NCBI GenBank assembly: GCA_035549015.1
Contig: DASZRW010000059.1
Location: forward strand, 265 to 64,264
Length of the DNA: 64,000 bases
Source of the DNA: Candidatus Kapaibacterium sp.
Lineage (GTDB): Bacteria > Bacteroidota > Ignavibacteria > OLB7
Direction: 5' to 3'
The notes below the pieces were generated by a model, which worked only from the letters and a program-made list of their open reading frames with translations, did not search any database and was not told the DNA's origin. This document shows, piece by piece, positions 1 to 64,000 of the stretch (position 1 is its first letter; the number at the start of each line of letters is the position of its first letter). Made by a program: the position numbers and the translations under genes.

Positions 1-107
1 ACGAACCGCCGTATGCCGAACGGCACGTACGGTGGTGTGGTAGCCGGGGGAGGGTGACCTCCCCCGGCTACCCGATTCCCGCTTCTCTTCACAGTTGGAA
101 CTCAGCG

Positions 108-2171
108 ATGCAAGCCGACGCCGATCGTACCCCGAACAGATTGATTCACGAGAAGTCACCCTATCTCCAGCAACATGCCTACAACCCTGTTGACTGGTAT
201 CCATGGGGTGAGGAGGCGTTCGAGCGTGCCCGGCGCGAGGAGAAGCCGATCTTTCTCTCGATCGGCTATTCCACCTGCCACTGGTGTCACGTGATGGAGC
301 GGGAATCGTTCGAGGACCCCGGGACGGCGCTGCTGATGAACCAGCTCTTCGTCAACATCAAGGTGGATCGAGAGGAGCGGCCGGATGTTGACCAGGTGTA
401 CATGACCGCGGCGCAGGCACTCAACGGAAACGGCGGCTGGCCTCTGTCGGCATGGTTGACGCCCGATCTGGTTCCGTTCTACGTGGGCACCTACTTTCCT
501 CCACGGCCGGCGTTCGGCCGGCCCGGTTTCAGCGATGCACTCCGCTCGCTCCACGATGCCTGGACCAACGAGCGGGAGAAGGTGGTGCGCACATCGCAGG
601 CAATTCTGCGAGCGGTGGAGAAGGGCTCCGTGATCGCTGCGCCGGCGTCCGAGCCGCTTCCGCTGGATCCGATCGTGGAGAGATGCCTGGAGCAGCTGGA
701 ACGGAGCTACGATCCCCGTCATGGCGGGTTCAGCGGCGCTCCGAAGTTCCCGCGCCCGTCGATCCTGGAGTTCCTGCTCCGGTATCATACCGTGCACGGC
801 AGCAAGCGCGCCTTCACGATGACCCGCGATACCATGCACCGCATGGCCTCCGGAGGAATGTACGATCAGCTTGGCGGGGGCTTCGCCCGATACTCCGTGG
901 ATGCCGAATGGCGCGTCCCCCACTTTGAGAAGATGCTGTACGACCAGGGGCAGCTCGTGGCCGCCTGCGCGGACGCCGTTCGCGTTGAACCGGATCCCTT
1001 TCTCGAAGGAATCATCCGCCAGACAATTGCCTATCTGGGGCGCGACCTGATGAACGCCGACGGACTGTTCTATTCTGCCGAGGATGCGGACAGCGAAGGA
1101 GAGGAGGGAACGTTCTACGTGTGGACGCTTCGGCAGCTTGCGGAGCTTCTCACGGAGAATGAACAGATTGCGATGCAACTGCGGTACGGGCTTACGGCCG
1201 AGGGAAATTTCGAGCACGGTCGCAACGTCCTCCATACGAGCGCGTCCATCCAGCAGGTGGCCGCCCGCATCGGTATTACGGTGCCGGAGGCGGAGGACCT
1301 GCTTGCCGGCGCGCATGCCAGGCTCTTCGAGGCACGAAGCCTGCGTCCGCGGCCCCACCGCGATGAGAAGATCCTCTCCTCGTGGAACGGGCTGATGCTG
1401 TCCGGGCTTGCGCGTGCTGCAATGGCGCTCGACGCGCCGGCATACGCTGCAACCGCACGTACGGCTGCGGATCTGCTTCTCGGCTCCATGGTCGTCGATG
1501 GCCGCCTGATGCACCGGCTGAAGGATGGCGAGGTGAGGATCGACGGCTATCTGGATGACTATGCATTCCTTTCGGCCGGGCTGCTCGATCTCTACGAGGC
1601 CACGTTCGAAGTGCGATATCTCCGCGAGGCCGATCGTCTCGTGCGCCTGGCCGGGACGCTCTTCTGGGATAATGAGTCCGGCGGGTATTTCATGACGAGC
1701 GGCGCCGATCCAAGCGTGCTTGTCCGCTCCAAGAGCGATCACGACGGCGCAGAGCCTTCGGGCAATTCGGTGATGGCGATGAACCTGCTCCGCCTCGGCA
1801 ATCTGTTCCACGATGAGGAGCTTCTCCTGAAGGCGGAGCGGACCATCGCACTCTTCATGGCCCGTATTGCCGAGTATCCGATCATGATGCCCCTGATGGC
1901 TGCCGCTGCGCTGATGCAGGCCCAGCCGCCGCGCCAGATCGTCATCGCCGCGTCCGCCAACCCGGAGGAGACGGCGCACTTGATCCGGCAGGCACGGGCA
2001 CGTTATCGTCCGGGCACGTCTCTGCTTCTGGTGCCGCACGAAGGGCTTGATCCCTGGCTGGCCGGACGCCTGCCGGCGCTGGAGGGGATGGTTCCGCTGG
2101 AAGGCCATGCAGCAGCCTATGTCTGCGAGCGCTTCGTGTGCCAGCGCCCGGTGACCGAACTCGTGGAGTGA
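108..2171 (+). CDS. Thioredoxin-domain protein of the DUF255 / YyaL / N-acylglucosamine-2-epimerase-like family
   Basis: N-terminal thioredoxin-like region with motif [12 protein letters not shown]. The remainder resembles a six-hairpin glycosidase fold. The first ATG after a likely spurious GTG at 54 gives [12 protein letters not shown]..., typical of YyaL N-termini. Confidence 0.8.
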
Positions 2172-2269
2172 CCGGCGACGGCGAACCCCGATGCGACGTT
2201 CCGCCGATCGATGTGCCGATACCTGGTGGTGTCGATGTCTCGTGGCGACAGTACATATCGTGAACCGAC

Positions 2270-2716
2270 ATGAATAGTGGAACTCTGCTGCTGGCACTGC
2301 TTGCTGCGCTGATGGTTGCGCAGCAGGGTGTGCATCCCGGAAAGAAGAAGGGAGGCCGGGCGGACAGGAAGCCTGTTGCGATGAAGATCGTAGACAGCGC
2401 AGCGCTTCGAACCGGGATTGCCGGTGAGGTGGTGATGCGCCCAACCAGACCTGTGGAGGCGGACGGCGTTATTGCCACGGCTCCGCTTGCGGGAGCCACC
2501 ATTCTTGTTCAGGATGCCGACCACGGTGTGCTGGGGAAGGTGACCAGCGACAGCGCCGGCCGCTTCTACCTTCAACTTCTTCCCGGCACGCATTATCTCT
2601 ATCCGCAGGCGCTCGGCAGGAAGATGTTCCCGCATCCGCTGGACTCGAAGCGCGTGTATGTGAACGAAGGGAAGGCCGTGCACGTTGTGCTCGAGTACGA
2701 TACCGGCATTCGCTGA
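2270..2716 (+). CDS. Small secreted protein with carboxypeptidase-regulatory-like (prealbumin-fold) domain
   Basis: N-terminal hydrophobic signal-like segment LLLALLAALMVAQQ. The segment ATILVQDADHGVLGKVTSDSAGRFYL resembles CarboxypepD_reg beta-sandwich domains. Confidence 0.45.
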   Translation: MNSGTLLLALLAALMVAQQGVHPGKKKGGRADRKPVAMKIVDSAALRTGIAGEVVMRPTRPVEADGVIATAPLAGATILVQDADHGVLGKVTSDSAGRFYLQLLPGTHYLYPQALGRKMFPHPLDSKRVYVNEGKAVHVVLEYDTGIR

Positions 2717-2909
2717 TCTGCTCGAACGGGTCCGCCGGCGGTAGTGGAGTGCTGAACGGATCCGCGGTGTTGGTGCCGGAATCCGGTGCGTCTTAAGTTG
2801 CACGTTCCGACGGGCGCCGACCGACGGGCGCCGAAACCGGCGTGGCCGAAGCCGGCGTGGCCGGTCGGCATGCAAGGATGCGTTTCATACTGGAGAGCAA
2901 CATTCGTCG

Positions 2910-3749
2910 ATGCCTGGTACATCCATGAGTTCCACCGGAGATCCTGCCGCCAGCGGCATACAGGGTGCGGCAGTGGCCGGGGAGGCGCTTCCCGTCAGCG
3001 TCTGCATCGTGGCGTACAACGAGGCGCCGAACATTGCGGAGGCGATCACGCCAGTGATTGGATGGGCCAGTGAGGTTGTGGTGCTCAACTGTGAAAGCAC
3101 GGACGATACCGCGGAGGTTGCGCGCGCGGCCGGGGCGGTTGTGTTCGACGTCCCGAACGTTCTCCCGGAGATCAACAAGAACATCGCCTTCGAGCGTGCC
3201 CGGAGCGAATGGGTGTTCAGCCTGGATGCGGACGAGGTGGTGACCGAGGAGTTGAAGGCGGAGATCGCGCGGACGATTACCGCAAACCCTGTTGAGAATG
3301 GTTTTCGTATGCCGCGCCGTAATCATTATTTTGGGGTCCCGCTCACCTACGGCGGGCAATGGCCGAACCGGCAGTTGAGATTGTTCCGCCGCGGCCGCGG
3401 CCGTTTCCCCGGGATCGGTCCGCATGAGGTAGTGGCGATCGATGGAGCGATCGGCGAGTTGTCATCGCCGATGGATCATCACCCATATCCGACGTTCGAC
3501 GTCTGGCTGCGCAAGTTCGATTTCTACACGCGCCTCGGGGCGGATGTGCTGGCGCAGCGCCAGGTTCCGTTCACGGTACGCTCGATACGCCATCACATGA
3601 TCTGGCGGCCGTTGCGACGCTGGTTGGAACGTCTGTTGCTGCAGCGTGGTCTGCGCGACGGAGTGCCCGGCATCTTTGCCGCCACGGCCGATCTCATCAC
3701 GAACGTCGCCTCGTTCCTCAGGTACTGGATGGCGTCGCGGGGAGGCTGA
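2910..3749 (+). CDS. Family 2 glycosyltransferase (LPS/cell-envelope type)
   Basis: VSVCIVAYNEAPNI ... WVFSLDADEVV matches the GT2 fold with the DxD region. It also resembles lipopolysaccharide core glycosyltransferases. Confidence 0.75.
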   Translation: MPGTSMSSTGDPAASGIQGAAVAGEALPVSVCIVAYNEAPNIAEAITPVIGWASEVVVLNCESTDDTAEVARAAGAVVFDVPNVLPEINKNIAFERARSEWVFSLDADEVVTEELKAEIARTITANPVENGFRMPRRNHYFGVPLTYGGQWPNRQLRLFRRGRGRFPGIGPHEVVAIDGAIGELSSPMDHHPYPTFDVWLRKFDFYTRLGADVLAQRQVPFTVRSIRHHMIWRPLRRWLERLLLQRGLRDGVPGIFAATADLITNVASFLRYWMASRGG

Positions 3750-3972
3750 TCGCCCCCGAAAGTTTTACATTCGCCCCACGGCCGGTTCTGCGGGGCGATA
3801 CACCAACACGTCGCAACGTCCCGGACGGCGGCCCGCCACGGTTGCTCCCGGGGAAGTGCACGTGATCCATTCAGAGTTCCGGCTATTCCGTGCCGCTGGG
3901 GCCTTGGCCCCGGGAGTGCAGCTTCGGGATGCGGGAACTGTAAATCACAACCGCTGAAAAAGAGATAGGGAC

Positions 3973-4317
3973 ATGAATACTCCATCGGAAAAATCGACGT
4001 TGATGTTCGCCACGCTTGTGTCCATGTTCAGCACGCAGGCGATGATGGCCATGGGCAAGCTGGCCAACCCCGCAACCGGAAAGGTGGATCGCAACCTTCA
4101 GGGAGCGCAGTTCATGATAGACATGCTGGAGGTCGTGGACGAGCGCACGCAGGGGAACCTGACAAGCGATGAGGCGCGCATGCTCTCCGCCGCGTTGAGC
4201 GATCTGCGCCTGAATTTCGTGGCCGAGATGCAGCGCGATGCCAATCCGGCATCGCCGGCGGCGGACACGGCGCCTCCCGAGTTGGATGCGGATGGAACGC
4301 CCGACAACGTTGCCTGA
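3973..4317 (+). CDS. DUF1844-family small protein
   Basis: Pattern MFATLVSMFSTQAMMAMGKLANPATGK...DLEGAQFMIDMLEVVDERTQGNLTSDEARML... is typical of DUF1844. Confidence 0.6.
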   Translation: MNTPSEKSTLMFATLVSMFSTQAMMAMGKLANPATGKVDRNLQGAQFMIDMLEVVDERTQGNLTSDEARMLSAALSDLRLNFVAEMQRDANPASPAADTAPPELDADGTPDNVA

Positions 4318-4428
4318 GCGCTCCTCGTACCCGGGCGGTCCCTGTCGAAATCAGACGGCGGCCCGCCCGCAGGGCTCGCGACACTCGGGGACGGAGAAGC
4401 ACCAACCTCTTCACCAGCTGGAGACTGA

Positions 4429-5328
4429 ATGGTCGTAGGTATCATCGGAAATACGTTGAAGCCGGAAACCGAGGCAGGGATTCGCCTGCTTGCATCGATC
4501 CTCGAGAGACGGCGGATGCCGTTCATCCTCGAGGAGTCGCTCCCGGTGACGTTTGGTGGACTGAAGGGTCTAGCAGAAGTAGTCCCGGCCGAAGCCATGC
4601 GAACCCGTGCTTCCGTTGTGGTTGCATTTGGCGGCGATGGAACGATGCTCGGTGCCGGCCGTCTGCTTGCCGGATCCGGAGTGCCGCTTCTCGGTGTCAA
4701 CCTCGGAAAGCTCGGCTTCCTCGCCGAGTATTCCGTGGACGATCTGGATCAGGCGATCGGCGAATTCGTTGAGGGGAGTTGCAGAATCGTGGAACGAGCC
4801 CTTCTGGAGGCAACGTTTCCGGACAATCCCGATCTCGCGCCGCTGCTCGGCCTGAACGACATCGTGATAGACAAGCGGGACGTCTCGTTGATGCTTCGTC
4901 TGGAGACGCGGATCAACGGCGACTATCTGGGCACCTACAACTCGGACGGCCTGATCATTGCCACGCCGACCGGGTCAACCGCCTACGCCCTTGCGGCGGG
5001 AGGTCCGGTGGTGGTGCCGAGTGCACACGTCACGGTGATCGCTCCCATCGCTCCGCACATGCTTACCGCGCGGCCGGTGGTGGTGCCGGACACGGCGTTG
5101 ATCGAGGTGCGGCCCCGTTCGCACCGGCATGAGGAGGACGTTCGCGTCCTTGCCGACGGCCAGAACGCACGCCATCTCCCCATGGGCGCGCGTGTTGCGG
5201 TGACGCGGCATCGCAACGTCGTATGCCTTGTGAAACGATCGGCGACAACATATTTTGATGTCCTCCGCGCAAAGCTGCTCTGGGGAATCGAGCCCACGTT
5301 GAATGCCAAGAAATCAGGCTTCGAATGA
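4429..5328 (+). CDS. nadK: NAD(+) kinase
   Basis: GGDGTML motif and the overall PpnK/NadK fold in a ~299 aa protein. Confidence 0.9.
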   Translation: MVVGIIGNTLKPETEAGIRLLASILERRRMPFILEESLPVTFGGLKGLAEVVPAEAMRTRASVVVAFGGDGTMLGAGRLLAGSGVPLLGVNLGKLGFLAEYSVDDLDQAIGEFVEGSCRIVERALLEATFPDNPDLAPLLGLNDIVIDKRDVSLMLRLETRINGDYLGTYNSDGLIIATPTGSTAYALAAGGPVVVPSAHVTVIAPIAPHMLTARPVVVPDTALIEVRPRSHRHEEDVRVLADGQNARHLPMGARVAVTRHRNVVCLVKRSATTYFDVLRAKLLWGIEPTLNAKKSGFE

Positions 5329-5341
5329 CGAAGCGAAGGAG

Positions 5342-5896
5342 ATGAACAGACAGATGCGTACGCTGCTTACATCCGCGCTGTGCGCGCTTGCCCTTGTGAT
5401 TGCCGGGTGCAACGATTCGCCCACGTCCACAACGGTGACCAAGATCGGTACTTCCTCCATCGAGGAAATTCAGGCCGTGCCTGCCTACAAGGCGTGGTTC
5501 GATATCGGGTACAACGGATATCCGCTTGCCGTCGACTCCAGCGCGTTCGATGCCGCGGTCTCCACGATCAAGGCGGAGTTCAACCCGGATGAGCACATGG
5601 TGGTGATGGTGGTGAAGCCGAACTGCGGCTGCCAGATCACTCAGGTGTGGATGCCGCGTGTTGCAAAGACTCTCGATGCAGCCGGCATTCCGCACGCGAA
5701 CGTTCTGGTGTTCGTCACGGACTCGCGGCTTACCGGCGTCGATACGCTGAACACCCGCTTCAACACCAAGATCACGACGGCTCCTGTCTTCATGATCGTT
5801 CGCAAGAATGCCGTGATGGACAACATCGATCCGGTAACCCTTCCGGCAAACCGTCCTATCGAGCAGGAGATCGCAGCCGGGTTCGGCAAGCAGTGA
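5342..5896 (+). CDS. Putative lipoprotein
   Basis: Start MNRQMRTLL is preceded by an AAGGAG Shine-Dalgarno. The signal peptide ends in lipobox-like IAGC. Confidence 0.55.
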   Translation: MNRQMRTLLTSALCALALVIAGCNDSPTSTTVTKIGTSSIEEIQAVPAYKAWFDIGYNGYPLAVDSSAFDAAVSTIKAEFNPDEHMVVMVVKPNCGCQITQVWMPRVAKTLDAAGIPHANVLVFVTDSRLTGVDTLNTRFNTKITTAPVFMIVRKNAVMDNIDPVTLPANRPIEQEIAAGFGKQ

Positions 5897-6059
5897 TGCC
5901 TGCCGGCGGGTAGTGCACAACGCTCCTGGAATAATGCAACGGGGCCTCCGCAATTGCGGAGGCCCCGTTCCCATGTCTGCCCGGACAGTCGGGTATCGAA
6001 CGAACGATGCCGGCGGTCGCAGCGAACGGCGTGCGCCGGCATCCTTGCGCCGGCGCCCC

Positions 6060-6764
6060 CTACATCACGCGCACCGGTTTCTCCTTGGCCGCCCATGAGG
6101 TAAGGATCGCCTCCGCGCGCTTGAAGTCCTCCGGCACCGTGATCTTGATGTTGTCGAGCGATCCATCCACAACCTGTACCCTGGCTCCGTAGGCCTCGAC
6201 GAGCGAGGCGTCATCCGTTCCCACGATTCCGCGCAGTGCCGCATGCCTGTATGCCGAGGCGAGAAGCTCGCGCCGGAATCCCTGCGGGGTCTGCACGGCC
6301 CGAAGATTGCCGCGTTCGATCGTCTCGGTAACCCTGCCGTCGTCATTGACGCGCTTCACCGTTTCGGTGATCGCCGTCGCAGGGACGGCGGCACCGTATT
6401 CGTTCGCGGCGCGCAATACACGCTCCACCATTGCACGCGGCACACAGGGCCGCGCGGCATCATGTACCAGAACCAGTTCCGGATTGCCTCCGAGATCGCG
6501 CAGCGCGTTGGCGATCGAGTACTGACGCTCCTCGCCTCCCGGGACGAATCGCACGTGGGCGATTCCATCGGCGCACTGCTCTGCGGTCGCGCGCCAGGTT
6601 CTGTCGATCGCAATCACGATCTCCTCGCATTCCTTCATCGTTGCGAACGCACGCAACGTATGTGCCAACACCGGGACCCCGAGCAGCTCCACGTATTGTT
6701 TGGGAATGTGCTGCCCGCTTCGTGTACCGCTGCCTGCCGCCGGTATGATCAACGCAAATTTCAT
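6060..6764 (-). CDS. ispD: 2-C-methyl-D-erythritol 4-phosphate cytidylyltransferase
   Basis: N-terminal IIPAAGSGTRSG nucleotide-binding motif. Length ~234 aa with the IspD family pattern. Confidence 0.9.
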   Translation of the reverse strand: MKFALIIPAAGSGTRSGQHIPKQYVELLGVPVLAHTLRAFATMKECEEIVIAIDRTWRATAEQCADGIAHVRFVPGGEERQYSIANALRDLGGNPELVLVHDAARPCVPRAMVERVLRAANEYGAAVPATAITETVKRVNDDGRVTETIERGNLRAVQTPQGFRRELLASAYRHAALRGIVGTDDASLVEAYGARVQVVDGSLDNIKITVPEDFKRAEAILTSWAAKEKPVRVM

Positions 6765-7114
6765 GGCTGTTCGTTTTGTTGAAATGGACCGCTCAACAAC
6801 GTAGACGTGTGCCAGTTGGAATGATCGAGGGGCAGGGGTGATGTCATCCAGACTGCGTTCCAGGGACGGACATCCTGGAATCGTGTGTGTAAGATCGATC
6901 CGGAACCCTGTACGACGTTGTAAAAAGAAGAAAACATCAGGGTAGTTCCGGCATGCCGCCGGTGCCCGGAGCTACTGAGCGGCCGTGCCGTGTGTGCGGG
7001 CCGTGCAGCAGACGATGTTGTTCATCCGTAGTTCTATCTCAACACATATCGCCCTGCCAACGTTACAGCGCCGTGGGGGTATTCGCCGGGACCTTCATGG
7101 CGAACGGCATATCC

Positions 7115-7621
7115 TCAGGCTCCGGTGCCGCCCGGGGGGCGTCGTATTGCGGATCCGAGACCCAGCTTCCGTGCCAGGCGCGTGCCAAGCACCACGCCTC
7201 CCACGGCCTCGCACAGCACGATGACGGCGGTGAGATCGAGCGCATTGGCGGAGCGATTGAATATCGGCATCCCGATGAGCCAGGCGATCACGAGGCTGAC
7301 CAGGATGGAGACCGCAGAGGCCACTCCTACAAGGAAGAGCCACGAGCCGAGCGGGCGTGCAAGGAATGCCGCGTTCCGGCGGCGCATCGTTACCACCGCG
7401 GTCACCGTGGCCAGCGAGGCCTGGAGCGAGGCCGGGATGGCGACCGCGAAGACCAGGATGAAGATCGAGATGAGGGATTGAATCATTCCCTCGCTTCCTG
7501 AAATCGACGGAATGATTGCCACCACTGCCGCTGCTGCGGTTGCGAGTGCGGAGAGAATGCACGCCCCGGCAACATTGCGGAGGTAATCGAACGGGGAACG
7601 GAACTGTGTCAACTGATTCAT
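7115..7621 (-). CDS. Multi-pass membrane protein of unknown function
   Basis: Four or more hydrophobic helices. The start is set at MNQLTQ; the upstream ORF extension is low-complexity Arg/Ala-rich. Confidence 0.5.
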   Translation of the reverse strand: MNQLTQFRSPFDYLRNVAGACILSALATAAAAVVAIIPSISGSEGMIQSLISIFILVFAVAIPASLQASLATVTAVVTMRRRNAAFLARPLGSWLFLVGVASAVSILVSLVIAWLIGMPIFNRSANALDLTAVIVLCEAVGGVVLGTRLARKLGLGSAIRRPPGGTGA

Positions 7622-7707
7622 CACAGCGAATATAGATGGTCCGGATGAATTCATTCGCTCACTTTCACGCCGTACATTTGCCTGCCGCTTGTAGATTACG
7701 CGCCGTG

Positions 7708-8655
7708 ATGAAGCAGTTCCCCGCAGCACGGGCCGTTGCCCGCACCTGTTTTCCGCCTGCCGCACTCCTGCTGATGGTGCTGGCCGCATTGCCGCGCCCG
7801 CTTGCGGCGCAGGACCTTCCGTCTGCCGCAACGCCGCGCGGACTGGTGTTTGCATTCCTGACGGAGACCGCTTCACATCTCGATTCGGTGAACCGCACCG
7901 CGTTCCGCAACCGTCTGGTTGGGGAGATGGCGCATACCGATCCCAAGAGTTTCAAGGGATTGGTGCCTGCCGGCACGCGGCTCCGGATAGACTCCATCCC
8001 GAACCTCCGGCCCCTGCCGGACGGCACGCGCCGGGCCCTGGCCTATGTCACCGTTGATATCAGCGGCGAGCGCGAGAACTGGTCGGTCTTCTGCCGCGGC
8101 GATTCCATCTGGAGGATCGAGGCGCTGCGCCGTTTTCCCAACCCGATGCAGCGGGCACAGATAAAGCAGTCGCTCAGGACGCTGGACACTACCACCTATG
8201 CCTATCGTACCCTTCGCTCGGAGCTGGCCCATTCGCTCTGTTCCGACGACAGCCTTCGCAGTCTCTTCCGCCGCGGGCGCACCGATGCGTCCCGTCTGGT
8301 TGATCTGCTCCGGCGCGGCAACCATTGGAGCAGCATCGCGCTGAACGAGGTGGACTTCGGGAAGCTGGAGGAATACCGCGAGCTGGATGACGACATCGAG
8401 CCGAGCCAGTTGATCTTCTACACCCTTGACCGGAAGCTTCTGCAGGGGCTGGAACAGCAGCTGGGACCGGTGAGCATCGAACGGGACTCGCGCAATCCGG
8501 ACCTGGTCTATCTGGTGATGGGAACGCTGGAGAAGCAGACGTTCGGCTTTCTGAACGCGCCGGATCCAACGAAGCTTCCCGAGCTCTCACCGGATGGCTT
8601 CATCGTGCTCAAGCCGGTGGACAAGGGGTGGTGGCTGTACAAGCGCATGCGGTAG
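7708..8655 (+). CDS. Secreted hypothetical protein
   Basis: Signal-peptide-like MKQFPAARAVARTCFPPAALLLMVLAALPRPLAAQ. No recognisable catalytic motifs. Confidence 0.5.
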   Translation: MKQFPAARAVARTCFPPAALLLMVLAALPRPLAAQDLPSAATPRGLVFAFLTETASHLDSVNRTAFRNRLVGEMAHTDPKSFKGLVPAGTRLRIDSIPNLRPLPDGTRRALAYVTVDISGERENWSVFCRGDSIWRIEALRRFPNPMQRAQIKQSLRTLDTTTYAYRTLRSELAHSLCSDDSLRSLFRRGRTDASRLVDLLRRGNHWSSIALNEVDFGKLEEYRELDDDIEPSQLIFYTLDRKLLQGLEQQLGPVSIERDSRNPDLVYLVMGTLEKQTFGFLNAPDPTKLPELSPDGFIVLKPVDKGWWLYKRMR

Positions 8656-8873
8656 CGGAGTGCCGGACGGCATCATTCGCATCGGCGGGCGCTTCTGAAA
8701 TCTCCCACTTCGTCGTACTTTTACAGTCCTGCATCCGATTGGTTGGGAGAGTAGGATTTCTCGTGGCGGCGGTGCTATTGTTGTGGCTTTCCCACATCGG
8801 CCCGCGCTCACGCGCGTCTTCGTGCCTGGGCCAATCAGCAACCCGACTTCGTCATTCGTAGCCGAATACATTT

Positions 8874-10604
8874 ATGCCGACAATCACGATCGATGGCAAG
8901 GTGATCGAGTGTGCCTCCGGAAAGATGATCATCGAGGCAGCACTCGAGAATGGCATCGATGTTCCCCACTTCTGCTGGCACCCCGCACTCTCGGTTTCCG
9001 GCAACTGCCGCATGTGCCTGGTGGAGTTGGAGAAGACGCCGAAGCTGGCGATTGCATGCTCCACCGTCGTGGCCGACGGCCAGGTGGTTCACACCAACAA
9101 CGAGCGCGTGGTGAAGGCCCGCGAGGCGATCATGGAGTTCCTCCTGATCAACCATCCGCTCGATTGCCCCATCTGCGACGAGGCCGGGCAGTGCAAGCTG
9201 CAGGACTACGCGTTCGAGCATGGCCGCACGGCCAGCCGCTTCAGCGAGATGAAGGAGCACAAGGACAAGCGCGTGCCGCTCGGTCCGGAGGTGATGTTCG
9301 ACGGCGAGCGCTGCATTTCCTGTTCCCGCTGCATCCGATTCGCCGATGAGATCGGCGAGCAGCCGGTGCTGACATTCGTCAATCGCGGTGACCATGTCAC
9401 CATCGACACCTTCCCCGGCACGCAGCTGGACAATCCCTACGCAATGAATGTAGTGGATATCTGCCCGGTGGGCGCGCTTACCTCGCGCGACTTCCGGTTC
9501 AAGGCGCGCGTGTGGGACATGTCCTTCAACGACAGCATCTGCCCCGGCTGCGCGCGGGGCTGCAACATTCAGGTGGGCGTTCGCAACAACGAGATCCTTC
9601 GTCTGGAGCCGCGCACCAACATGAAGGTGAACGAGTACTGGATGTGCGACCCTGGGCGTCTGGGCGAATTCAGGTATGTGAACGAGAATCGTGTTGCCGT
9701 TCCGATGGTGCGTGAGGCGGAGGGCTTCGCGGAGTCGTCGTGGGATGAGGCATACCAGCGAGTCACCACGAAGCTGCGCGCGTTGAAGCCGGCGGAGATC
9801 GCATTCATCGGTTCCGCCTACGCCACCTGCGAGGAGAACTATGCGCTCGCGAAGTTCGCGCGCGAGGTGGTGGGGACGCCGAACATCGATCTGGTGCCGC
9901 ACAGCGATCCCGCCTTCGCGGACAACCGCCTGCGCGTTGCCGATCGTACGCCGAACACGCGCGGCGCCCGCGAAGTGGGTGTTGCTCCGGACAAGGCCGG
10001 CCTGGCGCTCGACGCCATCATCGCCGGTGTGATTCACGGCCGCATCAAGGCGCTCTACCTCCTGGATCACACACTCCCTGTGAACGATGAGCTGGCGGCC
10101 GCACTGGCGAAGCTCGATCTCCTGGTTGTGCACGCCTGGAACATGACGCCCGCTGCCGACGCGGCGCATGTGATCTTCCCTGCCTCCACGTATGCCGAGA
10201 AGGAGGGAACGTTCGTGAATGTGAACGGGATGGTGCAGCATTTCATCCCCGCGGTGGTCACGCGCGAGAACGAGCGGATCATGGGAATGCGGATGTCGCG
10301 GCTGGACCGGTTCGGTGCGGAGAACGATCGCTGGACTCACGGCCTGCGACGCGACGCACGCCCGGCATGGCAGATCGTGCAGAGCCTGGCGAAGGCGTCC
10401 GGTTTCAACTGGGGCTTCGGATGGAGCGAGGATCTCTTCGAGGAGATGGCGAGAAAGATTGCGCCGTTCCGCTCCATGACCTACGAGATGCTGGATACCT
10501 ATCGCGGCGTCGAGCTCGGCAGGGGCGATCGCCCCACGCCGCACGGCTTCACCTACGTTGCGCACAGCCTCCGTCCGCAGACCCTTGCGGAGCACGAGGT
10601 GTAG
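8874..10604 (+). CDS. nuoG: NADH-quinone oxidoreductase subunit G (75 kDa, short form)
   Basis: N-terminal 2Fe-2S ferredoxin region (CRMCLVE), 4Fe-4S motif (CISCSRCIRF), and a molybdopterin-oxidoreductase-like region. Confidence 0.9.
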   Translation: MPTITIDGKVIECASGKMIIEAALENGIDVPHFCWHPALSVSGNCRMCLVELEKTPKLAIACSTVVADGQVVHTNNERVVKAREAIMEFLLINHPLDCPICDEAGQCKLQDYAFEHGRTASRFSEMKEHKDKRVPLGPEVMFDGERCISCSRCIRFADEIGEQPVLTFVNRGDHVTIDTFPGTQLDNPYAMNVVDICPVGALTSRDFRFKARVWDMSFNDSICPGCARGCNIQVGVRNNEILRLEPRTNMKVNEYWMCDPGRLGEFRYVNENRVAVPMVREAEGFAESSWDEAYQRVTTKLRALKPAEIAFIGSAYATCEENYALAKFAREVVGTPNIDLVPHSDPAFADNRLRVADRTPNTRGAREVGVAPDKAGLALDAIIAGVIHGRIKALYLLDHTLPVNDELAAALAKLDLLVVHAWNMTPAADAAHVIFPASTYAEKEGTFVNVNGMVQHFIPAVVTRENERIMGMRMSRLDRFGAENDRWTHGLRRDARPAWQIVQSLAKASGFNWGFGWSEDLFEEMARKIAPFRSMTYEMLDTYRGVELGRGDRPTPHGFTYVAHSLRPQTLAEHEV

Positions 10605-10743
10605 CAGCCCCGGCACGTTCGGCTCCGGATGCCTCTCTGCATCTCCGGTGCGCCGTTGCCTGCATGCCCTGCGGCGCTGCATGAAGCGCCCTTCCCGATA
10701 GCCATCGGATATCGGGTTCGAAACCTACAACCGACGTTCAACC

Positions 10744-11799
10744 ATGGAATTGATAGACGTTATCGTCCTCGTCGTCAAGATTCTCATCGTTCTCCACATC
10801 TTCCTGATCGGAGCGGCATATGTGGTGCTTCTGGAGCGGAAAGTCTCCGCATGGATCCAGGACCGCGTAGGCCCGAACCGTGTGGGATGGCGCGGCTCGC
10901 TGCAGTCGTTCGCCGATGTGTTGAAGCTGGTGCTGAAGGAGGATATCGTTCCGGGGCATGCGAACAAGTTCTTCCACTTCCTCGCGCCGGTGATCTCGAT
11001 CGCCATTGCGATCTCCGTCTGGGCGGTGATTCCGTTCTGCTCTCCGTTCACCGTGTTCGGAGTGGAGATCCAGCCCACGATCGCTCCCAATCTCAACATC
11101 GGCATCCTGCTCCTGCTGGCTCTCTCCTCGCTCGGCGTCTACGGCATCACGCTCGCCGGCTGGGCCTCCAACAACAAGTACTCGCTGCTGGGCGGCCTCC
11201 GCTCCTCCGCGCAGATGATCAGCTACGAACTCTCGATGGGGCTCTCGCTGATCGGCATGATGCTGGTGATGGGTTCGGTGAATATCACCACCATCGTCGC
11301 GCAGCAGGGTGGCTACTGGTTCGGCTGGCTTCCGAAGTGGAATATCTTCGTGCAGCCGGTTGGATTTCTGATCTTCCTGGTTGCAGCGTTCGCCGAGACG
11401 AATCGCGCGCCGTTCGATCTTGCGGAGGCGGAGCCGGAACTGGTTGGCGGCTTCCATACGGAGTACACCGGATTGAAGTTCGGCCTCTTCTTCCTCGCCG
11501 AATACGGCAACGTTATCCTGATGTCGGCGTTGATGACCACGCTCTTCTTCGGCGGATATCATCTGCCGTGGGTGGAGGATCTGCCGTTCTTCAAGGACCA
11601 CACCGGTCTGCTTGCGCTGGCACAGTTCGGAGCGCTCTTCGTGAAGGCGCTCTTCTGGATCTTCTTCTTCGTCTGGGTTCGCTGGTCGATTCCGCGCTTC
11701 CGCTACGACCAGCTCATGAACCTCGGCTGGCGGGTGATGTTCCCGCTTGCGCTGCTGAACACCGTGATCACGGCCATCGTGCTCGCGGCGATGAAGTAG
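10744..11799 (+). CDS. nuoH: NADH-quinone oxidoreductase subunit H
   Basis: Highly conserved NuoH/ND1 motifs: LLERKVSAWIQDRVGPNRVG, ETNRAPFDLAEAE, and the GGF.TEYTGLKF-type segment. Confidence 0.95.
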   Translation: MELIDVIVLVVKILIVLHIFLIGAAYVVLLERKVSAWIQDRVGPNRVGWRGSLQSFADVLKLVLKEDIVPGHANKFFHFLAPVISIAIAISVWAVIPFCSPFTVFGVEIQPTIAPNLNIGILLLLALSSLGVYGITLAGWASNNKYSLLGGLRSSAQMISYELSMGLSLIGMMLVMGSVNITTIVAQQGGYWFGWLPKWNIFVQPVGFLIFLVAAFAETNRAPFDLAEAEPELVGGFHTEYTGLKFGLFFLAEYGNVILMSALMTTLFFGGYHLPWVEDLPFFKDHTGLLALAQFGALFVKALFWIFFFVWVRWSIPRFRYDQLMNLGWRVMFPLALLNTVITAIVLAAMK

Positions 11800-11850
11800 G
11801 TGCGCCAACGGCGCGGAACCAATTCCCGGAACAACGTTTTTGCTCGATAC

Positions 11851-12357
11851 ATGGCTACCAAAACCGTAATCGCCTCCTCCACGAAGAGGATGACATTCTG
11901 GGAGAAGCTCTACCTCCCGGAGATCGCCAAAGGCATGGGCCTTACGCTGAAGCAGATGTTTCAGCCGAAGTTCACCCGCGAATACCCCGAGGAACGCTAC
12001 GAGCCGGCCGCCAGCTATCGCGGCCGCCCGGTGCTGGTGCAGGAGGACTACGGCGAGCGGTGCGTTGCGTGCGGGCTCTGCTCGCGCGTGTGCCCCGCCA
12101 TCGCCATCGAGGTGCAGGCTGCCGAGACTGAGCAGGAGAAGGAGCGCTATCCCTCGCTCTTCGAAATCAACATGCTCCGCTGCATCTTCTGCGCCTTCTG
12201 TGAGGAGGCCTGTCCCGAGGAGGCGATCGTGATGTCCAAGGACTACGAGCTCACCTTCCGGCGGCCTGAGGATGCAATCTTCGGCAAGGACAGGCTGCTT
12301 GTTCCCGTTGCGAAACTGCAGGACCGCCTGGAATACCTGCGGCTGTACAAGGGATAA
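11851..12357 (+). CDS. nuoI: NADH-quinone oxidoreductase subunit I
   Basis: Two 4Fe-4S ferredoxin motifs, [12 protein letters not shown] and [12 protein letters not shown]. The start is set at MATKTV. Confidence 0.9.
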
Positions 12358-12580
12358 CCGTTCGCTTCCGGCAGGCGCTTGAGCAATCGTTCACGCACGC
12401 TGTGCAACGCGTTGGCCGATGCATGAATGAAACGATGCAACGGGGCATGCCCCGGCACCTCGAGGGCTCCGAATGTTCGGGGCCTTCGTTGTTCGTGGTG
12501 ATGGATTCGGGACCCGATCGGGTGGATGATACGTGCGGTGCCTCCCGCGCCGTTGAGGCCATGAACAAGCATATGATGCC

Positions 12581-13516
12581 ATGCTTACAACCGAACAGAT
12601 CGATGGAGCGATTGTCGGGCTCCTTGTGGGGGATGCGCTCGGCGTTCCATACGAATTCCATCCGCCCGGGAGGATTCCAAGCCAGCATCTGATCGAGTTT
12701 GCACCTCCTGCCGGCTTCTTCCGTTCACACTCCGGTGTTCCAATCGGAACCTGGTCCGACGATGGTGCGCTCGCACTCTGCCTGCTTGCCTCGCTCGTGG
12801 AATGCAACGAACTGAACGTGGATGACCTTGCGTTGCGGATGACACGCTGGTTGAACAGCGGATACATGGCCGTGCGCAACCAGGTGTTCGATGTAGGAAT
12901 CGTGACGGCTGAGGCGATCGAGAGCTTGGATGCCGGTGCCGATCCGGTGCGCGCCGGCAGAACCGATGTGATGAGCAACGGGAATGGTTCGTTGATGCGT
13001 GTGCTTCCGCTTGCGCTGTGGCACCGGGGAAGCGATGCGGAGCTTGCGCGCGACGCGGAGCTGCAGTCTCGTCTTACGCATGGGCATCGCCGGGCACGCC
13101 TCTGCTGCGCACTCTATGTGCTCTGGGCCCGCCGCACGGCAGCCGGCGCTGCCGATCCGTGGTTCGATGCCGCCGATACGTTGATGGAGATCCATGCGGA
13201 TGATCCCGAGGCGCTCGAGGAACTGGAGGATGCGATTCGTCCGTACGAGGAGCGTGCAGTCAACGGCAGCGGCTACGTTGTCGATGCGCTGCACTCGGCA
13301 CGGTGGGCCGTTGAACAGGGGCCGTACGAGGTTGTGGTGAAGGCGGCGGTCTCGCTCGGGAACGACACGGATACAACGGCGTGCATTGCCGGCGGCATCG
13401 CCGGTCTGCGCGACGGCATCGATGCGATACCGTCACGCTGGAGGAATGCATTGCGCGGCCGCGAGATACTGGACCCGCTGCTCGAGGCATTCCATGCACA
13501 ACGATCGGCCGTGTGA
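12581..13516 (+). CDS. ADP-ribosylglycohydrolase family protein
   Basis: GAIVGLLVGDALGVPYEF at the N-terminus and NGSLMR...GNDTDTTACIAGGIAG at the C-terminus match the ARH/DraG family signature. Confidence 0.8.
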   Translation: MLTTEQIDGAIVGLLVGDALGVPYEFHPPGRIPSQHLIEFAPPAGFFRSHSGVPIGTWSDDGALALCLLASLVECNELNVDDLALRMTRWLNSGYMAVRNQVFDVGIVTAEAIESLDAGADPVRAGRTDVMSNGNGSLMRVLPLALWHRGSDAELARDAELQSRLTHGHRRARLCCALYVLWARRTAAGAADPWFDAADTLMEIHADDPEALEELEDAIRPYEERAVNGSGYVVDALHSARWAVEQGPYEVVVKAAVSLGNDTDTTACIAGGIAGLRDGIDAIPSRWRNALRGREILDPLLEAFHAQRSAV

Positions 13517-13635
13517 TTGCCCTGCAGATACTGTCGCTCCGTGCATGGCACAGACGGCCGCAGGGTGCACCATTGCCGGCGGGCCCGTACCACCGTCGTT
13601 GACGGTCTGCGGCATGGCCGCAATTCAACAGGCCC

Positions 13636-15324
13636 CTACAGCCCCGCGAGAAACGTCCCCAGATTTGCTCCGGTGTCCAGCTCCAGCTTCTTCCGGATGT
13701 TGTACTTGTGTGCGTGGATGGTGCGGATGGAGGTGTAGAGCAGATTGGCGATATCCTTCGTGGAGAGGTCAATCCGCACGAGCGAGCAGACCCGGATCTC
13801 CGTTGGCGTGAGCGAGGGATAGCGTTCCGCCAGCGTGTGCACGAAGTCGTGATGCAGCGTGCCGAGCTGCTCCTCGAAGCGCTTCCAGTCCTCGTCACCG
13901 TGCTTGGCGCTCTCGATCTTCGAGAGCATTTCGTTGATCGTGGCGCGTTCATGCTGCCCGCCTCCCAACAGCCCGGACACCTGCGCCTTCATCTCATCGA
14001 TCAGCTCCTTCTTCTGCACCAGGTTCAACGCCATCGCCGTGAGCTCGTTCTGCTTCAGCCGCATCTCCGCCTCCAACTGTGCCGTTCGCAGGCGATACAG
14101 CTCGCGCTCGCGTTCGGCCTTCTCCAGGTCGAAGCGAACCTGAATCTCCGCCAGCGCCTTCTGCCGTTCCTCCCCTGCGATCTCCTCGCGCAGGCGTGCA
14201 TGGCGTTTGAAGTGAACGAGCGCGCGGGTGGGGTCGCCAAGCGATTCGTACGTGCCGGCGATCGCGTGGTGCAACTCGTGCTGCAGATGTGGCTGGTCCA
14301 GTTCGTGCGCGATGCGCAGCGCCTGATCGAACACGAAGAGCGCCTCCTCGTGTGCACCGAGACGTGAACGGATGCCGCCGATCGCGAGCAGCGCGCGGGC
14401 CCGGAGCGCATCGTCCGATCCCGAGTCCAGCAATGCGTACGCGCGAACCGCAAACCCGAGCGCGATATCGTCGTGCCGCAGCTCGCTCTGGATGCCGGCA
14501 ATGGCCATCAACGCGCGCGCCACATTCTCCGGATCGCCCAGCGCCTCGTAGATCGCTATCGAGCGCAGCGCGTGCTCCATCGCCGTCTCCAGGTTGCCGG
14601 CCGCATGGTACAGGTCGCCGAGCGCCGTGAGCGCGCGCACCTCCTGATAGCGGTTGCCGCTCTCGCGGAACGCCGCGATGCTTCGGTTGAGACAGTCGAA
14701 CGCGGCATCGCGATTCCCCACGCGGCGATACAGCGTCCCAACCGCAAGGAGTGCCGCACCGGCTCCATCCAGATCGCCCAGCCCCTCGCGGATTGCAAGC
14801 GCTTCGAGTTGCAGATCGAGCGCGAGCGGGAAGTCCCCGATATCGGCGCGCATGGTTCCAAGCGCTGCAAGCACGGCGCTCTCATGCGCGGCAAGGCCGT
14901 GCTGCCGTGCAGCCGCATGTGCCGATCGATACCACCCCAGTGCCTGCTGCGGATCGCCTGCAGCGGCGAACGCGTCGCCAAGCATGGTGGCGGTGGCAAC
15001 CTCCCCGGCATGATCGCCAAGCTCGCCGAACATCTCGTGTGCCTCACCGAGATGCCGTACCCCGTCCGCATGACGGCCGGACGCGATTGCGCATCGCCCC
15101 TGCCAGCGCGTGAGCTCCGCAAGCGCCTCGGCATCGCGAAGCTCCGTTGCCAGCCGTACGCCGTTCCCGGCAAGCCCGAGGGCGTAGTCCGGATCGTGCG
15201 CGGCCGCCTCCGCAATCGAGCCGCGTATCGTCTCCAGGCGCCGCGCGGAATCGCGCGCCATCCGCAGGCGCTGCTCGATTGCACCAACTACCTCGTGTTG
15301 CGATGTGCTGATACCTGCCCTCAT
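13636..15324 (-). CDS. TPR-repeat transcriptional regulator with C-terminal LuxR-type HTH (paralog 1)
   Basis: Multiple TPR-like repeats, a central coiled coil, and a C-terminal LuxR/GerE HTH (LTPTEIRVCSLVRIDLSTKDIANLLYTSIRTIHAHKYNIRKKL). Confidence 0.85.
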   Translation of the reverse strand: MRAGISTSQHEVVGAIEQRLRMARDSARRLETIRGSIAEAAAHDPDYALGLAGNGVRLATELRDAEALAELTRWQGRCAIASGRHADGVRHLGEAHEMFGELGDHAGEVATATMLGDAFAAAGDPQQALGWYRSAHAAARQHGLAAHESAVLAALGTMRADIGDFPLALDLQLEALAIREGLGDLDGAGAALLAVGTLYRRVGNRDAAFDCLNRSIAAFRESGNRYQEVRALTALGDLYHAAGNLETAMEHALRSIAIYEALGDPENVARALMAIAGIQSELRHDDIALGFAVRAYALLDSGSDDALRARALLAIGGIRSRLGAHEEALFVFDQALRIAHELDQPHLQHELHHAIAGTYESLGDPTRALVHFKRHARLREEIAGEERQKALAEIQVRFDLEKAERERELYRLRTAQLEAEMRLKQNELTAMALNLVQKKELIDEMKAQVSGLLGGGQHERATINEMLSKIESAKHGDEDWKRFEEQLGTLHHDFVHTLAERYPSLTPTEIRVCSLVRIDLSTKDIANLLYTSIRTIHAHKYNIRKKLELDTGANLGTFLAGL

Positions 15325-15390
15325 TGCTCTCTGAATGGAATGGCATAATATACGGCCCCTCTGTATCCAGCCTCTCCCTCAACAACCAGG

Positions 15391-15825
15391 ATGAATGCCA
15401 TGGACGAAAGCATCGCAGTTGGAACCACGTCGCCAACCATTATCGTTCCGGTTCCCTCGGGGAGCGAGATATTCGTCTATACCCGCTTCGTGGGCACGGG
15501 TGCGAAGTCCGTGACGATCACGCCCGACACGCAGCCCCCCATGGTTGTCTCGAACTGTCCGGAGAACATCACTTCCAACACGTACTCCTTCCGGAACAAC
15601 TCCTCCTCCTCGATCAATATCACCATCGCGTCCGTTGGCTATCTGGTGCCGTGCGGCCAGGCGCCCATGGCACAGGCGTCCATGACGCCGATCGCCGCTT
15701 CATGGTGCAGCCAGGACGGCAAGGTGGGCAACACCCTCTACGGCATCGGGCCGTCGCCGTACCAGGATACGATCGGGATTACCGTGGTGGTGCAGATCGG
15801 CGTCCCCATCAACGCCGTTCCGTAA
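15391..15825 (+). CDS. Small protein, member of a 5-copy paralogous family (S1)
   Basis: 144 aa, divergent from regulator paralog 1. C-terminal motif IGITVVVQIG is shared with four other small proteins in the window. Confidence 0.55.
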   Translation: MNAMDESIAVGTTSPTIIVPVPSGSEIFVYTRFVGTGAKSVTITPDTQPPMVVSNCPENITSNTYSFRNNSSSSINITIASVGYLVPCGQAPMAQASMTPIAASWCSQDGKVGNTLYGIGPSPYQDTIGITVVVQIGVPINAVP

Positions 15826-15923
15826 TAGACATTCGAGCACCATCCTCGATGCCGGTGCATCGGTATCCGTGCACTCTTCTACGTCTTCCGGCAGGGTGTG
15901 TCAGCCGTCGTGACACTCTGAAT

Positions 15924-18866
15924 TCAGGCTGTCCGTACGGTTTCGGCATTGATGCTCCGAAGCCGAAGAACGTCGTTGTGGTTGGCGCCAAGAGTCTGCT
16001 CCATCATCCGGATGGCCTGCTGCATGAGTGACTCGCCGGCCGCCGCATCACCGGCGGCATGCAGTGTCCATCCCAGGCGAAAGGTGCTGTTGATCGTTTC
16101 AACATTGTCGTCTCCAAGCGCGTAGCGTCGTATCTGCAGCGCACGCCGAAAGAGCGTAATCGCCTCCGGCATTTCATCGCGGCCTCGCATGACTCCGGCG
16201 AGATTCGTCACTGCCACTGCCACCATCGGATGATTCGGGCCCAGCGTTCGTTCGTAGATGCCGATCGCCTCGCGATACAGGCGGTCGGCATCCTCCGTGA
16301 TGCCCTGGCTGTGAAGCGCGAACGCCATGTTCGTGATGTTCGATGCCGCCTCCGGATGCTCCGCTCCCAGCGTTGCCCGGTTCAGTTCGAGTGCCTGCGA
16401 GAAGAATGCATGGGCCGCCTGGTGCTCGCCGGTTGCCGTCCGGACCGCGCCGAGCGTGTTGAAGACCATCGCCATGAGCAGCGGTTCCCGCGCAACATGT
16501 GCGTTGCAGAGCGCCAGTGCCTGCTGCAGTTCCTCCTCCGCCTCGGCGAAACGTCCCACGGCATAGAGCAGGGCGCCGAGATCCGCCATGTTGCGCGCCA
16601 CGTCGGGATGATACTCCCCGAGCGAGCGGCGGCGAACCGCGAGGGCGCGCCGCGATGACTCGATCGCCTCGTCGCTGCGGAAGACGTGATACAGGAGGGT
16701 GACAAGCGTATCGAGCGCCCCCGTCATCTCCAGCGTATCGCCCTGCCCATCGCCGGCGCGCATCCGCAGCGAGCGGCGGCAGAGCGCCTCGGCATCGGCA
16801 TAGCGTCCGGCCTCGAAGAGAAATCGTGCGATGGCATCGAGCGTGGCGGGAAGCGCCGACGGATCGGCCGTGCGCTCGTATTCCTTCAGACTCTGTGCGT
16901 ACGCAGGGCCCATCTCCACACGCTCGCCGATCTCCAGCCAGTAGTCGAGAAGATCGTACCCCCCGTCTGCGCCGAGAAGCGTTGTGGCGATCGGAATCGA
17001 TTCGATGCAGGCGGCAAGCTCCTCCCGGCGCCCGGCCTGCAGCCACTGCCACGGCTCCTCGAACGCCCGGCGTGCGGATACCGGTTGCGACCGGAAGAAT
17101 GTTGCAATGCGCACGTGCACATCGCCGGCCGCGTTGCCATTCTCCGCCGCCAGATATCGCGCCGCCACGGCATCGCGCAGATAGTCGTGGTAGAAGGTGA
17201 GAAGATTGTCGCGCTGAATCAGATGATGATCCATCGCCGTGAGCAGGAGATCGAGCCGGCCGGCATCGGCGCCGGTGATCGCGTGCAGCTCGGCGCGGCC
17301 CAGCCCCTGGCGCGACGCCCTGATAAGCGTGGCGACGTCGCGAACAAGCGCCTCGCCGTGCTCCGCTTCCAGACGGCGCAGCACACGGTCGAACAACTCC
17401 GTGAGATTGTGCGCCTCCAGATAGTACTCGATGCGATCGTTCACCTCGGCGCTCGTGCGGGCGCGCCGCATCTCCTCCGCGCCGGTGCGGAGGAAGAGTG
17501 GCGTGGCGCCCGCGCTGCTCTCGGAGAGCCTCGTGAGCTGCGTGCCGGAGATGGTGCCGCCGAACTCCTCGATGTAGCCGCGCAGCACCTCACGCCGTTC
17601 GCGCAGCGTGAGCGGGCGTACATCCAGCTCCGGCCATCCGCGAGCGCGCAGCCGCGCAAGGCTTTCGCCTCCGGTGGTGGAAACGATCAACCGCACCTTC
17701 GGCTGAAGATATTCGGGCAGCCAGCCCAGCGACTGCGACTCCAGGTCCAACTGGTTCAATGCATCGATGGCAAGCACAAGCTCCTCGTTCTGCACGTTGG
17801 CCAGCCAGACCGGAAACGCCTCCTCGATCTCCGCGCTTCGTTCCGGCAACGCCGTCTCCAGCGCGTACCGTTGCCGGATCTCCTCCATCACGCGCCGCAT
17901 GAGCGCATGATGGCTGCCGCCCCCCGTTCCGCAGCCAACGTAATGTTCGATCACGAACGCGTCCGGATGGCGCTCGCGGTAGCGGCTGCACCAGTGTGCG
18001 ATCAGCGCGCTCTTCCCTCCTCCTGAAACCCCGGTGATCACCATGCCCGGATTGCCGCCGGCCTCTCCGCTCCCTTCCCGGTGCGCCTTCCCCTGCTCCT
18101 CCAGATGCCGGTTGAGGCGTGCCACATAGTCATCCACATCCAGATAACTCCGGCGCCGCGTGAGTGCGTAGGCCTGGTGCGCTCGACGCTCCGCTTCGAT
18201 TGTTCCGGTACTCTCCATCGATGAGAGCGATGCCTCGATCACCCCCATGAGATCGTTCTGTATCCACCGCGCAAGCACTTCCGGTTCGGCGGCCCGCTCC
18301 CGTACGGGGAATCCGCTCCTCCTGATGCGTGCCTTCAATGCGGCAAGGCGTTCGGCGCCCGTCCCGCTTCCGGCGTCGAACCCCTCTGCGTCAGCCGCGC
18401 GTTCCGTATTCGCGCCGATCCCCTCCTCATCCTCCACGATGTAGAAGAATGCCCGCGACTCCATGGGCGGATGTCGAAGCGCGCCTTCGATCATCAACAT
18501 CTCGAGCAGCCCCATCCCTTCCTGCAGCGCTCCGTGCAGCCACGGGTGGCGGAGAAGCAGGCCGGTATTCTCCACGTCCGCATGTGTGGGAACCCATCCG
18601 TACGATCTCCCGGCAAGCCCGAGCAGGATGGGCCGTTCCCGCTGCAGCAGATCGAGCGCGAGTGCCAGGCGTCCCCCGTGCGGCATACCGGCCCGCGATG
18701 CCGGGCTGCAGGGATCGATCACCACGAGTTGTGCCTCCCGCTCGCGGCAGATCCGTTGGAGTTCCGGAAATGTCTGCGTGAGAAGATGGTCCGGAAGCGG
18801 ACCGGCTTCATCGCCGGAGCGGGCGAGAACGATCGTGATGGTTGGATGGGCACCGGTTGGTTGCAT
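15924..18866 (-). CDS. STAND NTPase (NB-ARC-like) with C-terminal TPR repeats (paralog 1)
   Basis: Walker A GVSGGGKSAL and Walker B LVLAIDALNQLD. The IVSTTG and GATPLFL (GxPL) motifs are typical of AP-ATPase/NB-ARC. The C-terminal repeats are TPR_12-like. The start is inferred at MQPTGAHP. Confidence 0.85.
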   Translation of the reverse strand: MQPTGAHPTITIVLARSGDEAGPLPDHLLTQTFPELQRICREREAQLVVIDPCSPASRAGMPHGGRLALALDLLQRERPILLGLAGRSYGWVPTHADVENTGLLLRHPWLHGALQEGMGLLEMLMIEGALRHPPMESRAFFYIVEDEEGIGANTERAADAEGFDAGSGTGAERLAALKARIRRSGFPVRERAAEPEVLARWIQNDLMGVIEASLSSMESTGTIEAERRAHQAYALTRRRSYLDVDDYVARLNRHLEEQGKAHREGSGEAGGNPGMVITGVSGGGKSALIAHWCSRYRERHPDAFVIEHYVGCGTGGGSHHALMRRVMEEIRQRYALETALPERSAEIEEAFPVWLANVQNEELVLAIDALNQLDLESQSLGWLPEYLQPKVRLIVSTTGGESLARLRARGWPELDVRPLTLRERREVLRGYIEEFGGTISGTQLTRLSESSAGATPLFLRTGAEEMRRARTSAEVNDRIEYYLEAHNLTELFDRVLRRLEAEHGEALVRDVATLIRASRQGLGRAELHAITGADAGRLDLLLTAMDHHLIQRDNLLTFYHDYLRDAVAARYLAAENGNAAGDVHVRIATFFRSQPVSARRAFEEPWQWLQAGRREELAACIESIPIATTLLGADGGYDLLDYWLEIGERVEMGPAYAQSLKEYERTADPSALPATLDAIARFLFEAGRYADAEALCRRSLRMRAGDGQGDTLEMTGALDTLVTLLYHVFRSDEAIESSRRALAVRRRSLGEYHPDVARNMADLGALLYAVGRFAEAEEELQQALALCNAHVAREPLLMAMVFNTLGAVRTATGEHQAAHAFFSQALELNRATLGAEHPEAASNITNMAFALHSQGITEDADRLYREAIGIYERTLGPNHPMVAVAVTNLAGVMRGRDEMPEAITLFRRALQIRRYALGDDNVETINSTFRLGWTLHAAGDAAAGESLMQQAIRMMEQTLGANHNDVLRLRSINAETVRTA

Positions 18867-19235
18867 GTGTCGGAGCGCGGACTCTCGGGGAAATTGACGA
18901 CGGTTCGGCGAACGTGGGAGGGAACGGAATGTCCGGTGGGCCGGGTGTTCCGCTGCGAACTTATGGGAAATGTGCGCGTTGTACCAGAGTCCGGGAAGGG
19001 GACGGCGCCGCAAAGCCGTTGCACCCGGATGTGATCATATGCCATCCCGGCGATGCTACCAACCTTTCACAGAGAGGCGGCGGTTTTTTTGGCTGGTATT
19101 CCAGCCGGATAGCAGGGGCAGAAGTCCCCACGCGAGGCGATTGCGGCGGCGGCATTCATCCGGATTGCGCCGCCGGAGTCACGGAGATGGAGCGATGCGG
19201 GGAACACGGTCATCGATTCAATTGTCGATCCCATT

Positions 19236-19502
19236 GTGATGATTACTCCGTCTGAAGAAATCGCCGGCAACGGGACGCCGCGCCCTGATCCGGCATCGAC
19301 GCTCGGTGAACTCACCGCGCTCCGCGCATCGATGGCGCTGGCGATGAAGACGTTGATGGAGGTTGGCTACTCGGACTTCTTCAACACGCCGTCCCGTCTG
19401 AAGAAATCGGAGGATACGCTCTACCTCATGTATCTCGCCGTGCGTTCGCCGATCGCCGCCGATCTCTGGAACCACGACGGCAGCGTGCGCTGCATCTCGT
19501 GA
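19236..19502 (+). CDS. Possible small protein (88 aa), unknown
   Basis: The ORF has strong GC3 bias and sits in an otherwise empty 0.6 kb gap. No homology recognised. Confidence 0.3.
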   Translation: MMITPSEEIAGNGTPRPDPASTLGELTALRASMALAMKTLMEVGYSDFFNTPSRLKKSEDTLYLMYLAVRSPIAADLWNHDGSVRCIS

Positions 19503-19603
19503 CGCCGGTCACGGCGCCGGAACGTACGCGGGCCGGACAACCACTCGATGGCGGTGCCCGGCCCTGCGTTGCTGCATGCGCCTCGCGTTGTGATGTGAAG
19601 CTT

Positions 19604-19852
19604 CTATTTGAAGTCGCTCGTGGCTCCGGCGTGAACGCACTTCACGCCGGGGAACTCATAGGTTTTGCCATCGCCATCGAACACCCCATTGATGTTGTAG
19701 AACTGGTCCACCGTTGGAAGGTCGCCGGAGTCGAATGTTCCGGCCGAGAAGACGCCGAAGGAACTGTACGTTCCGGTTCCCTTCACAAGCCTGCCCGATC
19801 CCTGGATCGGGTTGACGTAGACGTTCGAGTAATGGCCTTCGGGATTTGGCAT
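19604..19852 (-). CDS. 82-aa conserved small protein (copy 1)
   Basis: Near-identical paralog of 31038..31286 (shared GVFSAG...DLPTV...GVFDGDGKTYEFPGV...SDFK). It lies directly upstream of STAND paralog 1 and is followed by a GC hairpin. Confidence 0.6.
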   Translation of the reverse strand: MPNPEGHYSNVYVNPIQGSGRLVKGTGTYSSFGVFSAGTFDSGDLPTVDQFYNINGVFDGDGKTYEFPGVKCVHAGATSDFK

Positions 19853-19961
19853 GGGTTGAATCTCCGTGGTTGGATTGGTTCGTGATCTGTTCTTCGATCG
19901 ATGTTCCGAACGGCGTGCCGCGTGGGAGGACCCTTCGCGACACGGCGCATCGGTTCCGTTG

Positions 19962-20177
19962 CTACAGGCATTCCTTGATGCAGGTGAATGCGGCGGGGCC
20001 GGCGCAGAGAAGCCAGCACGCCGGATTCGGGCCGCACAGCACGCAGCCCAGGGCGGCGGCGCCGCATTTCAGGATGCAGCTCAGGTCCAGCATCGGTGCG
20101 ATTTCCTCGCGCCGGTTCTGTGTGATGCGTGACGATCGGTCGATACTGTTGCCGGCAGAGAGCTTCGGAATCTTCAT
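19962..20177 (-). CDS. Cys-rich precursor-like peptide 1 (71 aa)
   Basis: AAGGAG RBS 7-8 nt upstream of the ATG. The N-terminal ~33 aa are hydrophilic (MKIPKLSAGNSIDRSSRITQNRREEIAPMLDLS). The C-terminal 38 aa are hydrophobic with 8 Cys: CILKCGAAALGCVLCGPNPACWLLCAGPAAFTCIKECL. Confidence 0.65.
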   Translation of the reverse strand: MKIPKLSAGNSIDRSSRITQNRREEIAPMLDLSCILKCGAAALGCVLCGPNPACWLLCAGPAAFTCIKECL

Positions 20178-20347
20178 GCGATACTCCTTCGTGGTATGAA
20201 CGTTGATGGTGGGGGTCCGTTCTGCCGCTACGTGATCCGCCCGTTCAACGATCGCCACGCCCCGGCACGAGGCCGGGACGTGGATCGATCATTGCGAAGC
20301 GCACATGGGCGGTAACGTATCGGCGCTTCGAACCATGTCCGCGGTTG

Positions 20348-20581
20348 CTAGCTCAGGCAGCGGGTAATACAGCCGATGGCAGACGGACCCGCGCACGTTG
20401 CCCAGCAGCCCAGATTGGTGCCGCATGGCAGACACTTCAGCACGCCGATTCCGCAACCGAGAAGACATGTGATGTTGATCATTGCAGTGATGCTCTGTGC
20501 CTCACTGCGCGAGGTGGTACCGGCCTGTACACCGCTACCGTTGCGGACGCTGCGGTCCGCGGAAAACCGAGGCAACTTCAT
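20348..20581 (-). CDS. Cys-rich precursor-like peptide 2 (77 aa)
   Basis: AAGGAG RBS. Leader-like MKLPRFSADRSVRNG... N-terminus. C-terminal CLLGCGIGVLKCLPCGTNLGCWATCAGPSAIGCITRCLS has Cys spacing identical to peptide 1. Confidence 0.65.
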   Translation of the reverse strand: MKLPRFSADRSVRNGSGVQAGTTSRSEAQSITAMINITCLLGCGIGVLKCLPCGTNLGCWATCAGPSAIGCITRCLS

Positions 20582-20627
20582 GGCCTACTCCTTGGGTTTG
20601 ATTGAGTGTATGATGAGTGGGGGGGAT

Positions 20628-21641
20628 TTATCCGATGCCGTAGTATCTCTGGAATGGAGCGTTGATGAACGGGAACTGGCCGGTTACATCCACGCTGCAA
20701 TACCACTGCTGCACAAGTCCGGTTTGCAGGCCGGTGAAGGAGAAGATCACGTCGAGCACCTTGTTCTTTCCCTGCACGGCGGAAGGGGCTGTGCGGATGC
20801 CGGTCAGTGAGTACGGCTCCTGTGTCGGGAGCTCCGATGTCGGCTGGCTCTGAGAAGGATATCGGAGGTTGTAGACCTGGGCATATGCCGATATGTATTG
20901 CAGCACGACATAGTTGATGGCGCGCTGCGGGTCCGTGTTGCCGGCATTGATCGCGAACCCGAACACCTGCGCGAAGATCGGCAGGACATTCTGCGGAGTG
21001 CCGTTCGTCAACTCGGTGATGGCACTCAGATAGCTCTGGCTGGAGGCGATGTATACCTCCTTCGCCGTCAGAACGGGAAGCCCGCCGCCGACGCGACCAT
21101 CGTCCGGAAGAGCCGTGCCTTCGGTTCCGCGAACGATGCCCCAGATCAACGAGCCCACGTCCGAAAGCGTGGGATCGTACAGCAACGCCACCAGATTCTG
21201 CAGCTCGTAGTTCGATTGCGGGTGGATCACATATACATCCGTGTTCCCCTGCTGAAACAGCCACGTCATTTCACGAGCGATGTACAGATTGTCCGTCTGT
21301 TTCAGATACCGTGCCACCAACCAGTCGATGTTCCTGTCCTGATCGGACTCGTCCAGTGTTTGAAGGAACTCCTTCTCGAGGCTGAGTGATGGAAACCGAG
21401 CAGCGATGCCGCCTACCGAGAAGACGTTCACCGCCGGAGCTGCGGCCTGCGCGCCGCTGCCGGCCGTAGCGTTCGCTGCGGAGGTGCAGGAGCAGTACGG
21501 TGCGATCTCGGATTGCATCGCGTAGTGTGTGATCGCGGTCATGCCGAGGCCTGCCTGCCACTCGCCTGCAAGGCCGCGCGCCGGTGTGCTGCCTGCAATC
21601 GTGCGAAGACTGCCTCCGGCCGTGAGTTGTGGTAGATTCAT
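20628..21641 (-). CDS. Hypothetical protein, paralog A of an unknown two-member family
   Basis: Shares CxC, LYIARE..W, A[IL]NY[VI][VI]L.Y and the C-terminal W[YF]C.VDVTGQFPF motifs with 22684..23718. The start is set at MNLPQL. The ORF-track N-terminal extension is Arg/Ser low complexity. Confidence 0.6.
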   Translation of the reverse strand: MNLPQLTAGGSLRTIAGSTPARGLAGEWQAGLGMTAITHYAMQSEIAPYCSCTSAANATAGSGAQAAAPAVNVFSVGGIAARFPSLSLEKEFLQTLDESDQDRNIDWLVARYLKQTDNLYIAREMTWLFQQGNTDVYVIHPQSNYELQNLVALLYDPTLSDVGSLIWGIVRGTEGTALPDDGRVGGGLPVLTAKEVYIASSQSYLSAITELTNGTPQNVLPIFAQVFGFAINAGNTDPQRAINYVVLQYISAYAQVYNLRYPSQSQPTSELPTQEPYSLTGIRTAPSAVQGKNKVLDVIFSFTGLQTGLVQQWYCSVDVTGQFPFINAPFQRYYGIG

Positions 21642-21786
21642 GATTCTCTCCTGTATCGAGCGTTGATGTCGAGTTACGTTGTCGCGGAACCTTGCTGGCT
21701 GCGCATCGCGGAAGCGCACGCGAAGGCGCGCCGGCCTCGGGGCCTTTCTCCTGAGCGCCTGCCGACGGGCATGAATGGCCCCAGCC

Positions 21787-22647
21787 CTATGCCTGCTTCT
21801 CGGATGGCACAGCCTGCTGCTGATTTGAATGGCGGTAGCGGCTTGGCGGCACGGATGATGTCTGCTTCGCGATCGCGTTCGCTGTGGGATCGGTGCTGAT
21901 GAAGATCGGCTCCTGCGGAAGCGTGGAGATGTACCACTGGGGTTGTGACTTCTGGGAGCCGTTGCCCAGCCTGCCGTTGCTTGTGCCCGAGTAGTCGTAG
22001 GCGTGGTCGCCATAGCCCTCGTTCGCCCGCCAGTTGTGGCGCAGTCGCGCGACAACCGTTCCCTCGGCCGTTCGGATCGTGAAGTTGCCGGAGAAGTCGA
22101 AGTAGTTCAGGCGGCTGAGATCCTCCTGCCGTATGATGCCCTGCCAGATGCGGACATATCCCAGCGAACCCCTGAAGTAGTTGGTGATGGTTGCGCAACT
22201 GCGGGTCTCCTTCCATGCGCCAAGGAGGGCAGGCCCCACGATGAACGGCTTGGACGTCGCAAGCGGCTTCGTCTCTCCGGGAACCGCGGCATTCACATAG
22301 AGCGTTGCAGCTGCCCCGTCCATCGTGATCGCGACATAGTACCAGGTGCCTGGGGTGAACGTCTCCGTGAACGTGAGCGTCGTTGGGCTGCCTCCATCCA
22401 CCGTCAGCTCGAGGTTGCTGCCGTTGAGCCCGATGCGGAAGCTTCCGGCGCCGCTTTCGCCGTCGTCGGCAAACAGCGACTGCTTTCCTTCGAGACGTTC
22501 GGCATAGAACCAGATCTCCACCGTGATCCTGTCGATCGCTTCGGCTTCCGGAATCTCCACGAGGCTCTTCTCGCCATCATAGCGGAGCACGGAAACTCCC
22601 AGCGGGGCATAGCGCGGAATTGTTATGGACATAGTCATCTCTCCCAT
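21787..22647 (-). CDS. Concanavalin-A-like / LamG-fold domain protein
   Basis: VEIWFYAERLEGKQSLFADDG...FRIGLNGSNLELTVDGG...GTWYYVAITMDG...TLYVNA resembles the LamG/jelly-roll lectin fold. Confidence 0.6.
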   Translation of the reverse strand: MGEMTMSITIPRYAPLGVSVLRYDGEKSLVEIPEAEAIDRITVEIWFYAERLEGKQSLFADDGESGAGSFRIGLNGSNLELTVDGGSPTTLTFTETFTPGTWYYVAITMDGAAATLYVNAAVPGETKPLATSKPFIVGPALLGAWKETRSCATITNYFRGSLGYVRIWQGIIRQEDLSRLNYFDFSGNFTIRTAEGTVVARLRHNWRANEGYGDHAYDYSGTSNGRLGNGSQKSQPQWYISTLPQEPIFISTDPTANAIAKQTSSVPPSRYRHSNQQQAVPSEKQA

Positions 22648-22683
22648 GTATTGAGTTCGTTATGCACGTGATGGTGTTGGCTG

Positions 22684-23718
22684 TTATGGATGTGGGTAGT
22701 ACCGGGCAAGCGGCCGTACCAGGAACGGGAACTGCCCGGTGACGTCCACCTTGCAGAACCAGTACACCGGCTCTCCCGTCTCGCGGTACTCGTAGTGGAA
22801 GATCACGTCCACGATCCTGCGTACGCCCTGTACGTTCGCGCCGTGCACGGAGACTTCCACCAGCGAGCAGGAGCGGTAGGGATCGATCGGTATGGCGCCG
22901 TCTGCGGCCGAGGACTGAACCGAGACAACGCCCCGGAGCATGTTCACCGCCATCTGATACAGATCCGGATAGCGCAGGATGATGTAGTTCAGTGCACGAT
23001 GCTCGTCGGTCTCGCCGGCGTTGTCGCCCAGATCGAGGAACTGCTCGAAGATGTACTTGGCCGTGGTGGTGTCGGTTCCCGTGCGCTCGGCGATTGCGGC
23101 TACGAATGCCGTCTCGGTGAAGCTGTAGATGTGATTGGCAACCACCAGCGGAAGCTGCAGTCCTGCGCAATAGTCCACCGGCGCGATCGGTCCGCGCGGG
23201 CCGATGATCACATCGAAGCGGCGGTCAGAGGTGCTGATCGGTTCCAGCCCGGAAACCATGTCGTACAGTTCCACATAGGAGCGCGGCTTTACGATGTAGG
23301 CGTCCACACTGGCGCCGGAGTTGGAGCCGTCGATCTGCAATACCCAGCAGACCTCGCGGGCGATATAGAGATACTGCCCCTGGCTCAGAACCTCGTACGG
23401 AAGCTCACCGTTGGGGAGCCAGTTGCGGAGCGAGGAGACGGCGAAACCGAATTCCTTGGAGAGTCCCGGTGTTGGCTCCACCGTCCGGAGCGATCCGATG
23501 GCATAGATGAATCCCGGTGCGGCCGGTGCCGCCTCCGCTGCTGCGCCATTGTTGCCGCCGCAGGCACAATCGTGCGGAACGATCGTTACCACTGGCTGCG
23601 CGGACTGTGCGATGGTTGCAAGCGATGTGGATGCCGGCGCCGCATGCGAAGGGGCAAGCACGGCCAGCGACTCCAACTGCGATGTTCCGGCCTCGTGCAG
23701 GACAGGTGTTTCTTCCAT
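22684..23718 (-). CDS. Hypothetical protein, paralog B of the unknown family
   Basis: Homologous to 20628..21641 across the whole length. C-terminus WFCKVDVTGQFPFLVRPLARYY. Confidence 0.6.
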   Translation of the reverse strand: MEETPVLHEAGTSQLESLAVLAPSHAAPASTSLATIAQSAQPVVTIVPHDCACGGNNGAAAEAAPAAPGFIYAIGSLRTVEPTPGLSKEFGFAVSSLRNWLPNGELPYEVLSQGQYLYIAREVCWVLQIDGSNSGASVDAYIVKPRSYVELYDMVSGLEPISTSDRRFDVIIGPRGPIAPVDYCAGLQLPLVVANHIYSFTETAFVAAIAERTGTDTTTAKYIFEQFLDLGDNAGETDEHRALNYIILRYPDLYQMAVNMLRGVVSVQSSAADGAIPIDPYRSCSLVEVSVHGANVQGVRRIVDVIFHYEYRETGEPVYWFCKVDVTGQFPFLVRPLARYYPHP

Positions 23719-23777
23719 GATGGTTATCCTCTCGGTCTAGGTGTATGTGTTGTTCCGCGCCGTGGGCGCAGGAGTGA

Positions 23778-24743
23778 TTACAGCGATTGCAGTGCCGCGA
23801 GGCTCGCGGCCGCGTTCAGCGTTGGCGGAACGATGCTGCGGCGGCGTATGCCGGGAATCAGCAGAGCCCGGCGTATCGTGGCGGCCGTTGCCGATGGCTT
23901 CACCGACCACAGAAGCGCCGCGGTTGCGGTTACGAAGGGAGCCGCCACGCTGGTGCCGCTCATCGTGGTGTACCCCTGTCCGGGAACCGTACTGAGCACG
24001 CCGGTGCCGGGTGCCGCAAGCCCGCGCCGTCCGATCCAGGCGCCGAGGTTGCTCTGGCGCAGGAGCGATCCGCCGGCGTCGCACGCCGCCACCGGCACCA
24101 GCCAGGGATGGTCGAACAGATCCGCCCGTCCGATTCGCCCGTGATTTCCCGCGGCAACAACGATCAGCACGCCGCTGCTGCGGGCGCGGTTGAAGGCGGC
24201 TGTGAGTGTCGGACTCTCTTCGATGGCGGTGCTGTTGGCGCCGAGGCTGAGGTTGATGATCGCGGCTCCTGCGTCGATCGTGTCGTGGAGCGCTTCGGCG
24301 AGATCGGTGGGACGGACGGCGGGACATTGGCGGGGATCGGGGGCTTCGCAGAAGATCGTTCGCACCAGCATCGTACAGCCGGGAGCGATCGCCGGGGCCT
24401 GCGATCCGCGTTGCGCGCCGATGATGCCCGCAACGAACGTTCCATGCATGCAGGCGAAACTGCTCGGTGCCGTACAACCCGCCGGTGTGGCGGTTCCAAC
24501 GGGCGATATCCTCGTCTCGCGCAGATCGGGATGTCCGGTGTCCACCGGGCCGTCGATGATGCCTACCACGATCTCCGGTCGCCCCTCGGTGAGCGATGTC
24601 AACGAATCCAGTGCAATGATGCCGGGTAACGACGCCATGATGTGTTCGCTTCCGTTTGCGCACGGCACGGCCATTGCGTGCAGCGCGCATGATTGAATGA
24701 TGTTGATGTTCGGGGGTTGGGATGGTGCCGACGGGGAATGCAC
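23778..24743 (-). CDS. Subtilisin-like serine peptidase (S8 family), apparently leaderless
   Basis: Catalytic Asp (VGIIDGPVD), His (HGTFVAGII) and Ser (GTSVAAP) motifs in the canonical order. No obvious signal peptide. ~300 aa. Confidence 0.85.
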   Translation of the reverse strand: MHSPSAPSQPPNINIIQSCALHAMAVPCANGSEHIMASLPGIIALDSLTSLTEGRPEIVVGIIDGPVDTGHPDLRETRISPVGTATPAGCTAPSSFACMHGTFVAGIIGAQRGSQAPAIAPGCTMLVRTIFCEAPDPRQCPAVRPTDLAEALHDTIDAGAAIINLSLGANSTAIEESPTLTAAFNRARSSGVLIVVAAGNHGRIGRADLFDHPWLVPVAACDAGGSLLRQSNLGAWIGRRGLAAPGTGVLSTVPGQGYTTMSGTSVAAPFVTATAALLWSVKPSATAATIRRALLIPGIRRRSIVPPTLNAAASLAALQSL

Positions 24744-24959
24744 CTCTGCTCAGCGTTGCCGGCCGGGGAAGCCGCGTCCGTTGAACGGCTGCAAAGTTCG
24801 GACCGATGCACCCGGCACGCGTTACTGAATTCGTACGTAGCCGTATGCACTCTGCATTCCCTTTCAGCGCATGCCGGCCCGGTATGCATGGCCGGCCGGC
24901 CGCTCCGGGCAGGCGCGGCGGGGAGGCGTGGACGAGTCAAGCGATGGTGGTATCAGATA

Positions 24960-26681
24960 TTACGTAGGCCGGGCTCCGTGAAGGCCGGCGAGGAATGTGG
25001 TGAGGTTCATCCTCGGGCTCAGGCCAAGCTTCCTGCGGATGTTGTGGCGGTGCGTATGAACGGTGCGCACCGATGTGAACAGGAGGTTCGCGATTTCCCT
25101 GGTGGAGAGGTTGATGCGGGTGAGCGAGCAGATGCGAAGCTCCGTTGGCGTCAGCGCCGGCCATTGCTGCGAGAGATGCTGCAGGAAATCCTGATGCGGC
25201 GTATCCAGCTGTCCCTCGAATGCAAGCCAGTCGCTTTCTCCCCCGGAGGCGTGGCGCAGCTCGGCGATCATCCTCTCCACGGAATCATCTCCGCTTCCTT
25301 CCTGATTCCCGGCCCGTGCCGCCCGTGTGGTGTGCTGCAGTTTCTGCAGGCGCCGCTCCAGCGTTTCAAGCAGCTCGTTCTTCTGAACCAGGCGCAGGGA
25401 CATCGCAGCGATCTCGCTCTGCCGCGCGCGCGCCTCGGCCTCCAACGTCTCGGCGCGCAGACGGTAGGCCTCCCGCTCGCGGTCCGAACGTTCCAGATCG
25501 AATCGTACCTGCAACTCCGCCAGAGCGCGTTGCTTCTCGACGCCGGCCAGCTCCTCGCGCAGCGCTCCATGGAGCCTGCAATGTTCCAGCGCGCGCTCGC
25601 TGCGCCCAAGCCGGTGATACAGCGCCGAGAGCGCGGCATGCGCTTCCGCCTGTTGCTGAAGCGCGCCGGTTGCTCGTGCCAGGCCCAGCACCTGATCGAA
25701 AATGAAGAGCGCGCGATCGTATTCTCCGATGCCGGCATGCAGCCGGCCAAGCGCCAGAAGAATGCGAACGCGCAGAGCGTCATCGGAGCCGTCGCGCAAC
25801 GAGGCATAGGCGCGCATCGCCATCGCGAGCGCCGCGGCGGGTTCTCCCATCTGTTCGTGAATCTCGCTTATCAGGATCATCACGGCGCAGGCGCTCTGCG
25901 CGTCGTTCAACATGTCGTAAATTGTCAGCGCACGTAGTGCATGGTCGATCGCGCGCCGAGGCTCGCCGCGCCAGAGGTCGATCTCCGCCATGCGCGTACG
26001 CGCCTCAATTTCCCCCAACCGATTCCCCGTCTCCCGACATAGAACGATGCTGCGTTCCAGCGCCTCGATTGCGCCCGGTGCGTCGTGTGTGCGCATGTGG
26101 AGCGCAGCCAGCGATGCAAGGATGCGTGCGGCCGCATGGCGATCGCCCTGCATCTCCTGCAGAGCAAGGCTTTCCAGGTAGCGCTCCATCGCCTGTGCGT
26201 AATCGCCGATCGATGCGTACAGGTCGCCCAGCGATTCGAGCGCGGCGGCGCGGGTCGCCGGGGCCTGGCTGCCGGCCTCCTCCAGCGCCGTGTGGTACCA
26301 TCGATGGGCCTGCGTGCGATCGCCCGCGCCCGTGAACGCCTGCGCAGCGGCAAGGGCGCAGGAGGATGCGCTGTCGTGCCGTTGAAGCTCGGAGAATATT
26401 CCATGTGCCTCGCGGAGATCCTCCAGTGCCGCGGTATGCTGCTCCAGCCGTTGCAACGCGCAGCCGCGTAGATACAGCAGCATTGCGGAGGAGGCGATAT
26501 TCCGCAGGCGTACGGAGATCGCGTACCCTTCGGATGCCAGGCCGGCTGCATACGATGGCTGCTCGCGGACGAGAGCCGGGAGCGATGCCAGGATCAACTC
26601 CAGCTTCCGCGCGGCATCGCTCGTCATCAGCAGGCGTTGCTCGATCTGCCCGGTATCCGTGGTTCCCATTTCGATCTGCAT
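24960..26681 (-). CDS. TPR-repeat transcriptional regulator with C-terminal LuxR-type HTH (paralog 2)
   Basis: Same architecture as paralog 1. C-terminal LTPTELRICSLTRINLSTREIANLLFTSVRTVHTHRHNIRRKL. The start is inferred at MQIEMGTTD. Confidence 0.85.
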   Translation of the reverse strand: MQIEMGTTDTGQIEQRLLMTSDAARKLELILASLPALVREQPSYAAGLASEGYAISVRLRNIASSAMLLYLRGCALQRLEQHTAALEDLREAHGIFSELQRHDSASSCALAAAQAFTGAGDRTQAHRWYHTALEEAGSQAPATRAAALESLGDLYASIGDYAQAMERYLESLALQEMQGDRHAAARILASLAALHMRTHDAPGAIEALERSIVLCRETGNRLGEIEARTRMAEIDLWRGEPRRAIDHALRALTIYDMLNDAQSACAVMILISEIHEQMGEPAAALAMAMRAYASLRDGSDDALRVRILLALGRLHAGIGEYDRALFIFDQVLGLARATGALQQQAEAHAALSALYHRLGRSERALEHCRLHGALREELAGVEKQRALAELQVRFDLERSDREREAYRLRAETLEAEARARQSEIAAMSLRLVQKNELLETLERRLQKLQHTTRAARAGNQEGSGDDSVERMIAELRHASGGESDWLAFEGQLDTPHQDFLQHLSQQWPALTPTELRICSLTRINLSTREIANLLFTSVRTVHTHRHNIRRKLGLSPRMNLTTFLAGLHGARPT

Positions 26682-26806
26682 GGCGGAAATCGTTTCGGTT
26701 GCAGACTCCGGTACCGCGCGTGTTCGTGCCGATGGTCCGGACACGAGGCGCGGCGATGCCGGAGCCTGTTGATGTTCGTTCAACTCATTCCCAGGAGCGT
26801 TGCGCT

Positions 26807-27268
26807 ATGGATTCCCCATCCACACCGGCCGGCTCTGTTGCCCGGTCGGTTATCGATTTCAAGCTCCCGGTGGCGAAGAACCAGCAGGCGTTGGTGCTGG
26901 TTCGGTTCACCGGGACGTTGGCGAAGTGGGTCTCCGTGTACTTCCCGAACCGCATCAAGGTGGTGTCCAGTTGCGAAGCCGGCACCACCGCCGTGCCCAT
27001 CGTGCTGGACAATCACGGCGAGGAGCCGATGGATCTGCAGCTCGTGCCGGAATGCAGCGAGAAGGAGTGTCCCGATCAGAATCCCTCCGCGCAGCTGAAC
27101 GTGATTCTCCAGTACGAATCGTCCAGCCCGATGCGCCACTGGCTGCTCTCCGCATCGGAGATATCGGAATCCGATACGATCTCCATCACCATCATCGTGC
27201 AACCCGGCATCATCATCGACCCCGGAAGCGGAGATGCAGTACGTATTCCGGCCCGCACCATGCCGTGA
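26807..27268 (+). CDS. Small protein, paralogous family member (S2a)
   Basis: 153 aa. ATG preceded by a GGAG-like RBS. C-terminal ISITIIVQPGIII motif. Confidence 0.5.
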   Translation: MDSPSTPAGSVARSVIDFKLPVAKNQQALVLVRFTGTLAKWVSVYFPNRIKVVSSCEAGTTAVPIVLDNHGEEPMDLQLVPECSEKECPDQNPSAQLNVILQYESSSPMRHWLLSASEISESDTISITIIVQPGIIIDPGSGDAVRIPARTMP

Positions 27269-27357
27269 TTCGAACTCCACATGTCCGGGAACGGCACGGC
27301 AGCCGTTCCGCGCTCGATAAATTCAACCGAACCAACAATCGAATTCCGAGGTATCTC

Positions 27358-27765
27358 ATGCTGCAATCCGACAATCCAGCCTTCCCCGCTGCTCTGCCTG
27401 TTCCAACGTTCCCCATGGTAGGGACGTCGGACGCCAATCTGATCTGTCTTGTCCATGTCGCGTTTCTGGGGCCTACTGAAAAGGTCGTCACCTTCACTCT
27501 CGTCGGTCGCAGCGCCCCCTGGATCACCGTGAACTCCGGCGATGGTCCGTTCTGGAGCCGCATATTCCAGCCGAAGGACGGGCTGAGCCTGATAGGGGTG
27601 CCCGATGTGGCGAACTGCGCGTGGTGGTCGCCGCTCGGTGCCTGCGCCGGCAGCATATACTCCGCCTTCACCTACGGATATTCGCTCAACACCGGCATCG
27701 ATCAGGATGCCGTGCTGATCACCATTATCGTGCAGCCGGGAATCATCGCTCCCATTCCACTGTAG
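27358..27765 (+). CDS. Small protein, paralogous family member (S2b)
   Basis: 135 aa. C-terminal VLITIIVQPGIIAPIPL motif. Confidence 0.5.
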   Translation: MLQSDNPAFPAALPVPTFPMVGTSDANLICLVHVAFLGPTEKVVTFTLVGRSAPWITVNSGDGPFWSRIFQPKDGLSLIGVPDVANCAWWSPLGACAGSIYSAFTYGYSLNTGIDQDAVLITIIVQPGIIAPIPL

Positions 27766-27786
27766 CCGGCGCTCGATGGCGTCGTG

Positions 27787-30700
27787 TTACAGTGCGAACT
27801 CCATCCGGTACGCCAGTTGTGCCTGGATCTCGTTGCAGATCGCATGCAGGGAGATGATGTCCGGATGGGTTGCGCCCAGGTGCGCCTCGTGAATCGGAAT
27901 GGCCCGGCTGTAGATCTCGAACGCCTCGCCCAGACGTCCCTGCATGCGCAGCGCCCCGGCCAGGCGGGTAGCGCTGCCGGCCGTTTCCAATGCGTCCGCT
28001 CCGAACAGATCGCGGCGGATAACATACGCGCGCCGCAGCAGCTGCTCCCCCTCCTCCAGCTCGCCGCTGTCGCGCAGCATCATGCCGAAGCTGGTCAGGA
28101 AGAGAGCGGTCCTTGGATGCCGTGCGCCGAGAATCCGCTCGGCGCACGCAAGCGCATGCCGGTAGTGCACGGCTGCTGCGGAGGTATTGCCCATCTGTTG
28201 AAGCGCGAATCCCAGGTTCACCCGGTTCGATGCCGTCTCCAGATGTCCCTCTCCCAGCAGGCAGCCGTTCACCGCAAGGGCGCGTTCGAAGTACATGGCT
28301 GCCTCGGCGAAGTCCCCGCGAGCCACCCGCATCGCGCCGAGATTGTTCACGATCATCGCAACCGCAGCCTCGTCCGCGTCGTTGGCGAGGCAGAGCGCCT
28401 CCAGCAGGTGGATGTCCGCCTCCGCATGGTCCCCGCATGCATGGTACATCGCACCCAGCGCGGCCAGATTGCGTGCACGGTGCTTCGCATCCATTCCAGA
28501 CGCAGCTTCGCGCAGGCGCAGCGCGCGTTCGGAGACGCGGATCGCCCGCTCCCACTCTCCCGTGTGATAGAGCAGCGTTGCGTACGAATCCAGTGCCGGG
28601 AGCATCGTGGGGTTGTCCTCACCGTGAGCAGCGCCGCGCTCCTCCAGTGCCGTGCGGCACAGGTGCTCCGCCTCGGCGTAGTGCCCGGCGTGAAGCAGAA
28701 GGCCGGCAATGGCCTCGCGTGCTGCGACGAGATCCAGCGAAGGGTTCGCTTCCAGCTGGCAGGCCTGCATCGCAGTGCGATACGTTTCCACCATGCCGTA
28801 CCGATTCTCCAGCGCCCTCCAGTATTGCAGCAGTTCGTACGGGTCGCCGTCGGCAAGCAGCATCGATGCCGTCCGGATATCCGCGATGGCGGTGTGAAGC
28901 TTCCGCCATGCGCCGGCATGCATTGCCTGCCACGGTATCTCCTCCACGTGGCGGCGTGCAATGGGCTGGGATGCAAACCAGTCCGCGATCCGCTCGCGGA
29001 TCTCCGGGATGCGTCCGGGGCGTTCCACCAGATAGCGCCGCTCCACGGCTCTGCGGAATCCGTCGTGGTGGAAGCGGAACAGTCCCTCGTGGCCGATCAG
29101 ATGGCAGCCGAGCGACGCCAGCACCTCCTCCGTCTCCCCTTCGTCCAACAGGCCGATCGCCGCGATCTCCTGCCGCGCAAGGCCGCGGCGGGCCGCCCAT
29201 AGCAGGGTGAGCACCGTGCGCATCCGTGCCACGCCATGCCGGCCTTCCAGTTGTTCCAGTACGCGATCGAACAGCTCCGGCAGCGTCTCCGCCGCGAGAA
29301 GGCGATTCAGGAGAGCCGGTTCATCTGCGCCGGAAGCGGTTGCGTTCAGCCTCTCCAGTTGCGTTCTCAGATAGAGGGGGTTGCCTCCTGCCGTCCCCGC
29401 CCCGATGCGTGCGTACCAGTCGCCGTAGCGTGCCTCCCCGAACTCGCGAACGTATCGGGTTATCAGGTCGCGCCGTTGCTTCTGCGTAAGCTGCACCATG
29501 CGAAGCTCCGGCCAGGCTCGCGCGTGCAACGCCGCCAACGGTTCGGTATCGGTGGTGGAGACGATCAGCAGCACATGCGGCGGAATATGTTCAGGAAGCC
29601 AGGAGAGATCCCGGGAAGCTTCGTCGAGCTGATCGAGGCCGTCCACCACCAGCACCAGGTTCTCATGTTGAAGATGTCCCAGCCAGAGCGGAAACGCCTC
29701 ACGAATGCCGGCGGCATCCGTTGGGAGCGGATCGTCCACGCCGAGGCGTTCCCGTATCTCCGCCATGATGTGGCGCAGCACCGTGGCGCCGTCGTTGCCG
29801 GCGGATGCGGCCGCCACGTGATGCTGCACGATGAAGAGGTGGGGATGCTCGCTCCTGATCCGTTCGCACCAGTATGCCAGGAGTGCGCTCTTTCCCGCGC
29901 CCGATTCACCGGACACCACCAGCCCGGCATTGCGCTCCGGCTCGTCCCTCTCCGCAGCCGCCGTTCCGGGCTGGTTGTTCAGGAAATCGTCCAGGCGCTC
30001 CAGGTATCCCGGAATCTCCATGTAGGCATGCGTGCGCGAACGCGCGAACGATCGGTGCATCCGGCGCTCCGCATCGAGAGGCGAGCCGGTGGCAGCGGGA
30101 AAGAGGCGGTTGATCAGGTCCATCAGGTCGCGGCGAACGAGGTCGAGCAACTGCTCCCGCGTATGCACTGTGTGGTGCAGCGTCTGCCCGCTGGATCGGA
30201 TCATGTCCAGGATGCGCTCGCGTGCGGCGGCCGCAACGTTGCGCCGGCGCCGCGGCATCGCATCGTAGTACGACATTTCCTTCTCCGCCTGCGTACCGGA
30301 GACCGATGGAGGGGGTGCGGTGGCGTAGGCCTCCGGATGTTCCGGAGCCGGGTCATAGGGGAAGAACAACATCCTTCCGGCGAGCGCCGGGTTCCGGAGC
30401 GCGCCTGCGAGCGCCTCCATCGAAAGAAGGAACGGTGAGCCGGCAGTCCCTGCGCTGCGCCAGCGATACGGGTCGGTGCGGGCATCGCGGCCATCTGCGG
30501 CAGGGGGGCCCTCTACCGCCGGGTTGCTTCCAACGATCACCAGCACATAGATCCGCTGCCCGGTGTGCGCTGCAGGGGGGTGGTTGAAGATCGTCTCACC
30601 GTATGCCCCGGCTGTATCTGTGCCTGCAAGCTCGCACGTGGCGATATCTCCGCCGCGCGCGCGGCAGATGCCGCTCAGCTCCGGCAGCAGCGCCTGAGCC

Positions 30701-30804
30701 AGCCATGCTCGTTCCGCATCGATATCGCACTGTATGCCGACGATCGCGATCCGGATCAACGGGAACGCATCGTGCGGCGATGGTGCCGAGGGCTCGCAAC
30801 TCAT
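27787..30804 (-). CDS. STAND NTPase (NB-ARC-like) with C-terminal TPR repeats (paralog 2)
   Basis: Walker A GESGAGKSAL, Walker B LVLVVDGLDQLDE, IVSTTD and GGNPLYL motifs, and a TPR_12-like C-terminal array. The start is inferred at MSCEPSAP. Confidence 0.85.
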   Translation of the reverse strand: MSCEPSAPSPHDAFPLIRIAIVGIQCDIDAERAWLAQALLPELSGICRARGGDIATCELAGTDTAGAYGETIFNHPPAAHTGQRIYVLVIVGSNPAVEGPPAADGRDARTDPYRWRSAGTAGSPFLLSMEALAGALRNPALAGRMLFFPYDPAPEHPEAYATAPPPSVSGTQAEKEMSYYDAMPRRRRNVAAAARERILDMIRSSGQTLHHTVHTREQLLDLVRRDLMDLINRLFPAATGSPLDAERRMHRSFARSRTHAYMEIPGYLERLDDFLNNQPGTAAAERDEPERNAGLVVSGESGAGKSALLAYWCERIRSEHPHLFIVQHHVAAASAGNDGATVLRHIMAEIRERLGVDDPLPTDAAGIREAFPLWLGHLQHENLVLVVDGLDQLDEASRDLSWLPEHIPPHVLLIVSTTDTEPLAALHARAWPELRMVQLTQKQRRDLITRYVREFGEARYGDWYARIGAGTAGGNPLYLRTQLERLNATASGADEPALLNRLLAAETLPELFDRVLEQLEGRHGVARMRTVLTLLWAARRGLARQEIAAIGLLDEGETEEVLASLGCHLIGHEGLFRFHHDGFRRAVERRYLVERPGRIPEIRERIADWFASQPIARRHVEEIPWQAMHAGAWRKLHTAIADIRTASMLLADGDPYELLQYWRALENRYGMVETYRTAMQACQLEANPSLDLVAAREAIAGLLLHAGHYAEAEHLCRTALEERGAAHGEDNPTMLPALDSYATLLYHTGEWERAIRVSERALRLREAASGMDAKHRARNLAALGAMYHACGDHAEADIHLLEALCLANDADEAAVAMIVNNLGAMRVARGDFAEAAMYFERALAVNGCLLGEGHLETASNRVNLGFALQQMGNTSAAAVHYRHALACAERILGARHPRTALFLTSFGMMLRDSGELEEGEQLLRRAYVIRRDLFGADALETAGSATRLAGALRMQGRLGEAFEIYSRAIPIHEAHLGATHPDIISLHAICNEIQAQLAYRMEFAL

Positions 30805-30887
30805 TGCCGGTTCCGAAAGAATGGTTGACACGAACTGCTGCAATCGCATGCGGCGGCCTGGCCCATGCGGTTGCCGGACATATCGCG

Positions 30888-30962
30888 TGCAGGGGAGTGT
30901 GCAGGCGTTGTGGGATCACGAGAGGGATGCAAAAGTAGCAGGGAATGCGCTTCATGTCAAAC
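30888..30962 (-). promoter_or_regulatory. Conserved promoter plus leader element upstream of STAND paralog 2
   Basis: On the minus strand: TTGACA, 17 nt, then TACTTTTG (a Bacteroidota-type -7 TAnnTTTG), followed by a conserved leader. It is ~85% identical over ~65-75 bp to 38793..38867. Confidence 0.45.
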
Positions 30963-31003
30963 GGGCCGGGTAATGCCTCAACGGCAATTCCCGGCCCGTT
31001 CCT
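30963..31003 (-). terminator. Putative intrinsic terminator hairpin after the 82-aa gene
   Basis: Perfect 11-bp stem AACGGGCCGGG / CCCGGCCCGTT with a 20-nt loop immediately downstream of 31038..31286. A comparable GGGCCGG/CCGGCCC hairpin follows copy 1 near 19515-19560. Confidence 0.4.
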
Positions 31004-31037
31004 GTTGTGGTGCAGTTTCGCTGCGACAATGAGAATA

Positions 31038-31286
31038 CTACTTGAAGTCGCTGGTCTTGCCCGAGTGGGTGCACTGTACTCCGGGGAACTCATAGGTCTT
31101 GCCATCGCCATCGAACACACCGCTGATGTTGTAGTGGTGCCCCACCGTTGGAAGGTCTCCGGCGCTGAATGGGCCGGCGGAGAATACTCCGAACTCGGAA
31201 TATGTTCCCGTGCCGTCCGTCAGGTCGCCAGATCCCTGAATCGAACGAACAATGACGCGTGTGTAGTGACCGACAGGATTCGCCAT
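31038..31286 (-). CDS. 82-aa conserved small protein (copy 2)
   Basis: Paralog of 19604..19852 with the same length and ~75% amino-acid identity. It sits upstream of STAND paralog 2. Confidence 0.6.
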   Translation of the reverse strand: MANPVGHYTRVIVRSIQGSGDLTDGTGTYSEFGVFSAGPFSAGDLPTVGHHYNISGVFDGDGKTYEFPGVQCTHSGKTSDFK

Positions 31287-31584
31287 GTCTTGATTCTCCT
31301 CTGATTGAAGGTGATAGATATCGGTAGCGCCCTCGGCGGCAAGTGGCCGTTGCCACTTCAGGCGCTACGTGCGAAACGGCTGCGTTGCGATGGCTGCATC
31401 CCTCCGGATGTATCGCGACGAGACGATTGCTCGTAACGCGAGTACGTGGATTCGAGGTGCGCCCGGTCGCTCAGTTCCGTTTCGCGATTCCGTAACGGCA
31501 TGCCGGGAGGAGGTTGCTCCAACCGCCCCTCCGCCCGGCGATGCCACTGCTGCCACTCGTTGAGGTCGATGCGAGTTGCGGCTG

Positions 31585-32217
31585 CTACGATTGAACGAAC
31601 GTTCCGGAAGCGCTGTTGAACTTGAGAGAGACGCTTGTGACCGTGCCACCGAACGTCACCTTGGTATAACTGGTATTGATCTGAGAGATCATCGTCTCGC
31701 TTGCGAAGTTTGCCTGCAGCCACACATAGACAACCGTGAACGGTGTGAGCGTGTCGTAGGCCTGGCTCAATACCATGTCGGCGTTCAAGGCATTGAATCC
31801 GCCCGGAACGCCGTTGATGATGGCCGGCTGCGTAAGTCCGAACGTGAGCGCCCGGTACTTGCTTGCCGGCATGGCGTTATCGATGCGATAGCTGGTGAGC
31901 GGAACGTCGGATGTGGCGACGCCCTGGGAAAAGATTGCGTTGGGCAGGAAGGTGTACGTTGATCCGCCTTCGGCCGGCGAGAATGTGCTGAGCTTGGAGA
32001 TCGTGGCGCCATGCTCCACGGTGCTCGTTGCCGCGTAGATGCCGTACTGCTCCGTCCACGATACGGTGTTGTTCTCGAACGGATCGAAGCTCTGCCAGAT
32101 CACGTTGGGCGCGGCGCCTCCCACCGGCTTCGCGAGCGTGATGTTCATGCCGGCAGCGCTGATAACGGCCAGTTCGGTCGGGTCGATCTGCAGTGAAAGT
32201 TCATAGTTGTTAGCCAT
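31585..32217 (-). CDS. Hypothetical protein (210 aa)
   Basis: ORF with GC3 bias. The start is set at MANNYELSLQIDP. No recognisable motifs. Confidence 0.45.
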   Translation of the reverse strand: MANNYELSLQIDPTELAVISAAGMNITLAKPVGGAAPNVIWQSFDPFENNTVSWTEQYGIYAATSTVEHGATISKLSTFSPAEGGSTYTFLPNAIFSQGVATSDVPLTSYRIDNAMPASKYRALTFGLTQPAIINGVPGGFNALNADMVLSQAYDTLTPFTVVYVWLQANFASETMISQINTSYTKVTFGGTVTSVSLKFNSASGTFVQS

Positions 32218-32828
32218 GTCGCTTGTTCCTGAGTTGATTGATACGTGAAGAGTGATTGCTCCGGCCGATCGTGAGCGCCTGCATGCGCCGCTGTGCACAC
32301 GGCTGCATCAAGCCTCGGAGTGCGCGGCCACGCGAGATGTTGAGGCGCGGCTGCATGTGTCACGATCGGCCTTGCGGTTGTGTTGTCCGTCATGACGTTC
32401 ATGCAAAGGTCGCTGCACCGTGCGGCCGCAGATCTACTGAGGTATTACCGAGTTTATTCGCCCCACGCCGGGCCCTTGCTCTGCATGCGCTGCAGGGCGA
32501 ACGCGCGCAATCGGGCGCAGTCTGCGGGAAGTTCAAGGGGGTGCGGCCACGCAGCCCGTTTCGTGCAGGGGATTGAAGTCGGCGTCGACATCCGGCTGGC
32601 GCATCTTCGGTACTGAACTTCTACCGAGGCGGCGCCGTTCATGAGCCGACGGCGCGAAGGAATTGCGCGGCTGCGATGCGGAACGCACGGCCCGGCAGGC
32701 GGAAAGCCGCGGCCGTGTATGGCAGGCAGGGAGCAGTGATGCGGCGGAGATCGACTGCCGGGCAGGCGGCCGTCCACCCGGGAATGAGAGGGGAGAGAGT
32801 GATGATGATTCGAGCACCCGGCCGTGGA

Positions 32829-34511
32829 CTAGAGCGAGGCGAGGAAGGTAGTGAGGCTCACCTTCGAGTCCAGGCGAAGTTTGCGGCGGATGTTGTACTT
32901 GTGCGAGTCCACCGTGCGAACGGAGGTGCAGAGAATTGCGGCGACATCCTTGGTGGAGAGATTGATGCGGGCAAGCGAGCAGATCTTCAACTCCGTCGGC
33001 GTCAGCAGCGGGCAGCGCTCCGAAAGGAGCCGGATGAAGTCCTGATGGAGATGATCGAGCTGCTGCTCGAATATCTTCCAGTCCGCATCGGCATGCTTCG
33101 TGCTGGTGATCTCGCTGATCATCCGTTCAACCGTATCGGTGCCGGAGCGGCGGCTCTCGCCGTGCAGCTTCTCGAGTTGATACTGCATGTCGGCGAGCAG
33201 TTCCTTCTTCTGCAGAAGGTTTACCGCCATGGCCGTGAGCTCGTTCTGCTTCAGTCGCATCTCGGCGCGGAGCCCTTCAACCTGCAGGCGATACATTTCC
33301 CGCTCGCGCTCCGCCTTCTCCAGATCGAACCGAACCTGCAGTTCGGCGATTGCATGCTGCTTCTCGCGACCGGCCAGTTCGTTCCGGAGTTCCGCGAAAT
33401 GGCGATAGTGTTCGAATGCCCATTCAATCTGTCCAAGGTGGTGATAGGCATGCGAGATGGCGCCGTGCACCTCGTACTGAAGACGCCGATCGTCGATCGC
33501 GCGCGCCAGTGCCAGCGCCTGATCCAGCACGAAGACGGCGTCGTCCATCGCGCCGAGTGCGGTGTGCAGGCGCCCCATGTCCAGCAGAAGCTCCACGCGC
33601 CGCGTGTCGTCGGGCGACTGGCCCAGCAGCGAGTAGGCGCGCATTGTGAGGCCCAGCGCGGCATCGTACTCATGCCGTGCCGCATGAACGCGTCCCAGCA
33701 TCGCCAGCACGGTCCCCACATTCTGCAGGTCCCCCAGCGTCTCGTAGATCGTGAGCGCCCGAAGTCCGTGTTCGGCTGCGCTCTCGCCGTTGCCGGTGGC
33801 GAGATCTATTTCGGCGAGATGCCGCAGTGCGTCCACTTCACGGAGACGATTCCCGGATTCCCGGAACACCTCGGCGCTTCGGCGCAGATATTCGCGGGCG
33901 GTCGTGTGGTCGTTCGTGCGTCCGTACAGGATGCCGACCGCGGCCAGGGCATGCCCCACACCGTCGTGTACATCGCTCGATTCATACAGCCGGAGAGCGT
34001 CCAGATAATATCCGAGCGCCTTCGGGTAGTCGCCGATGCTCATTCTCAGATCGCCGATGGAGAGTGCCGCCGCGGCCTGGAGGTCCGATGCCCCGGCATG
34101 CATTGCCCGTTCGAGTGCCGTATGCAGCCAGTCGATCGCATGCGGGGCCATGCCGGCGGCGAGGTGCGCCCGGCCTGCCTGCAGTGCGCAGACGGCGGCT
34201 TCCGAGTCGTGGCCAAGATCCACATTGATGCAGTACGCCTCCACAAGGTCGGCAGCCCCCGCATCGTGATTTCCGAGAACAACGTATGCCTCGCCGCGAC
34301 GGCGCAGAATGCGTGCAGCTGCCGCCATGTTGCGCGACGAGGCGGCGAGGCGATACCCCTCGCTCGCCAGGCCGACACTGTACGGCGCGGCGCCGGCCGC
34401 GGCCTCGTCGAGAAATTCCAGAATCAGATCGAGCTTCCGATTCCGATCCTGCGCCATCAACAGCCGGCGTTCGATCGCCTCGATAATTCGTTCCTGGTCT
34501 GCTGTCCCCAT
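32829..34511 (-). CDS. TPR-repeat transcriptional regulator with C-terminal LuxR-type HTH (paralog 3)
   Basis: Same architecture. The C-terminal 200 aa are nearly identical to paralog 1. The start is inferred at MGTADQERIIEAIERR (561 aa), which matches the paralog lengths. The ORF-track 5' extension overlaps the opposite-strand genes. Confidence 0.85.
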   Translation of the reverse strand: MGTADQERIIEAIERRLLMAQDRNRKLDLILEFLDEAAAGAAPYSVGLASEGYRLAASSRNMAAAARILRRRGEAYVVLGNHDAGAADLVEAYCINVDLGHDSEAAVCALQAGRAHLAAGMAPHAIDWLHTALERAMHAGASDLQAAAALSIGDLRMSIGDYPKALGYYLDALRLYESSDVHDGVGHALAAVGILYGRTNDHTTAREYLRRSAEVFRESGNRLREVDALRHLAEIDLATGNGESAAEHGLRALTIYETLGDLQNVGTVLAMLGRVHAARHEYDAALGLTMRAYSLLGQSPDDTRRVELLLDMGRLHTALGAMDDAVFVLDQALALARAIDDRRLQYEVHGAISHAYHHLGQIEWAFEHYRHFAELRNELAGREKQHAIAELQVRFDLEKAEREREMYRLQVEGLRAEMRLKQNELTAMAVNLLQKKELLADMQYQLEKLHGESRRSGTDTVERMISEITSTKHADADWKIFEQQLDHLHQDFIRLLSERCPLLTPTELKICSLARINLSTKDVAAILCTSVRTVDSHKYNIRRKLRLDSKVSLTTFLASL

Positions 34512-34727
34512 GATCCGTTGCCATAACGATGAAAGAATACATCCGGCACGAACGCGCGGTGCGGAGTGCGGCGGTGTTCGTCTGCGCCGCCGGTCAACTC
34601 GGTAATTCCTCAGTAGTGCGGAAGCCCGTCCATCTCGATACCATTGCACCAACCAACACCGGGCCGTGCAACGCAGCGGCCCGCCAACATCAGCCGGCAT
34701 GTTTGCCGCAACCAGGAGGATCTCATC

Positions 34728-35150
34728 ATGACAGGTGCAGGTATCGTCACCATCGAGGAACTCGAAGCGATCACATCCATTCCGATCACCGAATTCCTTC
34801 CGGACTCCTACTGCCAGATCGTAGTCGAGTCCACGTTGAACGAGACCGTCGTGGTTTCGATCGTTGATGCCAAACTCATCGCAGTCGAAGGCGACAAGCT
34901 GGCCGGCGGGGAATCGTATACAACGCGCATCTCCGGCGAGGATATGTCGCTCCAGCCCTACACGCTGAACATCCTCTCGCGAACCGCGATGATTCATACC
35001 TGCAAGACCGGCTACTACACACTCCCGGACGACGAGACGAATTATCAGATCGAACTGTGCCGCATGGTGCCGTTTCCCGACACGACAACGGACGGGCAGA
35101 TCAACATCACGATCATCCTCCAGCCCACGGACATCCTCACGGAGCCGTAG
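34728..35150 (+). CDS. Small protein, paralogous family member (S3a)
   Basis: 140 aa. AGGAGG RBS before the ATG. C-terminal INITIILQPTDIL motif. Confidence 0.5.
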   Translation: MTGAGIVTIEELEAITSIPITEFLPDSYCQIVVESTLNETVVVSIVDAKLIAVEGDKLAGGESYTTRISGEDMSLQPYTLNILSRTAMIHTCKTGYYTLPDDETNYQIELCRMVPFPDTTTDGQINITIILQPTDILTEP

Positions 35151-35229
35151 CTGGTTTCCCGGGAAGTGCATTCAGGCTGCGGTTGCGGGTTCGTGCAGCA
35201 TGCGCGGTCAACATTCAACGAGAGAAACA

Positions 35230-35658
35230 ATGGCGGAACACTGGCATGCTCGTCATGGAGGACCCATTCGTGTACCGGTATTTCCCGTAATCGATCCCGG
35301 CGTCGGACTCTATGTGGTTATTCATATCGTGTTCAACGGGTCCGGGCTGAAGAGGGTGACATTCACACGCCCGGGAGAAACGATGCCGTGGCTTGTGGCG
35401 GAATTGCCGGGGACCGGTTTCTGGAATCATGTATACCGTCATCAGGATGGCATCAGCCGCCTTGCGATATCCGGAATGGACTCGATGCCGGATTGGACGT
35501 TCCTCGGCCAGAAGAAAATGACGAGCGACGGCGTCGTCTCCGCGTACACGTGCCAGTATCTCCTTGCGGAGAGCCCGCATGAGTCCGTGCTCGTCACCAT
35601 TCTTCAACTGCCCGGATCGCCGGGCGGAGCTGCTGAAGCGCCGCGCCGTGTAGTGTGA
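35230..35658 (+). CDS. Small protein, paralogous family member (S3b)
   Basis: 142 aa. C-terminal VLVTILQLPGSPG motif. Confidence 0.5.
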   Translation: MAEHWHARHGGPIRVPVFPVIDPGVGLYVVIHIVFNGSGLKRVTFTRPGETMPWLVAELPGTGFWNHVYRHQDGISRLAISGMDSMPDWTFLGQKKMTSDGVVSAYTCQYLLAESPHESVLVTILQLPGSPGGAAEAPRRVV

Positions 35659-35795
35659 TGCTTCCGACGGAGTATGCACCGGGCCATGCCGCCCACGATG
35701 CCGATCGAATCACGACGGAAGGTGTCGTGGGCGGCATGCACAATAGCTTCCTTCCATGTTTTCGTGTCGATCGGATCATGCGGCCGGCAGCGCGT

Positions 35796-38747
35796 TCACT
35801 GCTGCTCGGCGCGCTCTTCGATTTCATCCATGATTCTGAATATCTGGATTATCTCCGGATGGTCGCCTCCAAGCACCGGCTCCTGCACCACGATCGCCTC
35901 CCTGTACAGCGCCAGCGCCTCGCCGTACCGTTCCTGCCGGCAGAGCGCACCGGCCAGGCGTGTCATGCTGGTTGCCGTTTCGATCGCATCCGGACCGAAC
36001 GTCTCGCGGCGAATATCTGCGGCGCGCATCAGCAGATCCGTTGCCTCGTCAAGCTGGCTGGTCTCCCGCAACAACATGCCGAGGTTGGTGAGGAAGAGCG
36101 CAACGTGGGGATGCTGCGAGCCAAGTACGCGTTCGGCGATGCCGAGTGCCTCGCGATACTGCGCAGTTGCGGCGGCAGTGTTGCCGGTGCGCTGCAGCGC
36201 GAAGCCAATGTTCACCAGATTCGACGCCACCTCCAGATGTTCGGCGCCCAGCAGCCGCCGGTTCAACTGCAATGCATGTTCGAAGAAGCGGGCCGCCTCC
36301 TCGAAGTGGCCAAGGGTTGCCCGAAGCGCGCCGAGATTGTTGGCGGCGAGGGCCAGGATTGTGTCGTCCGTATCGTTGGCAATGGTGAGGGCGCGCATCA
36401 GATAATCCTCGGCGTCGTCGTAGGCATGCATGGCATGGCACACGGCTCCGAGATCGGCGAGGTTCTTCGCGATCTCCGGGCCGGTGATGCCGTCTCCCGT
36501 CTCGCGAACGGCCAGTGCGCGGCGCGATATCTCGATCGCCTCGGTGTAGCGTCCGGTGTGGTACAGCAATGCTGCGAGCGAGTCCAGCGTCCCCAGGGAG
36601 TCGCGCCAATCGGGCCGGCCGGCCGTGTGGTGCACGGAGAGTGCGCTGCGGCAGAATCGTTCGGCGGCCTCGTATTCTCCGGCCTGCACGAAGAACTCCG
36701 CCATCGTACGAAGCGCGGCAACCAGCGCGCGTGGCGAGGTGTCCGCCTGCCGGTATCGCTCCATGGCAGTGAAGTATGCCTGCGCCATCTCACCACGATT
36801 CCCCACAACCAGCCAGTAGTGGAGGAGCTGGTAGGGATCGTTATCCTTCAGCAATTCCATCGCAAGCGGGATATCCGTGATCGCGGCGCGCAGCTCCTCC
36901 ACCTCACCGATGGCGGCGAGCTGCCACGGCAACTCCTCTGCGCGGCGGGGCGTCTCCTGCTCGGAGCCGAAGTAGCCGGCGATGCGCCAGCGCACGCGTT
37001 TCAACTCATCGCGACGCCCGAACAGATATCGCCGGTCCACGGCCCGGCGCATGTGGTCGTGATAGTAGGTCAGCAGCCCCTCGCGCTCCATGAGATGATA
37101 GTTCAGTGCCTGCACGATCGCGGCAAGCTCCTCGCGTTCGATGCCGCTGGCTCCGGCCAGTTCCGTTTCCGAGAGTCCGCGCCGCGATGCAAGAATCAAC
37201 GTCAGCACCGTGCGGAGATTCTCCCGGCCGAAACGTTCCTCCAGCCGCACAAGCACGCGTTCGAACAACTCGGGGAGATCGCGTGCCGTGAGGTAGTAGT
37301 CGATGTGCTCGTTCAGTTCCGCGGCCGATCCGCCGCGGCCGCTCTCCTCCAACTGTGTTCGCAGATGCAGCGGGTTTCCTCCCGTGCTCGGCAGGCTGAT
37401 GCGATCCAGTTGCGCAAGGTTGTGGCGCCTGCCGAACTCCGCAGCGTACCGGTGCGCGAGATCGCGGCGCTGCTCGAGCGTGAGCGGTTGAACGTGCAAC
37501 TCCTCCCACTCGCGCTCGCGCAATACTTCCAGCGCGTGCGACTCCGTGGTGGAGACGATCACCGTTACACGGGGCGGTATGTAGAGCGGCAGCCATGCCA
37601 GATCCTGCGACTCCGGTTGAAGCTGGTCCAGCCCGTCGATGATCAGCACCAGATTCTCGTTCTGCACGTGGCCAAGCCAGAGCGGCAACGCCTTCTCGAT
37701 CTCCGCGCCGTCTGCAGGCACGGCATCGGCAAGTGCGTAGCGTTCGCGCAGCTCCATCATCACATGGCGCAGCAGTGGAACATGGTCGCTTCCGGACGAT
37801 GTGATGGCAACGTGGTGGAGAACGATGAACGCCTCACGACGTTCGTGTTGCAGCCTGCCGGTCCAGTATGCCAGGAGGGCGCTCTTGCCGCAGCCGGAGG
37901 GGCCCGCAACAACCAGCCCCGTTCTGCCGGAACGTTGCTCTGCGGATCTCCGGCGGTTCTCCGTCCTGCCGAACGCGAATTGCTCCAGCCGTTCCAGATA
38001 TTCCGGAATCTCCACATATGCCCGCGTGCGCGAGAGGGCGAACGCCTCATGCGCCCGTCGTTCCAGCGCAAGCGGCGTGAGCGTTCTGCAGGCTGGGAGG
38101 AGCCTGTCGATGACGGCTTCGAGATCAGCGCGGATATGGGCAACGAGTTCGTCGCGGCTCTCGATCCCGTCGCGCAGCGGATGCCGGCTGGAACGAATCA
38201 GCATCGCCGCTTCTTCGGCGGCGCGCAGCGCATGTTCCGCCGCGCGGGTCTCCGGCTCGATCCCCCCATGCCGTGCCGGCATGTAGAAGAACAGCCTGCC
38301 GACGGTTGCGGTATTGGAAAGGACGTACGGCAGCAGCGACGCGGGCACAACGCCCGCACCGCCGCCGGATGCGCGTTGCCACGGAAAGCGCCTGCTCGTC
38401 TCACCGTTCGATCCGGTTTGCAACCCGGCACTGTCCGTCCCGACGATTGCAATCACATATGCATGCCTGGCCGCCACCTCATCGAGCTGGCGCTGCAGCA
38501 ATGCCTCGGACTGTGCCGCCTCCGTTCCCGCTCCGGTGTCGGCGGCGAATTTCATCTCGGCGAAGTCGCCCCCGCGTGCCCGGCAGATATCCCGCAGTTC
38601 ATCGAAGAGATGCATCGAGAGATGCGCACGCTCCGCGGTCACATCCCCAAGGACTCCGATTACGGCAACACGCAGACGATTCGATTGATCGAGCGGGGAT
38701 GGCTCCAATGGTATACCACTCAACTCCAGCTCCTTACGGCTTGGCAT
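35796..38747 (-). CDS. STAND NTPase (NB-ARC-like) with C-terminal TPR repeats (paralog 3)
   Basis: Walker A GPSGCGKSAL, Walker B LVLIIDGLDQLQPE, IVSTTE and GGNPLHL motifs, and a TPR_12-like C-terminus. Confidence 0.85.
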   Translation of the reverse strand: MPSRKELELSGIPLEPSPLDQSNRLRVAVIGVLGDVTAERAHLSMHLFDELRDICRARGGDFAEMKFAADTGAGTEAAQSEALLQRQLDEVAARHAYVIAIVGTDSAGLQTGSNGETSRRFPWQRASGGGAGVVPASLLPYVLSNTATVGRLFFYMPARHGGIEPETRAAEHALRAAEEAAMLIRSSRHPLRDGIESRDELVAHIRADLEAVIDRLLPACRTLTPLALERRAHEAFALSRTRAYVEIPEYLERLEQFAFGRTENRRRSAEQRSGRTGLVVAGPSGCGKSALLAYWTGRLQHERREAFIVLHHVAITSSGSDHVPLLRHVMMELRERYALADAVPADGAEIEKALPLWLGHVQNENLVLIIDGLDQLQPESQDLAWLPLYIPPRVTVIVSTTESHALEVLREREWEELHVQPLTLEQRRDLAHRYAAEFGRRHNLAQLDRISLPSTGGNPLHLRTQLEESGRGGSAAELNEHIDYYLTARDLPELFERVLVRLEERFGRENLRTVLTLILASRRGLSETELAGASGIEREELAAIVQALNYHLMEREGLLTYYHDHMRRAVDRRYLFGRRDELKRVRWRIAGYFGSEQETPRRAEELPWQLAAIGEVEELRAAITDIPLAMELLKDNDPYQLLHYWLVVGNRGEMAQAYFTAMERYRQADTSPRALVAALRTMAEFFVQAGEYEAAERFCRSALSVHHTAGRPDWRDSLGTLDSLAALLYHTGRYTEAIEISRRALAVRETGDGITGPEIAKNLADLGAVCHAMHAYDDAEDYLMRALTIANDTDDTILALAANNLGALRATLGHFEEAARFFEHALQLNRRLLGAEHLEVASNLVNIGFALQRTGNTAAATAQYREALGIAERVLGSQHPHVALFLTNLGMLLRETSQLDEATDLLMRAADIRRETFGPDAIETATSMTRLAGALCRQERYGEALALYREAIVVQEPVLGGDHPEIIQIFRIMDEIEERAEQQ

Positions 38748-38792
38748 GATGTGCCGTCAACAACAGGCGGTTGGCGGCCTCGCATGCAGGGG

Positions 38793-38867
38793 GCTGCAGG
38801 CGTTGTGGGAGAATGAGAGGACTGCAAAAGTAGCAGGGAATACGGTGGATGTCAACAATGCCGCATT
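38793..38867 (-). promoter_or_regulatory. Conserved promoter plus leader element upstream of STAND paralog 3
   Basis: Same TTGACA, 17 nt, TACTTTTG arrangement and a conserved downstream leader, as at 30888..30962. Confidence 0.45.
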
Positions 38868-38934
38868 GAACGCAACGCCGCGAGCGGGCTATATTGGGCC
38901 CGCTCCGGTCGGTTGTCCCTACATGTACATTCCC

Positions 38935-39354
38935 ATGGCCATGCGCACAATGCACTTCCCGTTCATCCTCGCGTCCGTTCTTCTTGCAACCTCGGCTCCG
39001 CTTGTCTCGTGCAACGGCACGAAGGCGCCCGATGCGAAGCAGCCTGCACAGACCCCCTCTCCGGTGCAGACCCCGCCGCCTGCCGAAACGCACCAGGCGC
39101 GATCGCCGGAGATGATGCCCAGCTTCGACGAGACGGTGTTGCGCGAGTATGCGCGCCGTGCCGTGGCGATACCGAAGCGCATCACCGACAGCATCATCAA
39201 GGCGCAGGGAAAGAACATCGCGGCCGTGCAGACCGAACTGAGCAGATACCTGAAGCGCCAGGATTCGATTGCGAGGATCAGCCTCTCGAAGCAGTTCAAC
39301 ATTCCGCTCGATTCGATCAACGCAATCATCAACCGCAAGAACAACGCCGAGTAG
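38935..39354 (+). CDS. Putative lipoprotein (139 aa)
   Basis: MAMRTMHFPFILASVLLATSAPLVSC signal with lipobox. Pro/Gln/Thr-rich linker. Confidence 0.5.
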   Translation: MAMRTMHFPFILASVLLATSAPLVSCNGTKAPDAKQPAQTPSPVQTPPPAETHQARSPEMMPSFDETVLREYARRAVAIPKRITDSIIKAQGKNIAAVQTELSRYLKRQDSIARISLSKQFNIPLDSINAIINRKNNAE

Positions 39355-39410
39355 CGCATGCGGAACCGCGGCCGCGATCGGCATTCACACTGAACAGCTA
39401 CACATTTCGT

Positions 39411-39881
39411 ATGACAGCAGAGGACGTTCGTGGACGTTTCTCGTGGCTCGAGTATACCGAGCGAGCCACGGCGAAGATGATGGAGATGATTCCCGAGGAT
39501 GCATGGGATTTCCGTCCGGCGGAGGGATGCCGTACCGTCGGCGAGCTTGCGGCGCATCTCTACGGCGCGGAGCGGGCCACACTGCTTGGCCTGGAGCGCG
39601 GCTCGATGACGCAGGAGGAATACAGTCGCGATCAGGGGCCGGCGATTGCGGCGCGCAAAGATGTTCATGATCTGATGGAGAGCGCACGCCAGGCGCGTGC
39701 CCGGGTGCTGGAGTCGTTGACCGACGAGAGCCTGAACGTGCCGATCAAGCTCTTCTACGGCGAGTTCACGGCCGCTCAGGTGATCGGCTTCGTCTACGAC
39801 GAGCACTGGCATCATCGCGGGCAGCTCACGGTCTATCTCCGCGCGCTCGGCCTCGAGCCGCCGTTCATCTACGGAGAGTAG
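39411..39881 (+). CDS. DinB/YfiT-like (DinB_2) family protein
   Basis: Four-helix-bundle signature with His-rich metal site residues (HLYGAE...HWHHRGQL). Confidence 0.7.
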   Translation: MTAEDVRGRFSWLEYTERATAKMMEMIPEDAWDFRPAEGCRTVGELAAHLYGAERATLLGLERGSMTQEEYSRDQGPAIAARKDVHDLMESARQARARVLESLTDESLNVPIKLFYGEFTAAQVIGFVYDEHWHHRGQLTVYLRALGLEPPFIYGE

Positions 39882-40096
39882 GAGGGGCGGCGGCGCTGCG
39901 AAACGTGTGCAGGATGGTTCGGTACGGTGGCTTCGGATATCGCATCGGCAACTCCCGGCTCGTGTCACATCCGGTAGTGGAGCATAGGAGCACCGCGAAG
40001 GAACGCATGGGCCTGCGCCTTCCGTGAAGCCGGTAACAGGCGGGCCGCGCCGAACTGCATGTCCGGCGCGGCCCGCATGATGTTCAGCGGGGAGGG

Positions 40097-42091
40097 CTAC
40101 TTCCCCGGCACGATTTCGATCACCACCGTGCGGTTGTAGTAGCGCTGCTCCGGCAGCGTGTTGTTGAACGGCGAGCGCCGCTCATCCTCTCCGAAGCCGT
40201 ACGTGTCGAACGTCACCGTCTTTCCCGCCTTCGTCAGCTCCCGTGTGAGGATCTTCTGAACCTCGTCGGAGCGGCGCTGCGAGAGCTTGGTGTTGTAGTC
40301 CGGATCGCCCGTCACATCCGTATGTCCGTGGATGATCACGGACGAACCGTTCGGAATCGCCGGCGCCACCGTGTTCACGAGGAAGTTCTCGTAGGTCTGC
40401 ACCGTCTTGGACTCGTCGAACTCGAAGAGAATCGAGTAGCGCACGCCGGTCTGTTCGTCGCCGGCATCGGCGCGAACCAGACGGAACTCCTGCTCCGGCG
40501 ACTCCACCGTCTTGCCGTCCTTCGTCGTCAGGCTGATCCTGCTCTTGTAGCGTCCGTCGCGCCTGGAGCCGAGCAGTTCCTTGGAGTCGATGCGTGTGGA
40601 TGTCACGTCGTGGAACGGACCGTAGGTCTTCGTATTCCCGTCGCGATCGGTAACCGTGACGTTCCAGAAGGCGACGTCGTTCCGTTCCGGGATGGAGACG
40701 AGGATGTCGTTATCGATCGGTTCCTCCTGCACGGAGTTGATCGTCACCGGCTGCAGCAGGTCATCCGGCGTTGCCTCGATCTCCACGCGGTAGTTCTCCG
40801 CATCCACCAGCTTCCGGTCTTCACCCTGCGTTGCGCCGGAGCCGGAGCGGTGCGCCGGCTGGGCGGTTCCCGCGGTGGTGATACGCTTGGGATCGATGCC
40901 GAAGGCAGAGACCAGATAGCTCTTCACGTTCTCCGCCATCTGCCTGCCCGCGGCGGCGTCGCCGTTGGCGGAGCCGATCAGCTTCACGGTGGCCGCGGGG
41001 TTGCGCCGCAGACGGTCGCCGAAGACATTGATCACGTTGTAGTACACATCCATCTGGCGCTGCGAGCGCATCTTCAGCGGATCGCCGGCGTTGCCCGTCT
41101 CCGCGCCCGGCTTCACGAGCTGGTCCTCGCGGAAGTCGTTGGCCGAGGTAACGCGCTTGTAACGCGCCGGCAGTTCCGTGGAGCCCTGGTCGAAGAAGAC
41201 ATAGTTCCGCATCGGGAAGGTCTCGTTCAGCTTGCGGCTCTCGGTTACCACATTCGGTGCGCGCACAACGAAGTCGGCGGATGGGGTCACATCGGGGGGC
41301 GGCGCCTCCGGCGTCACACTGCCGAACTTCAACTCCACGCCGGCGCGGATCGTGCTCACCTTCATTGTGTTGCGGGTCGAGGGATCGTCCAGGAGATCCT
41401 GCGTGATGTGGAACTGTGCAAACGGCGTCAGCACCATCTGCGTGGTTGCTGCAGGATCGCTGAGCGGGATATCGTAGCCCAGCCCTGCCTGTCCGCCAAC
41501 AACGAAGCTGCGGATATTCGGAAAGTTGCCGCTCTGTGTGGAGGCCTGATTGTTGTTCACCACGTCGGTGAAGCCGTAGTCGAAGCTCTTCGCCACGAGG
41601 ATGCGGAAGCTGGGGCCAACCATCAGGTGGAAGAGACGGTTGCCGAGATTGACGCGCACGTTCGGCTCGATGGTCACGTATGCAAGGTGCGCCGCCAGCG
41701 TCTCGTCCGTTCTGGTTGTTGCGCCGTCCACTGCCGACGTGCGCGTATCGAACCCGACGCTGCGGTTGTCGTAGCCAACCATGAGATTGCCGCCGAGGAG
41801 GTTGCCGGAGTTGTACTCCAGGATGCCGCCAAGCGCAAGGCCCAGCCCGGATGCCTTGTCGAAGCCGGTGCTGTCCGCAACGTTCGTGAGCGGAGCGTTG
41901 GTGCCGAGGTCGTGCACGGCTCCGCTGAAGAGATTGATGTTCGCGCCGCCGTAAACACCGTACCACCACTTTGGCCAGCGTTCACCGGTCTCCTGTGCGA
42001 ACAATGCGTCCGAGAGCGCGAGGAGCGCGACGAGCTGCAACGCGAGCGTTGCGCCGATACGAATCGCGCGAGCGATCGGGCGTTGATACAT
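40097..42091 (-). CDS. OmpA-family outer-membrane protein (beta-barrel plus C-terminal OmpA domain)
   Basis: Signal peptide, a long beta-rich N-terminal region, and a C-terminal OmpA-like peptidoglycan-binding domain (HGHTDVTGDPDYNTKLSQRRSDEV). Confidence 0.8.
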   Translation of the reverse strand: MYQRPIARAIRIGATLALQLVALLALSDALFAQETGERWPKWWYGVYGGANINLFSGAVHDLGTNAPLTNVADSTGFDKASGLGLALGGILEYNSGNLLGGNLMVGYDNRSVGFDTRTSAVDGATTRTDETLAAHLAYVTIEPNVRVNLGNRLFHLMVGPSFRILVAKSFDYGFTDVVNNNQASTQSGNFPNIRSFVVGGQAGLGYDIPLSDPAATTQMVLTPFAQFHITQDLLDDPSTRNTMKVSTIRAGVELKFGSVTPEAPPPDVTPSADFVVRAPNVVTESRKLNETFPMRNYVFFDQGSTELPARYKRVTSANDFREDQLVKPGAETGNAGDPLKMRSQRQMDVYYNVINVFGDRLRRNPAATVKLIGSANGDAAAGRQMAENVKSYLVSAFGIDPKRITTAGTAQPAHRSGSGATQGEDRKLVDAENYRVEIEATPDDLLQPVTINSVQEEPIDNDILVSIPERNDVAFWNVTVTDRDGNTKTYGPFHDVTSTRIDSKELLGSRRDGRYKSRISLTTKDGKTVESPEQEFRLVRADAGDEQTGVRYSILFEFDESKTVQTYENFLVNTVAPAIPNGSSVIIHGHTDVTGDPDYNTKLSQRRSDEVQKILTRELTKAGKTVTFDTYGFGEDERRSPFNNTLPEQRYYNRTVVIEIVPGK

Positions 42092-42223
42092 ATAGAGGTC
42101 CTCCTGATTGAGAGTAGGGATGCTCGTAGGTAAACGAAACTCCGGTGTGCAGGGTTAGCCCCTGCCGGCATGAAGCCCGGGGCAGAACTCCTCTCACGAT
42201 GTATATGCGCGAAAAGGGTTCCG

Positions 42224-43678
42224 TTACCGCACAATCGTCAATTTCAAATGCTCGGTGCGGCCATCGTGTCGTAGTGCGACATGGTAGATGCCTGCGGGGT
42301 ATGCCTCAGCGTTCCACTCCACCGTATGTGTGCCATCGGCCACATTCGTTACCAGCAGCGCCTGCCCGAGGTTGTCGGTGATCACAAGCGCACCGTTGGC
42401 AGGTGTCCCCGGCACAAGCGTTACCGTACCCGTGAACGGGTTCGGGTAGGCGCGAAGCCCCGCTGCGCCGGATGGGGTGCGTCGGCCGCCGTCGCTCACA
42501 GCGGAGGCGCTCACGAATGGAGTGGTTCCACCAACGTCGCGATATCGCGCCGCGAACTCCTGGAGATACTGATTTGCCGCCAACGAGTCCGTGATGGCGA
42601 TCATGTTCTCATCGTTTCTCGTCTCGGCGGAGGATGTCCAGTTGTGCGAGCCGGTGATCACCCGGGCGCCGCTGCCGTGCCCGAACGGGAGCGCGTCAAG
42701 CACGGCGTACTTGTGATGCAGCAGGCCGTCCAGCTGCCAGTCGTACGCCTCGGCGAACGTTCCGAGGAATCCGAACTGGCTTCCGGCATCGTCCACGTTG
42801 TCGATGATGGAGCGTACGTTCACGCCGTTCGCCGCGCGATCGCGGAGCGTGCGTGCGAACAACGCATAGGTGAATGTCAGGTTCGCGGTGAGGATGGAGC
42901 TGCCGCATGCGGCCAGATGGCCATTGATCGCGCGTGAGGTGGAGTCCGTCGGCGAGAAGCGAAGTTCGAGCCGGCTGCCGTCCGCAAGTGTGAAGAAGTG
43001 CTCCGTGTTGTTCCGTTTGGCGCGGCCGAATCTGGCCGCCACGGTGTCCGGGGTGTCCGCGGCGGAGCCCCACATCTCCTGGAACTCCACCAGGTAGGCA
43101 TGCGCAACGGCGGAGTCACGAACGATCACCAGGTTGTTCGCATCCAGATAGGTCTGCTGCTGCGTCGCATTCCAGCTTCCGGTAATCACCACCGGATGCG
43201 CATCGTGCGGCGCTGCGCTGCGCGCATCGATCACGAAGAACTTGTCGTGCATCAGCGGCTGTATCTCGCCCGGGGCTGCCTTCGGATTCGTGATGATGGG
43301 AATGCCCGCCTGCGCAAGATCACCGAAGCGGTTGGTGGAATCGCTCAGATTCTCCACATGGGCAATCACGCGCACCTTCACGCCGCGCGCCCGCGCAGCA
43401 ACCAGCGCGTTCACCACGCGCGGCGTGTTCAGGCTGTACATCGCCATGTCGATGGAGCTCTTCGCGGCGTTCAACTCCTGAAGCGTGATCGCGGAGAAGT
43501 CGCTTCCGCCCCTGGCAGCGTTTCCCGCGGGCCATGCGAGCGAGGTGTCCACGCTCCTGTTGAAGTAGATCTCCAGTTGTGCCGGAGCGCCGATCGGATC
43601 CGCCATCAGAAGCAGAAGCGGCAGCAGCCACATTACCGAACGGCCTGGTGATATCGGATGCATGTTCATCAACGGCAA
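42224..43678 (-). CDS. Secreted phospholipase-D-superfamily protein with T9SS C-terminal sorting domain
   Basis: Two HKD motifs (HDKFFVID, HHKYAVLD). Signal peptide. C-terminal ~80 aa YPNPFTGTVTL...LKLTIVR resemble Por/T9SS CTDs. Confidence 0.75.
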   Translation of the reverse strand: MPLMNMHPISPGRSVMWLLPLLLLMADPIGAPAQLEIYFNRSVDTSLAWPAGNAARGGSDFSAITLQELNAAKSSIDMAMYSLNTPRVVNALVAARARGVKVRVIAHVENLSDSTNRFGDLAQAGIPIITNPKAAPGEIQPLMHDKFFVIDARSAAPHDAHPVVITGSWNATQQQTYLDANNLVIVRDSAVAHAYLVEFQEMWGSAADTPDTVAARFGRAKRNNTEHFFTLADGSRLELRFSPTDSTSRAINGHLAACGSSILTANLTFTYALFARTLRDRAANGVNVRSIIDNVDDAGSQFGFLGTFAEAYDWQLDGLLHHKYAVLDALPFGHGSGARVITGSHNWTSSAETRNDENMIAITDSLAANQYLQEFAARYRDVGGTTPFVSASAVSDGGRRTPSGAAGLRAYPNPFTGTVTLVPGTPANGALVITDNLGQALLVTNVADGTHTVEWNAEAYPAGIYHVALRHDGRTEHLKLTIVR

Positions 43679-43711
43679 GATACACCGGCATGGAGGGGAG
43701 CGCGAGGGTTG

Positions 43712-46700
43712 TCACGCTTCGTTATTGATGCGCATCCGCGCCGCTTCCAGATGCTCGCCGGCGGCGAGGAGCGCGTCGTGCAGAAGCTCGCCGATCTCGC
43801 CGTCGCCGGGGAGCGCCTGAAGTCCTGCACGCAGGAGATCCGCGGCGTTCTCCGCATCCTCCTCGCGGAGCAGGCGCACGGCGATATCAACCAGCAGGCC
43901 GCGCAATGTGTGTTCGAAGTCCTCACGTGCCGCCTCGAAGAAGCGATCGTACAATCCCGGAAAGGGAACCTCACCACGCGATATCTCCATGGCCAGCATC
44001 AGTGCGCTGCGAGCGCGGATCAACTGCCGGTCGTTGGTTGCCGCGCGCGCCTCCGCCATTGCCCGGTAAGCGTCCAGGAGATCCACCTGCACACGCGCCA
44101 GGTTCAACGCGGGCACCGGCTCCTCGGTACGTATCGCATCGCGACCGATCGCATCGCGCAGCCTGTGAACGGCCAGGTTCATGGCCTTGCGAGCCCGTTC
44201 CTGATCCGGCTCGCCGCCCGACGCAACGTGGCAGAACTCCCGGTAGGAGAGTGGCCGGGCGGAGATGCTGTTGGCAACCAGCAGGCCCAGGAATGTGCGA
44301 AGGCGTTCGCCCCGAAGCGGCAGCGGGCCCTCTCCCGGGCGCGATACCCCGATGACGCCGAGCATCGATATCCGCAACGGAGCATCGGGCACATCCGCGT
44401 TGCTGCTCTCCTTCAGTTCGTACGCGCGTTGAAGCGACGCGTGCAGCGTCTGCCATCGGTGACGGGCCTCCGGCGGGATCAGATCGCCGCAGCGGTTCAG
44501 AAGGGCCGCCATGTATGCAACAAGCGATCGCTCGGCAAGCCAGTCCAGCATTCGCTCGATCGGCTGCTGCAACTGCGTGCATCGCGCGGCTGCCTGCGGC
44601 GCCAGTCCCGGGCGTTCGGCCGCCATGCGCATCAGCTCCACGCCGATCGTATGCGCCATCACGGCAGGGAGTTGCAGGATCGGTTCATGCATCATCTCCC
44701 ACAGGGCTTCCACCGTTGCGGCATCGGGCGTTCCGGCGGTCAGTGCCTCCGCCATCGCACGCAGCTCCCGCGGCGCGCCGTCGTTGGCCGCGATCTCCTG
44801 CAGCGCCCCTTCGCGATCGCCGTGCATGATCAGAAGCATCGCCTGTTGGGCATACCATGCTCCCCGGCCGCCGAGCATGGTTGCCGCAATGCGCCGGGCG
44901 GCGTCGGCCTCGCCCCGCAGGATGGCGATCTCCGCCAGGCGTGCACCGGCGTTGCGCTGCAGCCGTTCCGCTGCGTGCGCCGGTGCCTCCGCGATAATCG
45001 CACCTGCCTTCTCCTCGACCGTTGCAAGCTCCGCGCCGCGGGCGGCGGCGGCCCAGAGCGGGATCATCCGGAACGTGCGCTGGATGTGTGCCTGCCCGCG
45101 GATGCGTGCGCGATCCACGACGCGTTCCGCCCACAGGCATGCAGTATCCAGCTCGCCGATCTTGTCGTAGAGCAGCGTTCCCCAGGTGAGCACATCCAGA
45201 TCGTCCACGTTCTGTGCCGGATCGAACTGCCGGAGAAATTCCAGGCGCCGGCCAAGCTCCTCGGGGGTATCGAACAGCCAGAGCAGATTGGCGCCGATCT
45301 TCCGATATGCGCGGGCGCCGGCTGCGGCGTCCCCTGCGGCAATGATGGCATCCATCCGCGCCTCAACCTCCCGCCCCAGATCCTCGTGCGGGCCGGTGGG
45401 AGAAAGCCGCGCCACAACGGCGAGAAAGTCCACGGCTACCGGCGAGCCGGCCAGTTCCGGGTATCGCTCCATCACCTCGTCGAACTGCGCCAGCTCCCGC
45501 TCCGGATAGGTGCCGTGCCGGCGGATGCTCTCCCAGAGTTGATGCTGAAGCGCCCGAAGGCGATGAACCGCGAACTGCCGGCTCTCCAGGTTCGCCGTCA
45601 GTTCCATCAGCCGGTTCCTCAGCGCGGCATGTTCCGGGCCGGCGACATCGCGCGCGAGAAACTCCAGCCGGCATGCCGTGAGCGCTGCATCGAGAGCGCG
45701 GGAGGAGTCCGGGCTCACCCCTTCCCTCGTTCCGCTGAAGAGCGCCGCGGCCGCATCCAGCAGCCGAAGCCCAAGCTCCCAGTCCGCCGTAGTCTGCAGG
45801 CCTTCCGCCGCACGGACAAGCTGGGCCACCACCTCGGCGGCCAACTCCGGAGGAAGGGGGGCGGCGTTGCACTCGGCGAGGATCTGCACGGGGAGTGTTG
45901 AGTGAAGCGGCAGGCGTGCGGCGATCAGTTGTGCTATCGTCTCCACCTCCAGCGAGCGGCGCTCCGCAAGCTGGCGGTGGAGCAGCGTGTGGGTGAATGC
46001 GAGAAGTGAGGCGGCTCCCTCCCCACCCGACAGCGGCCGCCGCGCAGTTGGCGAGCCGGCGATGATTCCCTTGAACGAGAGCACGCTCAGCATGGCTGCG
46101 GCATTTCCGAGCACCGCTGCGGCGGCATCGCGTGCGAAGATCTCTCCCAGCACGGCCAGCCGTTCCGCCGCATTCAACTCCTCCTGTGTGAGATGTGCGG
46201 CAAGGCCATCGGCGAGGAAGCGGACGTGACGTTCGACAACCGCACGGAACCCGGCCGCGGGGAGCCGCACATGCCCGGCTTCGCCGTCGCCGGCGGCCAC
46301 GGCGCCGGCGTTGATTGCGCCGCGGATGGCTGAGCGCAGAGCGAGCGCATTGCCGAGCGTCGTGCTGTGAAGCAGCCGTGCGTGTTCCTCATCCAGCACG
46401 GTGTTGAACAGCGAACTCCAGAGCTCCGCAATCCCCTCCATCGCGATCCCATGAAGCCGGAGCTCGTCCACGAGAAATCGTTCCAGGAGTCCGCGGGCGC
46501 GATCATCCACAGGGCGGGCGGCGCAGAGGAGAGCGATCGATTCATCCGCGAGCGACTCCAGCAGGGCCGCGAGTTCCCCCAGCGCATCGCCGGCAAGCAG
46601 ATGCAGATCCTCGATCACGAGCAGCGTGGGCCGCAGGCGGCAGAGCCGCCGCAGCGCGGCGAGAACCGGAAGAAGCCTCCCCTCCGGCTCGCCCTTCAGC

Positions 46701-46999
46701 AGATGCCGCCCCGCTCCGGAGTCCCAGATGCTGCGTGCGATCAGCGGTGCGAGCGATGTGGCGGAATCCGGATACAGCCGGATATGTATCACCGCGCCGC
46801 CGCGCGAACCGATCCGTGCAAGCGACTCCTCCAGAAGGCGGCTCTTGCCGATACCTGCCTCCCCGGCCACCAGCATCGCGCGCAGCCCGTTGGAGTCCGG
46901 CGTTCCCTCCCAGAAGCGGACGATCCGGTCGATCTCCTCCCGGCGCTCCACGAACGGCAGTGTGCCGTGATTCAGGAAGTCCACGCGCGCGTTCGGCAT
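43712..46999 (-). CDS. Large ATP-binding regulator: N-terminal AAA_16-type NTPase plus C-terminal BTAD/SARP-like domain
   Basis: Walker A LVAGEAGIGKSRL, a long helical TPR-like middle, and a C-terminal bacterial-transcriptional-activator-like region. The start is set at MPNARVDF. Confidence 0.7.
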   Translation of the reverse strand: MPNARVDFLNHGTLPFVERREEIDRIVRFWEGTPDSNGLRAMLVAGEAGIGKSRLLEESLARIGSRGGAVIHIRLYPDSATSLAPLIARSIWDSGAGRHLLKGEPEGRLLPVLAALRRLCRLRPTLLVIEDLHLLAGDALGELAALLESLADESIALLCAARPVDDRARGLLERFLVDELRLHGIAMEGIAELWSSLFNTVLDEEHARLLHSTTLGNALALRSAIRGAINAGAVAAGDGEAGHVRLPAAGFRAVVERHVRFLADGLAAHLTQEELNAAERLAVLGEIFARDAAAAVLGNAAAMLSVLSFKGIIAGSPTARRPLSGGEGAASLLAFTHTLLHRQLAERRSLEVETIAQLIAARLPLHSTLPVQILAECNAAPLPPELAAEVVAQLVRAAEGLQTTADWELGLRLLDAAAALFSGTREGVSPDSSRALDAALTACRLEFLARDVAGPEHAALRNRLMELTANLESRQFAVHRLRALQHQLWESIRRHGTYPERELAQFDEVMERYPELAGSPVAVDFLAVVARLSPTGPHEDLGREVEARMDAIIAAGDAAAGARAYRKIGANLLWLFDTPEELGRRLEFLRQFDPAQNVDDLDVLTWGTLLYDKIGELDTACLWAERVVDRARIRGQAHIQRTFRMIPLWAAAARGAELATVEEKAGAIIAEAPAHAAERLQRNAGARLAEIAILRGEADAARRIAATMLGGRGAWYAQQAMLLIMHGDREGALQEIAANDGAPRELRAMAEALTAGTPDAATVEALWEMMHEPILQLPAVMAHTIGVELMRMAAERPGLAPQAAARCTQLQQPIERMLDWLAERSLVAYMAALLNRCGDLIPPEARHRWQTLHASLQRAYELKESSNADVPDAPLRISMLGVIGVSRPGEGPLPLRGERLRTFLGLLVANSISARPLSYREFCHVASGGEPDQERARKAMNLAVHRLRDAIGRDAIRTEEPVPALNLARVQVDLLDAYRAMAEARAATNDRQLIRARSALMLAMEISRGEVPFPGLYDRFFEAAREDFEHTLRGLLVDIAVRLLREEDAENAADLLRAGLQALPGDGEIGELLHDALLAAGEHLEAARMRINNEA

Positions 47000-47223
47000 A
47001 TCGGTCAGGCGTAGAATGTGAACGAAGCCCCGGATGCAACCGCGCCGGAGGCTCTTTGCAACCATCGGCCGCTAGATTGGCATCGAATGTATCCCCCGTC
47101 GCGTTGCGACGAGAACTTACCGCAAATCCGTTGAACGCGATCTCACGGCTCGTTGCTGCAGGCCGGGCCACGCATGAAGGCGATCACGGACCCGCATCAA
47201 TTATCCCCTCCGGAGGAGTAGCC

Positions 47224-47697
47224 ATGAGCACACGCAGATACTTCCTGATGCCCACGCTCGCCATCGGCCTCGTTGTCCTTGTTGCATGCAGGCGCGGCGG
47301 CGCCGGGAGCACGCCGAATCCGGACAGCACGTCGGCCCGGAGCGCGGCCGCTCAGGCTCCGCAGCAGCCGGTGACCTCCCCCACGCTGGACGGTAGAACA
47401 TTTGCCGGCGAGTCCGTGGAGCATGGCAGGACGGCCGCCGAGAAGGACGAGCTCGCGTTCGCCAACGGGCGGATGCATTCCAAGGGATGCGACCCGTATG
47501 GATTCGGCGACGCACCCTACACGGCAACCGCCTCCGGTGACTCCATTCACTTCACAGCAACCACCACCAGCCCGAAGGAGGGATCCATTGCATGGAGCGG
47601 GACGGTTGTGGGGGAGACGCTTGCAGGAACGTTCATCTGGACGAAGCAGGGGCAGGACCCCATCACCTATGAGATGAAGGGGATGCTGAAGAAGTGA
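47224..47697 (+). CDS. Putative lipoprotein (157 aa)
   Basis: MSTRRYFLMPTLAIGLVVLVACRRGG signal with lipobox. Confidence 0.5.
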   Translation: MSTRRYFLMPTLAIGLVVLVACRRGGAGSTPNPDSTSARSAAAQAPQQPVTSPTLDGRTFAGESVEHGRTAAEKDELAFANGRMHSKGCDPYGFGDAPYTATASGDSIHFTATTTSPKEGSIAWSGTVVGETLAGTFIWTKQGQDPITYEMKGMLKK

Positions 47698-47852
47698 TCG
47701 CGATGCGATCGCTGCTGCGATCGGAGCGGCGAGCCGCCATGCTCCGATCGGCGATGAGGCCCGGAGTATTCCGCGCTCCCATCACGCGGGCGATCGCGGG
47801 AGCGATGATCGTGCCGGCGATGGCGGATTGCGCACCATACAGGAGAAGGACG

Positions 47853-48224
47853 ATGAGCGACAACCATGTACCCGATGCAGATGAAACCATGAGCATGCTC
47901 CGCCGGGGTGTGGAGGGCCGCGACGCGGAACTCCTTGTGCGGCTGTACGGCATCGACGCGGAGTTGCTGATCGTGGACGAGAGCAACCCGCCCAGCCGGC
48001 CCAGGGTGCTGCGGGGGATCAATGCCATCGCGGGCTATCTGCGCGATGTCTGCGCACGCGACATGAGCCACAGCATCGAGAACGTGATCGCCTCCGGTAG
48101 TCGTATGGCGTTCACGCAGTCGTGCCGGTACGCCGACGGCACCTGCGTACTGGCGGCGAACATCGCCGATCTCGAGGATGGCGTGATCGTAAGCCAGACG
48201 GTGGTGCAGGCGTGGGACTCGTAG
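47853..48224 (+). CDS. NTF2-like / SnoaL-like small protein
   Basis: ~123 aa. AGGAGAAGGA RBS. Alpha+beta cone-like pattern. Weak assignment. Confidence 0.4.
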   Translation: MSDNHVPDADETMSMLRRGVEGRDAELLVRLYGIDAELLIVDESNPPSRPRVLRGINAIAGYLRDVCARDMSHSIENVIASGSRMAFTQSCRYADGTCVLAANIADLEDGVIVSQTVVQAWDS

Positions 48225-48332
48225 GCGATTCCGACGGACCGGCGTGGCAGTGCTCTCCGGGATAATCCCGGCTGCGTGTGTCGTGAACGGCACTCCGGAG
48301 TCTCTTCATTCAACACATACACGGAGTTCGTG

Positions 48333-48629
48333 ATGTTTGTCGTACGCGACATCTTCTATCTCAAGTTCGGCGCCGCGCGCGATGCGCGGGCAGCGCTCCA
48401 GGGCCTGCGCGCCTTGAACGACCAGCTCGGTTACGGCAACACGCGTGCCTTGAACGACTTCACCGGCCACTCCTACCGGCTGATTCTGGAGTCCACTTTT
48501 GCAACACTGGCGGAGTACGAGGAACGCCTTGCCGCAACGATGGCCATGCCGGACTGGAGAGAGGGCTATGCGAAGTTCGTGCCGCTGGTGGAGCGATCGG
48601 AGCGCGAGATCCTGAGGTTGATCGAGTAG
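48333..48629 (+). CDS. Dabb-like (dimeric alpha/beta barrel) small protein
   Basis: ~98 aa. MFVVRDIFYLKFG...YRLILESTFATLAEYEE pattern. Weak assignment. Confidence 0.35.
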   Translation: MFVVRDIFYLKFGAARDARAALQGLRALNDQLGYGNTRALNDFTGHSYRLILESTFATLAEYEERLAATMAMPDWREGYAKFVPLVERSEREILRLIE

Positions 48630-48892
48630 TTGCCGCAACCCGCTATCGTGCGGCGACCGGCATGCACGGCAGTTGCGGCCTGCGGTGCATGCCGGCTCGA
48701 TCCCGTTGCCGAATCGAACGCGGCATCCACGCCGTACCGGCGTGCGTTTCCGGATGCTACGCCGGAGCCGCCGTGAGATCGGAACGGCGCGGCAATCCTT
48801 CCTGCATCCACCCCGGAAACGAAGCAGGGCGCCGGTTATGACAACCAACGCCCCGCTGTACATTTCATCGAGAGATCCCGAACCGTACGGCC

Positions 48893-49885
48893 TTACGCCG
48901 TTGCGAGAAGCCCGCTCACCGCCTCGCGCTCCTCCTCAAGCTCCTTCACGGAGGCCATGAACTTCTCGTGGCTGAACTCGTTGTGCGTGATACCCTGCAC
49001 AACCTCCCACGAGCCGTCGGCCTTGGTGCGGACCGGGAAGCCGATCATCAGCCCTTCCGGTGTTCCGTACTCGCCGGTGGAGCAGACCGCCACCGAATGC
49101 CAGTCCCCTTCCGGAGTCGGGTTGAGGAGGGAGACAACGGTATCGAGTGCCGCGTTGGCGGCGGAGGCAGCGGAGCTGAGCCCGCGCGCCTCGATGATGG
49201 CCGCGCCGCGCTTCTGTACCGTGCTGATGAACGCCCCCTTCAGCCACTCCTCGTCGTGGATCAGGCTGGTTGCCGGCTGCCCGCCGATCTTCGTGTTGTA
49301 GAAGTCCGGATACTGCGTCGACGAATGATTCCCCCAGATGCCCAGGTTCGTCACTTCGGCAACCGGGCGACCGGCCTTGTGCGCGAGCTGCGACATGGCA
49401 CGGTTCTGATCCAGGCGGGTCATGGCGAAGAAACGGTCGCGCGGCACGTCCGGCGCGCTGTTCAAGGCGATCATGGCGTTCGTATTGCACGGGTTGCCCA
49501 CCACCAGCACGCGGACGTCGCTCGCGGCGTTGTCGTTGATGGCGCGACCCTGCAGCGTGAAGATGCCACCGTTGATGTTGAGCAGATCGCTCCGCTCCAT
49601 TCCCGCCTTGCGCGGCACCGAACCGATCAGCAGCGCCCAGTTCACATCCTTGAAGCCGACGTTGATGTCGGAGGTCTGGACGATGTCCTGCACCAGCGGG
49701 AACGCGCAGTCCTCAATCTCCATGACCACGCCCCGCAGAGCGTTCATTGCCTGCGGCAGCTCGATCAGGTTCAATGAAACCGTTGTGTCGGGGCCGAACA
49801 TCTGTCCCGAAGCGATGCGGAAAAGGATTGCATAGCCGATCTGTCCGGCGGCTCCGGTGACGGCAACTCGAACGTGCTTGCTCAT
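48893..49885 (-). CDS. mdh: Malate dehydrogenase (NAD-dependent, LDH/MDH superfamily)
   Basis: [14 protein letters not shown] Rossmann motif, catalytic [15 protein letters not shown] and [10 protein letters not shown] regions. 330 aa. Confidence 0.95.
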
Positions 49886-50060
49886 GACGGTCTGGCCTTC
49901 GTGCGTTTATGTATGTGAGACGTCTGTAAGAAGTGGCGCAAGATACCGAAACACGGTATTGCAGCGGGAGTGATTTCGATTGCGTTCTGTGATTGCCGCA
50001 CAGAGGGCGCTCCGCAGGCGCGGGGCCGTTGAATGCGGGCTACTGGCCGTTGAATGCGCG

Positions 50061-50627
50061 CTACTGGAAGGAGCGCCACCCGCTGAGATTCTTCACGTCG
50101 ATCTCTACAACGGGGTAGCGCTTGGAGACCCGCTCCGCGTAGACCCACTCGATCAGTCCGCCGAGCGTCGCCGCGCCCTGTTCCACGCGGCCGATGGCGC
50201 AATCGCTGGCGTCGATGTCGTAGCAGAAGTACCACCAGTGGCGGGCCGAGCTGCCGATCACGTGAATCACCGTGCCGAATTCGTGGAAGTGCGTGTAGAA
50301 GCGGTTCGACATCGAGATATGCCGTTCCTCCTCCTCAGGGTCGCGCTCCGTGATAACGGCGTGCAGGTCCACATAGTTGATGTAGCAGTTCAGCACATCC
50401 ACGGAGACGAACTCCAGCAGTGCGCCCACCGGAAGGATATCGTCCGTGAGAAGCGACGGCGTGTTCTGGGAGACGCGGCGCGTGAACGGCGCCGGGCGTG
50501 CAGGCTGCATGGATGCCTGCACCGCGGGGCGTTCCTGCGGTTCGGAGGGCCTGGTGCCCGGCGATGGTATTTGCTTGACTGCGCGCACGGGTTGTCTGCA
50601 CGGGAGCGATGCCCGGCGCGGATTCAC
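50061..50627 (-). CDS. Hypothetical protein
   Basis: ORF with coding-like GC3 bias. The true start is possibly at MQPARP (50510). No recognised motifs. Confidence 0.35.
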   Translation of the reverse strand: MNPRRASLPCRQPVRAVKQIPSPGTRPSEPQERPAVQASMQPARPAPFTRRVSQNTPSLLTDDILPVGALLEFVSVDVLNCYINYVDLHAVITERDPEEEERHISMSNRFYTHFHEFGTVIHVIGSSARHWWYFCYDIDASDCAIGRVEQGAATLGGLIEWVYAERVSKRYPVVEIDVKNLSGWRSFQ

Positions 50628-50901
50628 CGCCCTGCCGGCCGCCCATTCACAACGGCGGCCAACGCCGGGGGCTCAACATAACCAATGTGCGGAACATGGT
50701 TGGAGGGTGGGAGGTGCCGGGCAGGGATGGTGACCCCCGGGCCTGTGCTCCAAGCTCAGCCCTGTGAGCCTCTCCGGGCAGATAGGAAGCAGAGCGATAG
50801 AACGGTATCGGCGGTTGGTCGGGGACCCGGATGAACGTCGGGCAGGGAGCCCTGCATGGGCGACAGGATCCAGCCCGGGGCCTGAGCCCCGGAGGGCTCG
50901 G

Positions 50902-51705
50902 TCACTGCAGCTTGAACGTGAACGGTATGATGGCGGTCTGCGCCACCTGCGGCGCATCGTCCGGCAGGGGGCGCGCCTTCGCACGGCGCATCCCGGCCAT
51001 CGCGGCGTTCACCAGCGCCTGATCGGCGCGCTTCACCGGTGTGATGTTGGTGATGTCGCCGTTCGGCAGCACCGTGAACCGTAGTGTGACAACGCCGGTG
51101 ACGTTGGTTCCGCTCGGGTACGTTGCGTGCGGGCGCACCACCCAGCCGCGGCTGCCGAGGCCGTCCGCTGAGCCGATCCCCACGCCCGGGCCGCCGCTGC
51201 CGCCGGAGGGATGGTCGCCGGTGCCGTGCGGATTCTGCCCGTGTGTGCCGATAACATTGCTTCTGGAGGTGTCGCTCGTGTTGCCGGCAACCTTCGGCGC
51301 CTTCGGCTCCGTCTTCACCACGTGAATATTATCCGGGTTCTTCGGCACCACCGAACGCGACGGATCCTTCAAGTTGCGCGAGTGGTCCGGCGTTGCCTGC
51401 TCATGTCCCTTGCTCGACGGGCCTTCCGGGGCCTGCACGTCGGGCGAGCCGCCACCCGGCTTCTGCGTGCTCGGATGCTTCGGCTCATCCATCCGGATCT
51501 CCGTCCACACCGTGTCCATGCGTGGGCGCGGAAGATCGTTGAGCACAACGCGCGACGGGAGGTCGACATCGCCGGTGAGTGCGTAGAAGAGAATCACCGC
51601 AACGTGCAGCAGGAGCGAGATCGCAAAGGCGATCGCAAGATTTCTGTTGAACGCCTCTCTCAGCTCGGCGCGTCCGGTGCTATGGTTCTCGCTGCGGTCC
51701 ATCAT
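50902..51705 (-). CDS. TonB-family energy transducer
   Basis: N-terminal TM anchor, Pro/Lys-rich spacer, and a C-terminal TonB_C-like domain (VTLRFTVLPNGDITNITPVK). Confidence 0.7.
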   Translation of the reverse strand: MMDRSENHSTGRAELREAFNRNLAIAFAISLLLHVAVILFYALTGDVDLPSRVVLNDLPRPRMDTVWTEIRMDEPKHPSTQKPGGGSPDVQAPEGPSSKGHEQATPDHSRNLKDPSRSVVPKNPDNIHVVKTEPKAPKVAGNTSDTSRSNVIGTHGQNPHGTGDHPSGGSGGPGVGIGSADGLGSRGWVVRPHATYPSGTNVTGVVTLRFTVLPNGDITNITPVKRADQALVNAAMAGMRRAKARPLPDDAPQVAQTAIIPFTFKLQ

Positions 51706-51919
51706 TGAGCGTATCGGTACGACGTTTCCTCCATGCCAGTGTATCATCACGCGCCGCCCGCAACGCCGTTACTCGGATGACGCATGTGAATGGTCCGATA
51801 CCGTCTCCCGCCGTCCGGGCCCGCCGGCTCCATCCTCCGATCCTCCGTGAACCGGATCTGCCGGGCCTGCCGCTCGGCGACGGCATGCCGCGGACGTTCT
51901 ACAGGGCGCCGGCCACGAA

Positions 51920-53587
51920 CTACAGCGCTATCCGAATCCCGCCGCGGACTTCGAACCCGGGCGCGGAGTAGTTGTACCAGAGATCATAACGGTAGTTCAG
52001 CAGGTTCGTTATCCCGGCGAACGCCTGAAGATTCCGCAATACCTGGTACGATGCCCCGCATCCAACCAGTACGCGGGAGGTAAGGCGATCATCGGCGGCC
52101 GCGATTGCATTGGGGGCGCCGCTCAGCGAAGCCGATATGCCGGTCTGGAAGGCGATCGATGCGAAGAGATTGAACGATCGCGCCGCCGGATCGATAACGT
52201 AGTCCGCGCGCGCGCGCAGATCGGCCGTCGGCGTCATCGGAAGCTTCTCGCCGCCGGGCGTCGTTGCCGATTGCACCGTCGCGTCCGCGGTCATCGAAAG
52301 CCGGTCCCCAACGGCAATCCGTGCGCTTGCCGACGCTCCGGCGATATGTGCGTCCGTATACACCCAGGCCAGCGACGTCGGGCCGGCAACCGCCGCAACC
52401 ACCGGGTGGTTCCCGGACTGCTGGTAGAACGCCCGAACCTCCAGCATCAGCGCGGATGTATCGCTGAACAGCCGTGCCCCCGCGGTCAGATTCACCGGAA
52501 CGCGCTCCGGCGTGAGCGTGATATCACGGCCTACGTAGGGGGCCGTCATTGTCCGGTCGTCGTAGGAGGCAGTGCGAAGCTCCGGACGGAACCATGCGAA
52601 GAGCATCAGGGTTTCGTTCAGCCGGTACTGCGCCGAGATGCGCGGCATCAGGAGCGAACTGGAGCCGGAGTCCGAATGCTGGCTGCTTGCGTAGATGATT
52701 CCCCCCGCAAGCGTCAGCACCGGCGACGGATGCCACGTCACCTCGCCGAGCACGGACATCGAGGCCGGTGTCTGCGTGGGCGTGCCGTAGCGGAGCGAGG
52801 TGCTGGAGAAGTGGAAGCGAAGCGCCGCCGCGATCGTTGAGTCGATATCCGTTCCAAGTCCCAGATTGAAGCGCGGCGTAAGTGCGGAGGCGTCGCTCGA
52901 TCCGCCGGACTGCTGGTCCGTTATCGAGGCGTTCACCAGCGAGAGCGCGAGGCCGTATCGCACGGCGGCTCGTTCGTCTCCCTGCATGCCGAGTGTGAAA
53001 CGGTCCGCGGCGCGCGTACGGTCGAAGGGATTTGCCTCGCCGTAGAGCCGGTAGTCATCGCTCTCATGCTCGGCAGCCAGCGAGAGCCTGAAGTGTCCGA
53101 ACGGCGTATCCTCTGCGCCCACGGCCACGCTGCCGTGCGCCCCGGCAAGGAAGGAGGTTGCACCGGCGCCATCGGTGTGTCCGGCCGTGTTGCGGAAGTC
53201 CACGATGCCGCCAACGTCGTAGGTGTTGCGCACATACTCGGCGCGCAGCATGGCGCGCGGCGACGTGTAGCTGCCGATGCTGGCCTCCGCATCGAGCTTG
53301 AGCGGCGTCTGGAACTCCGCGTAGCCGGGAAGCGTGCCTCCCGAGCCGCCGAGATTGGAGATGCGCTGCGCGAAGAGAAGAGTATCGCCCGCGGGAAGAA
53401 CGTAGGCGGCCGTATCCAGCACCTCGCCCTTGCGGGCCTTGGGCAGCACCACGTTGCGCTTGCCGATCACCGTCACGTTCTCGAGCTCGAGTGTAGGGAG
53501 CGAGCCGGAGCCCGGGCCCTGCGCGAACGCGGGGCCGGCAATCACCAGCGCGATCAATGCTATCAGGATGCGATGTGTCATCACCAT
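51920..53587 (-). CDS. Outer-membrane beta-barrel protein (TonB-dependent-receptor-like/porin-like)
   Basis: Signal peptide ILIALIALVIAGPAFAQ. Alternating beta-strand pattern. Terminal aromatic residue. Confidence 0.6.
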   Translation of the reverse strand: MVMTHRILIALIALVIAGPAFAQGPGSGSLPTLELENVTVIGKRNVVLPKARKGEVLDTAAYVLPAGDTLLFAQRISNLGGSGGTLPGYAEFQTPLKLDAEASIGSYTSPRAMLRAEYVRNTYDVGGIVDFRNTAGHTDGAGATSFLAGAHGSVAVGAEDTPFGHFRLSLAAEHESDDYRLYGEANPFDRTRAADRFTLGMQGDERAAVRYGLALSLVNASITDQQSGGSSDASALTPRFNLGLGTDIDSTIAAALRFHFSSTSLRYGTPTQTPASMSVLGEVTWHPSPVLTLAGGIIYASSQHSDSGSSSLLMPRISAQYRLNETLMLFAWFRPELRTASYDDRTMTAPYVGRDITLTPERVPVNLTAGARLFSDTSALMLEVRAFYQQSGNHPVVAAVAGPTSLAWVYTDAHIAGASASARIAVGDRLSMTADATVQSATTPGGEKLPMTPTADLRARADYVIDPAARSFNLFASIAFQTGISASLSGAPNAIAAADDRLTSRVLVGCGASYQVLRNLQAFAGITNLLNYRYDLWYNYSAPGFEVRGGIRIAL

Positions 53588-53697
53588 TCAACGTGGAAGA
53601 TGTGCCGCGATGCGCGCTCCAGGTCGCGGCCGGACATGCGGCATCGCTGCCGGGCGTTCCGGGGGCCGGTTGTCCGTCACTGCCGGATCTCGCCTCG

Positions 53698-56600
53698 CTA
53701 TTTCTTCAACTTCTTCAACCGCGCCTCCGCCTCGGCCTTCAGCGCGGCATTCTGCGTTGAGGCGCTCAACTGCGTGTAGATGTCGCGCGCCGCGGCATAG
53801 TTGGTAAGCTGCTCGTACGCGGTTCCGATTGAAAGCATGCCCGGCTCGGCATACTCCGGGAACGTGTTGAAATCGGTTGTCAGGCGGCGCAGTTCCGCGA
53901 GGGCGCCGGAGTAGTCGTGCGATGCGAGAAGAAGGTTCCCGCGCAGTAGAAGAGCCTCCGCGGCAACATCGTCCATGCGCCGGGCAACCACCGTTGCCAG
54001 CAGATCGATTGCCTGGTCGTTGGCTCCCCGCGCACCCAGCACGCGCGCGTAGGCAATCCGGCTCCTGTCCACGAAGAGATCGTTGTCGCTCTCCCGGTGT
54101 GCTCCGCCGGAGTCCAGCACCATCTTCAACTGCGCCACGGCGGCCGCGGTATCCTTCAACTCCAGTTGCGCGCGCGCCAGTCCGTAGCGTGCCTCGCCGA
54201 TCCGCTCGGAGGCCGGGAACGATTCGGTGAAGTGCCGGTACCCGGCCGCAGCCAGGCTCCACTCGTTCTGCCGAAGCCTGAGCCCCGCACTCTCAATCGA
54301 TGCCTTCTCCGCCGCGGCGCTTGTGGGATACGTGTCCAGAACCTGCCGGTAGAACAGGAGGGCGCTGTCGCGATGGCCCATGTACTCGTGTGCCCGCCCG
54401 ATGCCGAACGTGGCGTCCGGTGCAAGCGTGCTGTTCGGGAAGTCGGAGAGGAGGTTTGCGAAGCGTGCCGCGGCATCGGCGAAGTTGCCGCTCTCCAGCA
54501 CGATCATCGCCTTGCGATAGTTCAGTGAGTCCGGAGGGATCCGGCTCGGGTTCTTCGCCTGGAACGAATCGATTACCGCAACGGCCTCTCCCTCGCGCCC
54601 CAGCGCATTCAGCGTGAAGCGAACCGCGTCCAGCGCCTCCGGAACGATGATGCTGTTCGGATACTCGTCCAGCACGCGCCGGTAGTATGTGAGCGCGCTG
54701 TCGAACTGCTCCATGTTGTAGTAGGCGTCGCCAATCGTGAACGTGACCTGCGGCCGCAGCGCGCTGTTGGGATATGCGGAATCGAACGGCTTCAGCTCGC
54801 GGATCGCCAGCGAATCCATATCCTTCTCGTGATAGATGGAGCCGATGTTGTAGGCATAGGCATCACGAACCGGGGAGTTGGGATAATCCTTGATCAGGGT
54901 GCGGAACGTCTCCACGGCCCGATCGATCTCCCCCATCTGCAGGAAGACATCGGCCAGACGGAAACGGGCCTCCTCGTCGCGTGCTCCCTTCCCGGCGATG
55001 CCGCCGATGGACTCGTACGTCGCGATCGCCTTGTCGAACTGTCCCATCAGCCGATAGCAGTCCGCCTGGCGAATCGTTGCCTCCACCGCGAGCGCGCTCC
55101 CCTTGTTGTTCTTCACGAAGTCGCCGAAGGCAAGCGCTGCTCCCTTGAAATCCTTCTGCTGGAAGCGGGACCATGCCAGGCCGTAGAGTGCCTGGTCGCG
55201 CCAGCGCGCAGTGCCGCCGGCTTTCTCCAGGTAGACGCCGTAGTAGCGCTCCGCCTCGTCGTAGGTCCTGTTCTGGTAGAGCGCCTCACCCAGCCAGAAC
55301 GTTGCATCGGCGATGTCCGCTCCCTTCGGATATCCCGCGACATAGGCGCGGAAGCGGTCGATGGCGCTGGCGAAGCGGCCTACCGTGTAGAGCATCACTC
55401 CCTCGCGATAGAGCGCACGCTCCGCGAGCGGGCTTGCCGCGCCGGTGCTGCGTGCACGTGCGAATGCGTTCTGGGCGTTCGTTGGGTCCCCAAGGGCGGC
55501 GTACGATTCGCCGAGCAGATAGTAGGAGTCCGGGCGAAGCTCGCTCTCGGGGAACTGCCGCGCCGCGATCAACAGGTAGTGCCGCGCGGAGTCGTAGCTC
55601 CTGCGGCGGTAGAACGCGCTCCCCAACTCGTAGTAGGCGTTGTCGCTGAAGGACTCGTAGGGGAGTCGCGCAAGCATTTTCTCGAACGTGGCGATCGCTC
55701 CCGTCGTATCGCCGCTCGTGATCTGGATTGCCCCGATCTGATAGGACGATGCCGCCGCGATGGAATCGATGCCGTTCTCCAGGCCGCGGAACGTGGCGAT
55801 GGCTTCCGGGTAGCGCTTCGTTTGAAGCTGCGACCAGCCGATGCCGTAGCGTGCCTGCCGGATGCGCGGGCTGGCGGGATAGTCGCGAACGTACTCCGTG
55901 TAGTAGCGCAGCGCCTCATCGTGCCGTGCAAGCGCGGAGCTCACCTCCGCGAGGTAGAACGTCTGCTCCTCCTGCTGCCGGTCGCTGCGCGGGGTGAGCG
56001 ATGTGAGAAGCCGGAGCGCTCCCTCGTAGTTGCCGCGACGCGCATCGATCACCCCCAGCCGAAGGCGCGCGTCCAGGGCGAGATCCAGGCCGGATGCCGG
56101 CGAGCTCAGCACGGCCTGATACTGCGCGGCGGCGGAGTCCAGCTGGTCGTGCCCCTCGTAGATCCAGCCGAGCAGATAGATGGACTCCGCAGCGTTTGGA
56201 AGACCGTTCGGCACGCGGAGCGGACCGGTTGTCAGCGTTCCCTCGTCCGGATCGTGCACCACCTGGCTGGCGTAGTGAAGGGCGGAGTCCAGCCTGCCAT
56301 GATCCGCATGGATCCGGGCAAGCCATTGTTTCGCCGCATGGTACCGGAGAATGGGACGGAACGAACGGAGCGCCTCCGCGGTGTCGCCGGTCTGGTAGGC
56401 GGCAACGCCATTGATGTAGCGGATGGTGCTGGAGTAGATATCCTCGGCGTTGTAGTCGGCGAGGAATCGGCGGCTGGCCGCACGCGTGGGTTCGTAGCGG
56501 CGGATGGCGAAGTTGGCGCGAGCCTGCAGATAGAGTGCGTCCGCCATCGGCTCGCCGGATGCGGCGGAATCGATCGCCGGTTCCAACTCGGCCAGCGCCG

Positions 56601-56757
56601 CTCCCCAGTCGCCGTTGGATTCATGCAGCTCTGCGGCACGCACCGCCAGCATCAGCGGACGGGGTGCGTTTACATGGGGCTGCGCCGCCAGCAAAGCCGG
56701 CAGGAGAGCCAGAACAAGGGAAACCGTCGCGAGAAGCTTCACGATAGCCGAATCCAT
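53698..56757 (-). CDS. Large periplasmic TPR-repeat protein (~1019 aa)
   Basis: Signal peptide and more than 20 TPR-like repeats of the YbgF/Tol-Pal-associated type (..YY.LG.AYY....Y..A...F...). Confidence 0.75.
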   Translation of the reverse strand: MDSAIVKLLATVSLVLALLPALLAAQPHVNAPRPLMLAVRAAELHESNGDWGAALAELEPAIDSAASGEPMADALYLQARANFAIRRYEPTRAASRRFLADYNAEDIYSSTIRYINGVAAYQTGDTAEALRSFRPILRYHAAKQWLARIHADHGRLDSALHYASQVVHDPDEGTLTTGPLRVPNGLPNAAESIYLLGWIYEGHDQLDSAAAQYQAVLSSPASGLDLALDARLRLGVIDARRGNYEGALRLLTSLTPRSDRQQEEQTFYLAEVSSALARHDEALRYYTEYVRDYPASPRIRQARYGIGWSQLQTKRYPEAIATFRGLENGIDSIAAASSYQIGAIQITSGDTTGAIATFEKMLARLPYESFSDNAYYELGSAFYRRRSYDSARHYLLIAARQFPESELRPDSYYLLGESYAALGDPTNAQNAFARARSTGAASPLAERALYREGVMLYTVGRFASAIDRFRAYVAGYPKGADIADATFWLGEALYQNRTYDEAERYYGVYLEKAGGTARWRDQALYGLAWSRFQQKDFKGAALAFGDFVKNNKGSALAVEATIRQADCYRLMGQFDKAIATYESIGGIAGKGARDEEARFRLADVFLQMGEIDRAVETFRTLIKDYPNSPVRDAYAYNIGSIYHEKDMDSLAIRELKPFDSAYPNSALRPQVTFTIGDAYYNMEQFDSALTYYRRVLDEYPNSIIVPEALDAVRFTLNALGREGEAVAVIDSFQAKNPSRIPPDSLNYRKAMIVLESGNFADAAARFANLLSDFPNSTLAPDATFGIGRAHEYMGHRDSALLFYRQVLDTYPTSAAAEKASIESAGLRLRQNEWSLAAAGYRHFTESFPASERIGEARYGLARAQLELKDTAAAVAQLKMVLDSGGAHRESDNDLFVDRSRIAYARVLGARGANDQAIDLLATVVARRMDDVAAEALLLRGNLLLASHDYSGALAELRRLTTDFNTFPEYAEPGMLSIGTAYEQLTNYAAARDIYTQLSASTQNAALKAEAEARLKKLKK

Positions 56758-56937
56758 GAGCGTGGTATGCCACCTTCCGGGATGCTCTGCAGCAGGAATG
56801 CATACGGAGGCGTTGAATCTGTATGACGCAATAAAGATAAAGAATAACTTTAGAAGGATCGCCGCAAGGCCATAACCATTCGATCGTTGCGGCTTTTGTC
56901 TCTATGCTTCCATTCCCTTCCTGCTGGAGGATTCACC

Positions 56938-57783
56938 ATGTCTGTTGCCGATACCATCCTTTCCGATCAGGCTCCGCAATCCCCCTACCTTCGCGCGCGC
57001 CGCTGGACATACAATCTCCTGTTGAGTCACGATGTTCATACGCCCACGGTGCACATTCTCCACTGTCTCGAAGCGGCGTTGATCGCGCTGAACGTGATAG
57101 CCATCGTTCTCGAAACGGTGCAGGAGATCGATGCAGTGCTCCATGGACTGTTCTACTGGTTCGAGGTTGTATCCGTGGTGATATTCAGCGCGGAATATCT
57201 CGCGCGGCTGTGGGCTTCGGTCGAGAACGAGAAGTACTGGCATCCGCTGTATGGACGCATCCGCTACGCCTTCACCTTCTTCGCGCTCATCGATCTGCTC
57301 GCCATCGTTCCCTTCTTCATGCACGGGTTCGGCGCGTTCGACCTGCGATTCATTCGCGGCCTGCGGCTGATGCGGTTGCTGCGTGTACTGAAGCTGGGGC
57401 GCTACTCGGAATCGCTCTCGCTCTTCGTCAAGGTATGGCACGCCAAACGTGACGATATCCTGGTGTCGCTCTTCGTGATTCTCCTCATGCTCCTGCTCTC
57501 CTCATCGTTGATGTACTTCCTCGAGCACGATGCGCAGCCCAAGGCATTCCCAAGCATTCCTGCCGCGCTCTGGTGGGGCGTTGCCACGCTTACCACGGTT
57601 GGATACGGCGACATCTATCCCATAACGCCCATCGGGAAGGTCTGCTCCTCCATCATCGCACTTCTCAGCATCGGGTTGGTGGCGCTTCCTTCCGGGGTGA
57701 TTGCCGCTGCCTTCGTCGAGGAGTTGCATGCAAAGCGAAAGCCCCCCTCCTGTCCGCACTGCGGCCGGGAGATCGTGCACTGA
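56938..57783 (+). CDS. Voltage-gated potassium channel (6TM, Ion_trans family)
   Basis: S4 segment RGLRLMRLLRVLKLGR with Arg at every third position. Selectivity filter TVGYGD. Confidence 0.85.
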   Translation: MSVADTILSDQAPQSPYLRARRWTYNLLLSHDVHTPTVHILHCLEAALIALNVIAIVLETVQEIDAVLHGLFYWFEVVSVVIFSAEYLARLWASVENEKYWHPLYGRIRYAFTFFALIDLLAIVPFFMHGFGAFDLRFIRGLRLMRLLRVLKLGRYSESLSLFVKVWHAKRDDILVSLFVILLMLLLSSSLMYFLEHDAQPKAFPSIPAALWWGVATLTTVGYGDIYPITPIGKVCSSIIALLSIGLVALPSGVIAAAFVEELHAKRKPPSCPHCGREIVH

Positions 57784-58066
57784 AGGTTCCTGCCAAACGG
57801 CCTCGAACACCTTCAGCGGCCGTGCGCAGCAGGGGGGCCGGTTCTTGGGAGCCTCGCCTTCGGCTCGCTGTCGTTCTCGGCCGGTAGCAGGAATACATCG
57901 CGCGGAACAGGGCTTCATCCTGTTCTGCCAGAGGCACTGAATTCCCGGGCCGCAACGCTCGAACGCGGAAGCAGAACGCCCTCGCAATCGGCATCGAAGC
58001 GGATGCCGTGCGAGGGCGTTCACAACTACGGGCGATGGTATACCCGGTCCGGGACCGGGGCCAGCG

Positions 58067-59584
58067 TTATTCCTTCACGCGCATCTCCACGCGGCGGTTG
58101 CGGGCGCGTCCCTCATCGGTGCCGTTGTCGTCGATCGGTGCATCCTCACCGTAGCCGATCGAGACAAGGCGCTTTCCATCGACTCCCTGTTCGATCAGAT
58201 ACTGCCGCACGGCATCGGCGCGGTTCTGCGACAGGGTCTTGTTGTACTGGCTGGAGCCGAGCGAGTCCGTGTGGCCGGCAATCTCCGCCCTGATCTCCGG
58301 ATGCGACCGGAAGAACTCCACCACGCGGTTCAGCTCCGGCTTGGACTCCGGCCGGAGATCGGATTTGTTGTAGTCGAAGTAGACAAGCAGGCGCACGGTG
58401 CCGTTGCCGGCGCGGTACAGGTCGATGTTCTTCTTCACGTCGCGTCCCTCGGCGTTCGGCGGCACGGAGTATTCATCCGAGTAGAAGATGTAGTCCGGCG
58501 CGCTTGCCGTGATCGAGTAGCGATGGCCGCGCGCAAGGAGCACGTAGTAATCGCCCGTGCGGTCATCCGTGTTGTACGTGGCCACCACCTCGCCGGAGTT
58601 CAGATCGGTGACGATGATCTTCGCGGCAACCGGCTTTCTGGTTGTGGCATCGGTAACCACGCCGGAGACCGAGACCATTGCATCGGGCGGGAACGGGTTC
58701 GGGTAGGCGACGTAGATATCCAGGTCGCCGGCGCGATCGCTGGTGAAGTATCCGTTCTTCGCATTGGCGAGCGAGATGAAGTAGTACTCGTTCGATGCGG
58801 AGTTGATCGGCGTTCCCATGTTCGTGAGCGAGCCCCAGTTGGTGCCGCGCTCGTTGCCGCCGGTGACCACGAAGAGATCGAACCCGCCGGCGCCGCCGTG
58901 GCCGTTGCTGGAGAAGAAGAGCGACCTGCCGTCCGGCGCGATGCTCGGGCTCATCTCATCCATCGGCGTATTCACCGGCTGTCCCACGTTGGTTGGGCGC
59001 GACCATCCGGAGGCCGTGCGCTGCGAGACGTAGATGTCCGTGCCGCCGGAGCCTCCCGGCCGGTCGCTCGCGAAGAAGAGCAGGTGCCCGTCCGTGCTGA
59101 GCGATGGCTGCGACTCCCACGAGCTGCTGTTCACGTCGGGGCCGAGATTTCTGATGTTGCTCCACACGCCGCCGACGAGTTTGGCGGAGTAGAGATCGGT
59201 ACGTCCCTGCGCGTGATCCGCGTCGTCGCCGTCCCACTCATAGGCAGCGAAGATCATCTGCGTGCCGTCCGGCGTGAGCGTGGCGGCGCCGAGCTGCTCG
59301 GCGTGGTTCAGTGCCTCCCCCTCGCTCATCGGCGCGCTCCAGCCGCCCGTGGAGCGAACCGTGCGCCACAGCCGCTGCGAGCCGGAGCGCGAGGAGGTGA
59401 ATACCAGGATCTCGCCGCCGCGCAGTGCGGAGGGAGCGAAGTCATCGTCGCCCGAGGAGTTGATCGACATCGATGTTGCCGATACGTCCGGACGGTTCGG
59501 CACCGGGGGCGTCTGCGCATGCAGTGCAGGAGTGAAGCCCACAGCGCACGCAAGTATCGTAGTGAGATAGAGTATGCGTCTCAT
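58067..59584 (-). CDS. OmpA-family protein with TolB-like PD40 beta-propeller repeats
   Basis: Signal peptide, repeated PD40-like motifs (LFFASDRPGGSGGTDIYVS, LFFSSNGHGGAGGFDLFVV), and a C-terminal OmpA domain (AGHTDSLGSSQYNKTLSQNRADAV). Confidence 0.8.
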   Translation of the reverse strand: MRRILYLTTILACAVGFTPALHAQTPPVPNRPDVSATSMSINSSGDDDFAPSALRGGEILVFTSSRSGSQRLWRTVRSTGGWSAPMSEGEALNHAEQLGAATLTPDGTQMIFAAYEWDGDDADHAQGRTDLYSAKLVGGVWSNIRNLGPDVNSSSWESQPSLSTDGHLLFFASDRPGGSGGTDIYVSQRTASGWSRPTNVGQPVNTPMDEMSPSIAPDGRSLFFSSNGHGGAGGFDLFVVTGGNERGTNWGSLTNMGTPINSASNEYYFISLANAKNGYFTSDRAGDLDIYVAYPNPFPPDAMVSVSGVVTDATTRKPVAAKIIVTDLNSGEVVATYNTDDRTGDYYVLLARGHRYSITASAPDYIFYSDEYSVPPNAEGRDVKKNIDLYRAGNGTVRLLVYFDYNKSDLRPESKPELNRVVEFFRSHPEIRAEIAGHTDSLGSSQYNKTLSQNRADAVRQYLIEQGVDGKRLVSIGYGEDAPIDDNGTDEGRARNRRVEMRVKE

Positions 59585-59605
59585 GTTCGTTCTGCTCCTG
59601 ATCGG

Positions 59606-60460
59606 CTAGAGGTTGATGCGAAGACCGAGCGACAACTGCAATGCGCTGAGCCGCATCGCCCCATTGATGATATCGCCGTTGAAGGCCGTGCCGGAGGCTT
59701 TCGAGTGGAAGACATCCTGCTCGTTGGCCTTCAGCAGATCGGAGAACCCGATGTCGTACGCAATCTGCGGCACCAGGCTGATCTTCTTCGTGAGCTCGAA
59801 CGTGTAGCCGGCGCCAAGCTTGAGCGAGACGCGGCTGGCGAGGTTGGCGTCGTTGTCCAGTGCGCCATCCAGTTCCTTCGTGCTGTCAGGGGTACCGAAC
59901 AGGAGATAGCATGCCGAGGCGCTGTCCAGGATACGATCGGTTTCGGTAACGCGATGGCGTATCGGTATCGAGAAGGTGGGCCCGAGAAATACGAACGCCT
60001 TGCCGAAGCGGAAGTTCGCCATCAGCGGCAGCGAGACATAGGTGGCCAGCACCTCGTAGCTCTTGCGTTCGGTTGTGGTGCCGAGCGTTGTGTCGCCGGT
60101 GATGGGGTTGATCATCGGGCAGGGATCCACCACGTCCGCCGAACGGCTCACATAGCGCGAGTCGTAGTCCAGGCCCAGGCTCAGGGCGAAGCGGTCGGAG
60201 AACGCATAGCCAACGGTGACGCCGAAGAGCGGGCCAACGCCGCTTGCGGAGTTGAACAGGTCCGTGGGGTTTTCGCTGGAGGTCAGTTGGCGAAATGCCG
60301 GGTTACCGTTCAGGAAGGAGTAGTTGATCCCGAGATCGAACTGCAGATACCACATGCCCGGGCTTTCGAAGTGAGGCCGTTGAACATCCTCGCCGGGAGG
60401 ATCGGCCAATGCATACGACGCCGACACGAGGAATAGAATCGTCGCGAGAAGCCTTCTCAT
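59606..60460 (-). CDS. Outer-membrane beta-barrel protein (porin-like)
   Basis: Signal peptide LATILFLVSASYALA. Amphipathic beta strands. C-terminal LSLGLRINL. Confidence 0.6.
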   Translation of the reverse strand: MRRLLATILFLVSASYALADPPGEDVQRPHFESPGMWYLQFDLGINYSFLNGNPAFRQLTSSENPTDLFNSASGVGPLFGVTVGYAFSDRFALSLGLDYDSRYVSRSADVVDPCPMINPITGDTTLGTTTERKSYEVLATYVSLPLMANFRFGKAFVFLGPTFSIPIRHRVTETDRILDSASACYLLFGTPDSTKELDGALDNDANLASRVSLKLGAGYTFELTKKISLVPQIAYDIGFSDLLKANEQDVFHSKASGTAFNGDIINGAMRLSALQLSLGLRINL

Positions 60461-60716
60461 AATGTCTGTCCGTGAAAGTTGTTGAAGCTGCGGCCCGTGG
60501 GGGGCACCGCACCTGTGCGTGCGGTACGAATGAAGTTCGCGGGGAGTGAGGGCTCGCCAAAGTTAGCGCATGGACGGCAATGCGGACTCATGGTTTCATG
60601 GAATTTGTGCGCGGTTGTGAGATTCCTCTTCGAATGAAAACGGGCCGCCCGGCAAACCAGGCGGCCCATTGAACTGTGCGATTGTCTGCGCGGCCCAGTG
60701 CCGTGCGTGCGATGGC

Positions 60717-62372
60717 TCAGCCGTCCTTGTGCTTCACGTCGTACACGCGAAGCTCATCTCCCTTCGGCTTCTGCTGCTTTGCCGGGGTCTGCTGTTTGGC
60801 CGGTGACTGCTGTTTGGCCGGCGTCTTCGGTTTTGCCTGGGCGCCATCGGCCGCCTTCATATCCTGCACCTTCGGCTCGGAGGCCTTCGGTTCCGCGGCT
60901 TTCGGCTCGGAGGCCTTGGGGTCCTGCGCCTTCGGCTCCGCGTGCTTCGCTCCCTCCTGTTGCGGGCTTGCTACATCATGAACCGCCTGGCCGTTGCTCC
61001 CCTGCGCTCCATCGCCGTTTCCGGACGCGTCCCCAACCTGTGTGGTCGATGGCTCCTGCGGTTCGATGTGTGTCTGCTTCTGATGGATGTCGTCCTGCCG
61101 CGCGCGCGCCGCGGCAACGGAATCGAGCGGCTGCGCCTTGGCATGATGCGGCGGCACGTTCCTCCGTCCATAGGCGAACTGCCGTGTCTCCCGCTCCACG
61201 TCGTGGAAGGCCTGGCGCTCCTCGTCCATGTACTTCTTCACCGCTGCGGCCTTGTCCTGCTTCTTCGTGCCGTTGTAGGCGTTCACCATCAGATGCTCCA
61301 CGCGGTTGCGAAGCTCCTGCCGCTGCGGGCGCTCCTGCACCTGCAGCCATGCCTTCTGTTCGTATACCGGCTCCATGATTGCGAGCACGGCGCGATCGTT
61401 CTTCTGCTGTGCCTCGGCGTGGTGCAGGATCTCGTTCAGGCGCGGGTAGGGATTGTAGCGCCCGAGGTCGTCGATCTGCTCGCCGGTGCGGCGCACCAGG
61501 CTGTTGACAACGGAAGCCATCTGGTCCGGCTCCGGGATCTCCACGCCGTCCACCCGTTCCAGGTTGATGCGCGGACGCATCGTCTGCGTGATGTGCGCGG
61601 AGTCCAGCGCGTTGCCGTTCTTCAACACGTACACCAGCGCCTGCGCGGTGTTGAAGTCGATGTCCGTATCCACCATGCCGAGACCCATGCGGAGCATCAG
61701 GTCGCCCTTGGCTCCGGTGAGAAGATCGGCGCGGCGAATCAACTGCGTCCGGATGAACTTCCCCTGATTGTAGCTGCGCTGCACGTCGCCAAGCGGATAC
61801 GACTTGCGATGCCGCAGGAACTGCAGTGCCGTTGCCGGGTCCTTGTAGCCAAGCAGTTCCAGCACGCCCATCACCTGGCTGAACGAGACCTCCACATAGT
61901 AGTTGATCTTCTTGCCGGTGAGCTTGGAGATAGCCTTGATGAAGGTGTTGCGTCCTCTGAGCGCCCGAACGTTCGCCATGAACGCGAGATCGTCCTCGAT
62001 GCCGTAGCCCGGAGCCTCCGTCCCGCGCGGCACGGACGTGATCACGGCTCCCACGGAGTCCTTCGTGCGGATGGTGATCAGATGAATCGCATCGGCATGG
62101 TTGTCGTGCGAGGCCAGCCTGTTGTCCAGGCCAACCAGCAGAATGTTCACCTCGGCGGGAAGTTCGGCGGCGCGCTTCTTGATCGATTCGTCGAACACCA
62201 CCTCGTACGCCTTGTCGGTGACGGCAGCGGCCGTGGCAAGCGGCGTAGGGACCGGTGTAAGCCAGGAGACAACCTGCCACGCCATCAGTCCCAGTATGCC
62301 GAATCCCAGATACCAATGCCACCTCCGTTTACGGCGCGGCTTCTCGGTCTCGGTCGGTTCCTGTGTGTTCAT
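60717..62372 (-). CDS. LytR-CpsA-Psr (LCP) family protein with Lys/Pro/Ala-rich repetitive C-terminal tail
   Basis: N-terminal TM helix. LCP core (ILLVGLDNR...ADAIHLITI...INYYVEVSFS). C-terminal repeats AEPKAQDPKASEPKAAEPKASEPK and PAKQQSPAKQQTPAKQQKPK. Confidence 0.8.
   Translation of the reverse strand: MNTQEPTETEKPRRKRRWHWYLGFGILGLMAWQVVSWLTPVPTPLATAAAVTDKAYEVVFDESIKKRAAELPAEVNILLVGLDNRLASHDNHADAIHLITIRTKDSVGAVITSVPRGTEAPGYGIEDDLAFMANVRALRGRNTFIKAISKLTGKKINYYVEVSFSQVMGVLELLGYKDPATALQFLRHRKSYPLGDVQRSYNQGKFIRTQLIRRADLLTGAKGDLMLRMGLGMVDTDIDFNTAQALVYVLKNGNALDSAHITQTMRPRINLERVDGVEIPEPDQMASVVNSLVRRTGEQIDDLGRYNPYPRLNEILHHAEAQQKNDRAVLAIMEPVYEQKAWLQVQERPQRQELRNRVEHLMVNAYNGTKKQDKAAAVKKYMDEERQAFHDVERETRQFAYGRRNVPPHHAKAQPLDSVAAARARQDDIHQKQTHIEPQEPSTTQVGDASGNGDGAQGSNGQAVHDVASPQQEGAKHAEPKAQDPKASEPKAAEPKASEPKVQDMKAADGAQAKPKTPAKQQSPAKQQTPAKQQKPKGDELRVYDVKHKDG
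60760..60955. repeat. Tandem, imperfect 15-30 bp repeats inside the 3' end of the LCP gene
   Basis: Repeated ctgctgtttggccgg and gccttcggctcggaggccttcgg units that encode the repetitive tail. Confidence 0.5.
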
Positions 62373-62456
62373 GAGGATTCAAAAAAGTCGTAGGCGGCAA
62401 ATATATGGAATAATGATCCAGAGATTATCCCCTGATAATACCGGGTAGTCCGCGGT

Positions 62457-62515
62457 GATGAATGATGAATGATGAATGATGGGTTATGGATGATGGGGGT
62501 AATGAATGATGGGCG
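62457..62515. repeat. Heptanucleotide simple-sequence repeat (TGATGAA)n with degenerate extension, plus nearby inverted repeats
   Basis: tgatgaatgatgaatgatgaatgatgggttatggatgatgggggtaatgaatgatggg, followed by the GTTATGcactctCATAAC hairpin and GGGTTATG / CATAACCC inverted copies. Confidence 0.6.
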
Positions 62516-62565
62516 TGGCGTGTGTGTTATGCACTCTCATAACCCATCACCCATACCTCTCCAGC

Positions 62566-63822
62566 CTACGCAACCACGGGGATGCTCTGAACCGGTGTGT
62601 CGTGCGGCTCCTGGCTGCAGAGCGGCAGCCAGCCGGGGCGGCCGAGCATCTTCCTGTACATCCGCGGCGGAATGGAAAGGAGCGTGTCTCCCCCCTCCAT
62701 CGGCAGGCAGGTTCTGAGCGGTTCGTTTCCCGCCACTACCTTCTGCGCCCATTCCGGCTCCATCACAAGCGTCCGTCCCATCGCCACAAGGTCCGGTCCG
62801 TCGGCAAGGACGGCCTCTGCTGCGGCCGGGGAAAGAATGGACCCGACACCGATCACGGAGGTGCGATGGCGGACGCAGTCGGCAATGACCCGCGCGCGCG
62901 GGCGGCGATCCGCGTCGTCGCGCAGGCTGCCGGCGAAGTAGTCGTTGGTGGAGATATGCAGCCAGTCCGGCCGGCAGGCCACGAGGCCCTCAACCAGCTG
63001 AAGAGTGTCGGCGAGCGTGATGCCCGGATCGTCCACTTCCTCCGGCGAAAGGCGGTAGCCGATTGCGAAGGGCCGGTAGGCATTGCGGCGCACCACCTTC
63101 TGCACTTCCTCGAGAACGGCAATCGGGAAGGCGGCGCGATTCTCCAGCGAGCCTCCCCACTGGTCAGACCGGCGGTTCGCGTGGGGGGAGAAGAACTGCT
63201 GCAGCAGATAACCGTTGGCGCCATGGATCTCCACGCCGTCGTATCCCGCAACGATTGCGCGCCGCGCCGCCGCGCCGAATGCCTTTATCGTCTCCTCGAT
63301 CTCCACCTCCGTCATCGGCCGGGGCACGTCCGCGCCGGGGCGTCGCGCCGGGATGTCGCTGGGCGCCAGCGGCGCGTGGCCCAGAATGGAGGCAGGGCAC
63401 AGCCTGCCGCCGTGATGGATCTGCAGGATTGCCAGAGCGTGCCCCTCGTGAATCGCACGAGCGGCGCTCGCGAGGCTGGGGATCATCTCATCGCCTGCGC
63501 AGCTCCACTGCCCGTCGAACGCATGCCCATGATCGATCACGCGGCAGGCCGCCGTGATTGCCATCCCCACGCCGCGCGCGCGCCGGCGAAGGAATTCGAT
63601 CTCCTCCGGCGTAATCGTTCCGTCGCTGTTGGAGGAATACGTTGTCATGGGCGCAAGCACCAGACGGTTGCGCACGGCCGTGTGCCCCGCCGTGAACGTG
63701 AGCGGCGTAAAGAGCTTCGTGGACGTGGGGTCGATCTGCACGTTGGTCCGAAGTGAAAGGCTGACGATGTATAGTGGGTCCCCGGGGTCGCCGGCGGCGG
63801 GCCGTTCGATCGGGCGGCGCAA
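62566..63822 (-). CDS. NADH:flavin oxidoreductase of the Old Yellow Enzyme family
   Basis: LFTPLTFTAGHTAVRNRLVLAPMTT N-terminus and the GYDGVEIHGANGYLLQQFFSPHANRRSDQWGGSLENR TIM-barrel active-site region. The ORF-track start is TTG; an alternative GTG at ~63741 is possible. Confidence 0.85.
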   Translation of the reverse strand: MRRPIERPAAGDPGDPLYIVSLSLRTNVQIDPTSTKLFTPLTFTAGHTAVRNRLVLAPMTTYSSNSDGTITPEEIEFLRRRARGVGMAITAACRVIDHGHAFDGQWSCAGDEMIPSLASAARAIHEGHALAILQIHHGGRLCPASILGHAPLAPSDIPARRPGADVPRPMTEVEIEETIKAFGAAARRAIVAGYDGVEIHGANGYLLQQFFSPHANRRSDQWGGSLENRAAFPIAVLEEVQKVVRRNAYRPFAIGYRLSPEEVDDPGITLADTLQLVEGLVACRPDWLHISTNDYFAGSLRDDADRRPRARVIADCVRHRTSVIGVGSILSPAAAEAVLADGPDLVAMGRTLVMEPEWAQKVVAGNEPLRTCLPMEGGDTLLSIPPRMYRKMLGRPGWLPLCSQEPHDTPVQSIPVVA

Positions 63823-64000
63823 ATATCCGATAAAGTTCCCGATGCGATGCTACCGAGTTTGGTATCATCCGGTGTACGCTCACCGATTCTTCCTATTTTC
63901 GCCCCCGTTCGTCCGTCAGGGCCATATGGCCTTTGTTGAACCGGCTGCACCAAACTGCCCACAGCCCTGCAGCGCTCACCGTTGGAAGCCCAAAGGAGAA

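Follow-up and report, generated by a model that had tools for sequence, protein, structure and literature searches.

To our knowledge, bacterial NLR-like STAND NTPases are now interpreted almost exclusively as sensors of phage that act through suicide effectors, and the NPHP3/NWD/TEP1 branch, which is common to humans, has, as far as we know, no understood bacterial role. Three diverged modules, each joining a STAND NTPase, a TPR-LuxR regulator, and small proteins, lie side by side in one Kapaibacteria (Bacteroidota) genome, on the 64,000-nucleotide stretch of DNA analyzed here (the window). The question that this locus raises is whether such modules serve defense, as Avs/bNACHT-type systems do, or operate as regulatory switches, the two possibilities entertained in the first-pass annotation.

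All nine genes named in that annotation proved to be intact open reading frames with coding-type GC3, bounded as listed in Table 1, and the three modules are present as described. Gene order is the same in three of three: a STAND gene on the minus strand, one or two small genes on the plus strand convergent with it, and a LuxR gene on the minus strand divergent from the small genes. Paralogs across modules are 38–47% identical (STANDs 38–44% pairwise over nearly their full length; TPR-LuxR proteins 42–47%). The synteny earlier ascribed to three rounds of duplication thus holds as to gene order, but recent tandem duplication is ruled out: the module copies are as distant from one another as from copies in other genomes, and the closest relative, a MAG, lacks module 2, so that, as judged from these comparisons, the three modules reflect old paralogy or gain and loss of blocks. 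Rfam gave no match anywhere in the window, and scans for sigma-70 promoters and terminators stayed below chance level.

Table 1. Features of the three modules and of their probable targets (positions in the window)
Feature	Positions	Strand	Basis or remark
Lux1: TPR, coiled coil, and LuxR/GerE HTH, predicted one-component regulator, 562 aa, module 1	13636..15324	-	TPR_12 105.6 bits, GerE 32.7 bits
sm1: small LecB-fold protein	15391..15825	+	Divergent from Lux1, convergent with STAND1
STAND1: degenerate DUF4062-like N-domain, NACHT NTPase, TPR_NPHP3/TPR_10/12 array	15924..18866	-	Pfam; Walker motifs; custom N-terminal HMM
Probable module 2 cargo operon	19962..24743	-	Pfam; operator 80 bp upstream of first gene
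Cargo operon: Cys-rich 73–98-aa peptide ORF	19962-20258	-	
Cargo operon: second PatG_D/PatG_C protein	20628-21635	-	Pfam
Cargo operon: LamG protein	21787-22647	-	Pfam
Cargo operon: PatG_D/PatG_C protein	22684-23718	-	Pfam
Cargo operon: S8 protease	23778-24743	-	Pfam
Operator-like CTACGTA-CGAA-TTCAGTA	24823..24840	-	Downstream of Lux2, ~80 bp upstream of S8 protease operon; exact MTMSGTANNNNHTMVGTA match; PWM 22.4
Lux2: TPR-LuxR, 573 aa, module 2	24960..26681	-	Pfam TPR_12, GerE 36.6 bits
sm2a: 153 aa, second small gene of module 2	26807..27268	+	ISITIIVQPG motif in "intergenic" DNA; 59 bits against family HMM built without sm2a
sm2b: 135 aa	27358..27765	+	BLASTP against sm3b E=4e-16; family HMM 63 bits
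STAND2: most degenerate N-domain of the three, NACHT, TPR	27787..30804	-	Pfam NACHT 27.7 bits against 26.7 cut-off; start in public annotation 30831
Beta-rich protein of 210 aa on the downstream side of Lux3; probably a further LuxR target	31585..32220	-	Two operator copies upstream
Operator copy CTCGGTA-ATAC-CTCAGTA	32435..32452	-	Pattern match; PWM score 23.6
Operator copy CTCGGTA-GAAG-TTCAGTA	32611..32628	-	Pattern match; PWM score 20.9
Lux3: TPR-LuxR, 560 aa, module 3	32829..34511	-	Pfam TPR_12, GerE 35.1 bits
Operator copy CTCGGTA-ATTC-CTCAGTA	34598..34615	+	Lux3-sm3a divergent intergenic region
sm3a: highly diverged, fast-evolving, same fold	34728..35150	+	Family HMM 10 bits only; predicted model
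sm3b: 142 aa	35230..35658	+	Family HMM 69.5 bits; 86% identical to JST22 orthologue
STAND3: degenerate N-domain, NACHT, TPR	35796..38747	-	Pfam NACHT 30.3 bits, TPR_NPHP3 141 bits

The large proteins had been labeled NB-ARC-type, a label that gives way to a NACHT/NPHP3/NWD1-like assignment, as NB-ARC (PF00931) found no match at E<=0.01 in any of the three STANDs. STAND2 and STAND3 exceed the NACHT gathering score of 26.7 bits; STAND1, at 20.3 bits, falls under it and is 38–40% identical to STAND2 and STAND3 over its full length. TPR_NPHP3 (gathering score 100 bits) scores 130.3 bits in STAND1 and 141.3 in STAND3, both above the threshold, and 91.8 in STAND2, below it. Further Pfam matches include NPHP3_N and HTH_NWD1, together with the nSTAND1 and AAA_16 models. 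In the translations, Walker A (GVSGGGKS, GESGAGKS, and GPSGCGKS) and Walker B (LVLAIDAL, in a longer reading LVLAIDALNQ, in STAND1; LVLVVDGL; LVLIIDGL) are intact in all three. A 1117-aa AAA_16 protein at 43712-47065 is unrelated to them.

According to Pfam, the GerE domain is confined to the partner of ~560 aa and the NTPase to the protein of ~1000 aa. GerE lies above its gathering score (23.5 bits) in Lux1–Lux3, as does TPR_12 above its cut-off, and the MalT-type TPR (PF17874) reaches 29.7–42.4 bits, under its 45-bit gathering score. Lux1 and Lux3 are 95% and 90.5% identical to their JST22 orthologues.

The small proteins had been described as one or two per module, all from one family. At the sequence level this holds for four of the five genes, one of which (sm2a) had been missed; the fifth, sm3a, scores only 10 bits against the family HMM, its fold being alike, since its independently predicted model returns the same top fold matches as sm1. 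sm3a is 62% identical to its JST22 counterpart, and its neighbors are 86–97% identical to theirs. The predicted models, of moderate confidence (pLDDT 67–69), adopt the nine-stranded PA-IIL beta-sandwich fold. With the PA-IIL/LecB fucose lectins and thrombocorticin, however, the small proteins share no sequence relationship by the comparisons made (no Pfam match; 0.1% hhalign probability between the family profile and PA-IIL; PA-IIL at 1.1 bits with the family HMM). Nor is the acidic two-Ca2+ loop (E95, D99, D101, N103, D104) conserved: by alignment and secondary structure, a short loop with a single conserved acidic residue precedes the last strand, and the chains run on beyond that strand and beyond the place that the Ca-binding C-terminal Gly occupies in PA-IIL. 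They carry no signal peptide, and Pfam, NCBIfam, and PADLOC all return no match for them. The family is very rare, at some 25 clusters among 1.8 billion representatives, and its genes number one to four per cassette. Searches by tblastn with the small proteins gave no match in other loci, where the genes were located by ORF inspection, motif search, and later the HMM; a metagenome scan with the family alignment yielded no confirmed match, and a Rosetta-stone search no fusions, the long proteins matching the profile being Big_7 and WD40 repeat proteins.

Whether the three gene types occur together elsewhere bears directly on the proposal that they work together. Beyond this genome, about 10 distinct lineages carry the triad, at 30–51% identity and with different flanking genes, an outcome that favors linkage. 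It was reached independently from three starting points: from the STAND (L005–L008, L046, L016, and L012), from the small protein (L056, L059, L060, and L061), and from the LuxR partner (L062 and L065). Wherever a small-family locus has sufficient flanking sequence, both partners are present; the remaining ~40 STAND loci (777 kb scanned) gave no small-family or LuxR-partner match. L015 and L043 are rearranged or partial versions, and a 564-aa neighbor of the unlinked STAND of L003 was judged not to be a LuxR partner. LuxR-linked STANDs form a clade whose core has 100% bootstrap, and identities of STAND and LuxR pairs co-vary (Spearman 0.59, p=2e-6). Recurrence and partner co-divergence together support the view that the three gene types act jointly. 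All carriers are uncultured MAGs. The first-pass annotation could match the arrangement to no described system, and PADLOC, NCBIfam, and literature searches gave none either; the three-part cassette is rare and previously undescribed.

What output the STANDs might once have had is suggested by their N-termini, which by profile comparison derive from DUF4062. This domain is a TIR-like NADase that relies on a catalytic Glu (bioRxiv 10.64898/2026.05.01.722283). Pfam leaves PF13271 (DUF4062) unmatched in the first 250–299 aa of the window STANDs even at E<=10, and full-length STAND homologs carry it; the homology rests on a custom HMM built from six canonical DUF4062-NACHT homolog N-termini, which scores STAND1 at 107–110 bits, STAND3 at 40–44, and STAND2 at 18–23. 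Using PDB 11gz_A and construct limits 886–1113, the catalytic Glu (TEP1 E1008, KpSwz E97) was placed in the TE[LM]E[IF] motif; the Glu of CLxE[IV]D, an alternative candidate, was dropped because TEP1 E1008 maps to the former. At this position STAND1, in which the SSTF/ER strand is missing, has Leu for Glu; STAND3 has Ser, keeping D..ER and losing DLRWG; and STAND2, in a weak alignment, has Glu, without SSTF, DLRWG, or RYGW. The SSTF aromatic motif (F11 of Eva01) and the DLRWG loop are absent in all three window STANDs and present in 26–27 of 27 unlinked homologs; all 27 of these score 160–312 bits with the N-domain HMM, and 26 keep the catalytic Glu. Among LuxR-linked STANDs, by comparison, the N-domain scores 18–107 bits or is missing (deleted in L008 and L043), with the exceptions of L007, L015, and L056/L016; L007 and L056/L016, though linked, retain a fully canonical NADase domain. 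The catalytic motifs thus appear decayed or absent in most LuxR-linked STANDs, including all three here, and NADase activity of the window proteins is doubtful, a likeness to full-length human NPHP3, NWD1, and NWD2, in which such activity was absent in vitro (bioRxiv 10.64898/2026.05.01.722283).

A possible replacement output is marked in the DNA. A 7-N4-7 direct repeat, MTMSGTA-N4-HTMVGTA, marks promoters adjoining LuxR genes, and the sequence evidence makes it a candidate binding site of the cassette LuxR protein. Four exact sites lie in the window against 0.21 expected, and none of 100 shuffles reaches four, the pattern being partly derived from the same intergenic regions. A site at the same position as that between Lux3 and sm3a recurs in L006, L007, L008, L046, L056, L059, L060, and L062, and among the 60 fetched loci the repeat is confined to those containing a LuxR gene. 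Sites in L062 and L063, at expected positions, are out of sample, the support being so only in part. Recognition helix and half-site vary together: HAHKY with TAGGTA (three loci), ETHRL with TACGTA (two lineages), and DSHKY with TC[G/A]GTA. No operator lies upstream of the STAND genes in the window or in the fetched loci. In module 1 none is detectable, and the TAGGTA-type site predicted from the HAHKY helix of Lux1 was not found.

Beyond the small genes, two sets of probable targets lie downstream of LuxR genes. The 210-aa protein next to Lux3, which has no Pfam or PADLOC match, is 97% identical in JST22 and carries the same two operators there. Next to Lux2, the S8/PatG genes form a candidate cyanobactin-like RiPP operon, for which Lux2 would be a candidate pathway-specific regulator; the operon block and module 2 are both absent from JST22. 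The wider setting of the cassettes is one of housekeeping genes (Nuo, Mdh, OmpA, pyruvate kinase, SMC, and asparaginase).

We therefore weigh a reading in which each module is a three-component sensor-to-transcription cassette, a proposal to which we give almost even chances. On the sequence evidence, the TPR-LuxR protein would be a one-component regulator binding two heptamers one helical turn apart, with predicted sites in the promoter shared divergently with the small genes and in that of whichever gene or operon follows the LuxR gene downstream. It would control one to four cytoplasmically made LecB-fold proteins together with lineage-specific cargo, which in the window may comprise the 210-aa protein (module 3) and the S8-protease/PatG-domain/Cys-peptide operon (module 2). 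We infer, from conserved adjacency and co-divergence, that the NPHP3-like NACHT-TPR STAND is the cognate upstream switch of its LuxR partner: its C-terminal TPR array would sense a cue, the NACHT domain would oligomerize with ATP, and the oligomer would act on the TPR-LuxR protein by recruitment, clustering, or release, bringing tandem HTHs onto tandem heptamers. The cassette would then be a MalT/LAL/AfsR-type regulator split over two polypeptides. Its STAND ancestor may have had an active TIR-like NADase (DUF4062) output, on which constraint relaxed once the LuxR partner took over; the observed pattern of repeated decay or loss of the domain among linked lineages, all three copies here included, would be so interpreted. 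Differing recognition-helix and operator variants would insulate the three modules as parallel input–output channels. Several observations count against this reading: module 1 has no operator; L007 and L056/L016 keep the NADase, which is hence not universally dispensable in the cassette; sm3a evolves fast, a pattern also typical of conflict systems; and an output role for a LecB-fold protein without a signal peptide goes unexplained.

A bolder formulation, possible but somewhat unlikely, holds that the output of a NACHT receptor has been rewired from a TIR-like NADase to transcription via a co-evolving LuxR partner that drives lectin-fold proteins and cargo operons, making the cassette a prokaryotic counterpart of CIITA/NLRC5 with all evolutionary intermediates extant. 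In such a series L007 and L056 represent the intact NADase, the three window copies its decay, and L008 and L043 its deletion.

The same parts might instead make up an NLR-type three-gene anti-phage system, in which the NACHT-TPR protein detects a phage protein, oligomerizes, and kills or arrests the cell through its TIR-like domain, where this is still active, or through the LecB-fold effectors, the LuxR protein keeping toxic effectors off until needed. In favor of this, the STAND combines a NACHT-TPR architecture with an N-terminus of DUF4062 ancestry, and Swarozyc and Evangelion, which have that ancestry in common with it, are experimentally anti-phage NADases; paralog expansion, the variable number of small genes, and the fast evolution of sm3a resemble arms-race loci; and L007 and L056 have intact catalytic motifs. 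We nonetheless consider it unlikely. PADLOC matched nothing on the STAND systems past the generic "TPR" model PDLC01169, and on 10 neighbors just generic PLD and subtilase models; the neighborhood holds no defense island, tRNA, or integrase, and no relatives were found in viral contigs. The canonical unlinked relatives keep a conserved synteny with housekeeping genes, beside Asparaginase_2, most cassette STANDs have lost their catalytic motifs, and the operator also occurs at unrelated cargo, the RiPP-like operon. In a published STAND census, moreover, the NPHP3/TEP1 clades are classed as non-immune (PMC12803255). Of the two possibilities raised at the outset, the regulatory switch is thus better supported, through the operator at LuxR-flanking promoters, the NADase decay in linked STANDs, and the housekeeping context; the usual decay of the ancestral NADase domain speaks for a switch from sensor to transcription and against a classical anti-phage NADase.

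Least probable, and in our judgment very unlikely, is that the LuxR and small genes form a self-contained regulator–target pair beside an independent STAND kept adjacent by descent in a narrow lineage: the STAND genes do lack an upstream operator, are convergent with the small genes rather than co-transcribed with them, have close relatives without partners, and are rearranged or partial in L015 and L043, but the adjacency persists at 30–50% protein identity with differing flanks in about 10 lineages, both partners accompany every adequately flanked small-family gene, duplication or transfer in this genome took the whole module along on three occasions, the distances of STAND and LuxR pairs co-vary, and N-domain decay is specific to linked STANDs.

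As a proposed sensor-to-transcription cassette, the module has partial parallels in several known systems. With the NPHP3/NWD1/NWD2/TEP1 type it shares the domain order of a DUF4062-derived N-domain, NACHT, winged helix, and TPR_NPHP3 with TPR_10/12, but its N-domain is undetected by Pfam DUF4062 and has lost catalytic motifs, and it sits in a cassette with LuxR and LecB-fold proteins, reported for no NPHP3-type member. With bNACHT/Avs it has in common a STAND NTPase that carries an effector-type domain at the N-terminus and a repeat sensor at the C-terminus; it differs in having no PADLOC model match or defense-island context. Swarozyc and Evangelion, for all the common ancestry, have neither NACHT nor TPR, and the bNACHT/Avs/DUF4062 defense systems are single-gene or have enzymatic effectors, none with a dedicated LuxR partner and operator. 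MalT/LAL/AfsR regulators likewise combine a STAND ATPase, a TPR-like sensor, and DNA-binding output on tandem direct repeats, and SARP sites are heptamers at 11-bp periodicity. A further likeness to the AfsR type is that a secondary-metabolite-like operon seems to be under the control of module 2. Unlike MalT/LAL, however, the cassette has its ATPase and HTH on separate polypeptides, and in contrast to the MalT or NB-ARC/AfsR clade, its ATPase belongs to the NACHT/NPHP3 clade, with TPR_MalT under cut-off. In a passage of one preprint, AfsR is itself described as an NLR-type transcription regulator (bioRxiv 10.64898/2026.09.02.748808).

Read as a sensor-to-transcription switch, the cassette offers a concrete alternative wiring for an NLR-like STAND, from a putative NACHT-TPR sensor through a LuxR partner and a defined candidate operator to lectin-fold proteins, with an ancestral NADase domain apparently caught at several stages of loss. 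It defines a new and very rare family of LecB-fold proteins and provides, in Kapaibacteria, a candidate regulator of a cyanobactin-like RiPP operon. If the link from STAND to LuxR is true, the cassette would be a two-protein analogue of MalT and AfsR, and would show how transcriptional output can take the place of an immune-type effector module.

Three modules, each uniting a STAND protein of about 1000 aa, a LuxR-type partner of about 560 aa and one or two small genes, occupy the window where the first-pass annotation had placed them, with intact open reading frames and coding-type third-position GC in all the genes that it listed. Their common order is a STAND gene on the minus strand, small gene(s) on the plus strand convergent with it, and a minus-strand LuxR gene divergent from the small gene(s). 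The small genes number five, not four, the additional one being sm2a, which a family HMM made without it recognises at 59 bits. Pairwise identity is 38-44% among the STANDs, over nearly their full length, and 42-47% among the LuxR partners.

Features of the three modules, their surroundings and related loci (window positions unless a locus is named)
Feature	Position	Strand	Remarks
ADP-ribosylglycohydrolase gene	12581-13516	+	Pfam 226 bits
Lux1	13636-15324	-	
Lux1-sm1 intergenic region	15325-15399		75 bp
STAND1	15924-18866	-	
RiPP-like operon	19962-24743	-	
Cys-rich peptide ORF	19962-20258	-	RiPP-like operon; core ...CILKCGAAALGCVLCGPNPACWLLCAGPAAFTCIKECL
PatG_D+PatG_C protein, second	20628-21635	-	RiPP-like operon
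LamG protein	21787-22647	-	RiPP-like operon
PatG_D+PatG_C protein, first	22684-23718	-	RiPP-like operon
S8 subtilase	23778-24743	-	RiPP-like operon; Pfam 108 bits
Candidate operator	24823-24840		about 80 bp upstream of S8 protease gene
Lux2	24960-26681	-	
sm2a	26807-27268	+	153 aa, C-terminus ISITIIVQPG; within 676-bp "intergenic" stretch of module 2
STAND2	27787-30804	-	
210-aa protein	31585-32220	-	downstream of Lux3
Candidate operator	32435-32452		upstream of 210-aa gene
Candidate operator	32611-32628		upstream of 210-aa gene
Lux3	32829-34511	-	
Candidate operator	34598-34615		Lux3-sm3a intergenic region
sm3a	34728-35150	+	
STAND3	35796-38747	-	
DinB and lipoprotein genes	38746-39881		
AAA_16 ATPase	43712-47065	-	1117 aa
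DinB and lipoprotein genes	L007 3829-5175		upstream of STAND
STAND with TPR partner	L043 10001-15320		
265-aa protein	L016 5556-6353		just upstream of STAND
265-aa protein	L046 7927-8724		just upstream of STAND
265-aa protein	L056 12561-13358		just upstream of STAND
265-aa protein	L059 6694-7491		just upstream of STAND

The surrounding genes are of a housekeeping kind (NuoG/H/I, malate dehydrogenase, OmpA, TonB receptor, IspD), in a window of about 63% GC from Kapaibacteriota, which NCBI taxonomy places within the phylum Bacteroidota. The closest relative, the metagenome-assembled genome (MAG) SZAS-92/JST22, carries modules 1 and 3 only; module 2 and the S8/PatG operon form a block of about 11.6 kb (window ~19.9-31.5 kb) absent from its loci L001/L004, where DUF1353 and pyruvate kinase genes stand instead. 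Between the two genomes, identity is 96-100% for housekeeping proteins, 91-95% for LuxR partners, and 86-90% for STANDs as well as for sm1 and sm3b, with sm3a evolving unusually fast (62%, against 86-97% for its neighbours). The window holds no tRNAs and no Rfam matches, and no relatives were found in viral contigs.

The STANDs were first labelled NB-ARC proteins, a label that Pfam replaces. By domain content they are members of the NPHP3/NWD1 branch of NACHT proteins, with NACHT in STAND2 and STAND3 (27.7 and 30.3 bits; cut-off 26.7), TPR_NPHP3 in STAND1 and STAND3 (130 and 141 bits; cut-off 100), NPHP3_N, HTH_NWD1 and TPR_10/12 matches, intact Walker A and B motifs, and no NB-ARC match in any of the three. 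A fourth large ATPase, of the AAA_16 family, is unrelated to them; it is 89% conserved in JST22, and its C-terminus by eye resembles a BTAD/winged-helix transcription activator.

Over their first 250 aa the window STANDs match nothing in Pfam, even at E<=10; more distant full-length homologs bear PF13271/DUF4062 there. This domain was reported in 2026 to be a TIR-like NADase with a catalytic Glu, and full-length NPHP3, NWD1 and NWD2 to be inactive in vitro (bioRxiv 10.64898/2026.05.01.722283, 10.64898/2026.06.25.731849). The TEP1 domain structure (11gz_A, 220 aa) can be aligned with canonical bacterial homologs; TEP1 E1008 must be the second Glu of SVTEMEV, the sole possibility within the construct limits 886-1113, and the bacterial counterpart of this motif is TE[LM]E[IF]. 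An HMM of six canonical N-termini gives 160-312 bits in 27 of 27 STANDs without a LuxR partner, 26 of which keep the Glu and nearly all of which have SSTF, ER and DLRWG; canonical members of this unlinked group adjoin Asparaginase_2 in two genomes. The same HMM yields 110, 44 and 23 bits for STAND1, STAND3 and STAND2, whose N-domains have lost different things: STAND1 (107 bits) its first strand and, by E->L, the Glu; STAND3 (40 bits) the Glu, by E->S; STAND2 (18 bits) everything but the Glu. Among other LuxR-linked STANDs the domain is intact in L007, L015 and L056/L016, differently decayed in L006, L046/L059/L060 and L062, and absent from L008 and L043. The lesions are varied, which suggests that the domain decayed repeatedly and independently once the LuxR association had arisen. 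An ADP-ribosylglycohydrolase gene directly adjoins Lux1, as it does in JST22; its place beside a descendant of an ADP-ribose-making NADase is suggestive, but the gene was not seen at other triad loci.

The LuxR partner has the makeup of a one-component regulator, namely a TPR_12 array, a coiled coil (by eye) and a C-terminal GerE HTH (33-37 bits; cut-off 23.5). Alignment by eye of the LuxR-small intergenic regions revealed a 7-N4-7 direct repeat, its two heptamers 11 bp apart, as a candidate operator. The pattern MTMSGTANNNNHTMVGTA, in part defined on the same data, occurs four times in the window without a mismatch, where 0.21 occurrences would be expected at <=1 mismatch; none of 100 shuffles reached this count. 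Across 60 loci it is limited to those containing LuxR; 27 later-added loci contributed three copies, each flanking full-length LuxR homologs (L062, L063). Recognition helix and predicted half-site co-vary: RT[VI]HAHKY pairs with TAGGTA (L007, L008, L062), RTVETHRL with TACGTA (L056 and the L046 group) and RTVDSHKY with TC[G/A]GTA (module 3). No candidate operator was found in module 1, despite the HAHKY helix of Lux1; its short Lux1-sm1 intergenic region has a GAATGGAATGG direct repeat kept in JST22.

Two putative targets lie beside LuxR genes. The beta-rich 210-aa protein, which has no family match, is 97% conserved in JST22, above every cassette gene; its candidate operators are 215 and 391 bp upstream, a spacing that implies either a long leader or a small ORF missing from the annotation. 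Behind the module-2-type site is a RiPP operon of cyanobactin-like type whose domains are spread over separate genes; its second PatG-domain protein has an N-terminus (MNLPQLTAGGSL) similar to the leader of the Cys-rich peptide (MKIPKLSAGNSI).

The small proteins, without matches in Pfam, NCBIfam or PADLOC and without a signal peptide by eye, share an N-terminal-side HH-AIVxVxFxGxxxKxV and a C-terminal-side IGITIIVQxG. Their proposed unity as one family holds by sequence except for sm3a, which is doubtful at 10 bits; its model, from its own two-sequence alignment, has the same top two fold matches as that of sm1. The AF2 model of sm1 has nine strands (pLDDT 69, pTM 0.66; 17-sequence alignment). 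Since comparison of the small-family and PA-IIL profiles found nothing and the acidic two-calcium loop of PA-IIL is not conserved, we are moderately confident that the modelled likeness to PA-IIL is one of fold, outside its sequence family. Searched exhaustively with the family profile, 1.84 billion representatives gave 36 clusters, about 25 of them real small proteins; long matches proved to be Ig or WD40 repeat artefacts. P0056 (281 aa), also from the representatives, is a tandem two-domain LecB-fold protein, each half with HH-IV...F.G..K and ITI[IV].Q.

The triad, whose absence elsewhere would have spoken against a joint function, occurs in about ten distinct lineages, all of them MAGs, and was reached from three independent starting points. 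From the STAND, a scan of species-representative genomes gave 51 loci; LuxR homologs (31-51% identity) adjoin the STAND in L006, L007, L008, L046, L015, L043 and the JST22 orthologues, and gaps of 0.8-1.4 kb at STAND-LuxR loci hold opposite-strand small-family genes (two in L008), with one also visible before the contig end in L016 and L012. When all 51 loci (777 kb) were scanned with HMMs, both partner families turned up only at such loci. From the small protein, P0049, P0052, P0053 and P0059, from unrelated assemblies, each have a divergent TPR-GerE gene on one side and a convergent NACHT-TPR gene on the other; in L056 this position is taken by four genes, at least two of them family members. 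From the LuxR partner, the closest two metagenomic homologs, L062 (51%) and L065 (46%), belong to complete triads, unlike L064, a 34% homolog. Flanks vary by lineage (SMC, pseudouridine synthase, pyruvate kinase, Nuo genes). In a tree built by neighbour joining only, on the NACHT core, STAND1-3, the JST22 orthologues, L006, L007, L008 and L012 form a clade with 100% bootstrap, in which STAND2 and STAND3 are sisters (99%).

Several loci show further variation. In L043, on a second JST22 contig, a STAND without any N-terminal domain overlaps a 531-aa TPR partner whose match to the LuxR C-terminal region is weak; next comes a separate response regulator of NarL type, and neither a small gene nor an operator was found. 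A 265-aa protein without Pfam match recurs in one cassette sub-group; beyond it in L016, L046 and L056 is a larger protein (with GH2 and Yip1 domains in L046), and L046 and L056 share a ~90-aa protein downstream of LuxR. The MAGs of L006, L007 and L016 carry the label "uncultured Alphaproteobacteria", which may be wrong, since the DinB and lipoprotein genes of L007 recur in the window.

We tentatively favour, at a little under an even chance, a split STAND-LuxR sensor-regulator in which NADase output has become dispensable. Its best-supported step, on fairly strong sequence evidence, is that the LuxR protein would use the tandem heptamers to control both the small genes and the cargo downstream; the STAND would be the upstream ATP-dependent sensor acting via its partner, the two together resembling a MalT/LAL/AfsR-type regulator divided between two chains. 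The structure models of the small proteins are of moderate confidence. An NLR-type conflict system, with the small proteins or a residual NADase as effectors, seems unlikely: DUF4062 does act in two anti-phage systems, Swarozyc and Evangelion, as well as in human TEP1 (bioRxiv 10.64898/2026.05.01.722283, 10.64898/2026.06.25.731849), but in a recent census of STANDs (PMC12803255) the NPHP3/TEP1 clades are among the non-immune ones, and the matches of the components and ten neighbours in PADLOC are all generic (TPR, PLD and subtilase). Functional independence of the STAND, upstream of whose genes no candidate operator was found, is more improbable still, as the identities of STAND pairs co-vary with those of the LuxR pairs (Spearman 0.59), which argues that the pairs were inherited and duplicated as units.

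Each part of the cassette belongs to a known superfamily or fold (NACHT/NPHP3 branch, LuxR/GerE, PA-IIL fold). As the first-pass annotation had supposed, no description of their association was found in defence-model libraries or the searchable literature. From its sequences, the cassette would appear to be a signalling system of the STAND kind, without precedent in its set of partners and with a defined candidate operator.

Follow-up and report, generated by a model that had tools for sequence, protein, structure and literature searches.

Results

Gene organization of the window

The window, i.e., the whole 64-kb stretch of DNA analyzed here, matches a contig of the 'Candidatus Kapabacteria' MAG GCA_964643935.1, from an uncultured soil bacterium. 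Five small genes of the forward strand lie in it, distributed over three modules: S1 in module 1 (15400..15825; 141 aa from the ATG at 15400, with an alternative ATG at 15391; C-terminal end DTIGITVVVQIGVPINAVP), S2a and S2b in module 2 (26807..27268, 153 aa, containing DTISITIIVQPGIII, with AGGAG upstream and a gene call in the source record; and 27358..27765, 135 aa, C-terminal end DAVLITIIVQPGIIAPIPL), and S3a and S3b in module 3 (34728..35150, 140 aa, C-terminal end GQINITIILQPTDILTEP; and 35230..35658, 142 aa, containing ESVLVTILQLPGSPG). An earlier note on this DNA had listed these five ORFs together with their C-termini, and translation confirmed them. In all three modules, the small-gene unit is flanked by a divergent gene encoding a TPR-LuxR protein on one side and by a convergent gene encoding a NACHT-TPR protein on the other. 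The earlier note, which did not mention the convergent NACHT-TPR genes, had placed every small gene divergent from a TPR-LuxR gene; this is true of S1, S2a, and S3a, whereas S2b and S3b are the second genes of two-gene units.

The TPR-LuxR proteins are built of TPR, coiled-coil, and GerE segments, and TPR_MalT matches were present in the cassette in the Pfam search. Regulator 1 (13636..15324, reverse strand, 562 aa) matched TPR_12 (1.5e-30) and GerE (5.6e-8), and its orthologue in the MAG GCA_018266795.1 (hereafter JST22) is 95% identical, with a dN/dS of 0.075. Regulator 2 (24960..26681, reverse strand) is 573 aa long by the source gene call (L001), its ORF being open to 26783, and it matched TPR_12 and GerE (3.8e-9). 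Regulator 3 (32829..34511, reverse strand; GerE 1.7e-8; dN/dS 0.079) is taken here at 560 aa, as in the call of its orthologue; a longer ORF of 780 aa overlapping S3a was rejected.

The NACHT-TPR proteins are STAND NTPases, and all three are encoded on the reverse strand. NACHT-TPR 1 (15924..18866, ~980 aa, convergent with S1) contains NACHT, AAA_16, HTH_NWD1, TPR_12, and TPR_10 matches; NACHT-TPR 2 (27787..30849, 1020 aa, from Pfam and the gene call) is convergent with S2b, the two stop codons being 21 bp apart; and NACHT-TPR 3 (35796..38747, 983 aa, identified by Pfam) is convergent with S3b and has an orthologue in L003, with a dN/dS of 0.16. Their N-terminal ~250 aa gave no Pfam or PDB sequence match and showed no recognizable effector domain; by its GRSYGWVP stretch, this region may be DUF4062-like. 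The extra domain could act as an effector, and the cassette may then be more than a transcription switch.

Between modules, the TPR-LuxR paralogues are 42–47% identical, the NACHT-TPR paralogues 38–44%, and the small proteins 20–30%. Judging from the sequences, the whole cassette was duplicated as a unit, and this genome carries three copies. JST22 harbors orthologues of S1, S3a, and S3b and preserves the synteny of modules 1 and 3; the neighboring regulators have dN/dS values of 0.08–0.16 in this comparison. Missing from JST22 are module 2 and a cluster of genes that follow TPR-LuxR 2 immediately, in the same direction, and encode an S8 peptidase, two PatG_D/PatG_C-domain proteins, and a LamG-like protein. 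Genes for a PLD-domain protein, an AAA_16 protein, and an ADP-ribosylglycohydrolase were also seen near the cassettes. A search of PADLOC-DB 2.0 returned the generic TPR model PDLC01169 only, the small proteins matching nothing, and a description of this cassette was not found in the literature searched.

Coding status of the small ORFs

The GC content of the window is 63%, and many long spurious ORFs occur in such DNA; therefore, the coding status of the small ORFs was tested explicitly. GC3 was 0.83 for S1, 0.80 for S2a, 0.74 for S2b, 0.79 for S3a, and 0.64 for S3b, and the GC content at codon position 2 ranged from 0.40 to 0.51. SD-like AGGA/GGAG elements were found 5′ of S1, S2a, S2b, and S3a; the one preceding S1 favors the ATG at 15400 over that at 15391, and the S1 orthologue also starts there (141 aa). 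The three genes that could be tested against JST22 gave dN/dS values of 0.13 (S1), 0.21 (S3b; orthologue L003:10507-10935, 86% identity), and 0.53 (S3a; orthologue P0005, 63% identity, with an identical motif in both). The coding signal, whose absence the earlier note had named as refuting its reading, was thus present, with a GC3 of 0.64–0.83, an SD-like element in four of five cases, and a dN/dS of 0.13–0.53. The five small ORFs are real genes, and their orthologues are under purifying selection. No signal peptide was detected in the five proteins or hidden in the upstream in-frame sequence, in line with the earlier reading.

An origin of these ORFs by chance in GC-rich DNA, with the C-terminal motif described below as a chance hydrophobic stretch, is hardly credible and is considered effectively refuted. 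The 63% GC content of the window, with its wealth of long spurious ORFs, the weak GC3 of S3b, and the failure of S3a in a leave-one-out HMM search would fit such an origin. However, GC3 is 0.74–0.83 in four of the five ORFs, dN/dS is below 1 in all three testable genes, the motif recurs in homologues from independent soil metagenomes of differing GC content, and a regular expression for the motif is nearly unique to the C-termini of the small proteins.

Family relationship, C-terminal motif, and distribution of the small proteins

BLASTP related S2b to S3b (E 2e-17) and S1 to S2a (E 1.5e-6), and the remaining pairs aligned at the motif only. The L-INS-i alignment was colinear across all members. 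The leave-one-group-out HMM searches showed that S1, S2a, S2b, S3b, and P0012, a homologue from soil, were each recovered by the rest (with leave-one-out E values of 1.3e-8 for S2a and 3.5e-5 for S3b), and that the scores of these five stayed positive when the last 28 residues were deleted. S3a was not recovered by the leave-one-out HMM (score ~4), so that its membership rests on motif, size, and position. It is statistically supported that S1, S2a, S2b, S3b, and P0012 form one family; S3a, which is fast-evolving, is a weakly supported member by these three features and the colinear alignment. The five-member family of the earlier note accordingly stands for four of its proteins, with S3a tied to them weakly.

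The best conserved stretch of the small proteins is the motif [DE]-x-[IV]-x-[IV]-T-[IV]-[IV]-[VL]-Q-P-G. A loose regular expression for it had five matches in the six frames of the window, of which four were C-termini of the family, which bears out the conserved C-terminal motif claimed earlier. The motif of S3b is degenerate (VTILQLPG). The motif is immediately preceded by a loop that varies in both length and sequence and is enclosed by cysteines in most members, and the chain runs 7–19 residues past P-G in the five small proteins. The N-terminal 15–25 residues of the family are free of cysteine.

Searches of Pfam, NCBIfam, PADLOC, and PDB sequence profiles returned nothing for the small proteins, in which the earlier note had likewise recognized no motif. 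There was no match to Por_Secre_tail of Pfam, and neither a leader nor a lipobox, as type IX cargo or lipoproteins would carry, was present. When 5.8 billion clusters were searched by word index, the window proteins and their JST22 orthologues alone came up. An exhaustive comparison of the family profile with 1.84 billion representatives gave, apart from the five query clusters and noise from repeat proteins, P0012 as the one further member. P0012 (146 aa, from farmland soil) is 28% identical to S1 and has the C-terminal end IGITIVVQVG. One more S1 orthologue (L011) came from a scan of metagenomes, and no family member was found in the viral contigs scanned. The family is very rare, lineage-restricted, unannotated, and confined to uncultured organisms, so that its general importance is limited unless the regulator pair is widespread.

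Related cassettes with a different small gene

The homologue search and neighborhood check proposed in the earlier note led again to a convergent NACHT-TPR gene: beside P0012, the 3′ end of such a gene lies 23 bp past the stop codon, and its product is 42% identical to NACHT-TPR 1. In addition, a genome scan with the alignment of the NACHT-TPR N-termini found the loci L009 (in a Chlorobiota MAG) and L010 (in a Ca. Kapaibacterium MAG). Their TPR-LuxR proteins are 45–46% and their NACHT-TPR proteins 35–41% identical to those of the window, that is, no farther removed than the window's own paralogues, and their NACHT-TPR proteins are devoid of the extra N-terminal region. The middle gene, in the same orientation as the small genes of the window, encodes a 173-aa lipoprotein. 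This lipoprotein was considered as a homologue of the small-protein family and rejected, as no similarity was detected by HMM, BLASTP, or hhalign. Between L009 and L010, the cargo is 68% identical and the regulators 96% and 85%; the cargo is the fastest-evolving component in both lineages, with 63–68% identity versus 85–96% for the regulators.

Predicted fold of the small proteins

AlphaFold2 (AF2) models were obtained for S2b (pLDDT 64, pTM 0.61) and S1 (pLDDT 61); they are moderately confident, were built from alignments of 7–8 sequences, and share one alignment, so that they are not independent. Both models show an all-beta sandwich of eight to nine strands, and its last core strand, modeled with locally higher confidence, is formed by the motif (residues 118–127 in S2b and 124–132 in S1). 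The models thus agree with the earlier description of the proteins as beta-rich, and the structure-prediction check proposed there gave a jelly-roll sandwich ending in the motif strand for both S1 and S2b. Most likely, the small proteins adopt a single small jelly-roll beta-sandwich. The motif is predicted to form its last, buried strand together with the turn by which the chain leaves it, and not an appended signal. Such a buried final strand would explain why the motif is the best conserved stretch.

Foldseek ranked Ena2A fiber subunits first, followed by essentially all PA-IIL-family structures, with thrombocorticin among the nearest solved folds. Ena subunits (DUF3992, of the Bacillus endospore appendage) are leaderless, cysteine-containing jelly-roll proteins of ~115 aa that self-assemble in the cytoplasm. 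Although Ena2A was the top match (E 5e-3; 7a02 was matched too), the TM-score against the small-protein model was 0.37–0.43, the N-terminal connector cysteines by which Ena subunits are cross-linked are missing from the small proteins, and phylum and gene context are unrelated.

The predicted fold is nearest to PA-IIL, and it was therefore considered that the small proteins are true members of the PA-IIL/LecB family (PF07472; RS-IIL, CV-IIL, BC2L-A, and the sponge thrombocorticin), i.e., calcium-dependent sugar-binding lectins that oligomerize via their C-termini. PA-IIL structures were at or near the top for both models with two programs; the small proteins are of similar size and leaderless as LecB is; by eye, the LecB C-terminus DYNDAVVVINWPLG looks like DQDAVLITIIVQPG of a small protein; and most members have an acidic residue before the last strand. 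However, none of the five matched PF07472 at E<=1 in the Pfam search, and hhalign gave the family profile a probability of 0.3% against a 14-sequence PA-IIL profile and of 0.1% against LecB alone, with negative results in global mode too. The calcium loop E-D-x-T-D-x-D-Y-N-D, invariant in the PA-IIL alignment, is missing, and the variable segments IDQD, SESD, PYQD, TDGQ, and PHES stand at the equivalent position. In PA-IIL, the chain-terminal glycine (W-P-L-G) provides the free carboxylate that completes the calcium site of the neighboring subunit. Thirteen of the 14 PA-IIL sequences end at this G, whereas the small proteins extend 7–19 residues beyond; they are also 20–40 residues longer and differ by the variable loop, which is bracketed by cysteines in most members and stands where PA-IIL proteins have their ligand-binding loop. 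In view of the negative profile searches, the missing calcium loop, and the missing terminal glycine, the small proteins were not assigned to PA-IIL, and membership has a slim chance of being correct.

The predicted burial of the motif also bears on two other explanations, which are disfavored together with the chance origin discussed above. The first holds that the motif is a short amyloid or prion-like signal of the BASS/HET-s type, templated by the adjacent NACHT-TPR protein; motifs of this type pair NLR proteins with neighboring effector genes in filamentous bacteria and fungi. The small genes do adjoin an NLR-type gene, the motif, close to the C-terminus, contains many beta-branched residues as well as Q and G, and the NACHT-TPR N-termini start with the hydrophobic strands TITIVLARSG, IRIAIVGIQ, and LRVAVIGVLG. 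However, both models bury the motif as a core strand instead of a flexible tail; the NACHT-TPR N-terminus is a folded region of ~250 aa without a copy of the motif, its first strands sharing generic hydrophobicity only; and the NACHT-TPR proteins of L009 and L010 do without this region. We consider a templated signal very improbable. Processing of the small proteins at the motif as RiPP-like precursors, by the nearby S8 peptidase and PatG-domain proteins, is extremely improbable. It would account for the S8 peptidase, the two PatG_D/PatG_C proteins, and the LamG-like protein immediately downstream of TPR-LuxR 2, but this cluster stands beside module 2 only and is missing from JST22, which retains S1, S3a, and S3b. 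Moreover, the small proteins are predicted to be folded with the motif buried, and known cyanobactin-type recognition sequences were not seen by eye.

Intergenic elements

The divergent intergenic region of module 1 (15325..15399, 75 bp), presumably a shared promoter/operator, is identical to that of JST22 at 71 of its 75 bases (95%), at a dS of ~0.35 in the flanking genes. At the convergent side of module 2, a GC-rich hairpin covers both stop codons, that of S2b and that of NACHT-TPR 2 (27755..27798; −26.2 kcal/mol, z −5.0, none of 200 shuffles being as stable). This hairpin is probably a bidirectional terminator or insulator; a scan for consensus terminators found none there because the T-tract is missing. 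In module 3, an 18-bp palindromic stem, identified from sequence and fold and kept in the related MAG, lies between S3b and NACHT-TPR 3 (35685..35737).

No k-mer common to the upstream regions of modules 1, 2, and 3 and of P0012 was found that could represent a shared operator. The 8-mer GTTCGTGC, which occurs in the three module intergenic regions, was rejected as an operator, its six copies in the window being not significant against 3.4 expected and the copies being unconserved in the related MAG. Sigma-54-like TGGCAT/TGGCACG sequences 5′ of S1 and P0012 were likewise rejected, since no −12 element was seen by eye at the right spacing.

Discussion

The earlier note had offered the small proteins as regulated outputs, or as ligands or partners, of each module. 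Among these options, regulated outputs are favored on four grounds: the divergent-promoter layout, in which constant TPR proteins enclose a variable small gene; the intergenic region of module 1, which is more conserved than synonymous sites; the hairpins, which would insulate the small genes from the convergent NACHT-TPR gene; and the equally related regulator pairs of L009 and L010, which flank a dissimilar small lipoprotein. That the small genes are fast-evolving outputs of a two-protein regulatory cassette is our best, albeit tentative, explanation, to which we would give nearly an even chance. We infer both the regulation by the neighboring proteins and any binding function of the small proteins.

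In the proposed mechanism, a MalT/LAL-type regulator would in effect be divided between two polypeptides, the STAND ATPase and the TPR-LuxR protein. The TPR arrays would sense a signal, upon which the LuxR protein would turn on the divergent promoter, and the output of this promoter would be the small beta-sandwich proteins. At the interface of the cell with its surroundings, these might bind a ligand, possibly a carbohydrate, or associate with one another. As the small proteins are leaderless and their analogue in L009 and L010 is a lipoprotein, an output at the envelope or surface would need non-classical export, or else the small proteins would have a cytoplasmic role.

The partner option of the earlier note retains some weight, although we consider it unlikely: encoded within the cassette itself, the small proteins could bind specifically to the TPR arrays of NACHT-TPR, TPR-LuxR, or both, in the role of an anti-activator, a co-sensor, or a guarded decoy, and each cassette would have diversified jointly with its own partner. 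TPR arrays are protein- and peptide-binding modules, and the leaderless small proteins would be found in the same compartment as the TPR proteins. Duplication of the cassette was accompanied by joint divergence of its three components, the NACHT-TPR neighborhood is retained even at 28% small-protein identity (P0012), and modules 2 and 3 each have two small and two TPR proteins. On the other hand, module 1 has one small protein versus two TPR proteins; the equally related pair of L009 and L010 flanks an exported lipoprotein, which would be unable to meet cytoplasmic TPR domains; and neither TPR gene is arranged for co-transcription with the small genes, the first running divergently from them and the second converging on them from beyond a hairpin.

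Returning to the output model, the bacterial NACHT proteins known so far act through a toxic effector fused to them; if the model is right, a NACHT-type STAND protein is here wired to a separate LuxR-type factor and a small fast-evolving output, and the window holds a new family of small beta-sandwich proteins that may bind ligands or self-assemble. Annotators would gain a name and a context for proteins now labeled 'hypothetical', and the compact three-gene unit is flagged as one that can be tested heterologously. A broader version of the model is that the TPR-LuxR and NACHT-TPR proteins constitute an undescribed two-protein switch of NLR type, widespread in Kapabacteria/Chlorobiota and always bracketing a small diversifying cargo, which here would be a leaderless jelly-roll family that reports to the TPR arrays or is sensed by them as a self-encoded ligand or guardee. 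We regard this version as distinctly unlikely; if true, the read-out of a bacterial NLR would be the transcription of a variable binding protein, not cell death.

The domain repertoire of the cassette (STAND NTPase, TPR arrays, and GerE/LuxR HTH) is that of MalT/LAL and AfsR-type regulators, and a putative target gene is adjacent. Whereas MalT/LAL regulators unite the NTPase, the TPR-like sensor, and the LuxR HTH in one chain, the cassette distributes them over two separate, oppositely oriented genes. Its NTPase is of the NACHT or NPHP3-NWD1-like type, and the functional coupling of the two proteins is putative. With bNACHT/Avs proteins, the cassette shares the NACHT-TPR architecture, the variable N-terminal region, the clustering of diverged paralogues, and the nearby PLD-domain, AAA_16, and ADP-ribosylglycohydrolase genes; it differs in having no recognizable effector domain, the PADLOC match being that of a generic TPR. 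As far as our searches reached, a constant association with both a LuxR-type regulator and a small cargo gene was not found described for bNACHT/Avs.

The RRNPP systems likewise place a TPR transcription factor beside a small gene that is conserved in its C-terminal part. Their propeptides (PMC10075063) are ~40–60 aa long, are secreted by means of a signal peptide, and belong to Firmicutes. The small proteins of the window differ in being ~140 aa long, predicted to be folded, and leaderless, and the HTH of their neighboring regulators is C-terminal and of LuxR type.

Rapid divergence of S3a and the reading frame of TPR-LuxR 3

Between the window and the related MAG GCA_018266795.1, S3a, a small beta-rich protein of module 3 (window 34728-35150), shows an amino-acid identity of 63% and a dN/dS of 0.53, as against 86-91% and 0.08-0.16 for its neighbours, indicating that S3a evolves much faster than all of its surroundings. 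Its conserved C-terminal motif was unchanged. On the opposite strand, S3a is crossed by a mechanically called 780-aa ORF for the divergent gene TPR-LuxR 3 (32829-35171, minus strand). This ORF was rejected as the TPR-LuxR 3 gene, which actually starts near 34511 and encodes about 560 aa. The 780-aa ORF is a case of over-extension in GC-rich DNA, which could misdirect annotation.

Candidate signals in the intergenic regions

Long GC-rich palindromic hairpins were located exactly between the convergent genes at 27755-27798 and 35685-35737, both of them devoid of T-tracts, and the former takes in both convergent stop codons (z -5.0). The two hairpins look like bidirectional terminators overlooked by the consensus scan. 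In the upstream regions of S1, the small protein of module 1, and of its 28% identical soil homologue P0012, a common 9-mer was found, GGAATGGCA (window 15337-15345 and L004:53-61, respectively), followed two bases further by (A/G)ATAT. Since the probability of sharing a 9-mer by chance is about 0.08, GGAATGGCA gives only a hint of a promoter or operator element common to both genes.

N-terminal region of the NACHT-TPR proteins

The three convergent NACHT-TPR proteins of the window share a conserved N-terminal region of 250-300 aa (18100-18866, 30050-30849 and 37950-38747, all on the minus strand), for which searches returned zero Pfam, NCBIfam or PDB sequence matches. The region contains a 'GRSYGWVP'-type segment, which may resemble DUF4062, and a homologous fragment of it was present on a 1.2-kb contig (L007) binned as Alphaproteobacteria. 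On the soil metagenome contig that bears a 69% identical S1 orthologue, the convergent NACHT-TPR (L011:402-1136, minus strand) was recognisable only in its last ~90 residues. Because the sequence upstream of these residues is unrelated, this NTPase copy may be truncated or rearranged.

Genes surrounding the cassettes

Module 1 is adjoined by an ADP-ribosylglycohydrolase gene (12581-13516), and the cassettes are also flanked by genes for a PLD-domain protein bearing a T9SS sorting tail (42224-43678) and a 1117-aa AAA_16 protein (43712-47065), the latter possibly another STAND-like NTPase. Genes of these kinds are frequent in conflict or defence islands, and all three flank the cassettes in the related MAG GCA_018266795.1 as well. 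A 237-aa beta-rich ORF (31585-32298, minus strand; GC3 0.76) without a Pfam match is located downstream of TPR-LuxR 3, in the same orientation; at the corresponding position, the related MAG has a 210-aa ORF, equally without a Pfam match.

Immediately downstream of TPR-LuxR 2, a minus-strand cluster (20628-24743) encodes a subtilisin-like peptidase of the S8 type (23778-24743), a Laminin_G_3 protein (21787-22647) and two proteins with PatG_D + PatG_C domains, one at 22684-23718 and the other within 20628-22055. The gene for the latter probably begins at about 21770. None of these four proteins carries an obvious signal peptide, and the related MAG lacks both the entire cluster and module 2.

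The cassette family has a fourth member in other Kapabacteria/Chlorobiota MAGs (L010:5866-11183 and L009:5797-11150); it consists of a NACHT-TPR gene whose product has no N-terminal domain, a convergent gene for a 173-aa lipoprotein (lipobox LAIGC; C-terminal end NNVSIDISLVD...) and a divergent TPR-LuxR gene. Upstream of this cassette, a large T9SS-tailed Ig-like protein is encoded.

Follow-up and report, generated by a model that had tools for sequence, protein, structure and literature searches.

Known NLR-like STAND proteins of bacteria take two forms, namely transcription factors that hold all of their parts on one chain (MalT, AfsR, GutR) and immune sensors that carry an enzymatic effector of their own. 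The ATPase considered here, STAND1, is encoded in a 64,000-nucleotide stretch of DNA from Candidatus Kapaibacterium sp. (termed the window), close to the gene for LuxR1, a TPR/coiled-coil/LuxR-type regulator. The locus therefore raises the question of whether an ATPase might control transcription through a DNA-binding domain that is located on another protein. An earlier note on this DNA proposed that the two proteins represent a split version of the MalT/AfsR architecture. The observations described below point instead to a conserved cassette made from unrelated protein families, in which signalling from the ATPase to the LuxR protein is a tentative explanation.

Domain content of the ATPase and its neighbours

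The STAND1 reading frame is single, encodes 980 aa from an ATG at 18866, and matches a Candidatus Kapabacteria MAG protein with 100% identity in a database homologue search. The interval singled out by the earlier note, 15924-18866, takes in the ATPase alone. Pfam models place AAA_16/NACHT at aa 269-433, an NWD1-type winged helix at aa 486-534, and TPR_NPHP3, TPR_12 and TPR_10 over aa 590-958. The TPR_NPHP3 match is strong (130 bits against a cut-off of 100) and the HTH_NWD1 match is borderline (26.3 bits against 27), and NACHT is above the Pfam cut-off in the paralogues STAND2 and STAND3. Both the Walker A motif (GVSGGGKS, aa 279) and the Walker B motif (LVLAIDALNQ, aa 363) are intact. Neither the ATPase nor the LuxR proteins have transmembrane segments, and STAND1 is a cytoplasmic, NLR-like ATPase.

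The description of STAND1 as an NB-ARC-TPR protein that lacks an HTH holds in its second part. NB-ARC (PF00931) gave no Pfam match, NACHT and AAA_16 being matched instead, and the protein is NACHT/NPHP3-like. A search for a cryptic HTH in the STAND proteins returned only the standard STAND winged helix: Pfam found no GerE, BTAD or Trans_reg_C in STAND1-3, the last two are equally absent from LuxR1-3, and GerE does not occur in any of the 120 top-scoring STAND homologues. In the predicted structure of aa 1-600 (pLDDT 82), an alpha/beta domain is followed by nucleotide-binding, helical and winged-helix domains, and the sole winged helix is the one common to all STAND modules. Foldseek matches to the module were generic for STAND proteins (MalT 8bob, Apaf-1, Avs3, NLRP9). 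Placement of the module in a clade by structure was dropped, as STAND and AAA+ modules all scored alike. A search of PDB sequences with the TPR region found KLC1 and KLC2.

The N-terminus of STAND1 aligns with DUF4062 of its homologues, one of which, the 42%-identical paralogue P0004, has PF13271. The DUF4062 domain acts as a TIR-like NADase through a catalytic Glu (bioRxiv 10.64898/2026.05.01.722283; bioRxiv 10.64898/2026.06.25.731849), and this Glu, followed by Tyr, lies about 76 residues past an N-terminal aromatic residue (bioRxiv 10.64898/2026.06.25.731849). The STAND1 domain has an alpha/beta fold in the predicted structure and gave no Pfam match, even at E ≤ 10. It retains 23 of 53 family-conserved residues and STAND2 retains 16; six of the 11 LuxR-linked STANDs that were scored keep 15-23, compared with 42-53 in canonical relatives. 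Specifically, SSTF is changed to ARSG, DLRWG to DPCSP and GERYGW to GRSYGW. The last of these motifs likely contains the catalytic Glu and is absent from STAND2; its position varies among canonical members as well, and its equivalence to the catalytic site is uncertain. With a mean identity of 24%, this is the most divergent STAND domain, and the DUF4062-derived effector domain appears, from such alignments, to have decayed in most copies of the cassette. Canonical DUF4062 motifs are still present in the LuxR-linked STANDs P0004, P0003 and P0011, and thus linkage to LuxR predates the decay and does not need it.

Table 1. Positions of genes, domains and candidate sites in the window.
Feature	Position	Strand	Description	Basis
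LuxR1	13636..15324	-	562-aa TPR/coiled-coil/LuxR-type HTH regulator	Pfam
LuxR1 TPR			~aa 60-375	
LuxR1 charged helix	13975-14193		~aa 378-450	
LuxR1 GerE	13678-13815		aa 504-549	
LuxR1/s1 divergent region	15325..15390	.	66 bp	
s1	15391..15825	+	144-aa small protein, predicted LecB/PA-IIL-like beta-sandwich	structure model
STAND1	15924..18866	-	980-aa NLR-like STAND ATPase	ORF + Pfam
STAND1 TPR sensor array	15942..17099	-	kinesin-light-chain type, aa 590-975	TPR_NPHP3, TPR_12, TPR_10
STAND1 nucleotide-binding, helical and winged-helix domains	17151..18062	-	NACHT-type, aa 269-572	Pfam, Walker motifs, Foldseek
STAND1 N-terminal domain	18432..18845	-	apparently decayed DUF4062/TIR-like domain, aa 8-145	alignment with homologues, model
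One-mismatch repeat	24823..24839	+	TACNTA-N5-TACNTA, just downstream of LuxR2, upstream of S8 peptidase gene	
LuxR2	24960..26669	-	TPR/coiled-coil/LuxR paralogue, start uncertain	
s2a	26807..27268	+	small-protein family, divergent from LuxR2	
s2b	27358..27765	+	small-protein family, converges on STAND2	
STAND2	27787..30849	-	1020-aa paralogue, 37% identity to STAND1	
Second repeat copy	32435..32452	+	TACTGAGGTATTACCGAG, downstream of LuxR3, upstream of orphan 210-aa gene	
LuxR3	32829..34511	-	TPR/coiled-coil/LuxR paralogue, ~560 aa	
Candidate operator	34598..34615	-	TACTGAGGAATTACCGAG, LuxR3/s3a divergent region	
s3a	34728..35150	+	small-protein family, divergent from LuxR3	
s3b	35230..35658	+	small-protein family, converges on STAND3	
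STAND3	35796..38747	-	983-aa paralogue	

LuxR1 carries TPR_12 repeats and GerE in Pfam searches, together with a charged helical stretch, in keeping with the TPRs, coiled coil and LuxR HTH ascribed to it earlier. The two genes are not directly adjacent as had been stated, since s1 lies between them on the opposite strand. As LuxR1 lacks a membrane segment, its TPRs, which resemble those of LGN/Pins, face the cytoplasm. The TPR region also shows weak matches to AfsR-type TPRs, and the C-terminal part shows weak NCBIfam matches to the BT3442 and SusR models, far under the curated cut-offs (26 bits against 480 for the SusR model NF058541). At E ≤ 1e-10, relatives of LuxR1 form 6480 representative clusters with a size of about 555 aa, and all ten clusters that were sampled have TPRs and GerE. 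LuxR1 has the layout of this family, in which TPRs at the N-terminus are followed by a conserved helical region and, at the C-terminus, a GerE-type HTH. Distant members stand alone amid housekeeping genes, and, judged by sequence, the family comprises self-contained TPR/coiled-coil/LuxR regulators that have their own sensor and are mostly solitary.

The s1 gene converges on the 3′ end of STAND1 and diverges from LuxR1. This third conserved gene was overlooked in the earlier note. In structure models, the small proteins are predicted to adopt a fold like that of the fucose lectin LecB/PA-IIL of Pseudomonas aeruginosa, with 10% identity. Unlike in the lectin, the acidic loop for calcium and sugar binding shows no conservation across the small-protein family, and the loop ahead of the final strand is hypervariable. 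The s1 sequence falls outside the PA-IIL/LecB sequence family, with no Pfam match at E ≤ 10, and comparison with viral structures gave nothing at E ≤ 1e-3. These small proteins are fast-evolving, and at least four of their five database homologues can be traced to contigs that bear the cassette. A resemblance of the C-terminal motif of the small protein to the STAND N-terminus, which might have indicated amyloid signalling of the NLR type, was rejected on the structure models, where the STAND segment makes up strand one of the TIR-like fold and the motif of the small protein is placed within the sandwich as a strand.

Recurrence of the three-gene cassette

The trio of ATPase, small protein and TPR-LuxR occurs three times in the window, with the further copies at about 24960-30849 and 32829-38747 (modules 2 and 3, Table 1). 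We take the database protein P0133 (560 aa) as LuxR2, which implies a slightly shorter product than the reading frame. In the window, none of the three TPR-GerE genes is more than 1.3 kb away from a co-oriented NACHT-TPR gene. With 37-49% identity the paralogues are old, and every pair has been retained. In a closely related genome, module 2 and the adjacent PatG-like cluster are missing between modules 1 and 3, and no partial copy is present there. This clean absence suggests that the cassette was gained or lost as a unit.

We surveyed approximately 19 distinct Kapaibacteriaceae loci, all from MAGs of this one family. Every TPR-LuxR gene that is at least 39% identical to LuxR1 and has readable flanks is accompanied by a STAND homologue on the same strand. 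Two gene orders were found. In some loci STAND precedes LuxR, and in others (L021, L022 and L025, with gaps of about 50-230 nt) LuxR precedes STAND; in these three a small beta-rich gene again converges on the STAND gene. Distances among STAND proteins and among LuxR proteins are correlated (Mantel r = 0.87, p ≤ 2e-4; r = 0.82 for the two TPR regions) and nearest-neighbour pairs are concordant, a co-divergence that tight linkage alone would also give. The TPR-LuxR protein and the HTH-less ATPase make up a conserved pair and are not chance neighbours, and the recurrence of the trio within the window indicates that the three proteins probably work together. The related STAND P0099 has a convergent small gene and no TPR-LuxR gene within 6 kb, and therefore the STAND/small-protein pair may be the core, with LuxR as an accessory. 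Our literature searches found no description of this STAND/LuxR pairing.

A tandem repeat near the LuxR genes

Most LuxR genes of the cassette are flanked by a tandem repeat, TACNTAG-N4-TACNTAG, of which 18 exact sites are present in 371 kb where 0.01 would be expected. Fourteen of these sites are located within 400 bp of an end of a LuxR gene. In the window, a variant repeat pair flanks LuxR3 (two exact copies against 0.06 expected). A one-mismatch site near LuxR2, for which 0.08 matches would be expected and which was equalled or exceeded in seven of 100 shuffles (at least one match), is weak evidence if taken alone.

This one-mismatch site downstream of LuxR2 is the only one in module 2, and the divergent region between LuxR2 and s2a gave no copy of the repeat. 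The repeat was likewise not found in module 1, including the region between LuxR1 and s1, or upstream of the STAND genes. The orthologous intergenic region for module 1 is 97% identical and hence uninformative on the repeat. When module 1 was scanned for promoters and terminators, with a tool that does not cover Bacteroidota promoters, sigma-70 and terminator matches were not above those in shuffled sequences.

Possible roles of the cassette and relation to known systems

The explanation that we tentatively prefer is that the locus carries a three-gene cassette of Kapaibacteriaceae (Bacteroidota) in which the ATPase signals via LuxR. The cassette consists of an NLR-like STAND ATPase, one or two small proteins whose genes converge on the ATPase gene, and a soluble TPR/coiled-coil/LuxR protein. 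We infer from the placement of the repeat that the LuxR protein binds the tandem TACNTAG-N4-TACNTAG flanking its own gene, with TACTGAGGWATTACCGAG as the candidate target of LuxR3, and that when bound it would control the small-protein gene or genes as well as a variable gene located downstream. The TPR array and nucleotide switch of the ATPase would serve to sense a signal, and the ATPase, having lost its own enzymatic output, might relay its state to LuxR by protein contact and so to transcription, this direction of signalling being the one that we propose.

The alternative that survives best, and which we regard as a realistic possibility though not a probable one, is that LuxR is a one-component regulator that senses through its own TPRs and never receives a signal from STAND. 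LuxR would then control the genes for the small proteins as well as the variable gene downstream, and perhaps the ATPase gene in loci where it runs co-directionally with LuxR; STAND, paired with the small protein, would act separately, for instance as an NLR-like sensor of defence or conflict. Such an arrangement agrees with the large family of self-contained proteins to which the LuxR partner belongs, with the solitary position of its distant members among housekeeping genes, and with the repeat being placed where the operator of a local regulator would be. The existence of P0099, the activity of DUF4062 relatives in phage defence (bioRxiv 10.64898/2026.05.01.722283; bioRxiv 10.64898/2026.06.25.731849), and the AbiEii, Gp49/HTH and ImmA/IrrE-like genes that adjoin some modules also favour it. 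However, it leaves unexplained why the pairing is kept across the change in gene order and why all copies in the LuxR clade are linked. Moreover, the repeat is not upstream of the STAND genes, PADLOC recognized no defence family (a generic TPR model was the only match), and the window is a chromosomal context of housekeeping genes.

It is improbable that the genes are neighbours without any functional tie, having been inherited together as part of a segment that was duplicated within a single bacterial family. All examples do come from Kapaibacteriaceae-type MAGs and co-divergence is expected of linked genes, but the paralogous pairs lie at unlinked loci with unrelated flanks and have lost no partner at 37-49% identity, the order has been rearranged with the pairing kept, and the absence of module 2 as a whole suggests gain or loss as a unit.

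The proposal that an ATPase-sensor chain and a DNA-binding chain reassemble as one MalT-like machine is very hard to sustain: the pair does bring together an NTPase, TPRs and a LuxR HTH, both proteins give TPR_MalT matches, and the best structural matches include the MalT module (8bob_C, E = 6e-8), but those TPR_MalT matches reach 35 bits against a curated cut-off of 45, Apaf-1, Avs3, ORC and NLRP9 match the structure equally well, a profile of the nucleotide-binding module retrieved only P-loop noise and no MalT or AfsR from PDB sequences, the ATPase is NPHP3/NWD1-like with an N-terminal effector domain foreign to MalT, LAL and AfsR, the TPR arrays differ in kind (kinesin-light-chain-like in STAND, LGN/Pins-like in LuxR), the LuxR chain is a complete member of an autonomous family, and no fused ancestor or relative was seen among the 120 best STAND homologues or among the best 150 of 18,797 matches to the coiled-coil-HTH part of LuxR1 in 1.84 billion representatives, none of which exceeds 726 aa. 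The protein encoded at 43712-47065 on the minus strand, which had been offered for contrast as a canonical fused AAA16-BTAD regulator at 43712-46999, carries only AAA_16 (aa 37-174), and neither Pfam (E ≤ 10), NCBIfam nor a PDB sequence search detected BTAD or an HTH in it; were its C-terminus SARP-like, the domain order would be unlike that of AfsR.

Returning to ATPase signalling through LuxR, we consider it somewhat unlikely that every element of the broader picture holds, namely that a NACHT protein gave up a TIR-like NADase output, signals via a co-evolving LuxR partner, and forms insulated cassettes that share a tandem-repeat operator. If NACHT-to-LuxR signalling is true, several paralogous cassettes per genome would each drive their own small variable genes. 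A clade with a decaying effector, locked to a transcription factor and a lectin-fold protein, would add a third form of bacterial STAND protein, with transcription as an output in trans, and the three ancient cassettes would lend themselves naturally to a test of partner specificity. If LuxR merely regulates the locus, this is still a clean and previously undescribed cassette with a candidate operator, of local interest only.

By sequence, STAND1 belongs to the widespread DUF4062-NACHT-TPR (NPHP3/NWD1-like) family, with more than 200 such homologues at E ≤ 1e-10. It is homologous over its full length to NPHP3/NWD1/TEP1-type proteins and their bacterial relatives, and shares with NPHP3/NWD1 a NACHT module whose winged helix is of the NWD1 type and the TPR_NPHP3/TPR_10/TPR_12 array, preceded by an N-terminus that aligns with DUF4062. 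Unlike the canonical proteins, it has a TIR-like domain that has lost most conserved residues and is invisible to Pfam, and its clade is tied to the TPR-LuxR and small lectin-fold genes, both of which are missing from distant relatives such as P0012.

The overall parts list of the pair is common to MalT/LAL regulators, in which a STAND ATPase, a TPR-like sensor and a LuxR HTH form one chain that activates transcription on oligomerisation driven by inducer and ATP. The fold of MalT superposes on the STAND1 module (TM 0.55 on target), a helical-repeat sensor likewise follows the nucleotide-binding module, and an ATP-dependent switch that controls a LuxR-type HTH is a MalT-like idea. In contrast to MalT/LAL, the parts are divided between two polypeptides whose families are unrelated, the NACHT-type ATPase is preceded by a DUF4062-derived region of about 260 aa, and the LuxR chain contains a coiled coil and a TPR sensor of its own, with no tie at the sequence level. 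AfsR/SARP proteins (OmpR-type wHTH with BTAD, NB-ARC and TPR) similarly combine an NLR-like ATPase with TPRs, and control of transcription is proposed here too, but neither protein of the pair has BTAD, Trans_reg_C or NB-ARC, and the HTH is of the LuxR type and on the other chain. The layout of LuxR1 resembles that of the Bacteroidota TPR-(TM)-coiled-coil-HTH regulators BT3442 and SusR, the latter a glycan sensor that spans the membrane, with N-terminal TPRs and a C-terminal helical LuxR-like HTH; it differs from them in lacking a membrane segment and in the linkage of its clade to STAND genes.

CIITA and NLRC5 are vertebrate NACHT transcription co-activators that do not bind DNA of their own accord. 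Homology to them is limited to the NACHT module, TPRs take the place of LRRs, and a STAND-LuxR complex is hypothetical, but they serve as a working analogy for a NACHT protein that lacks a DNA-binding domain and acts via DNA-binding partners. Should the NACHT protein indeed signal to LuxR, the cassette would be a bacterial counterpart of these NLR co-regulators of transcription.

Domain composition of the ATPase and LuxR proteins

The flagged ATPase, STAND1, carries an AAA_16/NACHT domain (aa 269-433), an NWD1-type winged helix (aa 486-534) and a long TPR array (aa 590-958) that scores 130 bits against TPR_NPHP3 (cut-off 100) and also matches TPR_12 and TPR_10 in Pfam. Its Walker motifs are both intact (A, GVSGGGKS; B, LVLAIDALNQ) and no transmembrane segment is predicted. 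A protein with 100% identity to it comes from a Candidatus Kapabacteria MAG, a lineage of the Kapaibacteriaceae (Bacteroidota). The earlier note had described an NB-ARC-TPR chain lacking an HTH; the TPRs are present and GerE, BTAD and Trans_reg_C have no match in Pfam, but NB-ARC is equally unmatched and NACHT/AAA_16 stands in its place. A structural model of aa 1-600 (pLDDT 82, pTM 0.71) runs from an N-terminal alpha/beta domain through a helical linker to the nucleotide-binding, helical and winged-helix domains, and, when superposed, fits MalT, Apaf-1, Avs3, CED-4, ORC/Cdc6 and NLRP9 to a similar degree. A cryptic HTH, which the earlier note had named as a refuting find, was found neither by Pfam nor in this model. 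The only winged helix modelled is the type belonging to every STAND module, so STAND1 has no cryptic DNA-binding effector domain.

More than 200 STAND1 homologues (E<=1e-10), often labelled nephrocystin-3 in source databases, share a DUF4062 (PF13271), NACHT and TPR_NPHP3 architecture. Recent work shows DUF4062 to be a NADase of the TIR-like type that relies on a catalytic Glu; it functions in anti-phage systems (Swarozyc, Evangelion) as well as in human TEP1, and comes before NACHT in NWD1, NWD2, NPHP3 and TEP1 (bioRxiv 10.64898/2026.05.01.722283; bioRxiv 10.64898/2026.06.25.731849). The STAND1 N-terminus can be aligned to this domain, but its hallmark motifs (RVFISSTFRD..ER, DLRWG, GERYGW and S[VI]TE[LM]E) are all eroded and Pfam does not detect it even at E<=10. 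From 53 family-conserved residues, canonical relatives keep 42-53, STAND1 keeps 23 and STAND2 keeps 16; the ATPases of L003, L004, L009 and P0007 retain 15-20 and those of L021 and L022 31-32, while three LuxR-linked proteins that are still canonical (P0004, P0003 and P0011) retain 42-45. Within the LuxR-linked clade this domain is the fastest-evolving (mean identity 24%, against 47% for the nucleotide-binding module and 35% for the TPRs). We infer that enzymatic output has been lost in most copies.

The partner, LuxR1, has no membrane segment, and its helical stretch at aa ~378-450 is highly charged and very conserved. Its TPRs are LGN/Pins-like, whereas those of STAND1 are kinesin-light-chain-like, two distinct kinds of repeat. 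Among NCBIfam regulator models, BT3442 and SusR match its C-terminal part weakly. An exhaustive search with the coiled-coil-HTH part (aa 378-562) recovered 18,797 representative clusters at E<=1e-3, of which 6,480 reach E<=1e-10. Among the best 150 of the 18,797, nearly all are proteins of 500-650 aa matched at the C-terminus (the longest has 726 aa), and 10 of 10 sampled family members combine TPR and GerE. The LuxR partner is thus a member of a large, self-contained TPR/coiled-coil/LuxR regulator family, only one clade of which is tied to the ATPase.

Features of the window. Module 1-3 genes encode NLR-like NACHT-TPR ATPases (STAND), small proteins (s) and TPR/coiled-coil/LuxR-type HTH regulators (LuxR)
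Feature	Position	Strand	Description
ADP-ribosylglycohydrolase gene	12581-13516	+	converges on LuxR1 3' end
LuxR1	13636-15324	-	562 aa; TPR_12 repeats; GerE/LuxR HTH at aa 504-549
s1	15391-15825	+	144 aa; between LuxR1 and STAND1
STAND1	15924-18866	-	single ORF, ATG at 18866; 980 aa
opposite-strand ORF	16686-18026	+	no family match
PatG-like cluster	20628-24743	-	just downstream of LuxR2
PatG_D/PatG_C protein	inside 20628-22055		in cluster
LamG/concanavalin-like protein	21787-22647		in cluster
PatG_D/PatG_C protein	22684-23718		in cluster
S8 subtilase	23778-24743		in cluster
repeat site	24823-24839		one mismatch
LuxR2	24960-26669	-	module 2
s2a	26807-27268	+	module 2
s2b	27358-27765	+	module 2
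STAND2	27787-30849	-	module 2
orphan protein (MANNYELSLQ...)	31585-32217	-	210 aa; no Pfam match
repeat variant	32435-32452	+	flanks LuxR3
LuxR3	32829-34511	-	module 3
repeat variant	34598-34615	-	flanks LuxR3
s3a	34728-35150	+	module 3
s3b	35230-35658	+	module 3
opposite-strand ORF	35655-38816	+	no family match
STAND3	35796-38747	-	module 3
PLD-like protein	42224-43678	-	type IX secretion (Por_Secre_tail) sorting domain
AAA_16 protein	43712-47065	-	1117 aa; AAA_16 at aa 37-174
TonB-dependent-receptor-like beta-barrel	51920-53587	-	adjoins TPR-only protein
TPR-only protein	53698-56757	-	1019 aa; no ATPase

Conservation of the three-gene module

The adjacent gene had been said to supply TPRs, a coiled coil and a LuxR HTH. 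These domains are present, but the gene is not directly adjacent, as s1 lies between, converging on the STAND1 gene (98 bp between stop codons) and diverging from the LuxR1 gene across 66 bp. This arrangement occurs three times in the window, always with ATPase and LuxR genes on the minus strand and small genes on the plus strand. Identities between the copies (ATPases 37-45%, LuxR proteins 43-49%, small proteins 20-30%) mark them as old paralogues.

A word-indexed search found only 16 full-length LuxR1 relatives. Linkage was examined in the context of seven of them, in one genome per species (14 loci) and in metagenome contigs (9 loci), and the ATPase was sought by tblastn in all scanned genome and metagenome loci. 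Wherever flanks were readable, a TPR-LuxR protein at least 39% identical to LuxR1 had a STAND homologue (33-90% identical) alongside on the same strand, in ~19 distinct modules; one genome, GCA_018266795.1, has several unlinked modules (L001, L002, L003). Those at most 37% identical had no STAND neighbour (L006/L030, L031, L023, L024, L032-L035 and the second copy in L009). Read from the STAND side, P0007 (35% identical ATPase) has the same trio, and P0011 (35%; locus L025) has directly upstream a TPR-HTH gene whose product aligns to LuxR1 at ~32-36% identity, linked though below the 39% line; P0012 (32%) has unrelated neighbours.

Gene order is reversed, LuxR then STAND, in L021, L022 and L025, with gaps of ~50-230 nt and no gene between; the STAND 3' end again faces a convergent small beta-rich gene. 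That linkage persists through rearrangement argues most strongly that the genes are functionally tied. ATPase and LuxR distance matrices for 16 modules are correlated (Mantel r = 0.87, p <= 2e-4), although tight linkage by itself gives such a correlation, and well-resolved nearest-neighbour pairs are concordant. In GCA_018266795.1, where module 1 is 90-95% identical, module 2 and the adjacent PatG-like cluster are absent between modules 1 and 3; no partial copy is left there, which suggests that cassettes are gained or lost as units.

The small proteins have no Pfam, NCBIfam or PADLOC match, and a profile search with the family retrieved only five database relatives, at least four traceable to cassette-bearing contigs. 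An N-terminal V.V.FxG...K.V pattern and a C-terminal D.IGITIVVQ.G motif are common to them, with a hypervariable centre in between. The gene separating STAND from LuxR varies by locus: L008 and L020 have a different small, beta-rich type, and it is lipoprotein-like in L015 (6914-7435, minus) and L017 (inside 6919-7773), where the ~173-aa product has a signal peptide and lipobox-like Cys (…LLAIGCKHK…) and is not of the predicted LecB-fold type. An extra 402-aa orphan gene separates the STAND and small-protein genes in L009 (5807-7015, minus).

Several neighbours deserve mention. Phage-tail Collar-domain proteins, AbiEii, a Gp49/HTH toxin-antitoxin-like pair and an ImmA/IrrE-like peptidase with HTH, genes of the sort that variable or defence islands typically carry, lie beside modules in L002 (15554-17147) and L003 (2986-3670 and 14012-14916). 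The ADP-ribosylglycohydrolase gene is kept in the orthologous locus L001 and unseen at other modules; its place beside a NADase-type-derived protein is curious but may be coincidence. Modules in L013, L014 and L021, 39-52% identical to Kapaibacteriaceae ones, come from MAGs titled 'uncultured Alphaproteobacteria bacterium', which are probably mislabelled bins.

A candidate operator repeat

Divergent regions upstream of LuxR genes share a tandem repeat with consensus nTTACCTAGAAAGTACCTAGA (TACNTAG twice, in an 11-bp register); TTACCTAGAAAGTACCTAGA is a candidate operator for a LuxR3 orthologue. Across 371 kb of non-redundant loci, exact TACNTA-N5-TACNTA was found at 18 distinct sites, against a mean of 0.01 and a maximum of 1 in Markov resamples; a few of the sites are non-independent as L015 and L017 are close relatives. 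Fourteen of the 18 are no more than 400 bp from an end of a TPR-LuxR gene, and the zone so defined makes up ~10% of bases. Typically, one copy occupies the LuxR/small-gene divergent region and a second, in opposite orientation, lies 6-290 bp past the LuxR stop, so that the two copies share one orientation with respect to the genes transcribed outward from LuxR. Between loci, the genes downstream of the copies are unrelated. The repeat is a candidate operator that the LuxR protein may bind.

In the window, the variant TACTGAGGWATTACCGAG has exactly two copies (expected 0.06), flanking LuxR3. The copy at 32435-32452 precedes the orphan 210-aa gene (also at L001 5373-6005), making it a candidate LuxR3 target. 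A one-mismatch site lies past LuxR2, ahead of the S8 peptidase gene of the PatG-like cluster; an S8 peptidase and a transglutaminase-like gene are also near the module in L025. In module 1, to which the flagged ATPase belongs, no copy was found, nor was one found upstream of any STAND gene.

Models for the association

The STAND and LuxR proteins are very probably functionally tied. We tentatively favour a model in which the ATPase would relay its own state to the LuxR partner, which would then use the tandem repeats to drive expression of the small genes and of a variable neighbour. The main rival, which we rate as only somewhat less likely, holds that LuxR is a local regulator only and that the ATPase acts independently with the small protein. 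P0099, a Kapaibacterium STAND that is more distantly related, is accompanied by a convergent small gene belonging to this family, but a TPR-LuxR gene is lacking within 6 kb; the older core may therefore be the pair of ATPase and small protein.

A protein at 43712-46999 had been offered for contrast as a canonical fused AAA16-BTAD regulator. That description does not hold, as nothing beyond AAA_16 is detectable in Pfam, NCBIfam or PDB. By eye, with no tool confirming it, the C-terminal ~220 aa resemble a SARP (wHTH plus BTAD), which, if real, would reverse the order of domains seen in AfsR. The TPR-only protein and adjoining beta-barrel bear a superficial likeness to a module but are not one. 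The sorting domain of the PLD-like protein fits a Bacteroidota origin. Many long opposite-strand ORFs overlap real genes and match no family, as is typical of 63% G+C DNA.

No description of a STAND/TPR-LuxR pairing was found in the literature searched. The original observation stands with corrections, and its interpretation was half right: a MalT/AfsR regulator cut in two does not describe these genes, which encode two complete, unrelated units that have become associated, along with a third, small protein. One unit is an NLR-like sensor whose effector domain is decaying, the other an autonomous TPR-LuxR regulator.
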